Below are positions 1-54,499 of a DNA stretch of 54,499 nucleotides, one piece after another. The notes beneath the pieces are model-generated. The model worked only from the letters and a program-made list of their open reading frames with translations, was not told the DNA's origin and did no database searches. The DNA lies in contig JBDREC010000042.1 in NCBI GenBank assembly GCA_043820105.1, positions 1-54,499 of the forward strand, read 5' to 3'. Numbering within the stretch: the first letter of the stretch is position 1; each line of letters opens with the position of its first letter. This stretch comes from Pseudomonadota bacterium. GTDB lineage: Bacteria > Bdellovibrionota_F > JAHFAK01 > JBDREC01. The position numbers and the translations under genes are program-made.

Positions 1-1112
1 TGAAAACCTTTTAAAAACTCAAAACTATTTCTAATCTCAATTCTTCCAATAAACTTATCAATACTCAAATTCTTTATTAATTGAATCGCTTTAAAATCAT
101 ATTTATTAGAAAAATAATTTAACCCAGAATGAAGTTTCTTATCCGTTAATTTCGCCTCAAGTATAAATTCAACTTCATCATTAACAATAAGCGCAAAATC
201 TACTTCCTGTCCATTCCTTGTTTTAAAATATTTTAAATTCGCCTTTTTGCCCTGATAATCCTCAATTTGAAAAGTGTGTTTTAATAATGAAAGAGCTACG
301 AAGTTTTCATATTTTGCACCTTCATCACCGATTACCATACCTGTATCATAAAAATATAACTTGGGTTCTTTTACTAATGATCTTGAAATGTTTTTTGAAT
401 AGGGTGTGACTCTAAAAATAATAAAAAGCTCTTCTAAAATCTGGATATACTTTTTTACAGTATTTGGGGAAATTGAAATATCTTCAGATATAGATTGGAA
501 TGAGATGTTTGAACCAACTGATCGTCTTAAAATCTCTAACAACTGCTGCATGGCCTTAAAATCATAGATTCTTTCAAAATCTAAAATATCAGTCCTAATC
601 AAACCATCTACATAGATTAATCTCCACCTGTCTGCATCTTGCCTCTGCTTTTCCAAAAAAGGTTCTGGAAAACCACCTTGAAATATTAATTTATCCTGGT
701 CAGAATAATTTGGATTTTCAAGCTCTGATAGGGAAAATGGTAAAAGTCTATGTCTAAAAAATCGGCCAGCCAAAGAATCTCCTGCTTGTCTAAAAGTTTC
801 CAAGCGAGCGCTTCCAGTTACCAGGATTTTTAATTTTTCTTCTTTTGTATCAAATAAGCCTTTTAAATAATTCTTCCATTGAGGCATTTTATGAAGTTCA
901 TCAAAAACAACAAGCTCAAGAGCTGGATTCCATAATTTTTTAAGAATTATCTCACGATGATCATAATTATCATAGTTAAGATATAATCCTTTTTCAAAAT
1001 TTTTAAGAATTTCCTTTGATAACCAAGTTTTGCCAACTTGACGAGGACCAACAAGAAAAACCATTTTTTTATTTAAGTCATCAAGAATTTTATGTGTTTG
1101 TGATCTATTCAT
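1..1112 (-). CDS. AAA+ ATPase (AAA_14 / DUF4143 family), runs off left edge of window
   Basis: Not in ORF track. Manual translation from ATG at 1112 gives MNRSQTHKILDDLNKKMVFLVGPRQVGKTW (Walker A), later VVFDELHK (Walker B), ILVTGSA and EVDFAL. The same frame is open at the window edge (..GRIEIRNSFEFLKGF). Confidence 0.88.
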   Translation of the reverse strand, partial: MNRSQTHKILDDLNKKMVFLVGPRQVGKTWLSKEILKNFEKGLYLNYDNYDHREIILKKLWNPALELVVFDELHKMPQWKNYLKGLFDTKEEKLKILVTGSARLETFRQAGDSLAGRFFRHRLLPFSLSELENPNYSDQDKLIFQGGFPEPFLEKQRQDADRWRLIYVDGLIRTDILDFERIYDFKAMQQLLEILRRSVGSNISFQSISEDISISPNTVKKYIQILEELFIIFRVTPYSKNISRSLVKEPKLYFYDTGMVIGDEGAKYENFVALSLLKHTFQIEDYQGKKANLKYFKTRNGQEVDFALIVNDEVEFILEAKLTDKKLHSGLNYFSNKYDFKAIQLIKNLSIDKFIGRIEIRNSFEFLKGF

Positions 1113-1220
1113 AGATACTTTTTTGCACTACTTTGCGGTTTTGTCAAGACAATTCCGCAAACTGCTGATGTTTTGTTTAGAATTTCGGGTGGGTTTTATT
1201 GTTTCGTTTAAGTTTAAGAA

Positions 1221-1244
1221 GGAGGGGACAAGCCCCTCCACTAC
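1221..1244 (-). repeat. GTAG-type REP-like palindrome, copy 1
   Basis: Minus strand reads GTAGTGGAGGGGCTTGTCCCCTCC: a GTAG tetranucleotide followed by a GGAGGGG/CCCCTCC hairpin. Near-identical copies at 7892 and 12025. Confidence 0.8.
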
Positions 1245-1389
1245 AGGTAATTAAGATCTTTGGAAAAGGACCTGAATTATTAAAAATAACCAATAATTAA
1301 CAATTAATAATTAATAATTAAAGACAAGGATTAACTCAGAAATGATATAAAAAGACTCCGAAAATTACAACACTAGCAACTAGCAACTT

Positions 1390-1459
1390 CACTTACCACT
1401 TACCACTTACCACTTACCACTTACAGCTTACCACTTACCACTTACCACTTACCACTTAC
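1390..1459. repeat. Heptamer tandem array (CACTTAC)x10
   Basis: Read directly; one variant unit. Overlaps the TAA stop of the 1456..2790 gene. Preceded by short (CTAGCAA)n and (AATAATT)n tracts. Confidence 0.95.
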
Positions 1460-2790
1460 TCCAAATACATACAAATCATCAACTCATATATAATTCCCTC
1501 TTCTTTAGCCAAAATCTTACGGTCATCCAGGAGACGCTTGAGCCTTATGGATTTGTCTTCAAGGCCTCTGCATTTAAAAGTTGTCTTGCCCTGGCATTCA
1601 TCATCCCATATTTTTTGATTATATCGATACTCTTTTTCGAGTTTACATAAGAGTTTATAGGCATCTGCATGTCGTGCCTTAAGTTTTGTTATGGTTCTTT
1701 GACCTGCATAGATTGAGGAGCTTACAATTCTTTTCATTTGTTTAAGGCGTTTATATAAGGAAGTTACAATCTCCAGATTTATAAAAAGCTTTTTTTCATC
1801 TTCTTTTTTAAGCTTATTTTCGAGCCACATGATTTTTCCAAGAATTTTTTGGCCCTCTTTATAGTATGGATCAATGTGATCTTTAACTAAATCAAATTGG
1901 CGATTAATTAGGGACATATCTCTTAGATACTGACAAAGAGTGGTAATTAATGAAAGCCAATGCCTAAAATCCTGAATTAAATAAAACTTATAATCTCTGC
2001 CCTCAAAATATATCGCGTGATTTTGCAATAGGTTTTTATTCATACCTCCAATATAATCAACTGTCATTTGACTTACTGAGTTTAATAAAAAATCTCTTGT
2101 CTTTTTTTCAAGTTCAAATGGAAGCTCTTGTGGCCAATCATTCAGCTCTTGTGTAAAGTCAAAATACAAATTATCTAAAGTTAATTTGATAAAAAAGTCC
2201 TTGCCCTTATTTTCGAAATCCTGCTCAAGCTCTAAAAGAGCTTGTCCCATCATTTTTTTTCTATCACTTGAATCAAGCAGATAATTGTCGCTGAGTTTAA
2301 TTATCTTAATATCCTCATCATCTATACCACAAAGGGCTTTTGCATAAACTTGACCTTCTCTTATTAGAAAATCTTCTCTAATTTTCCTGAAGTGAAGTCT
2401 TGGATCAAATTCGCAAGCATCATAAAAGCTGTCTTCATAACCTTTATATATAGCTGAATCATCCGGGTATTTTATCAAGCACTTTGAAACGCTAAAAAGT
2501 GTTTCCTTATTATTTGGATTATAATCGTCAAGACATTCATTTCTTTTACTTAGTTCAACAAAATATCTATCAATATAATCCCTTACATATTGATTATCAA
2601 AAACAACATCCAAATCCCGCTTTCTGTCTTTATATTCAAGATCCTTTTCCCCAAAAGAATAAATTTCATTGAGAGCATCTTGTCTTTGATTATCTTTCAG
2701 GGCTTTACCTATTCTTTTTAAAGGTGTAGAACATGATAAAATAACAAGGAATAGAATAGGCAAGAATATGGAAATCTTTTTTAAGCTCAT
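1456..2790 (-). CDS. Hypothetical lipoprotein
   Basis: 444 aa ORF with an N-terminal hydrophobic stretch ending in lipobox-like ILSC. No family recognised. Confidence 0.7.
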   Translation of the reverse strand: MSLKKISIFLPILFLVILSCSTPLKRIGKALKDNQRQDALNEIYSFGEKDLEYKDRKRDLDVVFDNQYVRDYIDRYFVELSKRNECLDDYNPNNKETLFSVSKCLIKYPDDSAIYKGYEDSFYDACEFDPRLHFRKIREDFLIREGQVYAKALCGIDDEDIKIIKLSDNYLLDSSDRKKMMGQALLELEQDFENKGKDFFIKLTLDNLYFDFTQELNDWPQELPFELEKKTRDFLLNSVSQMTVDYIGGMNKNLLQNHAIYFEGRDYKFYLIQDFRHWLSLITTLCQYLRDMSLINRQFDLVKDHIDPYYKEGQKILGKIMWLENKLKKEDEKKLFINLEIVTSLYKRLKQMKRIVSSSIYAGQRTITKLKARHADAYKLLCKLEKEYRYNQKIWDDECQGKTTFKCRGLEDKSIRLKRLLDDRKILAKEEGIIYELMICMYLE

Positions 2791-2958
2791 TTTTATCCTT
2801 AATCGTTAAAGGCAATTATTTTTACAATTAAACGCTATAAATCCAGAGCAACTTTTAATATTATTATAAATTTCGTTATATAGTAGATAATTTATACTTA
2901 AATTAAAAGCAAAATTTTATTTGCATTAAATTATTTAATCTACTAGGACTCTTTCATT

Positions 2959-4002
2959 ATGATAAATGAATTGCTTTTAACATATAATAAATTCCTGCCT
3001 CCACTTATATCAGTAATATTGATATCATTTTGTATGATACCACTAGTTATTGCATTGCTGGTTTTTATTTCATTATTTGTAGCTAAAATTGATGCCGCTA
3101 TAAGAAATGTAAAATTTGGCCAGATTTTTAATCATTTAAATAAAAGTATATTCATTCAAAAAACATCAAGAGGAATAGAAAAGACAATATTAATTTCCTT
3201 TTTGGTACTTGTTGTTTTTTTTCTATGCTTTTCAATTTTATTGATCCCTTTTTCTGATAAAGTATTTTTACTAACAACAGGTGCAAACTTAGTCTTAATT
3301 ATATCATTGCTTTTATCAGTTAAGCTTAGCTTTATGGTTTATCACTTTTTTGTTTCCTGCAAAAGCTTGAGAGATTCGAATGTATATACATATATTAATA
3401 TTTTTGTCGCAGCTTTTATAATCATCATATCAAGCTTAAGCGCATTAATTATTTCTGAAACTGGAAACCTAGGAGAGATCGTGTCTTTTCAGGGCACAAC
3501 TCCCCTAAGATGGAATATCTGTCACAATCCATTTTCTTTTGTATTGGCTGTTTTGTATTTTATTTCAATGTTCTTACTTTTAGAACTAAATCCTTTTGAC
3601 AGCAGAACCTTAGCATCAAAAAAACTAGGCTTAATGCAAAATTATTTTAAAATTAATAAAGACATCAATAAAATGATAAAATATGCTTTAATATTTTTAT
3701 TTTCATTAATTTTTGTTTTGATTTTTCTAGGTGGGTGGAATTTTTCAGTTGAGAAAACTTATCAACATAAAGAAACCTTAAGTGATTTATTTAAACCTTG
3801 TTTATTATTGCTCAAAACTACAATCATGGTTTATTTCATTTTATATTTAAACCACAAATTAATAAGCCCTGACTATAAAAAGCTCACAAAATTTTCCACA
3901 TTAGGACTTTTAATAGTTTGCCTTGTAAGTTTTTTATTTTTCATAGCTTATTATTTTATTTTTGGAAATGAATTCTTATTTGATCTTTGGATTAACAGCT
4001 AA
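2959..4002 (+). CDS. nuoH: Divergent NADH-quinone oxidoreductase subunit H-like membrane protein
   Basis: About 8 TM segments. Motifs WNICHNPFSF, LELNPFD and IFLGGW align by eye with the NuoH C-terminal half. Followed by a NuoI-like gene. Confidence 0.6.
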   Translation: MINELLLTYNKFLPPLISVILISFCMIPLVIALLVFISLFVAKIDAAIRNVKFGQIFNHLNKSIFIQKTSRGIEKTILISFLVLVVFFLCFSILLIPFSDKVFLLTTGANLVLIISLLLSVKLSFMVYHFFVSCKSLRDSNVYTYINIFVAAFIIIISSLSALIISETGNLGEIVSFQGTTPLRWNICHNPFSFVLAVLYFISMFLLLELNPFDSRTLASKKLGLMQNYFKINKDINKMIKYALIFLFSLIFVLIFLGGWNFSVEKTYQHKETLSDLFKPCLLLLKTTIMVYFILYLNHKLISPDYKKLTKFSTLGLLIVCLVSFLFFIAYYFIFGNEFLFDLWINS

Positions 4003-4024
4003 GAAAAGAAATGGAACAATAACA

Positions 4025-4537
4025 ATGATATTTTTTCAAATACTTAAGTCAATATATTCAACACTACATTTTGATAATAAGGAATTTTCAAATCAAAAAG
4101 AAATAAAACCAGTAAACAGCATCAATAAAGGGATTGCAGATCTAACTTTAGATAAAGATATTTGCACTGCCTGCAGAAAGTGTGAAGATGTTTGCCCTAT
4201 TCTTTGCATAGAAATCCAGATAAAAGAAAAAGTTGTAATGAATGGAGAACTTTTCCAATATGATATTGAAGGTCCCTTTGGCCAATTAAGAGAAGTTCCA
4301 AGTGAGTTTAAAAATTATAATAAAAGCAAAAAAATATTATCAGGCCTTGATATTGAGCGAGTTGATAAAAATAGATTTGCAGAATTTAAAATAGACAAGG
4401 TTAGCTGCACACTCTGTGGCCTATGCATAAATAAATGTCCAACAGGAGCCTTACGCTTTTCACCAAATGGACATAGAATTGTAAAGAAAATAGAAGAAAT
4501 TAATGAAACTTATCGATTTTATCCTGTTCAAATATAA
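4025..4537 (+). CDS. nuoI: 2x[4Fe-4S] ferredoxin-type protein, NuoI-like
   Basis: CTACRKCEDVCP and CTLCGLCINKCP motifs, directly after nuoH-like. Probable start ATG 4025 (ORF track starts at 3962). Confidence 0.65.
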   Translation: MIFFQILKSIYSTLHFDNKEFSNQKEIKPVNSINKGIADLTLDKDICTACRKCEDVCPILCIEIQIKEKVVMNGELFQYDIEGPFGQLREVPSEFKNYNKSKKILSGLDIERVDKNRFAEFKIDKVSCTLCGLCINKCPTGALRFSPNGHRIVKKIEEINETYRFYPVQI

Positions 4538-4540
4538 ATT

Positions 4541-4670
4541 AGTATTTAGTATTCGGTATTCGGTATTCAGTATTCGGTATTCGGTATTCAGTATTCAGTA
4601 TTCGGTATTCGGTATTCGGTATTCAGTATTCAGTATTCGGTATTCAGTATTCAGTATTCAGTATTCAGTA
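4541..4670. repeat. Heptamer tandem array (RGTATTC)x~18
   Basis: Read directly; begins 3 nt after the nuoI-like stop codon. Confidence 0.95.
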
Positions 4671-4678
4671 AAGATTAA

Positions 4679-4731
4679 ACTTACCACTTACCACTTACCA
4701 CTTACCACTTATAACTTACCACTTACCACTT
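4679..4731. repeat. Heptamer tandem array (ACTTACC)x~7
   Basis: Read directly; overlaps the last codons and stop of ileS. Confidence 0.95.
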
Positions 4732-7700
4732 TCTCAAGCCTAATCATTGCTTTTAGCTTATTAAGCTTAATCTCTTTCATTTCTTCATTGGCTTCTACTT
4801 CGCGAGTTATTTCTAAGGCTAGGGTTTCTTTTGAAATGTGCTCCAGGTGTTTTTTAATTGAAGCGGCGACTTCGTCGTCTGACGCATAAAAAATCTTGAT
4901 TCTATCCATTACATCAAAGCCAGATTCTTTTCTTAAAAACTGCACTTTATTAACTACTTCTCGGGCAAGGCCCTCGGAAATTAGCTCTTTGTTAAGTTTT
5001 GTTTGAAGCAAGACAGTTAATCCTCCTTCTTCTGCTGCTGCATAATCAGAAAGTCCTTCAACATTTCTCATAACTTGATTTTGCTCCAGTTCAAAAGTCG
5101 TTCCTTCAAACTCAATATTTAAAGTACCCATGGTAAAAAGCTTAGAGGATTCTTCATCAGTCAATTTTTCAACCAAGGGTGATAGCTTCTTAACTGAGGC
5201 ACCAAACTTGGGACCAGCTTGTTTAAAGTCAAGCTTGTGCTTATAGGTAACAAAACCTTCTTTTTCTTGACCATGACAAACTTTTTTAATGTTTAATTCA
5301 TCAACGAGAATACTTTTATATTCTTTTAATACTTGCTCTGGATTAAAAGTTTCTTCTTTAGCTCTAATTACATAAAGCTCAGATAATGGTTGTCTAACTT
5401 TTAAAGCAGTTTTATTTCTAATGGATCTTCCCAAATAAACCACGTCTTTTATGAAATCCATTTCTTTTTCAATTTTTGGATTAACTAAATTCTCATCAAA
5501 TTTTGGATATTCTTGTAAGTGAACGGTTTCATCTGCACCATGTAATGTTTTATAAACCATCTCAGCCCAGAAAGGTGTAAATGGAGCAAGAATCTTTGAA
5601 AGACCATCAAGACAAATAAACAAAGTTTTGTAGGCATCAAGTTTATTTTCAGGCATTTCGCTAACCCAATATCTGCGTCTGTTTGTTCTAATATACCAAT
5701 TTGAAAGTATATCAATAAAGGTATCGATTGCTCTTGCTGTTCTAGTTATATCATATTTTTCCATCTGCATTATTGTTTCTTTAACCAGACTGTTATATTT
5801 AGAAATAATCCAAACATCAGCAACTTCCTTTGGCTCAAACTTACTAAGATCGCCAAGCATTTCCTTTTTTAAATCATCAATGTTTGCGTACAAAGTAAAA
5901 AAGGATAGAATGTTTTTTATGGTAACAAAAAATCTCCAATGAATGTCCTTAACATCTGCTTCATTAAAACGAATATTATCCCAGGGATTATTGGTCTTAG
6001 ACAAATACCATCTTAAAGAGTCAGCACCATGAGTTTTTATTGTTTCCCAGGCATCAACTGCATTCCCCTTACTCTTTGACATTTTTTGTCCTTTTTTATC
6101 CTGGATAATTCCAAGTACAAGACAATTTTTAAAAGGAGATTGCTTGAATAAAAAGGTAGATATTGCAAGCAGAGAATAAAACCAACCTCTTGTTTGATCA
6201 ATTCCTTCAGATATAAAATCAGCAGGAAAATTAGATTCAAAAAGTTCTCTATTTTTATGTGGATAACCCCATTGTGCAAGTGGCATGCTTCCTGAATCAA
6301 ACCAAGCATCTAAAACTTCTTCAGTTCTGGTCATCGCCTCTTTACACTTTGGACAATTAACAGTGATCTCATCAATATAGGGCTTATGCAGATCAAGTTC
6401 CGCGATATTTTCTTCTGTAAATGCTTGAAGATCTTTTCTTGATCCAACACAAATTTCTTCACCACATATACACTGCCAAATAGCAAGAGGTGTACCCCAA
6501 TAACGTTCTCTACTAATGGCCCAGTCAATATTGTTTTCAAGCCAATTACCAAAACGACCAGCTTTAATATGATCAGGAGACCAATTGATCTCATTATTAG
6601 CCTTAAGCAGATCTTCTTTAAACGCAGTTGTCTTAATATACCAGGAAGCCTTAACATAATATAATAAGGGTGTATTACAGCGCCAACAAAAAGGATAAGT
6701 ATGTTCATACATTTCTGACTTATAAAGTTTTTCTGTTTCTTTTAAATGTTTAATAATTTTAGGGTCAGCTACTTTAACAAATAAACCCGCCCAATCACCA
6801 ACACCTTCAACAAACTTTCCTTCAAGGTCAACAGGTTGCAGGAAAGGAAGATCCTTTTCCATGCCAATCTTACAGTCATCTTCACCAAAAGCAGGAGCTA
6901 TATGAACAATTCCAGTACCATCATCAAGCGTAACAAAGTCAGCGCCAACAACTTTATATCCCTTTTTCTTTTCATCTTCAGGCAATAAACCAAAATCTAA
7001 AAGGGGTTCATATTCGATATCCAAAAGCTCAGAACCTTTAAATTTATCTTCAATTCTAAATTCTTCAATAATAACTTTATTTGCCAAAGCTTCTGCTATA
7101 ATAAATTTTTCTTCGCCGGATTTGAGCAACAAATAATTATGCTCAGGATGAACAGCCAAGGCAACGTTTGCTGGCAAAGTCCATGGAGTAGTCGTCCAAA
7201 CCAGAAATGAAAAATCTTTATTAATAGCTTTAAACTTTACAAATAGAGATGGATCTTTAACTTCTTTATAACCTTGAGCAACTTCGTGGCTTGATAAGGG
7301 GGTTCCACATCTAGCGCAATAAGGAACAGTCTTTCTTCCTTTATAAATTAGTTTTTTATCATAAAATTGCTTTATGATCCACCAGACAGACTCAATGTAA
7401 TCATTTGTGAAGGTAACATATGGATCATCCATATCAAGCCAGTAACCCATGCGATCAGTTAATTCGCGCCAGGCTGACTCATATTGCATTACTGAATCTT
7501 TACATTGTTTATTAAACTCTAAAACACCATACTCTTCAATATCACTTTTGGATGAAAGATTTAACTTTTTTTCAATTTCAAGCTCAACAGGAAGACCATG
7601 TGTATCCCAACCTGCTTTCCTGCCAACATAGAAACCTTGCATTGTTTTATATCTGCAAAAAATATCTTTTATAGTTCTTGTAAAAAAGTGGTGAACCCCT

Positions 7701-7861
7701 GGCAAACCATTAGCAGTCGGTGGTCCTTCAAAAAAAACAAATGGTTTTCGATCTTTTCTAATTTCACAAGATTTTTTAAAAATATCGTTTTTCTTCCAAA
7801 AATCCAGAACTTCAGATTCCATATCTGGCAATTCTTTTTTCAGCAAACTTTCATTAAACAT
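4709..7861 (-). CDS. ileS: Isoleucine--tRNA ligase, type 2
   Basis: EGPPTANGLPGVHH, GWDTHGLPVE, WTTTPWTLP, DWAISRERYWG, EGIDQTRGWF and KMSKS motifs; 1050 aa with an IleRS2-type C-terminus. Confidence 0.97.
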   Translation of the reverse strand: MFNESLLKKELPDMESEVLDFWKKNDIFKKSCEIRKDRKPFVFFEGPPTANGLPGVHHFFTRTIKDIFCRYKTMQGFYVGRKAGWDTHGLPVELEIEKKLNLSSKSDIEEYGVLEFNKQCKDSVMQYESAWRELTDRMGYWLDMDDPYVTFTNDYIESVWWIIKQFYDKKLIYKGRKTVPYCARCGTPLSSHEVAQGYKEVKDPSLFVKFKAINKDFSFLVWTTTPWTLPANVALAVHPEHNYLLLKSGEEKFIIAEALANKVIIEEFRIEDKFKGSELLDIEYEPLLDFGLLPEDEKKKGYKVVGADFVTLDDGTGIVHIAPAFGEDDCKIGMEKDLPFLQPVDLEGKFVEGVGDWAGLFVKVADPKIIKHLKETEKLYKSEMYEHTYPFCWRCNTPLLYYVKASWYIKTTAFKEDLLKANNEINWSPDHIKAGRFGNWLENNIDWAISRERYWGTPLAIWQCICGEEICVGSRKDLQAFTEENIAELDLHKPYIDEITVNCPKCKEAMTRTEEVLDAWFDSGSMPLAQWGYPHKNRELFESNFPADFISEGIDQTRGWFYSLLAISTFLFKQSPFKNCLVLGIIQDKKGQKMSKSKGNAVDAWETIKTHGADSLRWYLSKTNNPWDNIRFNEADVKDIHWRFFVTIKNILSFFTLYANIDDLKKEMLGDLSKFEPKEVADVWIISKYNSLVKETIMQMEKYDITRTARAIDTFIDILSNWYIRTNRRRYWVSEMPENKLDAYKTLFICLDGLSKILAPFTPFWAEMVYKTLHGADETVHLQEYPKFDENLVNPKIEKEMDFIKDVVYLGRSIRNKTALKVRQPLSELYVIRAKEETFNPEQVLKEYKSILVDELNIKKVCHGQEKEGFVTYKHKLDFKQAGPKFGASVKKLSPLVEKLTDEESSKLFTMGTLNIEFEGTTFELEQNQVMRNVEGLSDYAAAEEGGLTVLLQTKLNKELISEGLAREVVNKVQFLRKESGFDVMDRIKIFYASDDEVAASIKKHLEHISKETLALEITREVEANEEMKEIKLNKLKAMIRLEKVVSGKL

Positions 7862-7891
7862 CTATAAACTCCGTAAAAGTTTTAATATTAA

Positions 7892-7915
7892 GGAGGGGAC
7901 AGGCCCCTCCACTAC
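7892..7915 (-). repeat. GTAG-type REP-like palindrome, copy 2
   Basis: Plus strand GGAGGGGACAGGCCCCTCCACTAC, one mismatch to copy 1. Confidence 0.8.
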
Positions 7916-8148
7916 ATTGCATTGAATATCATATTCCCTGCCAGCAACTAGCAATTGGCAACAATCTTACGACTAAACTCACTAATCATATTTTACTCAA
8001 TTTACAAGCCTAAAATGCATTTAACATAAACATTTTAAAAAACAGCATTTTAAAATTGTTTTTAATTCAATGCGTTATCAGTTTTTGCTTGAAATCGAAT
8101 TTTGACTATTGTATATATTTTTCAAGTTAATTTTGGAAGGTTAATGTC

Positions 8149-8580
8149 ATGACGCATCAAAATGAAACAAATAATTTTACCACAACACATACTACTGACA
8201 ACTGTACAAACACTGAAAACACAAGCACAGAAACAACAAGCGTTGAAACTCTCGGCACAACAGTTACACCTGAAAAACCAACTGAACAAACTACTGATTT
8301 TTCTGAAAAAAGAAAAAATATCAGAACTGATATTGATGTTAATGTTCAGTGCAATATTAATGGTCAAGTTTTCCAGGGAAAAAGCGTGAATATATCAAGA
8401 GGCGGCATACAGGTTTATTCAGATGAAACTGTTGATCAAAATACCCCCATTAAAGTTGAGTTTACACTACCTTACATGTCCCTGCCAATGAATCTAGATG
8501 GCAACGTTGTATGGACTACTTCACAATCAAGCGCAAGCTCTTCAGGTTTTGGCGTTATGTTTGAATGGAAATACATATAA
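8149..8580 (+). CDS. PilZ domain protein with Thr-rich N-terminal extension
   Basis: RKNIR (RxxxR) and NISRGG (D/NxSxxG) c-di-GMP-binding motifs; GFGVMF near the C-terminus. Confidence 0.85.
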   Translation: MTHQNETNNFTTTHTTDNCTNTENTSTETTSVETLGTTVTPEKPTEQTTDFSEKRKNIRTDIDVNVQCNINGQVFQGKSVNISRGGIQVYSDETVDQNTPIKVEFTLPYMSLPMNLDGNVVWTTSQSSASSSGFGVMFEWKYI

Positions 8581-8582
8581 TA

Positions 8583-8610
8583 ATTCAAGATTCAAGATTC
8601 AAGATTCAAA
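8583..8610. repeat. Heptamer tandem array (ATTCAAG)x4
   Basis: Read directly, between the PilZ gene stop and the pyrE start. Confidence 0.85.
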
Positions 8611-8626
8611 ATTAAAGGATAAATAA

Positions 8627-9268
8627 GTGGAATATAATAAAGCTGAATTTGCACATTTTTTAAAAGAAAATAATGTTATTAAATTTGGTAACTTTATTTT
8701 AAAAAGTGGGAAAAAATCTAAATATTTTCTTAATTTTGGTGACATTTCAAGTGGCTCTGCTCTTTTGCTATTGGGAAAATTTTACGCTCAAAAAATAAAA
8801 GAAGAAATAGGCTTTGATAGCTTTGATGTTATTTTGGGCCCTTCTTATAAAGGCATTCCACTTGCCCTTGCCACTTCAATTGCCATCAGTGAATTGTTTA
8901 GTGTAAACAAACCATTTGTATTTGATAGAAAAGAAGCTAAAACTCACGGGGAAGGCTCAAATGAAAATGTTTCAAAACTATTTGTTGGACATAAGCTCAA
9001 TGGAAATGAAAGACTTTTAATGCTTGATGATGTGCTGACAACAGGAGGCACAAAGCTTGAACTTATGGATAAAATGAATTCCCTCTTTAATGGCCTTTCT
9101 TTTCCAGCAATTATTATTGCAGTTGATAGAAAAGAAAAAGATGAGCAAGGGCTTACTGCTTTAGAAAAATTTGAAAAAGATACTAATATAAAGGTTATAA
9201 GTATTACTGATATTTTTGATATTTGTGCAGCTTGCGAAATTTCTCAAGAGCAGCTTCTAAGTTCTTAA
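8627..9268 (+). CDS. pyrE: Orotate phosphoribosyltransferase
   Basis: FILKSGKKSKYF, GPSYKGIP, DRKEAKTHGEG and PRPP motif LDDVLTTGGT. Confidence 0.95.
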   Translation: MEYNKAEFAHFLKENNVIKFGNFILKSGKKSKYFLNFGDISSGSALLLLGKFYAQKIKEEIGFDSFDVILGPSYKGIPLALATSIAISELFSVNKPFVFDRKEAKTHGEGSNENVSKLFVGHKLNGNERLLMLDDVLTTGGTKLELMDKMNSLFNGLSFPAIIIAVDRKEKDEQGLTALEKFEKDTNIKVISITDIFDICAACEISQEQLLSS

Positions 9269-9536
9269 AATTAATAAAACTTATCCTTTCATATCCTAAA
9301 AACTTATTTTTAATAATAATTTGATATTTATCATTGCTTATTTTCAGTAAGTCAAAGCTCGAAACACCTTTTTCTTTGACAAATTTTATATCAGCAGCCA
9401 AAGACCTCAACCTGCGGTAATCATTTAAAAGAAATTTACCATCTGTTGTTTTGCAATATTCAAAATATTTATTTCGACTAAATGCATATTTATCAAATTG
9501 CATAAGCATATTTTCTATTTTAGAAATAACTTCCAT
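9204..9536 (-). CDS. Hypothetical protein
   Basis: 110 aa ORF filling an otherwise empty gap; 3' end overlaps pyrE convergently. Confidence 0.55.
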   Translation of the reverse strand: MEVISKIENMLMQFDKYAFSRNKYFEYCKTTDGKFLLNDYRRLRSLAADIKFVKEKGVSSFDLLKISNDKYQIIIKNKFLGYERISFINFKNLEAALEKFRKLHKYQKYQ

Positions 9537-9635
9537 AATCTCACATTTCTGATCTTTTTTTTAAATTTTATATCAAATTTTTGATATATACAAGAAAAAG
9601 AAAACATAAGCCTATGAAACTTAAAGGCAACTAAT

Positions 9636-9652
9636 TTGGTATACTATTTGCA
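9636..9652 (+). promoter_or_regulatory. Possible sigma-54 promoter
   Basis: TTGGTATACTATTTGCA has GG-N10-GC spacing, about 100 nt upstream of the acidic lipoprotein start. Confidence 0.45.
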
Positions 9653-9755
9653 ATCCCTATTAACTTGACCATTTCATATGTTTTTATTATTGTTACATAG
9701 TTTTTTTAATGAAAACAAAAAAAACAATTTTTATTTTTTTCCAAAGGAGGCTTTA

Positions 9756-12020
9756 ATGATTAAGCGAAAATTTCTATTATGTTTAATTGCGGGAATGTTT
9801 GCACTTTTCCAAATGGGCTGCGGTCTACTGGACAGTGGTGTAAGCTGGGATGGTGGTTTTTCAACCCTGAACACTACCTTTACATCACTTCCATCTGCAT
9901 CAGCCTTGAGTGCTGCGATTCCAAGTTACAAGACAATGAAAGCAAGTGGCACGTCTAGTGTTTATTTTGCCGCTGTTACTTTAAATGGTTTGGCAACTGG
10001 AGCTGCCTCAGCTGATTATGATTTTGTTATTGTGGCATTAGAAGACGCAGATCAGGCGGTACGGGAACTGAAAGTAAAACCTGACACATCATATATATTT
10101 GCAATCATTTCAGCTACAGTGGGTGATGATGACAGTGTTTCAAACGTTACCATTCACTCAACAAGCTTTGCAAATGGTACCTTTACTGATGGTGAAAAAT
10201 ATGGTCTTTCAGTTGCGATTGATGATGATCTCCAGATTACAGTTACTGTTACTTCCGGCACCTGGGCAGCAGCTGGCGCTAAAGCCACCAAATCTGTTGA
10301 AGGTGAATGGGCCTGCACCATGGAACTTAATGAAGATAATTACTATGCAACAGTTGAAGAAGGAAGCGATCAAGCTCTTCTTGGTTTCAAATTAAAAGCT
10401 GACACTGAAATAGAAGATGACTATGAAGGTGTATATCAGGAAATCATAGTTACTCCAGATGAACATACTGTTATGATTGGTCACTATAATCAAATCAGTG
10501 ATGGCACTACAGATTACCAAAGAATATTTGTAGTGGAAGAATTTGAAGAAGAAGTTTTTGAAGCTGATTCAATTACACATTGTACCTTTAAAATTTCTCA
10601 TGAAATGCTGCTTGATTCTATTACAGAAGAAGAAAGCTTTACAGGCACAGTTACAGTTAAATTTTCAGGAGAATGTGATGAACCAGAAGCCCTTGAATAT
10701 ATGAAGAACAAATACAACTTTGCAGCAAAATTTGCAACAGATGACACAGAAGAAGAGGATTTAGATGGTGAAGAAAATTATGATATTAGCTGTGAATATA
10801 ACAGAGAATTTCCATATGAAATTAATGAACTGCTTCCAGCAATAGATTCAGAAATTTCAAAAATTTTTGAAATTAGTGGTGAATCTTGCTGGACATACAG
10901 CGATGAAGATGAATTGTTAATGCCAAACTTTTTATCTATACTCGAACAAAGAAACCTTAGTGAAGATGCTTTAGATGAATATGCAACTACACTAACATTA
11001 ACAAAAGCTGCTGACACTCTTGATTTCTCAGTGGCAATTGCTGAATCAACAATTAGTGATACTTTTGAAGCTGAAGCTGAAGGTTGGTATGCTTTACATC
11101 GAGAAAACACTGATGAAGTAATTTTTAGCGGTATATCAGATGCTTTTGCTCATGATACTGCTCAACTAACTTACAACATCAATGTATTCCAGGGGGTTAA
11201 TTTCAATTATGATATATTTATTGAATATGGATTTGAAGATACTCCAATTGGAGCTTGCTATCTTTCATCAGGAGCTGCTTTTTGGAATGATTCTGGCGAA
11301 GATGGCGATGACTACAACCCATTTGAAGGAGATGATGGGACCTGGGGTTTTGAGCGTGATTTAGATTCAGAAATATGTACTGGTTATACATACTTATACT
11401 TTCAGGAAAACGATGAGAGCCTTAGCCTCTTATTATTCACAGAAACTGGTGAAGAACTTGAATATGACCTTGAAAGAATATCAGGAGATGCTTTTGTTGG
11501 TATAACAGAAGATATTTTCTTTGAAATCAACTGGTATGACTATTCTTTCTATCTTGAAGTAGGTGGAGCAGAAATTTGTTCTGTATCAATGTATGAAGAT
11601 ACTATTTCAGAATACGCTGGAGTTACAATCTCCTTATCAGAAGATCTTCCTGAATTAGTAGATGTTTGGAATAGTTGTGAAGGTGATGAATCGCCAAGTC
11701 TTCCACAGACAGGGGAAGTAACTTTCTTAGAAATCAATTTCAACTTTGTAGATTGGAACGGCAGCTTTTATTCAACAGTTGGCGGAGAAGATTTCCATAA
11801 TGAATTTAGCTGGGCTGATTTCTGGGGTGATATATGGCAAGGGGTCATGGAAAGTGATGACGGCAACAGTGAAACAAAAATAAATGTTAATCATTTTGAT
11901 AATGTAATTGATATTTTTGCATGGAATTATGATGCAGACTCAGGCTGTTATGAAGAACTTTGGTATTCTACTTCATTTAATGATGATCCTGATATGGTTT
12001 TTACCGAATATAACTTTTAA
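9756..12020 (+). CDS. Large, very acidic hypothetical lipoprotein
   Basis: AGGAGG at 9745-9750 supports ATG 9756. Signal peptide ends QMGC. Mature part is D/E-rich with very few K/R in the C-terminal half. Confidence 0.75.
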   Translation: MIKRKFLLCLIAGMFALFQMGCGLLDSGVSWDGGFSTLNTTFTSLPSASALSAAIPSYKTMKASGTSSVYFAAVTLNGLATGAASADYDFVIVALEDADQAVRELKVKPDTSYIFAIISATVGDDDSVSNVTIHSTSFANGTFTDGEKYGLSVAIDDDLQITVTVTSGTWAAAGAKATKSVEGEWACTMELNEDNYYATVEEGSDQALLGFKLKADTEIEDDYEGVYQEIIVTPDEHTVMIGHYNQISDGTTDYQRIFVVEEFEEEVFEADSITHCTFKISHEMLLDSITEEESFTGTVTVKFSGECDEPEALEYMKNKYNFAAKFATDDTEEEDLDGEENYDISCEYNREFPYEINELLPAIDSEISKIFEISGESCWTYSDEDELLMPNFLSILEQRNLSEDALDEYATTLTLTKAADTLDFSVAIAESTISDTFEAEAEGWYALHRENTDEVIFSGISDAFAHDTAQLTYNINVFQGVNFNYDIFIEYGFEDTPIGACYLSSGAAFWNDSGEDGDDYNPFEGDDGTWGFERDLDSEICTGYTYLYFQENDESLSLLLFTETGEELEYDLERISGDAFVGITEDIFFEINWYDYSFYLEVGGAEICSVSMYEDTISEYAGVTISLSEDLPELVDVWNSCEGDESPSLPQTGEVTFLEINFNFVDWNGSFYSTVGGEDFHNEFSWADFWGDIWQGVMESDDGNSETKINVNHFDNVIDIFAWNYDADSGCYEELWYSTSFNDDPDMVFTEYNF

Positions 12021-12024
12021 AAAC

Positions 12025-12048
12025 GTAGGGGAGGGGCTTGTCCCCTCC
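12025..12048 (+). repeat. GTAG-type REP-like palindrome, copy 3
   Basis: GTAGGGGAGGGGCTTGTCCCCTCC, 4 nt after a stop codon. Confidence 0.8.
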
Positions 12049-12076
12049 CAATAAAAACAACACACAAATTTAAAAA

Positions 12077-13648
12077 ATGCCTCAAAAACGTATATGTCTA
12101 AAAATAGATGGCCGTGAAATTCATTCAAAAGAAGGCATAACTATTTTAGAAGCCGCGAAACTCGCTGGCATCCCAATTCCACATATTTGCACCCATAAGG
12201 CACTTAGCAATATTGAATGTTGCAGAATGTGTCTTGTTAAAATTTCAGGATATGATCCTCTGCAACCTGCATGTACAACAGAAGTTTTAGATGGCATGAT
12301 TGTGGAAACAAACAATGAAGAAGTTAAGAAATCAAGAGTTTGGAACTTAAAATATCATTTAATTAACCATCCAGCAGCTTGCCACACTTGTGAAAAAACA
12401 GGTGAATGCAAACTTCAAGACTTATATATGAAATACGGTCTTTATTCTTCTGATGAAGATTCAAGGCAAAAATCAACGCGCTTTTATCCTATAAATAAGC
12501 ATGTTATTTTAGACTATTCAAAGTGCATTTTATGTGGTCGCTGTGCCATATTTTTAAGAGAATATTTTGCTTTTGAGATTCCAAACTCCATTAAAAACAA
12601 AAAAACTTTAATAAACATTTCCCCACCAGAAAGAGTCACAGGAAATTATACTCTGAATCTAACAGATCTTTGCCCAACAGGAGCCTTAATTTCAAGAGAC
12701 TTTAGGCATAGAAGTCCTGTATGGAAGCTTGCTGAGTTTGATTCCATCTGTATAGGCTGTGGAACAGGATGTAACATTAAATTCTGTCATAGGGAAAATG
12801 TAATTCATAGAATTATCCCAAGATATAATGAAAAGATAAATAAATTCTTTATGTGTGATCATGGCCGATCTATCTATCATCACCATAATATTGAAAATCG
12901 CTTAAGCTCACCCTTGAAAAAAGTAAAAAAGGCTATGCTAGAAATAGAATGGACTGAGGCCATAACTGATATTTCGACAGAAATTAAAAAAAGAATCGCT
13001 TTTAAACAAAATAATAAAATCGCTGTAGTCATGACACCTTCTCTAAGCCTGGAAGACTTGTTTTCAATTGAATATATATTTAGACAAAAGCTAAAAGCTA
13101 ATATATTTTTATATACTAATAATGATATTGAATCGTTAAAAAAAGATAAGGATAATTTTTTAATTCATCAGGAAAAAAACCCTAACACTGCTGGAATAAA
13201 CTTTTTTGAAAATCAATTTGAAAAATATTTACCATTAGATACGCTTGAAGAAAAAGATCCTGACATTATTTTATTCTTTTCCCCAGGAAACTCTAGATCT
13301 TATCCAAGCCTTGAAAATCTAGTTCAAAAATTTTGCGAAAGAAATAAGTTCTTTATTTACGCTGCGTCAAATCTGAATTTCAAGCTAAAAAAAGCTTCTT
13401 TAATATTGCCACTAAAAACCTATATTGAAAAAAAATCTACTTTTATAAATAAAAGTGGAATCATTCAAAAGCAAAGCCTTGGAATTTCAATAGTAGAAAA
13501 TGCTTTGTCTGTTTTTGAATTTTGCGAAATGATAGAAGTTTCAATCGGAAAATTTACCCTCGCAAATATGCTTTCCTCATTTATGTCTCAAGTTGATGAT
13601 TTATTTAAGGGACATGTAAACAATCAAAACCAGCAAAATAGTCCCTAA
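12077..13648 (+). CDS. nuoG: NuoG-like Fe-S protein (2Fe-2S + 4Fe-4S clusters, molybdopterin-oxidoreductase-like C-terminus)
   Basis: CCRMCLV, PACTT, NHPAACHTCEKTGECKLQD, CILCGRC, DLCPTGAL, CIGCGTGC and MCDHGR motifs. Confidence 0.8.
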   Translation: MPQKRICLKIDGREIHSKEGITILEAAKLAGIPIPHICTHKALSNIECCRMCLVKISGYDPLQPACTTEVLDGMIVETNNEEVKKSRVWNLKYHLINHPAACHTCEKTGECKLQDLYMKYGLYSSDEDSRQKSTRFYPINKHVILDYSKCILCGRCAIFLREYFAFEIPNSIKNKKTLINISPPERVTGNYTLNLTDLCPTGALISRDFRHRSPVWKLAEFDSICIGCGTGCNIKFCHRENVIHRIIPRYNEKINKFFMCDHGRSIYHHHNIENRLSSPLKKVKKAMLEIEWTEAITDISTEIKKRIAFKQNNKIAVVMTPSLSLEDLFSIEYIFRQKLKANIFLYTNNDIESLKKDKDNFLIHQEKNPNTAGINFFENQFEKYLPLDTLEEKDPDIILFFSPGNSRSYPSLENLVQKFCERNKFFIYAASNLNFKLKKASLILPLKTYIEKKSTFINKSGIIQKQSLGISIVENALSVFEFCEMIEVSIGKFTLANMLSSFMSQVDDLFKGHVNNQNQQNSP

Positions 13649-13861
13649 ACCAACATAAAGATTTTCTGCTCCAAAAGACATTTTCTTAATTTGGTCTTTT
13701 AATTTGGTGCTAGTTTTTTTATCCTGATTTTCACTGAAAGCTTCAATTGTTAACTTCTTTGCCTGATAATAATTGCCTGCTTCAATTAGTTCTTCTATTT
13801 TATTAAAAGGAGTTTTTTTGCTATTTTTGCCTTGCTTATTTGCCATCTTTTCCTCGATCAA
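13601..13861 (-). CDS. Small hypothetical protein with C-terminal TM helix
   Basis: 86 aa ORF with a hydrophobic C-terminus; overlaps the nuoG-like 3' end convergently. Confidence 0.5.
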   Translation of the reverse strand: MIEEKMANKQGKNSKKTPFNKIEELIEAGNYYQAKKLTIEAFSENQDKKTSTKLKDQIKKMSFGAENLYVGLGTILLVLIVYMSLK

Positions 13862-13955
13862 AATGATTCATGATTCATCATGGATAACTTGATTTTTACT
13901 GTATTAAAAAATATATTAACATATTAATAATTTTAAATGAATTTAATCAATAAAA

Positions 13956-16346
13956 ATGAACAGATTGAAGCTACTTAATAGTGATAAAATATTTATTCTT
14001 GATGGTGCCATAGGAACATCTTTACAAAAATTTGAAATAGATAACAATCAATGCATTGAAGGACTTAATTTAATTAATCCCCAGTGGGTTAGTGATGTTC
14101 ATGAAAACTTCGCCAAACTTAATGTTAATATAATTACAGCGAATACCTTTAGTGCCAATAGAATCAAATTAGAACAATACAAGCTTGAAAATAAATTGGC
14201 TGAAATTAATCAAACAGGAGTAAAGCTTGCTAAAAAAGCCTGCAATAAAAACCAGTTAGTACTAGCTTCAATTGGACCTACTGGAAAATTTATAAAGCCA
14301 AATGGAGATCTAAGTTTTGACAACGCTTACAATATATTTAAAGAACAAATTGCTCATATCTTAAAAGAAAAACCTGACATTATAGGCTTTGAAACCTTTT
14401 ATGATATTCTTGAACTAAAAAGTGCTATTGTGGCAGCCAGAGACCTTGATGCAAATGTTGCAATTTTTGCATCAATGACCTTTGAAGCTTCGGGTCTAAC
14501 AATGCTTGGAACATCTCCAGAGGCAATGGGTGTTACATTATCAGCTATGGATATTGAGGCAATTGGAATCAACTGTTCCTTGGGAATTGACTCTATTCAC
14601 CCCTTTATTGAAAAACTAATAAGTACAGCCAAAAAGCCAGTATTTGTTAGGCCAAATGCTGGTCTGCCTATTATTAAAAATGGGAAAACTCATTTTCCAA
14701 TGGAAAGCTCCTCTTTTACCAAGTGGCTTCCTAAATATATTGCATCTGGAATTTCAGGTATTGGTGGATGCTGTGGAACAACACCTGATCACATCCAGGC
14801 AATAATCAAGGCATGCACAAATAAAATAGAAATAAAAAAAGAAAATACGTTTTATTTTTCATCACGAAAAAACATATTAGAATTAAAAGACAAAACTTGC
14901 TACATTGCTGGAGAAAGAATAAATCCAACAGGCAAAGAAAAACTTAAAAAAGCTTTGACCAAAAAGGATTTTTCCTTAGTCAAAAAACTTGCTAAAACAC
15001 AAGTTGAGGCAGGAAGCCATATGCTTGATGTAAATATTGGAATAGGCTCAGATAATGAAGAATTTTTAATGGAAAAAGCATTGGAAAGCATTCAGGATGT
15101 TTTTGATATACCTCTTATAATTGATTCTTCAAACATGGATATAATTGAAAATGCTTTAAAATGCATTCCAGGCAAATGTTTAATAAACTCATCAACTGCC
15201 AATGAAATAAAACTTAAAAAAATGCTTTTATGTGCAAAAAAGTATGGCGCCTGTTTACTTGTTTTGCCAATGGATGAAAATGGCATCCCTCACAATAAAG
15301 AAGGTCGAATTAAGCTGGTTAATAAAGCACTTAAAACAGCTAATTCTATGAACTTTAATCAAGATAATCTTTTTTTTGATCCACTAACATTACCAATTAG
15401 TGTTGATAATGAAAATGCAAAAATCACTTTAGATACTCTTGAGTATTTAAGCAAAGAATTGAAGCTAAAAACTGTTATGGGAGTTAGTAATGTTTCTTTT
15501 GGCCTCCCCAATAGAGATCTAATAAATGCAGCCTTTTTATCAAAAGCCATGGATAGAGGTCTGAGTATTGCAATTATAAATCCAAACAAAGAGCTAATGA
15601 CAAGCTCAATAGTTTTAAATGATTTAATTCAAGGTCATAAAGGAAGTTGCGATAACTATATAAAACAATATTCACAATTAACTAAAGAAAAAGAAAATAA
15701 AATTGAAAAAAGCTCATCTGACCCAATTATGAGTTCAATTTTAGAATTCGATGACAGTAATATTGAAAAACAAATAAATATTGCCTTGGAAAAAAACATC
15801 GCGCCTACTGATATTATAAATAATTCTATTGTTCCGGCCCTGCAAGAAGTTGGAGACAAATATGAAAAAGGTGAATACTTTCTTCCAAACTTAATAAAAG
15901 CCGCGGACATTGCATCTAAAGCGTTTAAGGCCTTAAAAAAGGCTCTTCCATCTCTTGACACAAGTTATGGCAAAATGCTTATAGCAACAGTTGAAGGGGA
16001 TATTCACGATATTGGTAAAAATTTGGTAGCATTGTTTATTGAAAATAACGGTACAAAAGTAATAGACCTTGGCAAAAATGTTAATATAGATAAAATTATT
16101 GACGCTATAGAAAAACATAAACCTGATATTGTTGGTCTAAGTGCTCTTATGACAACGACTGTAACTGAAATGAAAAAAGATATTGATATAATGAAGAGCA
16201 AAAACATCAATGCCAAAATAATAGTTGGAGGAGCTGTTTTAACAGAGCGATATGCAAAGGAAATTGGAGCCGACTATTATGCAAAGGACGCTGTTGAAGC
16301 AGCAAAATTAGTAAACAAAATTTTAAATAACAAAGTTAAGAAGTAA
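13956..16346 (+). CDS. metH: Cobalamin-dependent methionine synthase (Hcy-, pterin- and B12-binding domains; no reactivation domain)
   Basis: LDGAIGT, GINCSLG, GGCCGTTP, GERINPTGK, GDIHDIGKN and LSALMTTT motifs; ends after the B12-binding domain. Confidence 0.88.
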   Translation: MNRLKLLNSDKIFILDGAIGTSLQKFEIDNNQCIEGLNLINPQWVSDVHENFAKLNVNIITANTFSANRIKLEQYKLENKLAEINQTGVKLAKKACNKNQLVLASIGPTGKFIKPNGDLSFDNAYNIFKEQIAHILKEKPDIIGFETFYDILELKSAIVAARDLDANVAIFASMTFEASGLTMLGTSPEAMGVTLSAMDIEAIGINCSLGIDSIHPFIEKLISTAKKPVFVRPNAGLPIIKNGKTHFPMESSSFTKWLPKYIASGISGIGGCCGTTPDHIQAIIKACTNKIEIKKENTFYFSSRKNILELKDKTCYIAGERINPTGKEKLKKALTKKDFSLVKKLAKTQVEAGSHMLDVNIGIGSDNEEFLMEKALESIQDVFDIPLIIDSSNMDIIENALKCIPGKCLINSSTANEIKLKKMLLCAKKYGACLLVLPMDENGIPHNKEGRIKLVNKALKTANSMNFNQDNLFFDPLTLPISVDNENAKITLDTLEYLSKELKLKTVMGVSNVSFGLPNRDLINAAFLSKAMDRGLSIAIINPNKELMTSSIVLNDLIQGHKGSCDNYIKQYSQLTKEKENKIEKSSSDPIMSSILEFDDSNIEKQINIALEKNIAPTDIINNSIVPALQEVGDKYEKGEYFLPNLIKAADIASKAFKALKKALPSLDTSYGKMLIATVEGDIHDIGKNLVALFIENNGTKVIDLGKNVNIDKIIDAIEKHKPDIVGLSALMTTTVTEMKKDIDIMKSKNINAKIIVGGAVLTERYAKEIGADYYAKDAVEAAKLVNKILNNKVKK

Positions 16347-16375
16347 GTTTTAAGTGTTATTATCCATTTTATTAA

Positions 16376-16408
16376 CACTTACCACTTACCACTTACCACT
16401 TACCACTT
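16376..16408. repeat. Heptamer tandem array (CACTTAC)x~5
   Basis: Ends 6 nt before the ftsE ATG. Upstream TAAGTGTTA can pair with TAACACTTA. Confidence 0.9.
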
Positions 16409-16414
16409 GTTTAT

Positions 16415-17065
16415 ATGATAGAACTTTTCCATGTTACAAAAACATATGAAAATGAAACTCACGCTCTATATGACGTAAGCTTACAGATTGAAAAATCTGA
16501 CTTCATTTTTTTAACAGGAGCATCTGGTGCTGGCAAAACTACTTTACTCAGACTAATTTTCGGCGCAGAACCAGCAAGCTCAGGACAAATCCTTGTAGGC
16601 GGACATAATGTTTCGGCATTAAAAGCTCACCAGCTTCCAATGCTAAGAAGAAAAATGGGAATCGTTTTTCAAGACTTTAAACTCATTCAATCAAGAACTA
16701 TTTATGAAAATGTTTCCTTTACTCTTGAAGTATTGGGATTAAGTCAAAAAGAAATAAAAAGAAAAACATGGAATGTTTTAAAAGATGTTGGTCTTCAACA
16801 CAGAATGAATCATTTCCCAAAACAACTTTCAGGTGGAGAACAACAAAGAGCCGCAATAGCCAGAGCCTTAGTCAATGATCCCTTGATTATGATTGCAGAT
16901 GAGCCAACTGGCAACCTTGATTGGGATTTAACCCTGGAAATAATGAATTATTTTAATAGAATGAATGCCAGAGGAACCACAATTTTAATTGCAACCCATA
17001 ATCAAAACATACTCAAGCTTTATAATAAAAAAACTATTCATCTTGAGAAAGGAAGAATAGCTTGA
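16415..17065 (+). CDS. ftsE: Cell division ATP-binding protein FtsE
   Basis: [24 protein letters not shown] and ADEPTGNLD motifs; followed by ftsX. Confidence 0.95.
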
Positions 17066-17973
17066 AATTATTTTATTACATTTATAGTACCTTTAAAAAA
17101 GGCATTGAATATGCTTTAAGAAACTTTATAATCAATTTAATTACGATCAGTATTATTTCAGCCTCATTAGTTCTTTTCTCAATTTCGATTATTGTAATAT
17201 TTAATCTCAATCTCCAAATAACTGGTAGAAATGAACCAATTCACTATTCTGTTTTTTTCAAGGAAAATATAGAAGCCAGCAAAATAAAAACCATATATGA
17301 CAAACTTGGCCAAACAGAAGGTCTTATATCAATTGAATTTCTAGGAAAAGAAAGAGCAAAAGATCGTTTTTTAACAGACAATGAAAACCTTAAACCAATA
17401 GTTGAATCAATGAGCGAAAACCCATTTCCCCCCACCATTGAATTGCAAATTGACTCAAAAAAGAGTTTAAAATTATTAGAATCTATTGCCCAGAACCTTT
17501 TAAAACTTCAAGAAATAGACGATGTTGTATATACAACACAGTGGCTTAGTAAGTATTCAGCAATAATACGACTAATTAAACTTTTGGGAAGTTTGTTTCT
17601 GATTTTCATTTTCTCAACAATTGTTTTTATTATTTCGAATACCATTAAACTTACTCTATTTTATAGAAAAGAGGAAATTGAAATCATGCTCTTAGTTGGG
17701 GGAACAAAAAATTATGTGAAACTACCTTTTCTGATTGAAGGGTCTGTGCTTGGATTATTCGGCTCACTTATCTCCATAGGCCTGACTTACGGATTGTTTC
17801 TGTTATTAAACTACAAACTAAACTCTTTACCTTTTTTCAATTCATCCGGAATTGAGATTTCTTTTTTGCCGCTGCCTTATATTACAGTTATCATTGCGAC
17901 CGGAATTTGCCTTGGCTTTGTTGGAAGCTATTTCTCCCTTGGAAGATTTATGAAACTGGGCGAGGGTTTGTAA
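17062..17973 (+). CDS. ftsX: Cell division permease FtsX
   Basis: 4-TM layout with ENPFP, ISNTIKL, EIEIMLLVG and PFLIEG motifs. Confidence 0.92.
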   Translation: MKLFYYIYSTFKKGIEYALRNFIINLITISIISASLVLFSISIIVIFNLNLQITGRNEPIHYSVFFKENIEASKIKTIYDKLGQTEGLISIEFLGKERAKDRFLTDNENLKPIVESMSENPFPPTIELQIDSKKSLKLLESIAQNLLKLQEIDDVVYTTQWLSKYSAIIRLIKLLGSLFLIFIFSTIVFIISNTIKLTLFYRKEEIEIMLLVGGTKNYVKLPFLIEGSVLGLFGSLISIGLTYGLFLLLNYKLNSLPFFNSSGIEISFLPLPYITVIIATGICLGFVGSYFSLGRFMKLGEGL

Positions 17974-17974
17974 G

Positions 17975-19171
17975 GTGCAAAGAGCAAAGAATACACTACA
18001 GCGTGAATATAATGCAAATAAAATATTAAAATATTTTCAACTTATTCTTTTATCGATCTGTATATTTACAACTTTGCAGTCTCAAGAAGATCCTTCAACA
18101 GTTGAAGAAGCAAAGGAAGTTTTATCAGATATTCAAAAAAAGCTTTCAAAAGAATATGATAAAATAAGCGACCTGTCTGCAAAAGAAACAAATATTTTAA
18201 TTATTTTAGAATCATTAGATTTTGAACTTCAAAGAAGCAGAAAGGAATATGCAAGTGCTAAGTTATCTTTGCAAAACTTAAGTTTAAAAAAGAAAACCCT
18301 GGAAAGGGAAACCTTAAAATTAAAAAAAAGTCTTGATGCAAGCATAGAGAAGCTAAAAAAAGTATTAGTAATGCTTTATAAAAACCGACATTTTAATTAT
18401 CTTGAAGTATTATTTGCCTCAAACTCTTATTCTGACTTAGCCTTAAAGAAAAAAATATTTTCTCAAGTTTTTGTGAAAAATGCTGAAACTGTCAAAGAAT
18501 ATAATATTTCTTATAAAAATTACCACCTGAAATATGAAAAACTACAAACAAATGAAATGATCACAAAGAATAAAGTAGAGCTTTTGGAACAAACAACTAA
18601 AGAAATTCAAGAATTAAAGACAGGAAAACAATCAATCCTAAAAGATATCGAAAATAAAAAGGATATTTACAGAGCCACTGTTAATGAATTAAAACAAAGA
18701 GTTAAAAACCTAAATAATAAAATAAATAGTCTTATGAACAAAAAAGCAAGACAAATCCAATTTGAGAGAAATATTGTGGAATATAAAGGGCTCTTAAAAT
18801 TCCCTGTTACCGGAATAATATCACAGGGCTATGGAACATTAATAAAAAGCAAGTATGAAGTGAAAATACCTCACTCAGGTCTTGACTTTAGTGCAAGCTA
18901 TGGATCTGAAGTAAAATCAATATTTGATGGAAATGTTATTTTCGCTGACAGATTCCAGGGCTATGGAAACCTGGTTATTGTAGATCATGGACAAGATATA
19001 TTCTCTTTGTATGCTCATTTAGCAGAAATCAATGTTAAAGAAAATCAACGCTTACTTGAATCTGACTTAATTGGCTTAGTGGGGGATACAGGCTCTTTAA
19101 AGGGTCCATATCTTTATTTTGAATTGAGAAAAAATGGTAAGCCTTTTAATCCAAAGAAGTGGTTTAAATAA
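17975..19171 (+). CDS. envC: Murein hydrolase activator EnvC-like (coiled coil + M23)
   Basis: Long coiled coil, HSGLDF, GYGNLVIVDHG, SLYAHL and a degenerate LYFELR; follows ftsEX. Confidence 0.85.
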   Translation: MQRAKNTLQREYNANKILKYFQLILLSICIFTTLQSQEDPSTVEEAKEVLSDIQKKLSKEYDKISDLSAKETNILIILESLDFELQRSRKEYASAKLSLQNLSLKKKTLERETLKLKKSLDASIEKLKKVLVMLYKNRHFNYLEVLFASNSYSDLALKKKIFSQVFVKNAETVKEYNISYKNYHLKYEKLQTNEMITKNKVELLEQTTKEIQELKTGKQSILKDIENKKDIYRATVNELKQRVKNLNNKINSLMNKKARQIQFERNIVEYKGLLKFPVTGIISQGYGTLIKSKYEVKIPHSGLDFSASYGSEVKSIFDGNVIFADRFQGYGNLVIVDHGQDIFSLYAHLAEINVKENQRLLESDLIGLVGDTGSLKGPYLYFELRKNGKPFNPKKWFK

Positions 19172-19284
19172 TGCAAAAGAACAAGGGAACAAGAGAACAG
19201 GGGGAAAGGGGAACGGATTGATTGACTTGTAGATTTTTCCTTGATAATGCGAGCATGTTTTTTTAAAAGGAAAAGGAGCTTCTT

Positions 19285-20112
19285 GTGTTTAGCTATATTG
19301 ACAAAGAATTTAATAAAATATTAGAAGAAAAAAACAAAGCTATTCTTATAGATCGTTTTGGCAAGCTTGTTACAGATTCAAATAAAGATAATTTATCCAG
19401 ACCTCTTTATAATATCCTTGGGCCTATTCCACTTCCGATAAATTTGAATAATCACCAGGAAACATTTAATTGGTATGTTTTTGTAAAACATATGGAATTA
19501 AACTCAATACAAAACATGGCAAATGAGATTAAAAAAGGAAAATCAAACTCTCTTTTTGAATTAATAAATTCTTATCTAACCGTAAATTCTATTTTGACTT
19601 TAGGAAATTTCGCTACATCGAATTCTCCTCTTGTAAGATTACATTCCTGCTGTATTACAGGAGATGTCTTTGGTTCATTGCGATGTGATTGTCAGAACCA
19701 ATTAATAGATTCCTTGAAACTAATTGCTTCTGAAAAGGAAGGGGCTCTAATCTACTTATCAAGCCATGAAGGTAGAGGCATTGGATTATATGCAAAGGCC
19801 GCAACATACCTCCTTCAAGATATTGGCTTGGATACCTACGAAGCTAATGAAAAAATGGGACTTCCTGCTGATTCAAGAGATTTTCATCAAGCAGCGAGCA
19901 TTATAAAATATTTTAGAACAAATCTTAACATTCGACTTATTTCCAATAACCCACTAAAAAAAGAGCATTTAAGTTCAGAAGGCATAATAATAGATGAGAT
20001 GGTATCTATAATTACTGGAATAAATGATATAAATAAAAATTATATTAAAGCAAAAGCAACCGCTGGGCATTACATTAAAGATGAAGATATAGTAAATTCT
20101 GCAGTCAAATGA
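19285..20112 (+). CDS. ribA: GTP cyclohydrolase II with N-terminal extension
   Basis: VRLHSCCITGDVFGSLRCDC, HEGRGIGL, DTYEAN and ISNNPLK motifs. Confidence 0.9.
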   Translation: MFSYIDKEFNKILEEKNKAILIDRFGKLVTDSNKDNLSRPLYNILGPIPLPINLNNHQETFNWYVFVKHMELNSIQNMANEIKKGKSNSLFELINSYLTVNSILTLGNFATSNSPLVRLHSCCITGDVFGSLRCDCQNQLIDSLKLIASEKEGALIYLSSHEGRGIGLYAKAATYLLQDIGLDTYEANEKMGLPADSRDFHQAASIIKYFRTNLNIRLISNNPLKKEHLSSEGIIIDEMVSIITGINDINKNYIKAKATAGHYIKDEDIVNSAVK

Positions 20113-21141
20113 TTAGGTTGTAACCTTTTTGAGTAAGTTAATATTTGAAAGAACTTCTCCACATCCCTTAACAACCGAAAGTAAGGGCTCTTCAGCACGA
20201 AACACTGGGATTTTTATTTCTTCGCGAATTAATGCATCAAAGTTTCTTAATAAGCATGCTCCACCTGTTAAAACAACCCCTCTTTCAACAATATCTCCAG
20301 AAAGTTCTGGCGGCGTCTTCTCCAGAGCAAGTCTAATTGTTTCTACTATTTGATGTATTGGTTCATATAAAGCGTCATTTATTTCTTTGGAATTAACAAT
20401 AAATTGTTTTGGAATTCCACTAACAAGGTCATTGCCCTTAATCGCGAGCTCTTTTCTATTTTCATCTTCTAAGGCTGAACCAATTTCCATTTTAACTTTT
20501 TCAGCTGTTTTATCACCAATTAACATATTATATTTTCTTTTAATGTAATTGATAATAGCTTCATCCATTTTATCTCCACCAACCCGAATTGACCTTGAGT
20601 GAACAATTCCAGCAAGAGAAATCACCGCAACTTCAGTTGTTCCACCGCCAATATCCACTACCATATTGCCACCAGGTTCAGCAATTGGCAAATTTGAACC
20701 TATTGCAGCGGCCATAGGTTCTTCAATTAAAAATGTTTCGCGAGATCCGGCTGTTTCCGCAGACTCTCTAACAGCTCTTCTTTCTACTTCAGTAATTCCA
20801 AAGGGAATACAAATAACTATTCTAGGACGAATAAATGAACCCCTATTGTGAGCCTTTCTAATAAAATGTTTAAGCATAACTTGAGTGATTTCGAAATCAG
20901 CGATTACACCATCTTTCATTGGCCTAATAGCGCTAATATTGGGGGGAGTCTTGCCTATCATTTCTTTGGCTTCAGTACCAACTGCTATCACCTTTCTTGT
21001 TGAGTTGTCAAAAGTTCTTATGGCAACCACAGAAGGTTCATTGATAATAATTCCCCTGCCTTTAGCGTACACTAAAGTATTTGCGGTTCCGAGATCTATA
21101 GCAAGATCATTTGAAAAATATCCAATAATTCTTTTAAACAT
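20113..21141 (-). CDS. mreB: Rod shape-determining protein MreB
   Basis: [37 protein letters not shown] and TPPELSGDI motifs. Confidence 0.97.
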
Positions 21142-21155
21142 ATTTTTTTCTTTGC

Positions 21156-22796
21156 CTAAATTGTTGGTCCTACTCCTGGAGGTGTTAGCCCTTGAAGTAA
21201 GCCTAAAATTGTGTTTTGAATTTCTAACATAACTTGATTATCTTTAAATTTAGAATTTTTATAAGCCTTTCCCTGGTATGAAATTCTTCTTCCAAATTTA
21301 TCATAAGTAATTGTAGCTTCACCACAGTCTTTTTTGGTCATTTGAGTAGGTTTGCCAAAATAATTATAAGTAAAACTTATTTCATTACCTGTATTATCTG
21401 AAATATAAGCTGGTTTTCCCCTATTATTATACTTCATGGTAATTTTTTTACCTTTGTTTGTTTTTGACTGAATTATATTTCCGAGCTTGTCATATTCTAA
21501 AGCAGTAACAGTACCATCGCTTTGAGTAATTGACTTCATTTGATTGAATTTCTTTTCATATGTAAATTCTATTACATCTCCGCTGGAGTTTGTTTTCCTA
21601 ATAAGATTATTTTCTTTGTCATATTCAAAATATTCTGCTTGTCCTTTTTCATTGGTAATAGACATTGGCTTATTACAACAAGGGGTATTCATTACGGTTC
21701 GGTTTGTACCATCATTTGTTGTTTCAACTATTTTATATTGATCTTTATAAAAGTCATATTTACGCCAAGTTCCATTATAATAACTAGTCTTTACCCAATG
21801 ATGAAATTTATTATTTTTATCTTCCTTGCGTTCATATGTTGTAACACTGCCCGTAGTATCAATTTGCTTTCCTATCCAACCTTTTTTATTGTAATAATTC
21901 TTTAATTTTTTACCATCAGGATAAGTAATTTCAACAATATTATTTGTTCTGTCTTCATAGTTGTACCTTGTAACTTTACCATCTGAATCTTTATATCCTA
22001 TCATCCTATCTTTTTTATCATAAGTATACTGAAATTTTCTATTAAAAGGATCAGTGATTTTTGATATTTTTCCACGCTTATTATAATCAAGTCTCATCTT
22101 TCGTCCGCAAGAGTCAGAAACATATTTAAGTTGTCCGTTAATATGCTGCATAGTAATTGCATTGCCATTTCTATCAACTACTTTTACAATAAGCCCATCT
22201 TTGTTAAAATAATCTTTGCGACCGTTTTGTAATATCCTCACATATGAACCATTATCTAATTTTTGCAGAACAGCATAACCTCGATCATAGGATTCATATT
22301 TGCCCGCTTTTGTTTGAGCTGATGACTTAATATATTTCGCCTTCATTTCTTTATAAAGCTCGTCATCTTTAACAAGCTTTGTATAGAGTTCTTTATAATA
22401 ATTTGTACTTTTTTTAATACTCTTTCCCTCAAGCTCCTTTTTACGAAGAAGCATTATTTTTTTGGCACTATTTTTTCTGTATTTTTCACCTTCCCCAAAA
22501 GGCACAAATTCATTTGTTCTTCCATCCATTTCTAAAATTTCAATGCTGTCTCCTCGTTCATATAGCCTAACATCATAATTAAAGGTCCAGCTCTTACCAA
22601 ATGGACCATTATATCCAATAAAACTTGAAAAGGTCCTGAAAACTTCCAAAGGATTGCTATAACAAGGTATTGAAAAATCCTCAAACTGTTCAATATAGTT
22701 TAAGGTTTTTTTATTAACAATTGCACTTGCTAATGTGAAAGAACAAATAAAAGTTAGTAAAATAATAAATATTACAAATAGTTTTTTATCCTTCAT
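21156..22796 (-). CDS. Secreted YD/RHS-repeat protein without toxin C-terminus (Bd0109-like)
   Basis: Likely start ATG 22796 with upstream AAGGGA. Signal peptide, DUF6531-like GPFGKSW motif, many YD repeats; no RHS core/DPxG motif. Confidence 0.8.
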
Positions 22797-22985
22797 ATCA
22801 AAATCCCTTATTTTATTTATAAAAATCGAGTTATATCTTATACTCAGGTCAAATAAAATGTCCAATTATTTTTCATTAATTTGATTTTGCATTGACTATT
22901 AATATAGTGTAAAGCATTATTTTAAAAATTGAAAACACTTCGATTTTATTGTATAATAGAGACAGTAGGTTAGTTAGAGGAAAGC

Positions 22986-23753
22986 ATGTACCCAATCATA
23001 TTAGATTTACCAGGAAAATTAAGTATAAATTCATATGGTCTAATGCTTGCAATAGGTTTTTTTATTGGAATTCAACTAGCTCTTGCTAGGGCAAAAAAAG
23101 AAAATGTTGATCCTGCCTTTATATTATCTCTTACTTTTTGGATTTTTATTGCAGCTATTGTTGGCTCCAGAATGTTACATGTATTTGCTGAAGATTTGGA
23201 TAAATATATAGCTAATCCTATTAAAGTGTTTTATTTATGGGAAGGTGGCTATGCATTTTATGGCGGATTTTTAGCCTCTTTCCTTGTATTATTTGTTTTT
23301 TGCATAAAAAACAAAATGAAAATATTAAAAATTACTGACATGCTAGCTCCATCAGTTGCAATAGGCCTTGCCTATGGCAGAATGGGTTGTTTTTTAGCTG
23401 GATGCTGTTATGGTCAGGAAAGCAATTCAATATTTTCAGTAACTTTTCCTATTCAAACTCTTGGTAAAGCATCAGTCCCTCTACTTCCCACTCAAACAAT
23501 ATCATCACTAAATGCAGCGATTATATTCTTAATATTAACGTATTTTTATAATAAGAAAAAATTTCATGGTCAGATCTTTTTTCTCTTTATTATTCTCTAT
23601 TCCATTAGTAGATCAACTATAGAATTTTTTAGAGACGATCATAGAGGTTTATTTTTCAATGGCCTGATTTCAACTTCTCAACTGATTAGTATTGGATTAA
23701 TTGTAATATTAATGACATATTGGGGATATAAAAAGTATAGCACAAAATCTTAA
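22986..23753 (+). CDS. lgt: Prolipoprotein diacylglyceryl transferase
   Basis: YGLM, WEGGYAFYGG, GRMGCFLAGCCYG, PTQ and IEFFR motifs. Confidence 0.95.
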   Translation: MYPIILDLPGKLSINSYGLMLAIGFFIGIQLALARAKKENVDPAFILSLTFWIFIAAIVGSRMLHVFAEDLDKYIANPIKVFYLWEGGYAFYGGFLASFLVLFVFCIKNKMKILKITDMLAPSVAIGLAYGRMGCFLAGCCYGQESNSIFSVTFPIQTLGKASVPLLPTQTISSLNAAIIFLILTYFYNKKKFHGQIFFLFIILYSISRSTIEFFRDDHRGLFFNGLISTSQLISIGLIVILMTYWGYKKYSTKS

Positions 23754-23774
23754 CTAGAAATTTCTTTTAATTAA

Positions 23775-26642
23775 TTATAAATAACTAATTTTATCGCTTT
23801 TATTAGAAGACCTTTGCATTTCTTCTTTTTTCTGATCGTTTTTCACTTTCCCTTTTCTTCCTAAATCGAAACTAAGTTTACCATCATCTAATAAAGAAAC
23901 CTTAAACTCCATACTTGGGTAAAGAATTTTACTAATCTCTGCATTCAAATTAGATAATTTTACTTTGATATCATCAGAACTGACATGGAAATCAGATGGA
24001 TCTAATTTAATATTAAGTCGGGAAGCATCTTTGGGCAGTGAATTCTCATCACCAATAAAAGAATCAGCTGCTAAATTATAGTCTTTCTGGATGAAACTAT
24101 CTTGTGGTTTGCAAGTCTGAAAGGCACTTTGAATGCTATTTAAGCGGTCTTTTAGATTTTGATCGCCAGGATAAGCATCTAAATATTTATCAATAAGTTC
24201 TTTTGCTTCTATAAACATTGATTGTGCAATGAAAAAATCAATTTCTGAGAGCTCTGAATTACTCAAACTTTTAGTTGATTGTTCTGCTGGCACAGCAGGT
24301 GCCTGTGCTGGGATTTCCCTTTTTTCCTCAAGCAAGACTTCTTCATATTTATTTTCAATAGGTAGGGCTATATCTTTCAGGCCCTCAAGATCTGCAGAGG
24401 ATTCATCAAGGTTTTGGGTTTCAATAACTTCATCAATAAAAATTTCCTCGCTAAGCTCTTCGGATACTGATTCTAGCGGTTCATTTATTATTTCGTCTTT
24501 AATTTCTTCGGATTCACTTTCTAAAAGCTCAGTGCCTTGATCAGCATCAGGTAATTCAATATCAATATCATCATTTGAAATACCTAAATCATCAGAAATT
24601 GAATCAAGGGTTAAGTCTTCTGAATCTAATATATCACCACCCGTAACATCAAGGTCAACAGCAGTAGTATCTTTAGAAATAAAAACTTCATCATCTTCTT
24701 CTATCTTTGGTTCTTCTTTATCTGAAACAACTTTATCAAGCTCTGCATCTATATCTAATTCATCAAGTTCATCATTAGAACCCAAATTAAAATCATCAAA
24801 TCCCTCAAGTGATAAAACGTCATTTTGGGGTTGACCAGGTTCAGCTGAAATAGGATCATCTCCAAAATCTATACCTGTTTCTTTTAAAATATCTTCATCT
24901 ATATTTAAAGAATCGTTCGGGGTTTCATTTGCATCTGGCAAGGCTTCTTCTTTTATTTCTGCATCTACTTCTTGACCTCCAAAGCTCTCACCCAGATCTG
25001 AATCGAGCGACTCAATGTCAGAAGCAATTGATTCTATACCTTGAGCGTCTTCTTTGATATCAGAATCAAACGAAGAAGCATCTAAATCAATGCTATCGAG
25101 ATCAATATCATCAGAAGCAGGTCTCTGCTCTCGCTCTATAACTTTTGTACCAGGATACGTATCTTCTTCGTCTAAATCACCAATATCAATTTCTTTTGTT
25201 CCTGTTACCTCCTCAGAATTATGTTCTTCGCTTTTTTCAATAAGCTCAGAATTGAGGTCTCCAAGATCAAGTTCGCTAACTTCACCAACAGCAATATCAG
25301 CTTGAATTTCTTCGGATCCAACCTCTTGTTCGAGAACATCATCACTAACAGCGGAATCTTCAGTAGAAATAACCTCTAAACGACTTTGGGCTTCTGTGTT
25401 TTCAGCATCAATAGACAGAACTTCATTTAAATATTGTTTTTCTCTTGTTTTATCTTTTTTCTTTTGACAAATATTAGCACAAGCCAATAATTCGGCAACA
25501 GCGCTTTCAGTATTATTTTGCTTTAAATAAATATCTTTTAATTTTGCTCTGGCGATCAGGTTATCGCTATCTTCTTTTAAGACCTTATCAATTTGGTTAA
25601 TAGCCTTCGGCAACAGACCATATTTAATGAAAACATCTGCTTCTGTTAAAAACTTTGAGATACTGGAAACAGTTGATGTTTCATCTGCGTATATCGCATC
25701 TACCTGACCAGCTTCCATTTGCTGGTCTGATTCTCCAGTAAAACTTGAAACTCCAGATATAGAAGAGGAAACATCTGTATTTCCTGTTAATTCAGCTATT
25801 TTTTGTGCAACTTCATGTGCTTTTTGATCCACCTTTTCTCTCAGATAAGTAGCCTGCAATTCTTCAAGCACAGAAACGGCTTTGTCATTTTCATGTTCTT
25901 GAATAAATGTCTGTGCTAATAGTTCCATAATGCCAGCATCTTCAGGATTTGTTTTATAGGCAACCTGCAATTTCATTAAAGCTTTTTTTGCCTCATCATT
26001 TCTTAAATAAACGGTACATAAGTCTTTTAATATTTCAGCGTCATTAGAATCTAAGCTATGAAGTTTTTCAAGAATCCTAACCAGTTCTTCATCATCACCT
26101 TTTTCTTTTAAAGCAACAACCAGTGTTTTCAGCTCATCAATAGCCTGATCAGTATAACCACCCTGCTGATACATATCAGCTAACTTAATTTTGCCTTGAA
26201 TATTATCAGGGTTCAAGTTCGCTATTTTTTTATAGAGGCCAAGGGATTCTTCTTTCTTTCCCTTTTGTTCATATTCTTCTGCTACAATATTATAATTTTG
26301 TATGGCATCACTAACAAGACCTAGTTGATGAAAGAGATCAGCAAGTTTTAAAAATATATCCGCATTATCTTCTTTTTTTATTTTCAGAATCTGTTTATAT
26401 ACAGCAATAGCTTTAAGATAAAAACCATCGTTAGTATAATAATTTGCCACAGACTGATAGGTTTCAATTGCTTCACTAATAAGATCTCTTTTAGAATAAA
26501 GATCACCTAATTTCAGCAATGTTCGAACATCCTTTGGGTCATCTTCAATAATTTTTGAATATTCTTTTATCGCTTTTTTTAACTGCCCCTTTTGAACAAA
26601 TTTTTGAGCACTTTTTAAAATTTTATTTCTATTTATTGCCAC
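23775..26642 (-). CDS. Large TPR protein with acidic linker, SgmX-like
   Basis: N-terminal TPR array (AQKFVQKGQLKKAIKEY..., GFYLKAIAVYKQIL), long D/E-rich linker, C-terminal KISYL; lies at the end of the pil operon. Confidence 0.75.
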   Translation of the reverse strand: MAINRNKILKSAQKFVQKGQLKKAIKEYSKIIEDDPKDVRTLLKLGDLYSKRDLISEAIETYQSVANYYTNDGFYLKAIAVYKQILKIKKEDNADIFLKLADLFHQLGLVSDAIQNYNIVAEEYEQKGKKEESLGLYKKIANLNPDNIQGKIKLADMYQQGGYTDQAIDELKTLVVALKEKGDDEELVRILEKLHSLDSNDAEILKDLCTVYLRNDEAKKALMKLQVAYKTNPEDAGIMELLAQTFIQEHENDKAVSVLEELQATYLREKVDQKAHEVAQKIAELTGNTDVSSSISGVSSFTGESDQQMEAGQVDAIYADETSTVSSISKFLTEADVFIKYGLLPKAINQIDKVLKEDSDNLIARAKLKDIYLKQNNTESAVAELLACANICQKKKDKTREKQYLNEVLSIDAENTEAQSRLEVISTEDSAVSDDVLEQEVGSEEIQADIAVGEVSELDLGDLNSELIEKSEEHNSEEVTGTKEIDIGDLDEEDTYPGTKVIEREQRPASDDIDLDSIDLDASSFDSDIKEDAQGIESIASDIESLDSDLGESFGGQEVDAEIKEEALPDANETPNDSLNIDEDILKETGIDFGDDPISAEPGQPQNDVLSLEGFDDFNLGSNDELDELDIDAELDKVVSDKEEPKIEEDDEVFISKDTTAVDLDVTGGDILDSEDLTLDSISDDLGISNDDIDIELPDADQGTELLESESEEIKDEIINEPLESVSEELSEEIFIDEVIETQNLDESSADLEGLKDIALPIENKYEEVLLEEKREIPAQAPAVPAEQSTKSLSNSELSEIDFFIAQSMFIEAKELIDKYLDAYPGDQNLKDRLNSIQSAFQTCKPQDSFIQKDYNLAADSFIGDENSLPKDASRLNIKLDPSDFHVSSDDIKVKLSNLNAEISKILYPSMEFKVSLLDDGKLSFDLGRKGKVKNDQKKEEMQRSSNKSDKISYL

Positions 26643-26645
26643 TTT

Positions 26646-27179
26646 TTAACCTTTATAAAACATTTCTGAAAAATCTTTTAGAAACAATATTTTTCTGAGC
26701 TTATCCATTTTTGATAAAACCTTTTCTCCATTTTTTCTTTTAAGAGCATTTTTATATATTTTAAAGGACTTTTCATAATTACCTTGTTTTAGTAAAAGAT
26801 CAGCGTATGTTTCTGTATAAAAATTTTCTTTTACAATATCGCTTTTCTTTTCAATTTGGGCAATTTCAGGATCTATTGGATTTAATGTTTTTAGGGTTTG
26901 AATTATTTTTTCTGCTTCTTCAATTTCTCTTAGACGAATATGAGCCTGACATAAAAGTTTCATTGCACTATAATTGTCTGGCATTAAGTCCAGGACATGT
27001 TTGCAGTTTGTTTTCACTTGCTTATATTTTTCAAGTTCAAAATATACCTTAGCTAAGGTGAAAAACAAGGTTTCGTCTTTTGGTAAGTCTTTAATTCCAT
27101 CTTCGCAAATATTAATAGCCTTTTGAAAATTACCCTCAGAAATGTAGTTATGGGCCATAGTTGTAATATCTTTTTGCAT
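26646..27179 (-). CDS. TPR protein
   Basis: Several TPR-like helical repeats; TETYADLLLKQG motif. Confidence 0.75.
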   Translation of the reverse strand: MQKDITTMAHNYISEGNFQKAINICEDGIKDLPKDETLFFTLAKVYFELEKYKQVKTNCKHVLDLMPDNYSAMKLLCQAHIRLREIEEAEKIIQTLKTLNPIDPEIAQIEKKSDIVKENFYTETYADLLLKQGNYEKSFKIYKNALKRKNGEKVLSKMDKLRKILFLKDFSEMFYKG

Positions 27180-27200
27180 TTTTTTCTCTTTCTAAATAAA

Positions 27201-27677
27201 TTACTCAACAGTAAAGCTAAAGGCAGACACTCCGCCAATAGTACCTGTTTTAACCGCAACATTAAAAGCAATATCAGCTAAAATACTATCTAAATGTTTA
27301 ATTCTAACAAAAAAATCATACTTTCCATATTTATCAGTAGTAACTGAACATGGGGACGGGCAAACAGTTTCACCGTCTGTTTTTAAAAATTGCACATTCT
27401 CTCTATCAGCACCAGAAACAAAAGACTGCCCATAGGCTGCGTTTGAGCTAATCTCAATATTCACTTCACTAATAGGCATGTCATCTGCATCGAAAACATA
27501 GGCTCTTAAAGGAAAATCAACGGTTGTGTCATCATCGGAATCATTATAAGTTCCTACCTCAAGGGATATATTGTCTGGAATCACTTCAATTGTACTGGTC
27601 TGCAAATCAATTGTACCACAGCCTATAAAAGTTAGTATAAATAAAATAGTCACAAATAAGTTTATCTTTTTTTCCAT
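27201..27677 (-). CDS. Hypothetical lipoprotein, beta-rich/Ig-like
   Basis: Lipobox FIGC; TTDKYG motif shared with the neighbouring gene. Confidence 0.65.
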   Translation of the reverse strand: MEKKINLFVTILFILTFIGCGTIDLQTSTIEVIPDNISLEVGTYNDSDDDTTVDFPLRAYVFDADDMPISEVNIEISSNAAYGQSFVSGADRENVQFLKTDGETVCPSPCSVTTDKYGKYDFFVRIKHLDSILADIAFNVAVKTGTIGGVSAFSFTVE

Positions 27678-27681
27678 AAAA

Positions 27682-28152
27682 CTATTCCGTTGTTACTGAA
27701 ATTGTATATGTTAAGGTTGTTCTTCCTGCTATAAAATAACAAAAAGCTTCATAATCTCCTCCAAGAGGAACAAGCAGTGCAAATTTAAATATTCCTTCGG
27801 AATCAGTGGTAAGTGTAAAATAATTACCAGTTAAGGCAATTCTTGTTGAGTTGTCTAATTTATCAAAGGCTTGTAAGGCATATGTATTGTCAGCAACCAG
27901 GTTAACACCATTTTGCGGCATTCCCACAAGAATCTCAACATTATTTATTGGAATTGTATCTCCTGCATTGTTTACACGAGTTACTAAACCGCTTACTTCT
28001 GTTTCAACATGGCTTTCTGTAGATCCTCCATCAAGTGAAATAGTATCTGGATATAAATTTGTAATTTCTATATCTATAGGGATTAATTCACCACATGAAA
28101 TAATCATAGCTAATAAACAAAATAATATTATAGTAAATATTCTAAATAACAT
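27682..28152 (-). CDS. Hypothetical lipoprotein, beta-rich/Ig-like
   Basis: Lipobox IISC; start overlaps the pilQ stop; TTDSEG motif. Confidence 0.65.
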   Translation of the reverse strand: MLFRIFTIILFCLLAMIISCGELIPIDIEITNLYPDTISLDGGSTESHVETEVSGLVTRVNNAGDTIPINNVEILVGMPQNGVNLVADNTYALQAFDKLDNSTRIALTGNYFTLTTDSEGIFKFALLVPLGGDYEAFCYFIAGRTTLTYTISVTTE

Positions 28153-30803
28153 TAAACATCACCTTTAATATTGGCTAATATTCTTGGAGTTATAAAAATT
28201 AATAGCTCTCTTCTGTTTCTAACTTTTTGAACATTTTTGAAAAGCCATCCAAGAACTGGAATATGAGAAAGCACAGGAATTCCTTCATGACTCTCTGTTT
28301 CTTGAACGATATATATTCCACCAATTACAGTAGTGTTTCCACTTTTTACTAAAAGTTGCGTTTGAGCTGAATTGGTTGTAATTGATGGATTACCCTGAAC
28401 TAAATTAGAATAATCCGGAGCATTTCTAGAGGCATTAATTTCCATAATTACTGATGCATCATCTGTAACCCTTGGTGTAATCTGCAAAGAAGTTGTAGCA
28501 CTTTGAAGCGCAACACTCATGCCCGATTGAGGAGAAGATGTAACCATGGGAATAGAGGTTCCTGTTGTAATTGTAGCTGATTGATTATCTAAAACAGTAA
28601 TTTTAGGGCTTGAAATAGTCTTTCCTTCACCCCAATTCTCAAGGGTTGCAATACGAAGATCTAAATCTACAAGTCCATTTATACTACCCAGGGACAAGGT
28701 ACCTGCAATGTTGCCTCCAGTGGGTAAATTCACAAATGTATTTGGTATTGCAGATTGAGCATCATGAGTACCAGCTAAATTTATATTATTTGGAAAAAAT
28801 ATTCCAAGAGGAGAGCCTCTTCCTGAATCAAAGTTTAAAGCACCGCCCCATTGGATACCAAGAGCCTTTGAAAAGGAGGTCGTGGCTTCAACAATTCTTG
28901 CTTCAATTGAAACCTGTTTTGTCTGAGTATCTAACTCCTGTATAATCTTTAAGGCTTGTCGAATATTTTCTTCTGTATCTCTTAAAATTATACTATTAGT
29001 TCTTGCATCAACAGCCACTTTGGCTCCAGCAACAATAGTACCACCTTCAGCTGCAATAACATCTGTTAATAATTCTTTTAGCTTATCTGAAATATCCGCT
29101 GCTAGTGCATAGTTTATAGCAACCATAAGAGTTTGAAGTGGCTCTTGCGCTTTTTTCTTTTTTAAGGCCAGCAGTGCTCCTTCTCTTTCTGCCTCGAGTG
29201 TTGATTTTGGTGCTATCCTAAGAATATTGTCGCCTATCCTAATTAAGCCCAAATTTTTTGCTTCCAGTACAAGCTCTAAAACTTGAACCCAGGGAACATC
29301 TGTTAGCTGCAAAGTTAACTCTCCCTGGACATCATCAGCTACTAAAATATTATACTTACTAACATCAGCAAGAAGATAAAATACTTCTTGAACATCTGTT
29401 TTTTGGAAGTTAACGCTAATTCTTTGCTTTGAATATTTTTCTCTAAGTTTTGAAAGAAAAACATTTGTGCTAAAATATTTTTCTTGAATTTGCTTTTCTT
29501 CGCTTGTTGGTTGTTTTTCCAGATCTTTTACTGCGATTGCTACACCTTCTGATGTAATAATTTGACCGTCCATATTTTCATATTGATTTTTAACATCTTT
29601 TTCTGAAACCTGTGCAACTTCAACTTCTTGGCCATCTGATTTTGCATATGAACTAATATCAAAATCAATCACATAATTATACCCATCTTTTCTAATATTA
29701 TAAGGAAGTTTTTTATCCCAGCTTATTGCAACTTTTGTAAATTTTTGATCATCCTTTTCTATTTCTCTTAGCTCAATCTTTTTAATAGGAGATTCAAATC
29801 CACTTGTATCTATAAGTCTTTCGACATTTTGAGCAATCTGTGCCTTTTCAAGCTCAAAAACCAATTCTTCATCATATTCAAAAGACTGATAGTTAGAAAG
29901 TTGATCAACATTTAATACAATCCTGGATTTACCATCTAATTGAATAAAATTAATTGAATCTACTGATGCAAAACCTTTTCCGTATAAGGCTGGGGCTAAA
30001 TCGTCCTTACTAAAAGAAACCACAAGCTCTGAAGCATTCGCTTGAACTTTGTAAGGTGTATTCCGTTTTAAATCAAAAACAAATCTTAATAAATTTTTAT
30101 GTTCACCAATCCGAACTTTTTGAAGTGCTCCAACAAAAATGTTAAGAGTATTTCTGTCTAATCGATTTATCGCTTTTTTCACATCTAATACAATTCTATC
30201 AGGAGATGTAAGTTTAAAATCTTCAAAATCCTTAATATCACCATTTGCACTAATTACAACGTTAAGTTGTTTTTCATTTTGGATAACTTTAATATCTTTA
30301 ATTTCACTAACAAGATCTTTCTTTGGTTCTTCAGAGATCTTTGGTTTTTCAATATCTTTTGCTTTATCATTAAGACTTTTATCTTTAATAACAACAATTG
30401 AAAGTCTACTTTGAAAAGGCAGAACTTTAAATTCAACTTTTGTTGCAAAAGTTAAAATAAGCCGAGTCATGGAACCTGTATTACTATCTATTTGCTTAAG
30501 ATAAACATTGGACACTTCTTTAATTGTATCAGGAACAGGAGTAAGCTCGGCAGTTGATTTAGTATCCGGAAAGTCTACTACAACGCGAAAGGGATTTTGA
30601 AGTTGGAAGACATTGTATGTCAAGGCTTGCTTTGCTTTGATGAAAAATTGCACCTTATCATTTGCATCAAGAATTTTTAAAGATGATATTTCATTAAAAG
30701 ATTCTGCGCCTTGCCCAAATAAATTTAGGGAAAGTAAGATCATAATAATAATTATCGTATAAAATACCTTTTTCATTTCTTTTTTTCCATTAAAACAAGT
30801 CAT
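28152..30803 (-). CDS. pilQ: Type IVa pilus secretin PilQ with AMIN domains
   Basis: AMIN motifs (NPFRVVVDF, SPDRIVLDV) and secretin motifs VDARTNS, QVSIEARIVEA, GIPVLSHIPVLGWLF, ELLIFITPRI. Real start may be 30776. Confidence 0.95.
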   Translation of the reverse strand: MTCFNGKKEMKKVFYTIIIIMILLSLNLFGQGAESFNEISSLKILDANDKVQFFIKAKQALTYNVFQLQNPFRVVVDFPDTKSTAELTPVPDTIKEVSNVYLKQIDSNTGSMTRLILTFATKVEFKVLPFQSRLSIVVIKDKSLNDKAKDIEKPKISEEPKKDLVSEIKDIKVIQNEKQLNVVISANGDIKDFEDFKLTSPDRIVLDVKKAINRLDRNTLNIFVGALQKVRIGEHKNLLRFVFDLKRNTPYKVQANASELVVSFSKDDLAPALYGKGFASVDSINFIQLDGKSRIVLNVDQLSNYQSFEYDEELVFELEKAQIAQNVERLIDTSGFESPIKKIELREIEKDDQKFTKVAISWDKKLPYNIRKDGYNYVIDFDISSYAKSDGQEVEVAQVSEKDVKNQYENMDGQIITSEGVAIAVKDLEKQPTSEEKQIQEKYFSTNVFLSKLREKYSKQRISVNFQKTDVQEVFYLLADVSKYNILVADDVQGELTLQLTDVPWVQVLELVLEAKNLGLIRIGDNILRIAPKSTLEAEREGALLALKKKKAQEPLQTLMVAINYALAADISDKLKELLTDVIAAEGGTIVAGAKVAVDARTNSIILRDTEENIRQALKIIQELDTQTKQVSIEARIVEATTSFSKALGIQWGGALNFDSGRGSPLGIFFPNNINLAGTHDAQSAIPNTFVNLPTGGNIAGTLSLGSINGLVDLDLRIATLENWGEGKTISSPKITVLDNQSATITTGTSIPMVTSSPQSGMSVALQSATTSLQITPRVTDDASVIMEINASRNAPDYSNLVQGNPSITTNSAQTQLLVKSGNTTVIGGIYIVQETESHEGIPVLSHIPVLGWLFKNVQKVRNRRELLIFITPRILANIKGDV

Positions 30804-30830
30804 AAATTGCTATTGGTAACTCATAAAAAT

Positions 30831-30897
30831 ACTTACGACTTACCACTTACGACTTACGACTTACCACTTACCACTTACCACTTACCACTACCACTTA
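30831..30897. repeat. Heptamer tandem array (ACTTACS)x~9
   Basis: Mixed ACTTACG/ACTTACC units between pilP and pilQ. Confidence 0.95.
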
Positions 30898-30916
30898 TTA
30901 ATATAAATATCAAAAT

Positions 30917-31603
30917 TTATTTGCTTATTAATTTATTCATTAATTCATTTTTCAAATCCTCAATTGCCTTTGATTGTCTTTCTTTTTCTTTAATTGTTTC
31001 ATCAACTGTCTTTTCACCAGCTGATTTTTCTATTCGAATAAGCTTATCTCCTTCTTGGGATTCTTCTTCTACGCCAGCTATATATATTTCATGTGTTTCC
31101 ATTACAAGTTTTCCGACAGCATCTTTGAACTCTTCGACTACGATTATCATATTCTCACGAACATCTTTAACTTTGCCATAGTTTTTACCAAGAAGATCTC
31201 CTTGAGCCACAACATAGCTTTTACCATCAGGGGCATTAATTAAAGCCTTCGGAACTGCCACGCCCCAAATAATACCACTCAAAGACAGATCTCTCAACTC
31301 ATATCTCGCCAAAGCAGATTCGCCTTCTTTAACAAGCCATTTTTCTGTAGTACCCGCAGCCTGATCATTTCCAATGACAATCTCAAATGGATCTCTTTTT
31401 CCTATAGGGTTAAAGTCATAAAGAGTTTTTAACTCACTTAAAAAGTCGTCAGCATCAACCTCTTGGATTTTTATAGGCTTTTTTTTAATTTCAACTTGCT
31501 CTTCTTTTTCTCCCATAAAAAATTCTAGAACTGAATCAAAAACACTACACCCTGTTAAAAAAATTAAACTAAAACCGATAATTATCAGAATATTTTTTTT
31601 CAT
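30917..31603 (-). CDS. pilP: Pilus assembly lipoprotein PilP
   Basis: Lipobox LTGC, GKRDPF, LSLSGIIWG, APDGKSY and GKNYGKV motifs. Confidence 0.9.
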   Translation of the reverse strand: MKKNILIIIGFSLIFLTGCSVFDSVLEFFMGEKEEQVEIKKKPIKIQEVDADDFLSELKTLYDFNPIGKRDPFEIVIGNDQAAGTTEKWLVKEGESALARYELRDLSLSGIIWGVAVPKALINAPDGKSYVVAQGDLLGKNYGKVKDVRENMIIVVEEFKDAVGKLVMETHEIYIAGVEEESQEGDKLIRIEKSAGEKTVDETIKEKERQSKAIEDLKNELMNKLISK

Positions 31604-31625
31604 TGCTTCTCAATAAATAATTGAA

Positions 31626-32309
31626 TTATTTCCTTCTTCTTCTACTTTTTTTCTCGTCCTCACCTTCACTACTCGTTGATGAATCAGCTTCTTCTGTGCT
31701 TTCTTCTGTGCTTTCTTGGGTGAGCACTTCTTTTTCTTCATTAAATTTATATGCAATAAGCTTACAGCTTGATGACAAAATAGTTTTTCCAAATTCCTTT
31801 TTAGGGCCGGTTAAATTAAAGTCATTTACTTTAATAATTCTTTCTGATCTGCTAACCAAATTAAAAAATGCGGCTATTTCAAAATAAGTTCCCTTAATAT
31901 TAACGTCAATTGGTATGGTAGAATAAAAACCCTGGTCACCTGGAGAGCCAACATCAAATGAATTCATTACAACTTTCGCCTTATTTGCAAGCTGATAAAA
32001 AATTCTAATTAATTCTGGAACATTTGTTTCTTTTGGCAAAAGATTTAATGCTTTTTCAAACTTTCTTTTCTTAATTAAAAGCTCCCCACTATATTCCGCA
32101 TGAAGATTGGCGACTTCTATGCCTTTTTGGATATTGCTGTCTAGTTGAACAATTTCATCATTCTTTTTGTCTATTGAATAAGATTTAGGAAAATAAAAGG
32201 AAACCAAGTAAACTATAAAGATAACAGCACAAATACCAGCGACAATACTCATCCTAAGTGGCGTTGGTACTTTTTCCCAAAATATTAATATCTTTTTTAA
32301 TATTTCCAT
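31626..32309 (-). CDS. pilO: Type IVa pilus protein PilO
   Basis: TM helix plus coiled coil, LLPKETNVPEL, GTYFEIAAFF; operon position. Confidence 0.9.
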   Translation of the reverse strand: MEILKKILIFWEKVPTPLRMSIVAGICAVIFIVYLVSFYFPKSYSIDKKNDEIVQLDSNIQKGIEVANLHAEYSGELLIKKRKFEKALNLLPKETNVPELIRIFYQLANKAKVVMNSFDVGSPGDQGFYSTIPIDVNIKGTYFEIAAFFNLVSRSERIIKVNDFNLTGPKKEFGKTILSSSCKLIAYKFNEEKEVLTQESTEESTEEADSSTSSEGEDEKKSRRRRK

Positions 32310-32312
32310 AAT

Positions 32313-32858
32313 TTATAATTCAACTAATTTTAAACTTATTGAAAATGAAGCTTTTTGCAAAGGATTCTCTTGAATAAAGCCAATACTGTTTAACTTAACC
32401 TCTTTAAAGTAAGGGGCTTGTTTTAATCTTTCTAAAAATTCAGATACATTTACAGGATCCTTGGCTAAGCCATCAAATTTAATGTTATCTCCACTTTTAC
32501 CAAATACTGTAAACCAAACTTCATCAGCACATAAAGAAGAAATTCTTTCTAAAAGCTTAACTGCATCAACCCTGCCCTTTAACAAGGTTCTAGTTGTGTT
32601 CATTTTTGCATCAATCGTCTCTTTTTCAGCTTTTAAGGCATTTACTTGTTCTTTTACCTTATTAACTTCTGCTAATTTCGTTTGGCGTTCTTTTATTACT
32701 TTATCTAATTTTTTCACCCTATAATCAACGCTCATGCTTAAAAAATAACAAATGACACCAACAAGCACTAAGCCAACAGCTAAAAAGATACCATAAACAA
32801 TCAATGATTCAGCAGAATAAATCTCTTTCTTTTCTAAAAGAAGATTAATTTTAATCAT
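32313..32858 (-). CDS. pilN: Type IVa pilus protein PilN
   Basis: N-terminal MIKINLL PilM-binding motif, TM helix, coiled coil. Confidence 0.9.
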   Translation of the reverse strand: MIKINLLLEKKEIYSAESLIVYGIFLAVGLVLVGVICYFLSMSVDYRVKKLDKVIKERQTKLAEVNKVKEQVNALKAEKETIDAKMNTTRTLLKGRVDAVKLLERISSLCADEVWFTVFGKSGDNIKFDGLAKDPVNVSEFLERLKQAPYFKEVKLNSIGFIQENPLQKASFSISLKLVEL

Positions 32859-33928
32859 ACGTTAAGCCCTCTTAAACTTAAACCAGTTGCTGAAGCAAAA
32901 ACAGGTCTCATTTCCTTAATAAACTGCAAGTCAAAATCTCCCTCTGATAAAGTAATTTGCTCAAAAGGATTTAGAATAAAAACGGGCTTATCAATTTCCA
33001 TTGCTAATGCTTCAATAATACCAGATATTTTTGCAGTTCCACCAGAAATATAGATTTTTGAAATATCTACATCTGGATTAGTGGTTGCAAAGTATTCTAC
33101 TGATTTGTGCAATTCCATAGCAAGGTTTTCTGTAGAAGTTCTTAGACTATTTTGGACCTCCGTTGGAATAACAGCTTTTTGCTTTGATTCTTTATTAGAA
33201 TAAACTCTTCCCATTTTCAAAGCTTCTGCTTGTTCAAATGGAATATTTAATTGTTTTTGAATTTCATCAGTAAAAAAATCACCGCCGATATTGATATCAC
33301 GGGTAAAAGATGTGTAACCTCTCTGAAGAATATTTATATTAGTCATTGATGCGCCAAAGTTTGCTAAAACATAAACTTCATCTGAGATTAACTGATAGTT
33401 ATAGGTGAAACAATTTTCTATTGAAAAAACTCCCACATCTACCATAATTGGATTTAAACCAGCGCTAACACAAAGCGAGGTGTAATCATTAATCATATCT
33501 GACTTTGCGGCAACCAAAACAACTTCCATTTGTTCAGCAGCATCATCATAAGGAATAACGTAATAATCAAGATTAACGTCTTTAATATCAAAAGGAATGT
33601 ATTGCTCAGCTTCCCATTTAATAGCCTCATTGAGCTCTTCCTTGGTCATCATCTGCAATGAGATCTTTTTTATAATAACTGAGTTTCCAGAAATGGCGAT
33701 GGCAACATTTTTATCTTTTAGTTTTAATGAAGAATAAAGTTCTCTAATACTTTCCATCAAAGCATTGGAATCCATAATCGCGGACTCAACAATGGCTTGC
33801 CTTGGAATGGGCATCATTCCACAATTTTCAAGGTGAACTCTATCTCCATCTTTTACTAATTTCACTAATTTAATAGAACTTGAACCTATGTCAAGGCCTA
33901 CAACTGATGATTTCTTTTTAAATATCAT
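32855..33928 (-). CDS. pilM: Type IVa pilus protein PilM
   Basis: VGLDIGSSSIK, WEAEQYIPF and ISGGTA actin-like fold motifs. Confidence 0.95.
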   Translation of the reverse strand: MIFKKKSSVVGLDIGSSSIKLVKLVKDGDRVHLENCGMMPIPRQAIVESAIMDSNALMESIRELYSSLKLKDKNVAIAISGNSVIIKKISLQMMTKEELNEAIKWEAEQYIPFDIKDVNLDYYVIPYDDAAEQMEVVLVAAKSDMINDYTSLCVSAGLNPIMVDVGVFSIENCFTYNYQLISDEVYVLANFGASMTNINILQRGYTSFTRDINIGGDFFTDEIQKQLNIPFEQAEALKMGRVYSNKESKQKAVIPTEVQNSLRTSTENLAMELHKSVEYFATTNPDVDISKIYISGGTAKISGIIEALAMEIDKPVFILNPFEQITLSEGDFDLQFIKEMRPVFASATGLSLRGLNV

Positions 33929-33970
33929 ATTATAGTAATTTCATTGTTAAAATAAAAGGCTAAGTATATT

Positions 33971-34210
33971 CTAGTTTGTCTCTTCAAAAAACACTTTGCT
34001 TTTTTCAGTAAGCTTATAGCCAAGTGCTAAAATAATTTTTCTCTTAGTATCCATGCGACAACTCTCGCCACTTTCAATCCTGTCAATAGTTAATGCAGAT
34101 ACTGAAGCCTTGCGAGCAAGTTCAGCTTTACTCATAAGCTGAGCTTCTCTTAAATTTCTAACGTTGTTACCTATAGCCTTTTTGACATCTTTTAATTTTT
34201 TATTTGTCAT
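33971..34210 (-). CDS. XRE-family HTH transcriptional regulator
   Basis: NNVRNLRE...MSKAELARKASVSALTIDRIE; directly upstream of pilM, an arrangement I recall from delta-type pil loci. Confidence 0.85.
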   Translation of the reverse strand: MTNKKLKDVKKAIGNNVRNLREAQLMSKAELARKASVSALTIDRIESGESCRMDTKRKIILALGYKLTEKSKVFFEETN

Positions 34211-34485
34211 TTTTACCTATCTATTTCCCGTAAATAGTCTTTATTAACTATGCATTTTAACTTATCGCTTTCGCCATAGTCAAGCCTTTTATCATATAAT
34301 TTAATATAATTTTAAGTATTTTAATAATAGTTTTATTAAATTAAGCACTAACTATATGTAATTTTTATAAAATATTACTCATTTTTCCCATAAAACAATG
34401 ACAAAAAACACCCCTTCCAAACAGGCAACATCTCATTATTATTGAATGTTTTCAATGAAGGTCTGAATATATAAGGTATTTGGAT

Positions 34486-35058
34486 CTATAATTCAGGAAT
34501 CAAGGAGGAAATTGAAATGTATCTGCTTCTTTGATTTTCTCCGCGCCATATCACTGTAACAACTACGATTTTTTCTCCTGCAATACCTTCATCATAGGGA
34601 AAAGAGTTAGGACAATGCAAATCTGGTGAGGCAGCTTTATCCCGAATACAAACAACATAATATCTTGTATATTTATAAGGACCATTGTCAGGATCTTGAA
34701 TGGCTGTAAGGGCCTTGTAATTAATCTCTTTTTCATACCGAGATGGCCATGTGCCATTATTAGTAATAAGATTTTGCTCAGTGCCAGAAATCCCATCTTT
34801 GGGAATAATTGTTTTTATATCTCCGGTATGCGTAAGGTCTACATCGCTATAAGATAGATACTTAAGCTTGGTTATTTTATTTTCAGCCAAGCTTTTTGCA
34901 ACCGCAGTATCAAAACTGGTCATGTTCGCTTTAATAGAAACAGTTGCAACAGTAAGATATCCAAAAATTCCGACAGATAAAACAAGGAGAGCAACCATAA
35001 TCTCAACTAATGTCAGACCAGATCTGGCTTTAACTATTTTTATTAAGGACATGGACAT
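34486..35058 (-). CDS. Minor prepilin (PilV-like)
   Basis: Prepilin cleavage motif G|LTLVEIMVALLVLSVG. Confidence 0.85.
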   Translation of the reverse strand: MSMSLIKIVKARSGLTLVEIMVALLVLSVGIFGYLTVATVSIKANMTSFDTAVAKSLAENKITKLKYLSYSDVDLTHTGDIKTIIPKDGISGTEQNLITNNGTWPSRYEKEINYKALTAIQDPDNGPYKYTRYYVVCIRDKAASPDLHCPNSFPYDEGIAGEKIVVVTVIWRGENQRSRYISISSLIPEL

Positions 35059-35579
35059 GTAACTATGCCTCCTTCTTTTTCGTCTTCAATTATTACTTGT
35101 CCTCCTTTTCGGAGTGTTATTCCCCTGGTCTTTCCAGTATTAGGATGATAGACTAAAATTTGGCATCTGGTTTTTGAATCATAGTCAGGGCTTTTCAATT
35201 CAATAAAACCGCCAGGGTGAAATGCAAAATCATCATCAAGGATTTGTTGAGCACAGTTAATGCCTCTTACAATTTTTATAGCATCATTGACTGTTCTTTT
35301 ACTACTTTCGGTTAAAGGGTCTCCTCCTGCGGGATTTTCACTCATCACAGTATAAGAAATAAAATCATGAAATTTTAAAAAATGAGTTGTGTTTTTGGTT
35401 CTTGATCCAGACAAGGCATCATTAAGGTCTGCTTCCAATAATTGTAAAGCTTGATTAACCTTATAATAAGGCAGGCGAGTCGTAATAGTAAATGATGCAA
35501 CAAGAGTAATAATACCAATAATTGCAATAGTGACAACAAGTTCTGCCAGGGTAAAGCCTTTTTGTTTTTTATTTTTCAT
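35043..35579 (-). CDS. Minor prepilin (FimT/FimU-like)
   Basis: QKG|FTLAELVVTIAIIGII; likely start ATG 35579. Confidence 0.85.
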   Translation of the reverse strand: MKNKKQKGFTLAELVVTIAIIGIITLVASFTITTRLPYYKVNQALQLLEADLNDALSGSRTKNTTHFLKFHDFISYTVMSENPAGGDPLTESSKRTVNDAIKIVRGINCAQQILDDDFAFHPGGFIELKSPDYDSKTRCQILVYHPNTGKTRGITLRKGGQVIIEDEKEGGIVTCPCP

Positions 35580-35674
35580 AATTTCTTTCAAATATTTTCT
35601 AGACAAAAAATATTACTAAGCAATTACTGGTTTATCAATAAAATTATTTTGAAAAAATATTATGATTTTAGAAT

Positions 35675-36394
35675 TTAGGATTCAGCTTTTAAATTAAATA
35701 AATATTTTTTGAACTTTTCATACTCTTCATTTTTGAGTTTTTCAAAAACAACACCAAACCCTCTTGGCTGCCCTACAAGCTCATCTGTTACAATATGCTT
35801 TACAATTGCTTTTGTTTTTATAAGAAAATCAGCTCCTGGCAAATCAAGCTCAACAGCAATAGAATCCCCAGTTGCAGGCAAGTAGTCTGAAACAATATAG
35901 ATACCTTTTTCTGTAATATTAAAAGAATTCCCAGGATGAATTTCTCCGTTATGTTTAAACTTCAATGAAAAATGCAATATTTGTCTATTATTTAGACGCT
36001 TATTATATTCTTGTGGATAAAGCTTTTGATTAACAGAATACAAAATATCTTCAATCGGTGTACAAGAATATAAAAATGAATTTACATTGAGATCTTTCAG
36101 TGCAGCAATGTCATCTTGCCTCTTATACATTGATGTTACTGCAATGACTGGAATAATAGGTCTTTCTTTTCTAATAATTTGAATCAAATCAAGGCCAATT
36201 AAATAAGGAATGTGCAAATCAACGATATAAAGATCAAAATTAAAATTGTTTTGGCGTAAAATAGCGAGTGCATCTTCGCCATGATTTGCAGTAAAGACTT
36301 TATAGCCAAAGTCTTGTAAAACATCTGAAAGGAATGTGCGGAAGAATTCCTTATCATTAACTAGCAGGATCTTTTTGTTCTGTAATCCTTTCAC
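35675..36394 (-). CDS. Response regulator receiver + PilZ domain protein
   Basis: KILLVND...DLYIVDL receiver with atypical acidic pocket, followed by a PilZ-like RLNNR...NITEKG...GFGVVF domain. Confidence 0.85.
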   Translation of the reverse strand: MKGLQNKKILLVNDKEFFRTFLSDVLQDFGYKVFTANHGEDALAILRQNNFNFDLYIVDLHIPYLIGLDLIQIIRKERPIIPVIAVTSMYKRQDDIAALKDLNVNSFLYSCTPIEDILYSVNQKLYPQEYNKRLNNRQILHFSLKFKHNGEIHPGNSFNITEKGIYIVSDYLPATGDSIAVELDLPGADFLIKTKAIVKHIVTDELVGQPRGFGVVFEKLKNEEYEKFKKYLFNLKAES

Positions 36395-36417
36395 TACCCC
36401 CCCCTTATTATAAATAA

Positions 36418-36445
36418 TAAGTCGTAAGTTGTAAGTTGTAAGTTT
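36418..36445. repeat. Heptamer tandem array (TAAGTYG)x4
   Basis: Reverse-complement variant of the ACTTACS family; followed by complementary ACAACTTACC. Confidence 0.85.
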
Positions 36446-36748
36446 TGTGTTACCAACAACTTACCTTAAATACCCCCTTTATAATATTTAGTATAGCAAA
36501 TTTTATTTATTTTGGGAAGGAAAAAGTGCCCTAGATCACATAATGCAAGCTAGGGCAACGTAATTAATTGTTTTTATTTGTCAATTTAAATTGTGTCTAT
36601 CAAGGCTACTGCGTTTGAATAGATACAATTATTTGAAATATCAGTAAAATGAAATACTTCCAAGATCAATTTCTCTGACTGGATATGTTTTTTGACTTTT
36701 TATTTTTTTATTGCTAGGTGGAATAAGAGAACAAGAATAGGAGTATTA

Positions 36749-38131
36749 ATGCAGACATTACATTCTATTATAACTTGGTACAATGAATATATTGGATCTT
36801 ATGCAATAATGATTCTTTTAGTACCTGCTGGACTTTATTTTACATTTAGATTTGGTTTCATCCAGGTTCGGGGCATTATTCATGCAATTAAAATTACTGC
36901 TGGCAAATATGATAATCCAAATGAAAAAGGTGATGTGTCGCATTTTAAGGCTTTATGCACAGCTTTATCAGCTACAGTCGGCACAGGAAATATTGCAGGA
37001 GTTGCCCTGGCTATTTATTTTGGCGGACCTGGAGCTATTTTTTGGATGTGGGTAACTGGTTTTTTGGGTATGGCAACTAAGTTTACTTCATGTACCTTAG
37101 CTCTTAAATACAGGAAAATAAATGCTGACGGTTCGGTTTCTGGTGGACCGATGTATTATATAAAGGAAGGTCTAAAGCATAGGCTTGGCAAATTCGCAAC
37201 AGTCTTGGCCTTTTTATTTGCTTTTGGTACAATTATTTGTTCCATTGGAACAGGAAACATGGCTCAATCAAACTCAATGGCAGATGCACTTTTTACTAAT
37301 TATGCTATTCCTCACTGGTTATCTGGATTAGTAGTGGCCTTTTTTGTTTTCATGGTCATTGTTGGTGGAATTAAAAAAATAGCAAGTGTAACAAGTTATC
37401 TAGTTCCAATTATGGCTGCTTTTTATATCATGGCCGCACTAACTGTTATATTCCTTAATATTGACAATACTTTTGATGCTTTTGCTTTGATTTTCAGGTC
37501 AGCTTTTTCTGGCCATGCAGCAGCTGGTGGTTTTATTGGTTCAACAATTATGATGACAGCCAGAGCTGGTATCGCCAGAGGACTTTTTTCAAATGAAGCA
37601 GGTCAGGGTTCCGCGCCAATTGCTCATGCTGCAGCTAAAACTCAATTTCCAGTAAGAGAAGGTCTGGTTGCCTTACTTGAACCACTTATTGATACCTTAC
37701 TAATTTGCACAATGACTGCTCTAGTTATTATTTTTACAAACACCTGGGATTCTGGCTTAAAAGGTGTTTCAATGACCATATCTGCCTATTCAACGGGTTT
37801 AGATAAAATAGGAATGGGATATATGGGTGAACACATTGTTGCCATAGGCTTATTTTTATTTGCCTTTTCAACAGCAATTAGTTGGTCATATTATGGAGAT
37901 CGAGCAGCAGAATTTATTTTTGGCCCACAAGCAATAAAACCATATAGAATCATTTATTGTGTTTTTATTTTTTTAGGAGCCATTTTTACAATTGATTTTA
38001 TTTGGGCTTTTGTTGATATGGCAATAACTTTTATGACAATCCCAAATATTATTGCAATTTTATTACTTTCAGGTGTTGTTGCTAAGGAAACAAAAAAATA
38101 CTTTAAAGAAAAAGAATATCTTATAAAATAA
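36749..38131 (+). CDS. Sodium:alanine/glycine symporter (AGCS family)
   Basis: ATVGTGNIAGVA, GGPGAIFWMW, GGPMYYI and RGLFSNEAGQGSAPIAHAAA motifs; AGGAG supports ATG 36749. Confidence 0.93.
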   Translation: MQTLHSIITWYNEYIGSYAIMILLVPAGLYFTFRFGFIQVRGIIHAIKITAGKYDNPNEKGDVSHFKALCTALSATVGTGNIAGVALAIYFGGPGAIFWMWVTGFLGMATKFTSCTLALKYRKINADGSVSGGPMYYIKEGLKHRLGKFATVLAFLFAFGTIICSIGTGNMAQSNSMADALFTNYAIPHWLSGLVVAFFVFMVIVGGIKKIASVTSYLVPIMAAFYIMAALTVIFLNIDNTFDAFALIFRSAFSGHAAAGGFIGSTIMMTARAGIARGLFSNEAGQGSAPIAHAAAKTQFPVREGLVALLEPLIDTLLICTMTALVIIFTNTWDSGLKGVSMTISAYSTGLDKIGMGYMGEHIVAIGLFLFAFSTAISWSYYGDRAAEFIFGPQAIKPYRIIYCVFIFLGAIFTIDFIWAFVDMAITFMTIPNIIAILLLSGVVAKETKKYFKEKEYLIK

Positions 38132-38203
38132 AGCTGTAAGCGTTAAGCTGTAAGCTGTAAGTTTCATATAATCCTTACCACTTACCACTTACCACTTACC
38201 ACT
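38131..38203. repeat. Paired heptamer arrays (AAGCTGT)x~5 and (CTTACCA)x4
   Basis: Read directly; the two tracts fill most of the gap between the symporter stop and the rhomboid start. Confidence 0.9.
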
Positions 38204-38216
38204 AATTGGACAAATC

Positions 38217-38948
38217 ATGCACAATCAAAGACAATTTAGACCGCAAATATCCTTTGGAGGTCCTCTTCAAAAAGGTGTAAAAAAAATTATTATCATTACA
38301 ATTGTTACATACATTATTCAAACCATAGCAGGCTCAATTAATTTACCATTTATTGGATTATTTTCCCTAGTACCGGATTTTGTAAAATCCCAGTATTTTG
38401 TTTGGCAATTATTGACTTATAACTTTCTTCATGGAGGAGTTTTTCATATCCTTATTAATATGCTTGTACTCTACATGTTTGGCAATGAGATTGAGACTGT
38501 CTTTGGACAAAAAAGATTTATAATTTATTATTTATTATGTGGAATTGGAGCTGGAATAATTACAGTAATATTTTCTAGCAATAGCCTTATTCCAGTTGTA
38601 GGGGCCTCTGGAGCCATATATGGCCTATTAATGGCATATGCATTATTATTTCCAAATCGCCAAGTATTGTTTATGATGATATTTCCGATAAAAGTAAAGT
38701 GGATGGTTACTATTTTTATTGCTGTAGAATTTTTTGGAACAATTGAATACTCAAGAGATGGAATCAGCCATGTTTCTCACCTTGGAGGTTTGTTAATTGG
38801 CTTTTTATATTTTTTATTTGTTATAAAAAGGGATGTTATTAAAAGAATCCAAAGAACTTATACTAGCAGAACAGAGAATAAAGACATTTTTCTAGTAAAA
38901 AATGATGAGTATGAAGTTAAGGATGATGATGAGAAGACTTTTCACTAG
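38217..38948 (+). CDS. Rhomboid family intramembrane serine protease
   Basis: WQLLTYNFLH, HILINM, GASGAIYG and SHVSHLGG motifs. Confidence 0.93.
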   Translation: MHNQRQFRPQISFGGPLQKGVKKIIIITIVTYIIQTIAGSINLPFIGLFSLVPDFVKSQYFVWQLLTYNFLHGGVFHILINMLVLYMFGNEIETVFGQKRFIIYYLLCGIGAGIITVIFSSNSLIPVVGASGAIYGLLMAYALLFPNRQVLFMMIFPIKVKWMVTIFIAVEFFGTIEYSRDGISHVSHLGGLLIGFLYFLFVIKRDVIKRIQRTYTSRTENKDIFLVKNDEYEVKDDDEKTFH

Positions 38949-38994
38949 GTTATAGCGTACAGCAAATTGTTTTATTGGTAGCAGAACTAGTCCT

Positions 38995-39030
38995 AGAACG
39001 AGAACTAGAACTAGAACTAGAACTAGTTCT
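38995..39030. repeat. Hexamer tandem array (AGAACT)n ending in the palindrome AGAACTAGTTCT
   Basis: Read directly, downstream of tRNA-Val and the rhomboid gene. Confidence 0.85.
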
Positions 39031-39054
39031 AAATTTTTGTTGCACAAAAATTTA

Positions 39055-39128
39055 TAGGCACGGAGGGATTCGAACCCACGGCCTCCACCGCGTCAGGGTA
39101 GCGCTATAACCAACTTAGCTACGTGCCT
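39055..39128 (-). tRNA. tRNA-Val(GAC)
   Basis: Minus strand AGGCACG...CGTGCCT-A acceptor stem, anticodon arm CTACC-CTGACGC-GGTGG, T-loop TTCGAAT; CCA not encoded. Confidence 0.93.
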
Positions 39129-39233
39129 TTGATAATTAAAAATTCAAAATTCAAAATTTTAAATTAAGAACTACGGATTACATTTAAAAATTTTATGTTT
39201 AAATTGCAAGTTTGAAGTTTTAATTTTTAATTA

Positions 39234-40088
39234 TTATTCAATATTCATAGAAATATCAACAGATGTTGCATGATGAGTTAAGGCTCCAACAGAAATATAA
39301 TCAGCTCCCAAATTAATATAGTCTAAAATATTATCAAACCCAATTCCGCCTGATATTTCAACTTCACAAGATTTGTTTATAATTTTTAAAGCTTTTTTGA
39401 TTAATTTTGGGGACATATTATCTAGCATAATAATATCGGCTTTTGCAAGACATGCTTCTTCAACTTGCTCAAGGGTCTTCGTCTCAACTTCAATCTTCAT
39501 GGACATATTATCACCTGCCCGAACTAAGTCTACTGCCTTTAAAATAGAGCCTGCTGCTTTAATATGATTATCTTTTATCATTATGCCAGATGCTAAATTA
39601 TACCTATGGTTAAAACCACCGCCATCACTAACAGCTTTCTTTTCGAGCATTCTAAAGGCAGGAGTAGTTTTTCTTGTATCTAAAATTTTGGTTTTAGCAG
39701 AACCAATCTTTTTAATATATTTGTTAGTAAGTGTTGCAATTCCAGAGAGTTTTTGAATAAAATTTAAAGCAACTCTTTCTCCCTTTAGTAAATTACTTAT
39801 ATTACCATTAACACTAATTATTTTATCTCCAGTTTTTAATGAATCTCCATCTTTGGCTTGAACTTGAAATTCAAAGTCATCTGCCAGCAAGTCAAAGGTT
39901 CTTTCAAAGGGGATAAGACCCGAAAGAATTAAATCCTCTTTGGCAGTAACAGTTGCTGTTGTAAAAAGATCTGTAGCTTGTGAAAAAATAAGATCTGTGG
40001 TTATGTCACCGCTGCCTATGTCTTCTAATAAAGCCAGCTTAATAAGATCATCTATGTATTTATTCATTTTCATCCTTGTTTCATTCAT
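39234..40088 (-). CDS. nadC: Nicotinate-nucleotide diphosphorylase (carboxylating)
   Basis: EDIGSGDITT, ERVALNF, LDTRKTTP, MIKDNH, IMLDN and ISVGALTH motifs. Confidence 0.96.
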   Translation of the reverse strand: MNETRMKMNKYIDDLIKLALLEDIGSGDITTDLIFSQATDLFTTATVTAKEDLILSGLIPFERTFDLLADDFEFQVQAKDGDSLKTGDKIISVNGNISNLLKGERVALNFIQKLSGIATLTNKYIKKIGSAKTKILDTRKTTPAFRMLEKKAVSDGGGFNHRYNLASGIMIKDNHIKAAGSILKAVDLVRAGDNMSMKIEVETKTLEQVEEACLAKADIIMLDNMSPKLIKKALKIINKSCEVEISGGIGFDNILDYINLGADYISVGALTHHATSVDISMNIE

Positions 40089-40094
40089 TGAGAA

Positions 40095-40170
40095 TTGATT
40101 GTTGATTATTGATTATTGATTATTAATGGGCGTTAAGAAAATAATCAATAATCAATAATTAATAATTAAT
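40095..40170. repeat. Inverted pair of heptamer arrays (TTGATTA)n / (AATAATC)n
   Basis: Read directly between nadC and pmbA; the two tracts are mutually complementary. Confidence 0.88.
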
Positions 40171-40199
40171 GGAAGAATGCCTCATATTAAAAAAACTGA

Positions 40200-41525
40200 T
40201 TATTCTGTCACTATACTAACCCTTGAACTTTGAATATGAGGAACCACCAAATCATCTTTTTCCCAAAGAACATCCTTTCCGATTTCGTCTATATCTTTCA
40301 AAATATCATAAGCATTTCCGGAAATCATTACATTCTTAACTCTTCCTGCGATTTCTCCGTTTTTAACAAGATAAGCCAAAAGCACATTTAAACTAAAATC
40401 CCCTGATATAACATTTCCCTGCCCTAAACCAAGCACTGAATCAACTAACAAACCTTCTTGCATATTGCTCAGCATTTTTGAAAATTCAAGTTGACCTGGA
40501 TTAACCTTTAATATAGTCGGAGAAACACTTGGAAAAGATGCACCATCCCAGGATCCAAAACTTCCCCTGCAACCATTTCCCGTATTTTCCTTGTTAAGCT
40601 GCTTAGCTGTTTCCAGGTTTAATAGAAAATTAGAAATTTGACCCTCTTTAATTAAATACTTTTTACTTCTTGGAAAACCTTCATGATCAAAACGAGAACT
40701 ATATGCTGTTCCTGAAGCAAGTCCATCATCAATAAGTGTAAGTCTTGGATCAAAGATTTTTTGCCCCTCTTTTTCAGATAGAGGTGATGTTTTCAGAGCA
40801 ATATTTTTGCCATTAAAACCCATAATTAGAGGTAACATTAACACTTCTGAAGCCTCAGGAGTGAATATTACAGGAATTTTCTTAGAATCAAGTCGAGCTG
40901 TATGCTTAATATCTTTGTATTTTTTAAGCAAATTAGCTACCATTTCCTCTGGATTCAAATCAATAAAGGCAGATGATCTTGCTTCAGCTATTTCCAAAAT
41001 ATTATCATCTTCTACAAATTGTGAATCAAAAAACATTGAAAAAGCAGAGCGTTTTTCTTTAAAAGAAAGACCTTTAGAGTTAAGGAAATAGTGAGTTGCT
41101 AGTGCCTTGCCCAAATATAAATTTAACTCGACATTTGAAATCAAGGAGCAAAAATGATCAACAGATTTATCACCTAATTTTATCATTTCTTCTTTTGAAA
41201 GATCAGCTACTAAAGGATCATAACAATTGATTTTTTCATTTCCAATAGAAAGGCTACTTGAAAATTCATAATCTGCTTTTTGACCATATGCAAGTGATCC
41301 TTTCAAATGCTCACAAAATAAATCAACATTTTCAAAATCTGTGGAATAAGCAAAGCCTAGTGTTCCATCTTTAATTATTCTGGCGCATATTCCACTTGCA
41401 TTAATATCTTTAATACTTTTAATTTTTGCACCCTCATACTTTAAATGGCTTATCTGGGCTTCTTCCATCATTATTTCCCACTTTGGGGCGATTTTTGAAA
41501 TTTTTTCAGCTAATTTTTCTAGCAT
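40200..41525 (-). CDS. pmbA: TldE/PmbA family protein
   Basis: FDHEGFP, NTGNG, ISGDFS and VMISGN motifs; no HExxGH; coupled to tldD. Confidence 0.88.
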   Translation of the reverse strand: MLEKLAEKISKIAPKWEIMMEEAQISHLKYEGAKIKSIKDINASGICARIIKDGTLGFAYSTDFENVDLFCEHLKGSLAYGQKADYEFSSSLSIGNEKINCYDPLVADLSKEEMIKLGDKSVDHFCSLISNVELNLYLGKALATHYFLNSKGLSFKEKRSAFSMFFDSQFVEDDNILEIAEARSSAFIDLNPEEMVANLLKKYKDIKHTARLDSKKIPVIFTPEASEVLMLPLIMGFNGKNIALKTSPLSEKEGQKIFDPRLTLIDDGLASGTAYSSRFDHEGFPRSKKYLIKEGQISNFLLNLETAKQLNKENTGNGCRGSFGSWDGASFPSVSPTILKVNPGQLEFSKMLSNMQEGLLVDSVLGLGQGNVISGDFSLNVLLAYLVKNGEIAGRVKNVMISGNAYDILKDIDEIGKDVLWEKDDLVVPHIQSSRVSIVTE

Positions 41526-42901
41526 TATTCACCTCCCACAACAATATCTTTAATCCAAATATGAGGAGAAGCATGTGGGGTGGGAAGACCACTTTGGCCA
41601 TCTTTGCCACAACCTCCTATTTCTTCCCAGCTCAATTTATTTGCTATTCCCTTAATATTATGAAGTGTTGAAAAAAGATTGCCTGAAAGCACGACATTTC
41701 TTAAAAGATCTTTTACTGCACCATTTTCAACAACATATGCACGCCCTGCACTAAAGGTGAACATTTCTAAGGCCGTTGTACCACCAAAAAAATCACAGGC
41801 ATAAATTCCGTTATTCATTTCCTTTAACAAATCTTCAAAAGTGCTTTTACAAGAATCAATATAGGTATTTGTCATTCTCACAATTGGCTCATAATTATAA
41901 TCCAGGGCCCTTGCATTTCCTGTTGTTTCCTCTGAAAGTTTTGAAGCAGTTTCCCTTGAATGAAGTCTTCCTACAAGTTCACCATTTCTTATTAAATAAT
42001 TTTTCTTTGTTTTAACACCCTCATCATCATATTTATGTGTACCCCTTAAGCCCCCGATCGACCCATCATCAAGCACATTTAAAATATCAGATCCCACCTT
42101 TTTTCCAAGCTTCATCATTTCTTGAAGCTTTGGATTTGCATAGATTTGATCAGCTTCACTTAAATGACCAAAAGCTTCGTGAATAAAAGTACCAGCTAAA
42201 ATTGGGTCTAAAATCACATTATAAACATTACCAGCTATAGGTTTTGCATCTAGTAAGTCACAGGCATTTATAGCTGCTTTTTTTGCATCTTTCTCAAGGC
42301 CCTTAACAAGCTCAAAGCCCTTTTTCCCAGCATCTCCTTCATAAGCAACTTGCACGGTTTCAGCATTTTTTGCTGTAGCCATTATATGAATACTTATATC
42401 AGGTCTTTGTTCTTCAATGTAAATACCATCACTTGATGCAAAATAATAGGAAGTGTAAGTATCAACATATTTAATTAAAGAAGAAATAATCCGATTACTA
42501 TGAGACATGATAATGTCAGAGTATGACAGGCAAAGATCTTTTTTTGTTTTTTGTGCTACATTCCTGAAGTCTTCTTTTAAGTCAACAGTTATAAAGTCAT
42601 CAAATGCTTCTTTAGGTAAAATAGTAAATTTCTTTTCAGGAGAAATATATTTGGCTAATAATTTTGCTTGAACTTCTGCATTTTTAGCTGCTTTTTCCAG
42701 AAAGTCCAATGAATTAAAGGTAGAAATCCCCCAGGCACCATCTTTTAATGCTCTTACAATGCCCCCTTGCTCAATTATGGGACAGGCTTCATTGAGTGCA
42801 TTTTTTTTCACAATTATTTTCACACGACTTGTTTTTTCTATTCGAATATCTACATAGTCAGCATCAATTGATTTGATAGTTGTTTGTAAAATGTCTTTCA
42901 A
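41525..42901 (-). CDS. tldD: TldD family metalloprotease
   Basis: HEAFGHLSEAD, YDDEG, RMTNTYI and GGCGKDGQ motifs. Confidence 0.92.
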   Translation of the reverse strand: MKDILQTTIKSIDADYVDIRIEKTSRVKIIVKKNALNEACPIIEQGGIVRALKDGAWGISTFNSLDFLEKAAKNAEVQAKLLAKYISPEKKFTILPKEAFDDFITVDLKEDFRNVAQKTKKDLCLSYSDIIMSHSNRIISSLIKYVDTYTSYYFASSDGIYIEEQRPDISIHIMATAKNAETVQVAYEGDAGKKGFELVKGLEKDAKKAAINACDLLDAKPIAGNVYNVILDPILAGTFIHEAFGHLSEADQIYANPKLQEMMKLGKKVGSDILNVLDDGSIGGLRGTHKYDDEGVKTKKNYLIRNGELVGRLHSRETASKLSEETTGNARALDYNYEPIVRMTNTYIDSCKSTFEDLLKEMNNGIYACDFFGGTTALEMFTFSAGRAYVVENGAVKDLLRNVVLSGNLFSTLHNIKGIANKLSWEEIGGCGKDGQSGLPTPHASPHIWIKDIVVGGE

Positions 42902-42916
42902 TGAATCCTCCTATTG

Positions 42917-42964
42917 ATTGCTAGTTGCTAGTTTCTGGTAATTCAAAATCCAAAATCCAAAATT
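42917..42964. repeat. Short paired heptamer tracts (TTGCTAG)x2 / (CAAAATC)x3
   Basis: Read directly, between the tldD start and the uppP stop. Confidence 0.7.
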
Positions 42965-42969
42965 TCTTG

Positions 42970-43806
42970 TTATAAAAACTCCATAATTACTGAAAGCACT
43001 CCAATAACAATACAATAATATGCAAAATAAATAAAGCTGCCTTTTAATATCATTTTTAATAGTAATTTCAAAGCAAATATACCAACTATAAATGTAACAA
43101 AAAATCCAACAATCATATATAAAAGTTCCTGGCCTAGCACTAACTCAACTTCAGATAGTTTCAATAAAAATGCTCCTGCAATTGCTGGAATTGACATTAG
43201 AAAGGCAAATTTGCCAGTGTCTTCTCTATTTAGTTTCAAAAGCAAACCTGATGCTATTGTAAAACCAGATCTTGAAATGCCAGGAATTACAGCCAGGCCC
43301 TGAGCAATTCCTATTATTAAAGATTTTTTAATATTAACTTCTTCATTATTTTTAGCTTTAATTTTTCCAGAGATAATTAATAAAAAAGCGGTAACAAAAA
43401 GCATTACACCAACCCAAAAATACGATCTTGCCAGGTTTTCAACAAAATCCTTTAAAAGCAGACCAATTATTGCTGTTGGGATTGATGCAAAAAAGATTCC
43501 AATTAGAAATCTCAAATATTTATCTTCATCATAGTCCTTTTTAAAAAATTTGTTCTTATTTAGCAAATATTGAGGCATAATAAAAAGGCGATTGATAAGC
43601 ATTAAAATATCTTTATAAAAAACAACAATTACTGAAAGCAAGGTTCCAACATGTAGTAAAACATCGTAAAAATTACTTGGCTCATTTAAACCAAACAGTT
43701 TACTTAGCAAAACCAAATGCCCTGAGCTAGATACTGGTAAGAATTCAGTCAAGCCTTGCATAATGGCAAGAGCAATGCATTGAATAAAAGTAATAATAAC
43801 CTCCAA
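42970..43806 (-). CDS. uppP: Undecaprenyl-diphosphate phosphatase
   Basis: QGLTEFLPVSSSGHL and PGISRSG motifs. Confidence 0.96.
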   Translation of the reverse strand: MEVIITFIQCIALAIMQGLTEFLPVSSSGHLVLLSKLFGLNEPSNFYDVLLHVGTLLSVIVVFYKDILMLINRLFIMPQYLLNKNKFFKKDYDEDKYLRFLIGIFFASIPTAIIGLLLKDFVENLARSYFWVGVMLFVTAFLLIISGKIKAKNNEEVNIKKSLIIGIAQGLAVIPGISRSGFTIASGLLLKLNREDTGKFAFLMSIPAIAGAFLLKLSEVELVLGQELLYMIVGFFVTFIVGIFALKLLLKMILKGSFIYFAYYCIVIGVLSVIMEFL

Positions 43807-43887
43807 AAAAAATTAATGTATTGAAATTATTTTTTTATTAATTACAATAAAGAAAAAAAAAGCAAATAATATTTTGGAGGCACTTAA

Positions 43888-45114
43888 GTGAATTATTCAA
43901 AAAAAAATAATTACATCAAATTGATTCCATTGCTGCTAATAACTTCTATAACTATTTATGCACAGGCGAATAGCGCTAGCCTTCCACTTGGAGAATACAT
44001 TGTAACAGTTGATTCAGCTCAAATCTATATTGATCCAGAAATGAGTGATATATTCATGGGTTCTCCTAAAAACACCATTGTTCAGGTCACAGGCTTTATA
44101 CAAAGTGGACAGGGAGTAAAGTTATATACCGTAAATGTTCCAGGGCAAGAAATACCGATAACTGGATATATAAAACAAGCAGACATGAAACCTTTTACAG
44201 GTGAAATTCCTAGTGATAACAATGCGTTCGCCGGTACCAGTGAAGATGAGTTTTCAGAAGTTGATGAAAAAGCTAGCCCAATGTTTGAAGATGATTTGAG
44301 AGTTAAAGATAAGCTTGGACCAATGTTAGGTGTTGGTTTATTAACAGGCATGCAAACAGAAAGCTATCTATTATCAACAACCGCTGGAGGTGGTGGAAAT
44401 GTCATTAATACTTCTTTAGCTCCTGCAATAACTTCTGGAGTCTGGGTTGATTATTATCCTCTCAGATCTAGAAGGCATGCAATGGGCATTGATGTAAAAT
44501 ATCAACTTGGCTACACAAGCTATACACTCGTTTTAGATGATGATATTATAACTGGGTATAGCGCGAAACACTCAGCAATGACTCACATGGCAGAAGGTGC
44601 TTTAAAGTATCGAGTTTATTTAATTAACAACAGAAAGTCCTTTGTTTTGATGCCAAGGATAGGGTATAGAATGCATATGTTTATGGGAGATGATGTTACA
44701 TCAGCAAAGGATGAGACACTAATTACATCTGATATGCTTTTTTATGTTGATTCCACAATCAGTGGAATAGTGCTTGAACCCCTTAACTTTGAGTACACGC
44801 TTCCCTTTGGAGGCGATGGATTTGACCTTGGTTTCTCAGGCGGCTTTGAGCTTTTCCTTATGCCATCATATTCTGAAACTCCTGCAGCATCTACAGGCCA
44901 AACTGCTAGCATGTCTCCTCTAAACTACTTTTTTAAAGGCGGAATTTTCATGTTAATTGCACAGCACTGGAAATTAAAATTAGATTATCAGAGAATGTAT
45001 TATAATACTGATTTTTCAGGAACAGATGGAGAAAGATATCAGGTCACAATTACAGGTGGGCAAATCAAAGAAGCTTATCAGAATATTACTTTTTGTTTTG
45101 GGTATCAGTTCTAA
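43888..45114 (+). CDS. Hypothetical outer-membrane beta-barrel protein with N-terminal SH3-like domain
   Basis: Signal peptide, amphipathic beta pattern, C-terminal FGYQF (BAM-type signal). Confidence 0.6.
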   Translation: MNYSKKNNYIKLIPLLLITSITIYAQANSASLPLGEYIVTVDSAQIYIDPEMSDIFMGSPKNTIVQVTGFIQSGQGVKLYTVNVPGQEIPITGYIKQADMKPFTGEIPSDNNAFAGTSEDEFSEVDEKASPMFEDDLRVKDKLGPMLGVGLLTGMQTESYLLSTTAGGGGNVINTSLAPAITSGVWVDYYPLRSRRHAMGIDVKYQLGYTSYTLVLDDDIITGYSAKHSAMTHMAEGALKYRVYLINNRKSFVLMPRIGYRMHMFMGDDVTSAKDETLITSDMLFYVDSTISGIVLEPLNFEYTLPFGGDGFDLGFSGGFELFLMPSYSETPAASTGQTASMSPLNYFFKGGIFMLIAQHWKLKLDYQRMYYNTDFSGTDGERYQVTITGGQIKEAYQNITFCFGYQF

Positions 45115-45115
45115 C

Positions 45116-45147
45116 AAGTGGTAAGTGGTAAGTGGTAAGTGGTAAGT
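45116..45147. repeat. Heptamer tandem array (AAGTGGT)x~4.5
   Basis: Reverse complement of the CACTTAC family; starts 1 nt after a stop codon. Confidence 0.92.
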
Positions 45148-45161
45148 TTGAATTTCATTGA

Positions 45162-45725
45162 TTAGAAGTCAATATTTTTTGAGTTCACAATATAAGCAAA
45201 ACCATAGCTCAAATTTAAAATACTTGCAGAATGCATTTCCTTTTTGGGGGCATTTGTACAATCTTCCAGAAAAAAAACTCTATAATCGCGGCAAAAGGCA
45301 TCTCTTGCTGTTGTTTCACAGCAACAATTTGTCATAACTCCGGAGATAAAAAGATTCTTAATATTATTTCCCTTTAAATATAAATCAAGGTCTGTATTAA
45401 GAAAAGCTGAGTATCTGTTTTTCTCAATAATTTTATCGTTTAAAGTAGGCTGAAGCTTTTTGACTATTTCAAAATCATCATCAGATTTCAATAAATGCTC
45501 ATCCCACCATTCATATAACATTCCAGCGTCCTTGAGTGGATCAACATGTCCATGTTTTGTATAGATAGTTTGAATAGAAATTTCCTGTGCAAAATCAATA
45601 ACAGCCTTAACAGAATCAATAATTGGATCAATAATACTTTTAAAATAATTCTGCATATCAATAACCAAAAGAACCGATTTCAAGGGATTAATATTAACAA
45701 ACCCTCTATGCGTCTTAATATTCAA
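45162..45725 (-). CDS. Isochorismatase/cysteine hydrolase family protein
   Basis: LLVIDMQNYF, KNRYSAF and GVMTNCCCETTARDAF motifs. Confidence 0.9.
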   Translation of the reverse strand: MNIKTHRGFVNINPLKSVLLVIDMQNYFKSIIDPIIDSVKAVIDFAQEISIQTIYTKHGHVDPLKDAGMLYEWWDEHLLKSDDDFEIVKKLQPTLNDKIIEKNRYSAFLNTDLDLYLKGNNIKNLFISGVMTNCCCETTARDAFCRDYRVFFLEDCTNAPKKEMHSASILNLSYGFAYIVNSKNIDF

Positions 45726-45744
45726 ACCATCACCTTCTATAATT

Positions 45745-45785
45745 AAATACCAAATACTGAATACCGAATACTAAATACTAATTTC
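45745..45785. repeat. Heptamer tandem array (RAATACY)x5
   Basis: Reverse complement of the 4541 array type; shares its start AAATTAGTATTTAGTATTCGGTATTC. Confidence 0.88.
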
Positions 45786-45853
45786 CATTGATTTTTATAA
45801 TGAAATTCATAATAATTGCAAATTAATTTGATAAATCAATTGGAACAGGAAAT

Positions 45854-47551
45854 ATGAGTATTAAACTAGGTGAACTTTTAGTCAAAGAAGATATTATTTC
45901 TCAGGAAGATTTGGAAAAAGCAATTGACTCATTTAAAACACATGGTGGTCAATTAACATCTCATATTGTTACTTTGGGCTTTATGAGCGATCAAGCCTTA
46001 AAAGACTTTTTAAGCAAACAATATGGAATACCAGCTATTGATCTTGAAGAATTTGAACTAGAACCTAGTATTGTAAAGCTTGTACCACAAGATATAGCAG
46101 AAAAACATGTTATAATTCCTGTTAATAAAGCAGGCTCCAGCCTAATAGTAGCAGTATCTGATCCTTCAAATATTATGGCGATTGATGATGTTAAGTTTGT
46201 TACAGGGTATAACATAGAAGTTGTTGTTGCAACAGAAGCTTCGATTAAACAAGCATTAAGCGAAATCTATGAAAAAGATGAAGATTTTGACTATGATGAT
46301 CTAATGTCTGGCTTTGACGATACTGATGTAGAGCTTGTGGGAGATGATGATGACATAGATGTTTCTGACATAGCAAAATCAGGAGCTGAAGCCCCTGTTG
46401 TTAAGCTAGTTAACTTCATAATGCTTGATGCCATAAAAAAAGGTGCCAGTGATATTCATATTGAACCTTATGAAAAAAACATGAGGGTAAGATATAGAAT
46501 TGATGGCATCTTATATGAAACCCAAAACCCTCCTTTAAAGCTTAAAAATGCATTGGCTTCTCGTATCAAGATTATGTCTGAACTTGACATTGCTGAAAGG
46601 CGATTACCTCAGGATGGTAGAATCAAATTAAAACTGGGAAGAGGTAAGGAAATTGACTTCAGGGTAAACTGTTTGCCTACAATTTTTGGTGAAAAGATTG
46701 TTATGAGAATCCTGGACAAAGGCAACCTTCAAGTTAATATGGCTAACCTTGGCTTTGAAGAAGCTGCATTAAAAGATTTTAAAGAAGCCATCCATAAACC
46801 ATATGGAATTTTGCTAGTTACAGGGCCAACAGGAAGTGGAAAAACAACGACTCTTTATTCTGCTTTACACGAACTTAATAAACCAGAGACGAATATTTCA
46901 ACTGCTGAAGATCCAGTTGAATATAATCTTAGAGGAATCAACCAAATTCAAATGCATGATGATATTGGACTGAACTTTGCCTCTGCCCTTAGAGCCTTTC
47001 TAAGACAAGATCCTGACATTATCATGGTTGGAGAGATCAGAGATTTTGAAACAGCAGAAATTGCTATCAAAGCCTCACTTACAGGCCACTTGGTTATATC
47101 AACTCTTCATACAAATGACGCGGCTGGAACAATTCACAGACTTTTAAATATGGGAATTGAACCATTTATGGTTGCTTCCGCAATTTTACTAATTGTTGCT
47201 CAAAGACTTGTTAGAAAAATTTGTGAAGATTGCAAAAAAGAAGTACAAGTCCCAAATCAAACTTTAATAAACATGGGTCTTCCAGCAGACCAAGTTGGAA
47301 CTTTTAAAATATACAAAGGCTCAGGTTGTAATTACTGTTCAAACACTGGCTATAAAGGCAGAATTGGTCTATATGAAGTTATGCCAATTAAAGAAGAAAT
47401 CACAGAATTTATTCTTAATGGAGCCAGTCCATCTGAACTCAGACGTGAGGCAGTGCGACTGGGAATGATAACCTTAAGACAAGCTGCCATTCAAAAACTA
47501 GTTCAAGGAATAACAACAGTTGAAGAAGTTACCAGAGTCTCTGTAGATTAA
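45854..47551 (+). CDS. pilB: Type IVa pilus assembly ATPase PilB
   Basis: MshEN-like KLGELLV, ASDIHIEP, DIAERRLPQDGR, GPTGSGKTTTLY, LRQDPD and a Zn tetracysteine motif. Confidence 0.96.
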   Translation: MSIKLGELLVKEDIISQEDLEKAIDSFKTHGGQLTSHIVTLGFMSDQALKDFLSKQYGIPAIDLEEFELEPSIVKLVPQDIAEKHVIIPVNKAGSSLIVAVSDPSNIMAIDDVKFVTGYNIEVVVATEASIKQALSEIYEKDEDFDYDDLMSGFDDTDVELVGDDDDIDVSDIAKSGAEAPVVKLVNFIMLDAIKKGASDIHIEPYEKNMRVRYRIDGILYETQNPPLKLKNALASRIKIMSELDIAERRLPQDGRIKLKLGRGKEIDFRVNCLPTIFGEKIVMRILDKGNLQVNMANLGFEEAALKDFKEAIHKPYGILLVTGPTGSGKTTTLYSALHELNKPETNISTAEDPVEYNLRGINQIQMHDDIGLNFASALRAFLRQDPDIIMVGEIRDFETAEIAIKASLTGHLVISTLHTNDAAGTIHRLLNMGIEPFMVASAILLIVAQRLVRKICEDCKKEVQVPNQTLINMGLPADQVGTFKIYKGSGCNYCSNTGYKGRIGLYEVMPIKEEITEFILNGASPSELRREAVRLGMITLRQAAIQKLVQGITTVEEVTRVSVD

Positions 47552-47702
47552 TAAAAAACCTATATAAGTCTTTTAAAAAAACTAGCCAAAATTTATTATT
47601 TTTAAAAGGAAATTACTTGCATTTTTATATTTTTCAACTAGTATATCCTTTTGCTATGCGTAAATTTGACATGATCGGTCAACCATTTCGGAGGAACTGT
47701 TA

Positions 47703-48230
47703 ATGCATTCCAAAAACAAATTATTTTTACTTATTTTTACAGTTTTAATTTTTGCAGGCCTGTCTTATGCAAAAGCCGAACTTACCGTAAAAGGTGGAGT
47801 CATGGCTTCTGAATTTACCACATATGGAGCTGGAGAAATAGCCATTGGCTTTGCACCAGAATCAATTCCATTGGCGGTTGAGCTATCTGCAATGGGACTT
47901 GGATACAATTATCTAGAAACAGTAATTCCATTTGTAAATCTTAGGTTTGATATAGACTTAGGATCCCTTTTTACTATTTATCCTATAGCAGGAGTCGGTT
48001 GCAATCCATATTACTACACTGGAAGCCCAGCTGGATACACGATGGGGTTTGCAGCAAAAGCAGGTGGTGGCGCCATGATTAACATTACAAAATTCTTATC
48101 TATTAGAGCAGAAGCCACTTATATGCATATTGAAAACGAATGGCGCCAAACTATTGGTTGGTATGCTGGTCAATTTTTCAATGAAGTTGGATTTGTAACG
48201 GGAACAGCTGGATTAACAGCTAAATTCTAA
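47703..48230 (+). CDS. Small outer-membrane beta-barrel protein
   Basis: Signal peptide, alternating beta strands, terminal F; GGAGG RBS. Confidence 0.65.
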   Translation: MHSKNKLFLLIFTVLIFAGLSYAKAELTVKGGVMASEFTTYGAGEIAIGFAPESIPLAVELSAMGLGYNYLETVIPFVNLRFDIDLGSLFTIYPIAGVGCNPYYYTGSPAGYTMGFAAKAGGGAMINITKFLSIRAEATYMHIENEWRQTIGWYAGQFFNEVGFVTGTAGLTAKF

Positions 48231-48726
48231 TCTGCCTTCTGTAAATATTTCGTATCTCTTTAAAAAGCTCATTGTATCTGCCATCTTTAAAATCAGGAAA
48301 GCATCTATCTGGGCTAAAGAATTTCTTGTTATCATATATTAAGGTTATATCAGCATACATTCCATCACTAATATAGATCTTTGGGCCATTGAACTTAGTA
48401 GAGGCTAAAACAAGCTTATGAAAATCAAGATAGCCTGTATCTAAGTTTACAGTTCTTGAGTTTTTTAATGATAATTCTTTTTCCATTTCAATGGCTTTTT
48501 TCTTTATTCTTACCATATCACCTGCATATCCAACTTCTTCAAAGGAAACAAATAGCCTTTTTAAATCTGGTCCCATTTCATTTTCATAATAATCAGTAAC
48601 ATCAAAATCAAAGGCTTTTGATCTATAGTCTATTTTACCAAGAAAAGCTTCAAGCAAGTTAATGGCCTCTTCAAGATCTTCACTTCTTGAATATAAAATT
48701 CCACATATATTTTTTACATCTTTCAT
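48220..48726 (-). CDS. DUF4416 family protein
   Basis: TDYYENEMG, RTVNLDTGYL, LVLASTK and FPDF motifs. Confidence 0.85.
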   Translation of the reverse strand: MKDVKNICGILYSRSEDLEEAINLLEAFLGKIDYRSKAFDFDVTDYYENEMGPDLKRLFVSFEEVGYAGDMVRIKKKAIEMEKELSLKNSRTVNLDTGYLDFHKLVLASTKFNGPKIYISDGMYADITLIYDNKKFFSPDRCFPDFKDGRYNELFKEIRNIYRRQIRI

Positions 48727-48840
48727 ATGATCTTTGTTAGAATTTAAATCAAAAAAAATAAAGCTAAAAAATTTGACATTGCAAAATAATTTTTATATTT
48801 GAATGAAACTCAATGTTGGAATATAAATTAATTCCACTAT

Positions 48841-48923
48841 GGAGGAGTGGCCGAGTGGCTTAAGGCGGCGGTCTTGAAAACCGTTGATGGAAACATCCGG
48901 GGGTTCGAATCCTCTCTCCTCCG
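48841..48923 (+). tRNA. tRNA-Ser(TGA)
   Basis: GGAGGAG/CTCCTCC-G acceptor, anticodon loop CTTGAAA, long variable arm GATGGAAACATC, T-loop TTCGAAT; followed by TCA rather than CCA. Confidence 0.96.
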
Positions 48924-48933
48924 TCAGTAATTT

Positions 48934-48984
48934 AAAGGGCTTGCAAGAGCAGCGGTATTTTCCGCACATTGCAAGCCCTTTTTT
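48934..48984 (+). terminator. Rho-independent terminator-like hairpin after tRNA-Ser
   Basis: AAAGGGCTTGCAA ... TTGCAAGCCCTTT followed by a T-run. Confidence 0.7.
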
Positions 48985-49185
48985 ATTTCACTCTCTACTA
49001 TTTTCTTAGGAATAACATTAATATTACACATGATTATTTTTTCTATTTACAAATTTGACAATAATATTAAACTTATTTGATATAGAAATAAACATTTAAA
49101 TATTGAAATAAATAAAATCAAATGTATTTTGTAGATCTTATTAATACATAAGATTTTAATTTATTAATGTGAAAATTGATATTCT

Positions 49186-50055
49186 ATGAAAAGGACAATA
49201 AAAATGATATTTACACAAGGCGAATCAATAAATACATCTATAGCAAACCTTACTATTGATGGTATATGTTGCAAATATTTATGTGATTTTTCAGTTTGTG
49301 AAAATCCAGTATGTACATGCAGTGTTTTAAATTTAAATGTAAAACAAAATGGCTTAATAAACGAAAATGAAATTAAACAATACAATATCGAATTAGATGT
49401 AGTAGAAAGAAAATTAGCATATAAAAATCAAAAAGAAGTTACAATTGAAAATATGAATTTTGCAAATCTATTTATTTCTAAGTTGAGTGATTTTGATTTT
49501 GATTTTTTATATAAAAAACATTTTACTTTAAAAAATGTAATAACAGAAAATACAGAACTTGATAAAATAGATGCTAAGTTTGATTACTATGAAACTGAAT
49601 CTGAGGGATTGCTGTATTCTTATAAAGATGTTCTGCCCTATGGTGATGAATTATATCTGACAATTGAAGATGAATTATATTTGATTATGGATCAACATTG
49701 CCTTTTACCAAAATGTAAGTGTACGGAAACAATTCTTAGCATATATAAAACAAAAGATTCAAATAATCGTGAATCTGGCGCTGCAAAATTAGACTATAAA
49801 AAAATGAGATGGCAAAATATTCAAGATGAAAAATTTCCAATATCATTTCATACTTTAAAAACATCAGTTGAAAGTCAGATTATTAACTTAAAAGAAGTCT
49901 TATTTAAAAGACATACAAAATTAAAAACTATTTATGCAAATTGTGTGAAGCGAGATTTTCAAATAATACAAAATGTTAAAACTGAAAAAGTTGGCAGAAA
50001 CTCACCTTGTCCCTGTGGCAGTGGAAAAAAGTATAAAAAATGTTGCGGTAAGTAG
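49186..50055 (+). CDS. SEC-C motif-containing protein
   Basis: C-terminal [21 protein letters not shown]; two internal CxxPxCxC motifs. Confidence 0.85.
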
Positions 50056-50075
50056 TTGGTAGCGTTGCATTAAGC

Positions 50076-50486
50076 TTAACATTTATTTACAGAATGAATT
50101 AATCCTCTTTTAAAATCAATATCCATCCTAAAATGTTTAAAAAAGTTCATTCCAAGAAGTCCTGAAACTCCAAGATTAGAATCTAGATCATGGCAAGCTA
50201 TTTCGAAATTGCTAAGCTCTTGACCAAGGCATTTTAAATTAGGAATTTTAATTATATATCCTGTAGAAATTCCACTTGCACCACTTAATGATGATGTTTC
50301 TGTCATGTCATTTTTGGCAGAATATCCAAGCAGATCTATTGTAGATGTATTTACCAGAGTTACGGCACATCCAGGATCAAATAACAGATCAAGATCGAAA
50401 AAATCGTTTATTTTTTTAAAGGGGAGAAAGGCCTTTACAGTATAGAGATCCTTTGTTTGGTGCAGTTTAAACATTACGTCTTTCAA
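50076..50486 (-). CDS. Retropepsin-like aspartyl protease
   Basis: LLFDPGCAVT (DTG-like, variant) and GLLGMNFF motifs. Confidence 0.8.
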   Translation of the reverse strand: MKDVMFKLHQTKDLYTVKAFLPFKKINDFFDLDLLFDPGCAVTLVNTSTIDLLGYSAKNDMTETSSLSGASGISTGYIIKIPNLKCLGQELSNFEIACHDLDSNLGVSGLLGMNFFKHFRMDIDFKRGLIHSVNKC

Positions 50487-50733
50487 GTTTGGCCATACCC
50501 ATTATTTGATATTTTATTTCACCTGTATAAAGAAAAGACATACCCTTAAACTCAAGACCAGTGCCGATTACTCTTTTGGTTTCTTTTGCAAGTTCTTTAT
50601 TGTCTTTGCTAGATGCGATCACAATCCCAGATTCTAGTTCTTCACCAATGTGCTTGGAATTTATAACCGTTACCCACATATCAGGATATTTTGCTTTTAT
50701 CTCATCCCAGGTTAAAAATTTTTCTTCATTCAT
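50467..50733 (-). CDS. Small DUF5678-like protein
   Basis: WDEIKAKYPDMWV...GIVIASS; overlaps the start of the aspartyl protease gene. Confidence 0.65.
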   Translation of the reverse strand: MNEEKFLTWDEIKAKYPDMWVTVINSKHIGEELESGIVIASSKDNKELAKETKRVIGTGLEFKGMSFLYTGEIKYQIMGMAKLERRNV

Positions 50734-50987
50734 GGTTTGGTTCCTTTATTGTAGAGAGTGCAAATATATTACTTTTTAAAAATAATATCAAATAAAATTT
50801 GTCATATTCCCATTTTTTCCAATTCATGTGCGAATTATGTGCGAACTGAAATGTATGTCAGTGTATCTCAGATGTAACAGGATGTAATTAAGTAGCAGGT
50901 TTACTAGAAGCCAACTTGTTAATAATATTAAAATTCACCAACGATTCTAACTCATTGCAAAATCACTCAAAATTTCTAAGCCACGAC

Positions 50988-51094
50988 CTTGAAAACCGTT
51001 GATGGAAACATCCGGGGGTTCGACTGCGGAACATATAACAGAATCCCTTCCTTACCGCAGCGACAAACGAATAGTGCAGTCAATCCTCTCTCCT
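50988..51094 (+). repeat. Duplicated 3' half of tRNA-Ser (att-like) interrupted by a 59-nt insert
   Basis: 50988-51023 is identical to tRNA 48873-48908; 51082-51094 AATCCTCTCTCCT is identical to tRNA 48908-48920. Confidence 0.92.
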
Positions 51095-51200
51095 TAATTC
51101 CGCGCCTGGGGCATCCTTTTTTATTTCATCTGCATCCTTTTTTTTGATTATTTTCCTTCAGGCCCCATTCATATTTCCAACTACTCTGGAGGTTAATGGA

Positions 51201-52295
51201 TTAAGAAAAATCTATAGGCATACCTTCATTTTTTAATTCTTTAAGTATTTTTTCGATAATATTTTTGGGGAACATTTTTAATTCTGCTTGCTTAAATTGA
51301 TATTGGGGCAAATATTTTATGACTAAATTTGCAACTAATATTGCCTGCATATAATCACGTTTCTTTTTAAGATTGTCCCTGTCATCTTGCTTTGATAACC
51401 ATAATTTGTGCAATGCAAACGATCGAGGATCTGGAACAACAATTCTTGCAGGATACCCATCAACACCAATTACTGTTTTTGAAACTTTAGGTGAAGCTAT
51501 TAGCCACTCAATATTCCTGATATGAGCAGCTACAAGATCATTTCTTAAACCCAGACTCTTTCTTTCTTTCTTCCAGGGTGGCCTTGGAATTGGCTTTATT
51601 AAATCAACCATATAACCATCTTTATTTACTGCTCTAAAGCCAAAAGAACGAATAGACCTAAAACTTCTATCAGCTTTTTGAATAATATTTAGTAAGTTTT
51701 TTTTATCTGTAAAATTAGGTAAATGAATGCTCAACAAACTTCTTACATCCCAAAGCAAATCGACATCCTGAGTCGCTGTTATGCTATCTTTAAAATGAAT
51801 TCCTGCCATTTGTTCATATGCATACAGGGAATTACTTCCAATTATAATAAAGCTACTTTCCAAGAAACCTTCTTCTTCAAGAATTCTCAAGATTGAAGTA
51901 ACAATATTTGGAACCCGCCCAAGACCGATTGCTTTACAAAGCCTTGCTTTTGTCTTAAGTTTTTCTTTTAATGATTTATAAGTATTATTAATTTCTTTTT
52001 TATTATTATGAAAAGAGTTATAAATTTTAATGGTTTCTGGTGATTTTGCTCCAAGACTTTTCCCATATCCTCTTCTACCCTTTAATCTGAAGAGATATTC
52101 TTTAGCTCCGGATTTTTTCCATATCATGCTGCCTTTATATTCTTTAAATCTTTTCTTTACGAAAAGATAATTATTATAAAGATCTTCCGTCTCTAAATAG
52201 ATTTTTATTCCATCTGCGTCTATGGCTTTGTATTCTTTGATTATTTCATTCATCAGCCACTCTTTCACATTTGAATGATAACAATGCATAATCAT
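51201..52295 (-). CDS. GSU2403-family nucleotidyltransferase-fold protein
   Basis: IIGSNSLYAYE, ATQDVDLLWD, FRAVNKDGYMVDL and VPDPRSFALHKLWLS motifs; real start may be 52253. Confidence 0.85.
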   Translation of the reverse strand: MIMHCYHSNVKEWLMNEIIKEYKAIDADGIKIYLETEDLYNNYLFVKKRFKEYKGSMIWKKSGAKEYLFRLKGRRGYGKSLGAKSPETIKIYNSFHNNKKEINNTYKSLKEKLKTKARLCKAIGLGRVPNIVTSILRILEEEGFLESSFIIIGSNSLYAYEQMAGIHFKDSITATQDVDLLWDVRSLLSIHLPNFTDKKNLLNIIQKADRSFRSIRSFGFRAVNKDGYMVDLIKPIPRPPWKKERKSLGLRNDLVAAHIRNIEWLIASPKVSKTVIGVDGYPARIVVPDPRSFALHKLWLSKQDDRDNLKKKRDYMQAILVANLVIKYLPQYQFKQAELKMFPKNIIEKILKELKNEGMPIDFS

Positions 52296-52403
52296 ATGTA
52301 TTTATACTTTTTTTCATTCATTTCCATGTCTTTGCGCACAATGAATGAAAATAAGTTAAAAGTCAATCTAAAAATCAAACTCAAAAATAACCTGGGTATT
52401 CCT

Positions 52404-52770
52404 TCATAAAGTCTCAATAAGCTTTACAATCTTCTCAATCTCCACCTTAATCACCCCAGTTTTGTTAATGACCCCCGGTATATTGTAGGTTTTTGCCTCT
52501 TTTATCATTTCCAAATCATTAGCACCTGTAAAAATAATAACTGGTAAATCTGGATATTTTTTTCTTATTAATTTAAGTGTTTCCAAACCACTCAAAATCG
52601 GCATTAATAGATCCAAAAGCACAAAATTCAGGGTTATACTTTTCAATACTAGTTATTGCTTCATCCCCTGATTGTGTAGCAAAAATGGTAAATCCGTAAG
52701 ACTTTATTCTGTTAGTAAGAATATTTATATAGTCTTCATCATCTTCAATTAGTAGAATTTTTTTGGTCAT
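52404..52770 (-). pseudogene. Frameshifted single-domain response regulator (receiver)
   Basis: MTKKILLIEDD...EKYNP in one frame continues as FVLLDLLMP..SGLE..PVIIFTG in another; frameshift near 52630. Confidence 0.8.
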
Positions 52771-52888
52771 TGATATTTCCTTTTTAACTGTTAGGATCAA
52801 TCCTTAATCCTTAATCCTTCTTCCTTCCCCCTACCTCCTCGTATACTGCTCTATTTTCGCTATCAGCATCTTGGGATCGTAGAAAATT

Positions 52889-53203
52889 TTAGGACCTCCG
52901 TACATAGTTTTGTACATAGTTTTTCTTATCGCCAAGAGCCAGACATAATGATTTATTTGCAGCTTCCACTAGAAGTGACTGCAATTTTCTGTTCTTTGCG
53001 AAATAAGGTCTTAGGATCTTTGGTATTGAAAATGTCCAGAATCTATGAGGAACATCTCCCATTACATTATCAATTAGATGATCAGTCCAGATTATGTTTG
53101 CTTTTAAATGGCATGAAGAACAGAAAAGCCTTGTTTTACAAGAAAATGGAACTGCTATATGTGATCCTCGACATTCTTCAATAATTAGTTCAAATCTAAG
53201 TGA
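52889..53203 (-). pseudogene. IS91-family transposase fragment (zinc-binding domain)
   Basis: Manual translation: EECRGSHIAVPFSCKTRLFCSSCH...W...DVPHRFWTFSIPKILRPYF. No start codon and truncated before the HUH/Y2 catalytic domain. Confidence 0.85.
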
Positions 53204-54169
53204 TTAATCAAGTGTCTGATATTCACTGCTGTACTGGCCTCTCTTGTCGCAACTATTAGATAAGCAGCCTGTTGAATATGAATAGCTTTGATAGATCATA
53301 TTATCTCCAAAAAACCACTGTTCAATCATAAAATAAATATTAATATAAACTCCGTCATCTGTTACATCTTGTGTAAAATTGACGGTGCAATAAGAGCTCC
53401 AACAATTAAAAGGATTTGTACTGTTTGAAAGTTGTACTGTTACTTCTTCTGAGGTGTTTGGAAATTGGCTGGAAGACAAAGTTCCTGTGAGAAAAATACC
53501 ACCAAAGCCATCATCGTCATCGTCAGTTACAACTAATGTGGCATTCCAGTTATCGCAAGACGGGCCGTATCCTGCACATGAACCTGCGTCCGGAGATTCA
53601 GTGCAGCTTTCATAACCAAAATTGTCTGAAGCATAAAAAGTTATCTCATGTGTGCCAATGAATGATAATTTTGAAAAAGATTTTTCAGTTGAGGATGATT
53701 TATAATATTGTCCATCATAAGTGGCAGTTGCACTTCCGCTTCCCAAATCACATGAATATGTAAATGTAAATTCATCTTGTGTCAAGGTTCCTGAATATGT
53801 AAAAGTACCTAACTCATCCCCTATTTCAACGCTACCTTCAACTGCTGCAGTGGCAGATGATTTTTCAAAGCTTGTTACACCATTTTCTTTCAAATAATAA
53901 TCACTTGAAAAATTAAAATTATCAGGTGGAATTGGTGCAATTTTCACTCCACCATTTATCGTGTCATCATCTATTTCATCGAAGCTGAAACTTATCATAA
54001 CTTGAGATCCATCATCTAGGGTGATGGGTTCAGAGTGAAATATTCCAGAGATTAGGTTGCTAGAATCTGATGAATTATCTCCATCAAGAAAGCATCCTGA
54101 TAATATTAACAAAAAGAATGGAACATAAATAAAATTTAAAAAACACGATTTTAATATTTTCTTTTTCAC
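53204..54169 (-). CDS. Hypothetical lipoprotein (acidic, Cys-containing)
   Basis: Lipobox LSGC; S/D/T-rich; paired cysteines in the C-terminal half. Confidence 0.7.
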   Translation of the reverse strand: MKKKILKSCFLNFIYVPFFLLILSGCFLDGDNSSDSSNLISGIFHSEPITLDDGSQVMISFSFDEIDDDTINGGVKIAPIPPDNFNFSSDYYLKENGVTSFEKSSATAAVEGSVEIGDELGTFTYSGTLTQDEFTFTYSCDLGSGSATATYDGQYYKSSSTEKSFSKLSFIGTHEITFYASDNFGYESCTESPDAGSCAGYGPSCDNWNATLVVTDDDDDGFGGIFLTGTLSSSQFPNTSEEVTVQLSNSTNPFNCWSSYCTVNFTQDVTDDGVYINIYFMIEQWFFGDNMIYQSYSYSTGCLSNSCDKRGQYSSEYQTLD

Positions 54170-54499
54170 AATTCCCCCATAACAATATATATGATTTTAA
54201 TTGTAATATTTTGCAATTTGATTTGATAAATATCAATTGAAAATAAAAACTAGTATTCTTAAGAGCTAATTGCTATTAATATATCTTGATTCTTATATTA
54301 TTATGCCTTGTTTTTTTAATATTACCTAAATTAGGCGATTTTATTTTGGCTGCATAACAAATAGGCATAAAAGTTAAAAAAAGATGTTAATCGATGAGAA
54401 TTTTTCATTAGAGCAATAATTATTCAAAAGCCGGCAATCAATTTTTTAAACTTTCCCTGAAAATTTAAAAAAGCGTTAATTTTAGGTGCACCTTTCCTA

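Follow-up and report, generated by a model that had tools for sequence, protein, structure and literature searches.

Tandem heptanucleotide arrays lie against start and stop codons throughout the window (the whole stretch of 54,499 nucleotides analysed here, from an uncultured low-GC diderm whose proteins in this stretch show no sign of a cyanobacterium), and their orientation is non-random: whichever side a gene is entered from, the strand running in is A/C-rich and poor in G, and the strand running out is G/T-rich. This polarity is real and general beyond the window. The arrays belong to the known class of bacterial heptanucleotide simple-sequence repeats (STRR-like repeats, long simple sequence repeats (LSSR) and TAACTGA repeats; PMC4679880).

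To define the repeats, the window was scanned with TRF at a minimum score of 30. Period 7 accounted for 26 of the 75 rows returned, period 6 for 5 and period 8 for 6. Exact arrays of at least three copies numbered 13 at period 7, 2 at period 6 and 1 at period 4, with none at periods 5 and 8–12 in the window scan, and 100 first-order Markov simulations gave a mean of 0.0 period-7 arrays (maximum 0). Period 7 also prevailed in 297 kb of other genomes carrying the CACTTAC unit (151 rows, against 2 for period 6 and 8 for period 8), which contained about 65 heptamer arrays outside the CACTTAC family. Such an excess over chance and over periods 6 and 8 indicates that something period-specific is at work. 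A preliminary description had claimed that period 7 dominates, and this holds in both data sets; the arrays it named were all recovered by TRF within a few bases of where it had placed them, including those at 1390, 4541 and 45744. Genes cover a fraction of 0.89 of the window, and all 13 exact period-7 arrays fell in the non-genic 11%, with at most 12% of each array's length in a gene. The earlier remark that arrays sit against start or stop codons is likewise accurate: 17 tabulated arrays had a boundary within 40 nt, and a stop codon was touched or overlapped by those at 1390–1459 (distance -4), 4679–4731 (-23), 38131 (-1) and 45116 (+1). The arrays are listed below (SD, Shine-Dalgarno sequence).

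1292..1321, no strand assigned: AATAATT x4.3 (TRF), G/C-neutral, in the middle of a gap between two - strand genes, nearest boundary 134 nt away
1372..1388, no strand assigned: ACTAGCA x2.4 (TRF), complement of the TTGCTAG unit at 42918
1390..1459, - strand: (GTAAGTG)x10, adjoining and supplying the TAA stop of a 444-aa lipoprotein-like gene (1456..2790); unstructured as RNA on folding
4541..4670, + strand: (RGTATTC)x18.6, beginning 3 nt past the ferredoxin stop; the A and G variants of the unit are grouped in blocks
4679..4731, - strand: (GGTAAGT)x7.6, encoding the final six residues of IleRS (VVSGKL) and its stop; homologues terminate 1–4 residues past the conserved EK
8583..8617, + strand: (ATTCAAG)x5, PilZ stop at 2 nt and next start at 9 nt; G/C-neutral, slightly A/C-rich
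13863..13878, no strand assigned: ATGATTC x2.3 (TRF), marginal, 77 nt upstream of MetH
16347..16408, + strand: degenerate G-type units, then (CACTTAC)x5.3, from the MetH stop to near FtsE; the CACTTAC part stops 6 nt before the FtsE ATG, without an SD, and the two parts pair into a hairpin (-15.4 kcal/mol, z = -4.7)
30831..30897, - strand: (GGTAAGT)x9.6, PilP stop at 19 nt and PilQ start at 27 nt; pairs with one GTTACC-type unit before pilQ (z = -4.75)
36418..36466, + strand: (TAAGTYG)x3.9 and one complementary unit downstream (z = -4.6 and -3.4), 23 nt from the start of a - strand response-regulator gene
38131..38161, + strand: (TAAGCTG)x4.4, with the stop codon of an alanine symporter gene inside the first unit
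38174..38203, + strand: (CTTACCA)x4.3, 13 nt before a rhomboid ATG, without an SD; folding with the 38131 array gives z = -1.8
39134..39158, no strand assigned: AATTCAA x3.6, 5 nt upstream of tRNA-Val (- strand); polarity exception
39218..39236, no strand assigned: TTTTAAT x2.7, at the NadC stop; polarity exception
40094..40124, + strand: (TTGATTR)x4.4, NadC start (- strand) 5 nt away; forms the 5' arm of a hairpin
40140..40170, + strand: (AATAATY)x4.4, reverse complement of the 40094 array, PmbA stop 29 nt away
42918..42933, + strand: (TTGCTAG)x2.3, TldD start (- strand) 16 nt away; an SD follows on the - strand
42940..42963, + strand: (AATCCAA)x3.4, UppP stop (- strand) 6 nt away
45116..45147, + strand: (AAGTGGT)x4.6, 1 nt past the stop of a 408-aa OMP-like gene, in a convergent gap
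45744..45781, + strand: (YRAATAC)x5.4, 18 nt from the isochorismatase start (an exception) and 72 nt upstream of PilB (which fits)
52799..52819, - strand: (AAGGATT)x3, about 30 nt before a response-regulator gene that is split; resembles an SD and is G-type, hence a polarity exception

The four gaps with paired arrays all showed a keto-rich (G+T) array first and an amino-rich (A+C) array second on the + strand, with skews of +1.9 at 4541 and -2.5 at 4679, +0.7 at 38131 and -2.8 at 38174, +3.4 at 40094 and -2.0 at 40140, and +3.5 at 42918 and -4.1 at 42940. The GT-then-CA order proposed for these gaps is thereby confirmed by skew. The G/T-rich strand was directed away from the nearest gene in 13 of the 17 boundary-near arrays, the exceptions being 8583, 39134, 39218 and 45744; the counter-example suspected earlier at 39134–39236, upstream of tRNA-Val, is a true exception.

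The window contains at least six unit families, and dozens of unit classes occur in the other genomes. Seven sites in the 54 kb carry a CACTTAC-family unit. The heptamer was found 32 times against 3.5 expected, and since only 5 of the 32 are singletons it is enriched as arrays, not as a word. The units had been called unrelated, which is not true of all of them: several are complementary. The arrays at 40094 (GATTATT type) and 40140 (AATAATC) are reverse complements that form a 20-bp hairpin (z = -4.4), 42918 (TTGCTAG) has its complement at 1372 (CTAGCAA), and the 45744 unit belongs to the complement family of 4541. The units at 38131 and 38174 are complementary at 5/7 positions. Three arrays that seem single, at 16372, 30831 and 36418, are each accompanied in their own gap by a complementary partner, short or degenerate, and these gaps fold at z = -4.6 to -4.75; four window gaps in all fold at z = -4.4 to -4.75. 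Folded singly, arrays of both C type and G type were unstructured as RNA.

Beyond the window, polarity was assessed at no fewer than 113 loci with (CACTTAC)n from 99 other assemblies, the source genome not among them, with gene boundaries taken from ORF calls made in this analysis. Among the loci listed, the 73 adjacent pairs included, where the two arrays were of opposite G/C sign, 41 in G-then-C order, spread over 38 loci and 33 assemblies, and a single C-then-G pair, which adjoins an N run. The arms matched at 5/7 positions or fewer in 16 of the 41. Both suppositions made from the window, that paired arrays are oriented non-randomly and that they are so even when the units are not complementary, are supported by these counts. 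For the CACTTAC family, 43 arrays lay within 30 nt of a boundary of an ORF of at least 200 aa: on the start-codon side 13 were C-type and 2 G-type, on the true-stop side 15 were G-type and 3 C-type, and those without a preceding stop comprised 3 G-type and 7 C-type. At 33 short loci, true stops carried 7 G-type and 0 C-type arrays, and starts 3 of each. Units outside the family were, on the sense strand at starts, amino-rich in 13 cases, neutral in 2 and keto-rich in 0, and at true stops G exceeded C in 8 and C exceeded G in 3. The polarity held in co-directional, convergent and divergent gaps, independently of gene orientation; in convergent gaps the stop-codon rule was followed in 5/5 cases in other genomes and at 4541, 4679 and 45116 here. 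As controls, array-free gene boundaries showed no skew, and 28 ordinary hairpins showed no bias (G-rich 5' arm in 11, C-rich 5' arm in 11).

Arrays at gene starts and gene ends differed in character. Where a C-type array lay no more than 30 nt ahead of a start, an SD-like tetramer preceded that start in none of 14 cases, and an SD is likewise missing behind the arrays of the window genes at 16415, 38217, 40088 and 30803. A start codon was absent from the sense strand of 13/15 non-family leader arrays, versus 8/15 of their complements. At gene ends, a G-type array supplied the stop in 3 + 5 ORFs of other genomes, and non-family stop-side arrays contained a stop on the sense strand in 6/11 cases and on the antisense strand in 3/11. 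Most arrays are 25–35 nt long. The flanking genes in the window are housekeeping genes (among them IleRS, MetH, FtsE, PilP/Q, NadC, PmbA/TldD and UppP), with different units at the two ends of a flanked gene. Flanked genes belong to the core set, with ribosomal protein operons and aminoacyl-tRNA synthetases among them.

We favour the explanation that the repeats are born by slippage and that selection on mRNA filters their orientation, and give it roughly even credence; selection on mRNA is the best reading of the polarity, as a candidate cause. Strand slippage in DNA synthesis, favouring 7-nt units, would account for origin and length change, and the heptamer excess has been put down to polymerase slippage (cited in PMC4679880). 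Arrays would survive only in short non-coding gaps and therefore be pressed against start and stop codons, and selection on the transcript would set their orientation. An array before a start may act as a G-poor, unstructured, SD-independent leader, and one just past a stop is G/U-rich. GUAAGUG, the commonest family, has a stop in all three frames, so overrun of the gene end would be harmless. Where both are present, the G/U arm past a stop may also base-pair with the A/C arm ahead of the following start, and the resulting hairpin between cistrons could couple expression or modulate it; because of the 16 poorly matching pairs among 41, hairpin formation is not the general reason. If translation matters, the sole tRNA-adjacent array would be expected to break the rule, as it does. 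The only experimental hints, tentative ones, come from Nostoc (bioRxiv 10.1101/2022.06.06.494920). Against selection, the stop rule also applies to convergent gaps, in which there is no downstream gene to require a leader, and stop-codon content explains the stop-side rule only partly. Selection also leaves unexplained the period of 7 and the 7-site recurrence of the CACTTAC unit, which is not enriched as a word.

The polarity, symmetric about the gap, independent of gene orientation and 41 to 1 in pairs, is also precisely the outcome to be expected if 3' ends were extended from either side of a break between genes. Double-strand breaks or cleaved hairpins in the gap would be repaired by lengthening the 3' end on each side toward the break, through a telomere-like templated activity, as the preliminary description proposed, or ordinary slipping repair synthesis; with the new strand G/T-rich, the rejoined gap would read G/T-rich and then A/C-rich whatever the gene orientation. 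Persistence of the order with non-complementary arms (16/41), replacement of a native gene end by an array in IleRS and the use of one unit at many sites although it is not a common word all fit, yet we consider this origin unlikely. A single template would give one unit, and the many unit families per genome count against a templated enzyme. No significant purity gradient ran along the G strand (0.090, 0.068 and 0.071 in the 5', middle and 3' thirds), mismatch density not being significantly lower at its 3' end (61 arrays; 27 versus 19 arrays; p = 0.17). As noted earlier, no responsible enzyme is visible: the window encodes no polymerase-, RT-, HUH-like or nuclease candidate, and none of 76 flanking ORFs scanned in other genomes belongs to a transposase, integrase or reverse-transcriptase family. 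Because the G-type strand is not structured, a slipped-strand bias would have no obvious basis. Furthermore, the tRNA-adjacent gap is reversed, and the leaders, at fixed short distances from starts and without an SD, look functional. Of the dedicated 7-nt process suggested at first, the period-specific excess and the general polarity stand; the telomere-like enzyme and the scars of mobile gene cassettes are not supported.

Protein binding could instead impose the period. A cold-shock domain covers about 6–7 nt, and the arrays might be sites for a single-strand nucleic-acid-binding protein with a footprint near 7 nt (ribosomal protein S1 or a cold-shock-domain protein, for instance), recruited by A/C-rich (pyrimidine-containing) leader arrays; S1, Csp and CsrA have been proposed as candidates (PMC4679880). 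Period 7 across many unrelated units suggests a constraint on size, not sequence, and the leaders are unstructured and without an SD. However, a non-specific binder needs no periodic site, unit diversity in one genome argues against one specific regulator, and G/T-rich arrays behind stops are left unexplained, which makes binding improbable as the cause. Rho prefers C-rich, G-poor, unstructured RNA, and a role in its management appears less probable still. G-free, C-containing arrays would be loading pads on transcripts entering a gene, the sense transcript being rescued by the ribosome and the antisense one terminated, while G/U-first hairpins would hide the C-rich arm from Rho within operons. 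The C-type strand, G-free and unstructured, does always enter the gene, from both ends, and the polarity is array-specific, absent from ordinary hairpins. A rut site nevertheless needs roughly 60–80 nt, more than most arrays offer, and a pad before essential genes such as those for ribosomal proteins (L010, L027, L034) would be costly. To our knowledge, cyanobacteria lack Rho. Such arrays occur there too (L002, L106; PMC4679880). The least probable origin, in our view very doubtful, is that paired arrays are arms of transposable hairpins (REP/BIME- or MITE-like foldback elements) or junctions of cassette insertion. Many loci do form a near-perfect palindrome of (GTAAGTG)n, a short spacer and (CACTTAC)n, and several copies occur per genome, with at least four loci in one Acidobacteriota MAG and 2–4 loci in at least 12 assemblies among the loci listed. 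But spacers and flanks are unconserved even inside one genome, and the seven family arrays in the window have no flanking sequence in common. Neither the window nor the 76 flanking ORFs scanned elsewhere yielded a transposase, RAYT, integrase or RT family, and the flanked genes are core genes whose two ends carry different units.

Among known systems, STRR are the heptamer repeats of cyanobacteria, from which the present case differs in that the window proteins give no cyanobacterial sign. One close likeness is to the TAACTGA repeats known from marine Beggiatoaceae, cyanobacteria and Bacteroidetes (MacGregor 2015, PMC4679880; this and the following points are from sections of that paper). These too are tandem 7-nt units in 2 to dozens of copies, almost all intergenic, mostly 'forward' and a few nt from a start codon with few ribosome-binding sites; certain sets run into the 3' end of the preceding ORF, ribosomal-protein operons are among the sites, other heptamers are intermixed, and single copies of the unit show no enrichment. 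Strains are set apart by 7-nt indels, and relatives by these and by gaps that are filled in one and empty in another (PMC4679880). The window contains no TAACTGA dimers, one mismatch allowed, and its host is a different, uncultured lineage. Since TAACTGA is G/C-neutral, the G/T-versus-A/C rule, the stop rule and the G-then-C order are not described in those sections. LSSR have units of 5–11 nt (Mrazek et al. 2007, summarised in PMC4679880), and LSSR-rich genomes have more units of 7 nt than of any other length, as is the case here; that summary gives a scattered phylogenetic distribution, polymerase slippage with a 7-nt contact as the proposed cause, and no strand polarity relative to genes. 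Geobacter metallireducens similarly has heptamer families, with 4–5 units in tandem at each of tens of sites and a putative role as global regulatory elements in the annotation, but in the part of PMC2700814 used here these have a fixed copy number, GC-rich units, a partly intragenic location and alignable flanks.

As in telomeric repeats, the units are short, G/T-rich and in tandem, and their G strand leads 5'->3' away from unique DNA; unlike telomeric repeats, the arrays are internal, not terminal, have many units per genome and no significant distal purity, and no template-bearing enzyme was found in the window. REP/BIME likewise form hairpins in the gaps of co-directional or convergent genes and are present many times in a genome. 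The present arrays differ in lacking a conserved palindromic unit, their arms being tandem heptamers in variable number with unconserved spacers, and no RAYT-like gene was seen in the window or the 76 flanking ORFs elsewhere. Contingency-locus repeats share with them the slippage-prone tandem structure near gene starts; in the account given in PMC4679880, the units are mostly 1–5 nt, lie in reading frames or promoter spacers, and switch surface genes on and off in host-adapted pathogens. The arrays described here, in contrast, flank housekeeping genes, and do so on both sides.

The heptamer arrays reported in the preliminary description are real, and every array named there was found at its position. 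At a low threshold, Tandem Repeats Finder (TRF) assigned period 7 to 26 of 75 rows in the window, compared with 5 for period 6 and 6 for period 8. A tolerant scan for at least 3 copies returned 18 period-7 segments, 2 period-6 segments and none at periods 5 or 8–13. Exact runs of at least 3 copies numbered 13 at period 7, 2 at period 6, 1 at period 4 and 0 at periods 5 and 8–12, so that the proposed excess of period 7 over periods 6 and 8 was borne out in the window (13 versus 2 versus 0 exact arrays). The expected number of exact period-7 arrays was 0.0, and 100 first-order Markov simulations of the window never produced one. Although our own gene list assigns 89% of the window to genes, all 13 are intergenic; their overlap with genes is limited to a few bases at two gene ends and never exceeds 12% of an array's length. 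CACTTAC occurred 32 times against 3.5 expected; 27 occurrences lay within arrays and only 5 were singletons, indicating that the enrichment concerns arrays of the heptamer rather than the heptamer by itself. Array-end phases were non-uniform, but the ends of exact runs are mostly variant units rather than true termini.

At least six unit families were distinguished in the window.

Heptamer unit families in the window (arrays are named by their start coordinates)
GTAAGTG (G-type strand) / CACTTAC (C-type strand), the CACTTAC family: seven sites
GTATTCR: 4541; complement at 45744
GATTATT / AATAATC: 40094, 40140, 1292
TTGCTAG: 42918; complement at 1372
ATTCAAG, AATTCAA and AATCCAA: 8583, 39134 and 42940, respectively
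AATCCTT: 52799

The units had been described as unrelated, which stands only in part: the 40094 and 40140 arrays are reverse complements of each other, and other arrays also have complementary partners. The 40094/40140 pair folds into a 20-bp stem (z = −4.4). Each of the gaps 16347–16414, 30804–30916 and 36395–36470 holds a long array with a short or decayed complementary partner, and folding of these gaps gave z values of −4.6 to −4.75. The 38131/38174 pair is complementary at 5 of 7 positions (z = −1.8), and the arrays 1390, 45116 and 8583 and the gap 42918/42940 were unstructured on folding. The flanks of the window arrays are not conserved.

The stop codon of the symporter gene lies within the first unit of the 38131 array, and the TAA of the gene adjoining the 1390 array is likewise supplied by the array. 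The IleRS frame ends in an array at 4709–4731, whose units encode the last six residues (VVSGKL) and the stop codon; the unit before the stop carries a point variant (TTA for TGG). IleRS homologues, by contrast, end one to four residues past a conserved EK. The starts at 16415, 38217, 40088 and 30803, directly behind an A/C-rich array, are without a Shine-Dalgarno (SD) sequence, whereas other window genes have one.

The arrays were proposed to follow a strand rule, in which the G/T-rich strand points away from the neighbouring gene and paired arrays run G/T-rich then A/C-rich. Indeed, all 4 paired gaps showed this order on the + strand. Seventeen arrays have a gene boundary no more than 40 nt away, and in 13 of them the G/T-rich strand pointed away from it, a proportion that taken alone is suggestive at most; the exceptions were 8583, 39134, 39218 and 45744. 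One suspected counter-example was confirmed, as the gap 39129–39233, upstream of tRNA-Val, is a genuine reversal; the sole array adjoining a tRNA gene does not obey the rule.

We then searched a species-representative genome collection with three exact CACTTAC copies as seed, which yielded at least 113 loci in at least 99 assemblies; these loci were chosen for one unit, and the counts among the matches listed are not frequencies. Bacteroidota contributed at least 42 loci, Acidobacteriota at least 17, Nitrosomonadales/Gallionellaceae and relatives at least 14, Gammaproteobacteria at least 13 and Planctomycetota at least 6. Among the matches listed, further hosts include Chloroflexota, Clostridia, Omnitrophota, cyanobacteria, Alphaproteobacteria and others, Shewanella, Gallionella and Flavobacteriia are array-rich hosts, some loci come from cultured isolates whose genomes are finished or near-finished, and locus GC ranges from 32% to 68%. 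In the 297 kb of locus DNA listed, TRF returned 151 rows with period 7, 2 with period 6 and 8 with period 8. About 65 of these period-7 rows have units other than CACTTAC, in roughly 50 classes among the matches listed, indicating that the carrier genomes are heptamer-rich in general. Gene boundaries outside the window are our own long-ORF calls in the flanks rather than annotations; array sequence was excluded from ORF calling, and therefore stops and starts within an array cannot bias the calls.

Orientation of CACTTAC-family arrays on the sense strand in other genomes, among the matches listed (set 1: ORFs ≥200 aa with the boundary no more than 30 nt away, n = 43; short loci: 33 short loci)
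Start codon nearest: set 1, C-type 13, G-type 2; short loci, C-type 3, G-type 3
Genuine stop nearest: set 1, C-type 3, G-type 15; short loci, C-type 0, G-type 7
No stop before array: set 1, C-type 7, G-type 3; short loci, C-type 2, G-type 5

Where an ORF has no stop before the array, a G-type array provides the stop and a C-type array is read through in frame. For non-family units (at least 2 mismatches from the CACTTAC family), arrays beside starts among the matches listed were A/C-rich on the sense strand in 13 cases, neutral in 2 and G/T-rich in 0, and those beside genuine stops had G>C in 8 and C>G in 3. In the listed co-directional gaps, 18 of 23 arrays were C-type on the sense strand, mostly nearer the downstream start; in the listed convergent gaps, all 5 stop-adjoining arrays were G-type on the strand of that gene.

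The cleanest statistic, which needs no gene calls, comes from heptamer arrays within 80 nt of each other. There were 73 such pairs among the matches listed, 42 of them of opposite G/C sign, and 41 of these ran G-rich then C-rich, with 1 in reverse. Scoring the same pairs by G+T versus A+C gave 36 to 1 among the matches listed. The 41 pairs are spread over at least 38 loci in at least 33 assemblies; in 25 of them the two arms agree at 6 or 7 of the 7 positions, and in the other 16 no more than 5 positions agree, again among the matches listed. The one C-then-G pair listed, L022 2000–2056 (L-numbers denote loci matching the seed), forms a perfect palindrome directly next to a stretch of N and is probably an assembly artefact. 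The GT-then-CA polarity of the preliminary description is thus real, and the orientation of paired arrays is not random.

Background composition was ruled out as the cause of the polarity, as array-free gene boundaries showed no comparable skew. Upstream of array-free starts the sense strand was A/C-rich in 48% of 23 cases in the window and in 57% of 67 in the other genomes (among the matches listed); downstream of array-free stops it was G/T-rich in 12% of 8 and, among the matches listed, 41% of 49, respectively. A general property of hairpins was also ruled out, since 28 ordinary perfect hairpins outside arrays had a G-rich 5′ arm in 11 cases, a C-rich one in 11 and a neutral one in 6. With both controls lacking bias, the polarity is a property of the arrays, and not of their neighbourhood or of hairpins in general. 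The orientation rule glimpsed in four gaps is therefore real, general and array-specific.

Individual loci in other genomes show diverse placements. In two Acidobacteriota, CACTTAC-family arrays (L027 1999–2021 and L034 1959–2032) lie at the same S19–L22 junction of the ribosomal protein operon, with a nearly identical G-free spacer ahead of the L22 ATG, and in L010 such an array lies between trmD and rplS (L19). C-orientation arrays stand within continuous long ORFs in L035 (1955–2026; in an ArnT-like glycosyltransferase, where the array separates the membrane domain from the C-terminal one) and in L028 (1995–2025; between a Mur ligase domain and alanine racemase); these could be in-frame insertions or gene fusions via the stop-free strand. 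In L072 (1939–2022) and L092 (170–324), the paired arrays enclose a GC-rich stem-loop as their spacer, so that the stem of a terminator-like hairpin is lengthened by the heptamer arms.

We would describe the host as an uncultured diderm of low GC content (about 32%) that carries type IV pilus genes. STRR in the strict sense are repeats of (heterocystous) cyanobacteria; no photosynthesis genes were found among the 44 window ORFs scanned. The C-terminal third of IleRS reached a best identity of 44–46% in the protein collection, with named matches in Ignavibacteriota, Zixibacteria, KSB1 and Firmicutes; MreB showed 63–77% identity to the entries matched, the named ones being proteobacterial. Window proteins without assignment resemble lipoproteins, secreted acidic proteins and an outer-membrane barrel, and gave no DNA-handling match in Pfam, NCBIfam or PDB. 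An IS91-like transposase considered at 52831–54169 because of a motif was dropped, as searches of the same three databases gave no match. Rfam at gathering thresholds returned two tRNAs and no other match in the window. Promoter-like sites (105 versus 79 expected) and terminator-like sites (13 versus 9.7) were uninformative in this AT-rich window.

Other features of the window were also recorded. The sole sizeable non-heptamer array, (AGAACT)x7 at 38983–39031, separates the rhomboid gene from tRNA-Val. Because each unit can pair with the adjacent one (AGAACTAG/CTAGTTCT), the array forms a hairpin with a T run after it, and the terminator scan detected it on both strands. A GGAGGGG-loop-CCCCTCC hairpin occurs in three intergenic copies (1221–1239, 7892–7910 and 12030–12048; 0 expected by chance). 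These GC-rich hairpins, in a window of 32% GC, also have the G-rich arm first and look REP- or terminator-like; one directly follows the stop of a 780-aa gene. A response-regulator receiver gene (52404–52800, − strand) is apparently split into overlapping ORFs (52573..52800 and 52404..52646), which could be a frameshift or a sequencing error, and an AAGGATT array lies ~30 nt upstream of its ATG. A 79-aa HTH_3 (Cro/C1-type) ORF (33971–34210, − strand) lies within the 557-nt gap upstream of the pilM operon, its start overlapped by a weak TTTTAAT array (34190–34215), and a gene for a 569-aa RHS-repeat/DUF6531 protein (21156–22865, − strand) adjoins mreB.

We think that the arrays arose by slippage and that selection at the transcript level filters their orientation. 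A G-free strand can include none of the codons AUG, GUG and UUG, nor can it mimic an SD sequence or fold on itself; the stop codons and start codons, three of each, all belong to a C-free strand. An SD-like tetramer preceded the start behind 0 of 14 C-type arrays at most 30 nt upstream in other genomes (among the matches listed), and listed non-family leader arrays were without a start codon in 13 of 15 cases on the sense strand versus 8 of 15 for their complements. In the G orientation the CACTTAC-family unit has TAA in every frame, which would let G-type arrays overrun gene ends harmlessly. The SD-less leaders, the start-free sense strands, the TAA-rich G units and the rule-breaking array beside the tRNA gene are all consistent with a transcript filter. 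It has weak points, however. The stop-side rule holds in convergent gaps too, and stop-codon content accounts only in part for the G-type arrays behind genes: listed non-family arrays beside stops contain a stop codon in 6 of 11 cases on the sense strand versus 3 of 11 on the antisense strand. Nor does the filter give a reason for period 7 or for the seeding of many sites by one unit.

Alternatively, a conserved directional process of DNA synthesis might have lengthened the 3′ ends at intergenic breaks or stalled hairpins toward one another, through reiterative slippage in 7-nt steps or by templated addition, and this, instead of RNA-level selection, would be the cause of the polarity; we regard this break-extension reading as unlikely, a live minority reading. 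Exactly the observed polarity would result if both 3′ ends at a break were extended, and it also holds with non-complementary arms; the order is near-absolute in at least 33 assemblies from many phyla while absent from ordinary hairpins and array-free boundaries. The G-rich strand runs 5′ to 3′ toward the break, as a telomere-like model requires, in 41 versus 1 pairs (among the matches listed) and in 13 of 17 window arrays. Against its telomere-like form stand the many units per genome, as one unit per template would be expected and at least 6 families occur in the window and about 50 unit classes elsewhere (among the matches listed). Furthermore, the mismatch fraction along the G strand was 0.090 in the 5′ third, 0.068 in the middle and 0.071 in the 3′ third (n = 61 arrays), and a purer distal 3′ end was not significantly favoured in these arrays (27 versus 19, p = 0.17). 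No reverse transcriptase or templated polymerase was found in the window, which is part of the genome only; Pfam, NCBIfam and PDB searches agreed with the earlier statement that no responsible enzyme is visible there. The proposal of a dedicated telomere-like enzyme gained no positive support, given the many units and the lack of a significant purity gradient.

Scars of a mobile cassette, the other mechanism proposed at the outset, fared no better. In the window, the genes beside the arrays are ordinary core genes. Among the matches listed, 147 flanking ORFs were called, of which 76 were sent to Pfam and 61 had a match; transposase, integrase or reverse-transcriptase families accounted for 0 of the 76. 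These ORFs include ribosomal proteins S19, L22, L2 and L19, several aminoacyl-tRNA synthetases, MutS, Mfd, SMC, IMPDH/GuaA and PilB/PilC (among the matches listed). REP- or MITE-like conserved termini or spacers were not found, and spacers and flanks differ even within one genome. Mobile foldback elements, a Rho-related role and a protein with a 7-nt footprint are further rivals to the transcript filter.

Few features of bacterial intergenic DNA are as common, and as little explained, as heptamer repeats. What is new here is a simple, testable strand rule across at least 99 assemblies that neither background composition nor hairpin formation in itself explains. If the rule reflects selection, it marks widespread SD-independent leaders and intercistronic coupling hairpins, and would help gene callers to place starts beside arrays. 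If mutation underlies the rule, a directional process of repair or slippage at gene boundaries is indicated; directional synthesis, if true, would be a bacterial analogue of chromosome healing. Either way, the rule is an experimental handle on why the period is 7 and what the repeats do.

In the literature searched, with Mrazek et al. 2007 at second hand, no description of CACTTAC arrays or of G/T-versus-A/C heptamer polarity was found. The arrays add a new example to a known class, the bacterial heptanucleotide repeats (LSSR/STRR-like), as they show an excess of period-7 tandems, a mostly intergenic position and several units per genome (at least 6 families). PMC4679880 cites Mrazek et al. 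2007 for the finding that heptanucleotides rank first in abundance among long SSRs in most repeat-rich genomes, and for polymerase slippage with a 7-nt contact as the proposed cause. Other sources describe tandem heptamer families of four or five copies in Geobacter metallireducens (PMC2700814) and, in Nostoc, a heptamer triplet upstream of recF that is A/C-rich on the sense strand and that the preprint speculates to enhance translation (bioRxiv 10.1101/2022.06.06.494920). According to MacGregor (PMC4679880), one Beggiatoaceae genome has 169 TAACTGA sets, most pointing toward a start codon a few bases off and rarely with an RBS; 14 run into the end of the preceding ORF, single copies of the unit are not enriched, and other heptamers are intermixed. 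The same source reports that 7-nt indels distinguish Cyanothece strains and that Bacteroidetes relatives show empty junctions. The TAACTGA family differs in its unit, dimers of which are absent from the window (0 with up to 1 mismatch allowed). The likeness lies in the orientation toward a nearby start without an RBS, as in the window arrays 16372, 38174, 40094 and 42918 and in other genomes, where 13 of 15 family arrays at most 30 nt from a start are C-type on the sense strand (among the matches listed).
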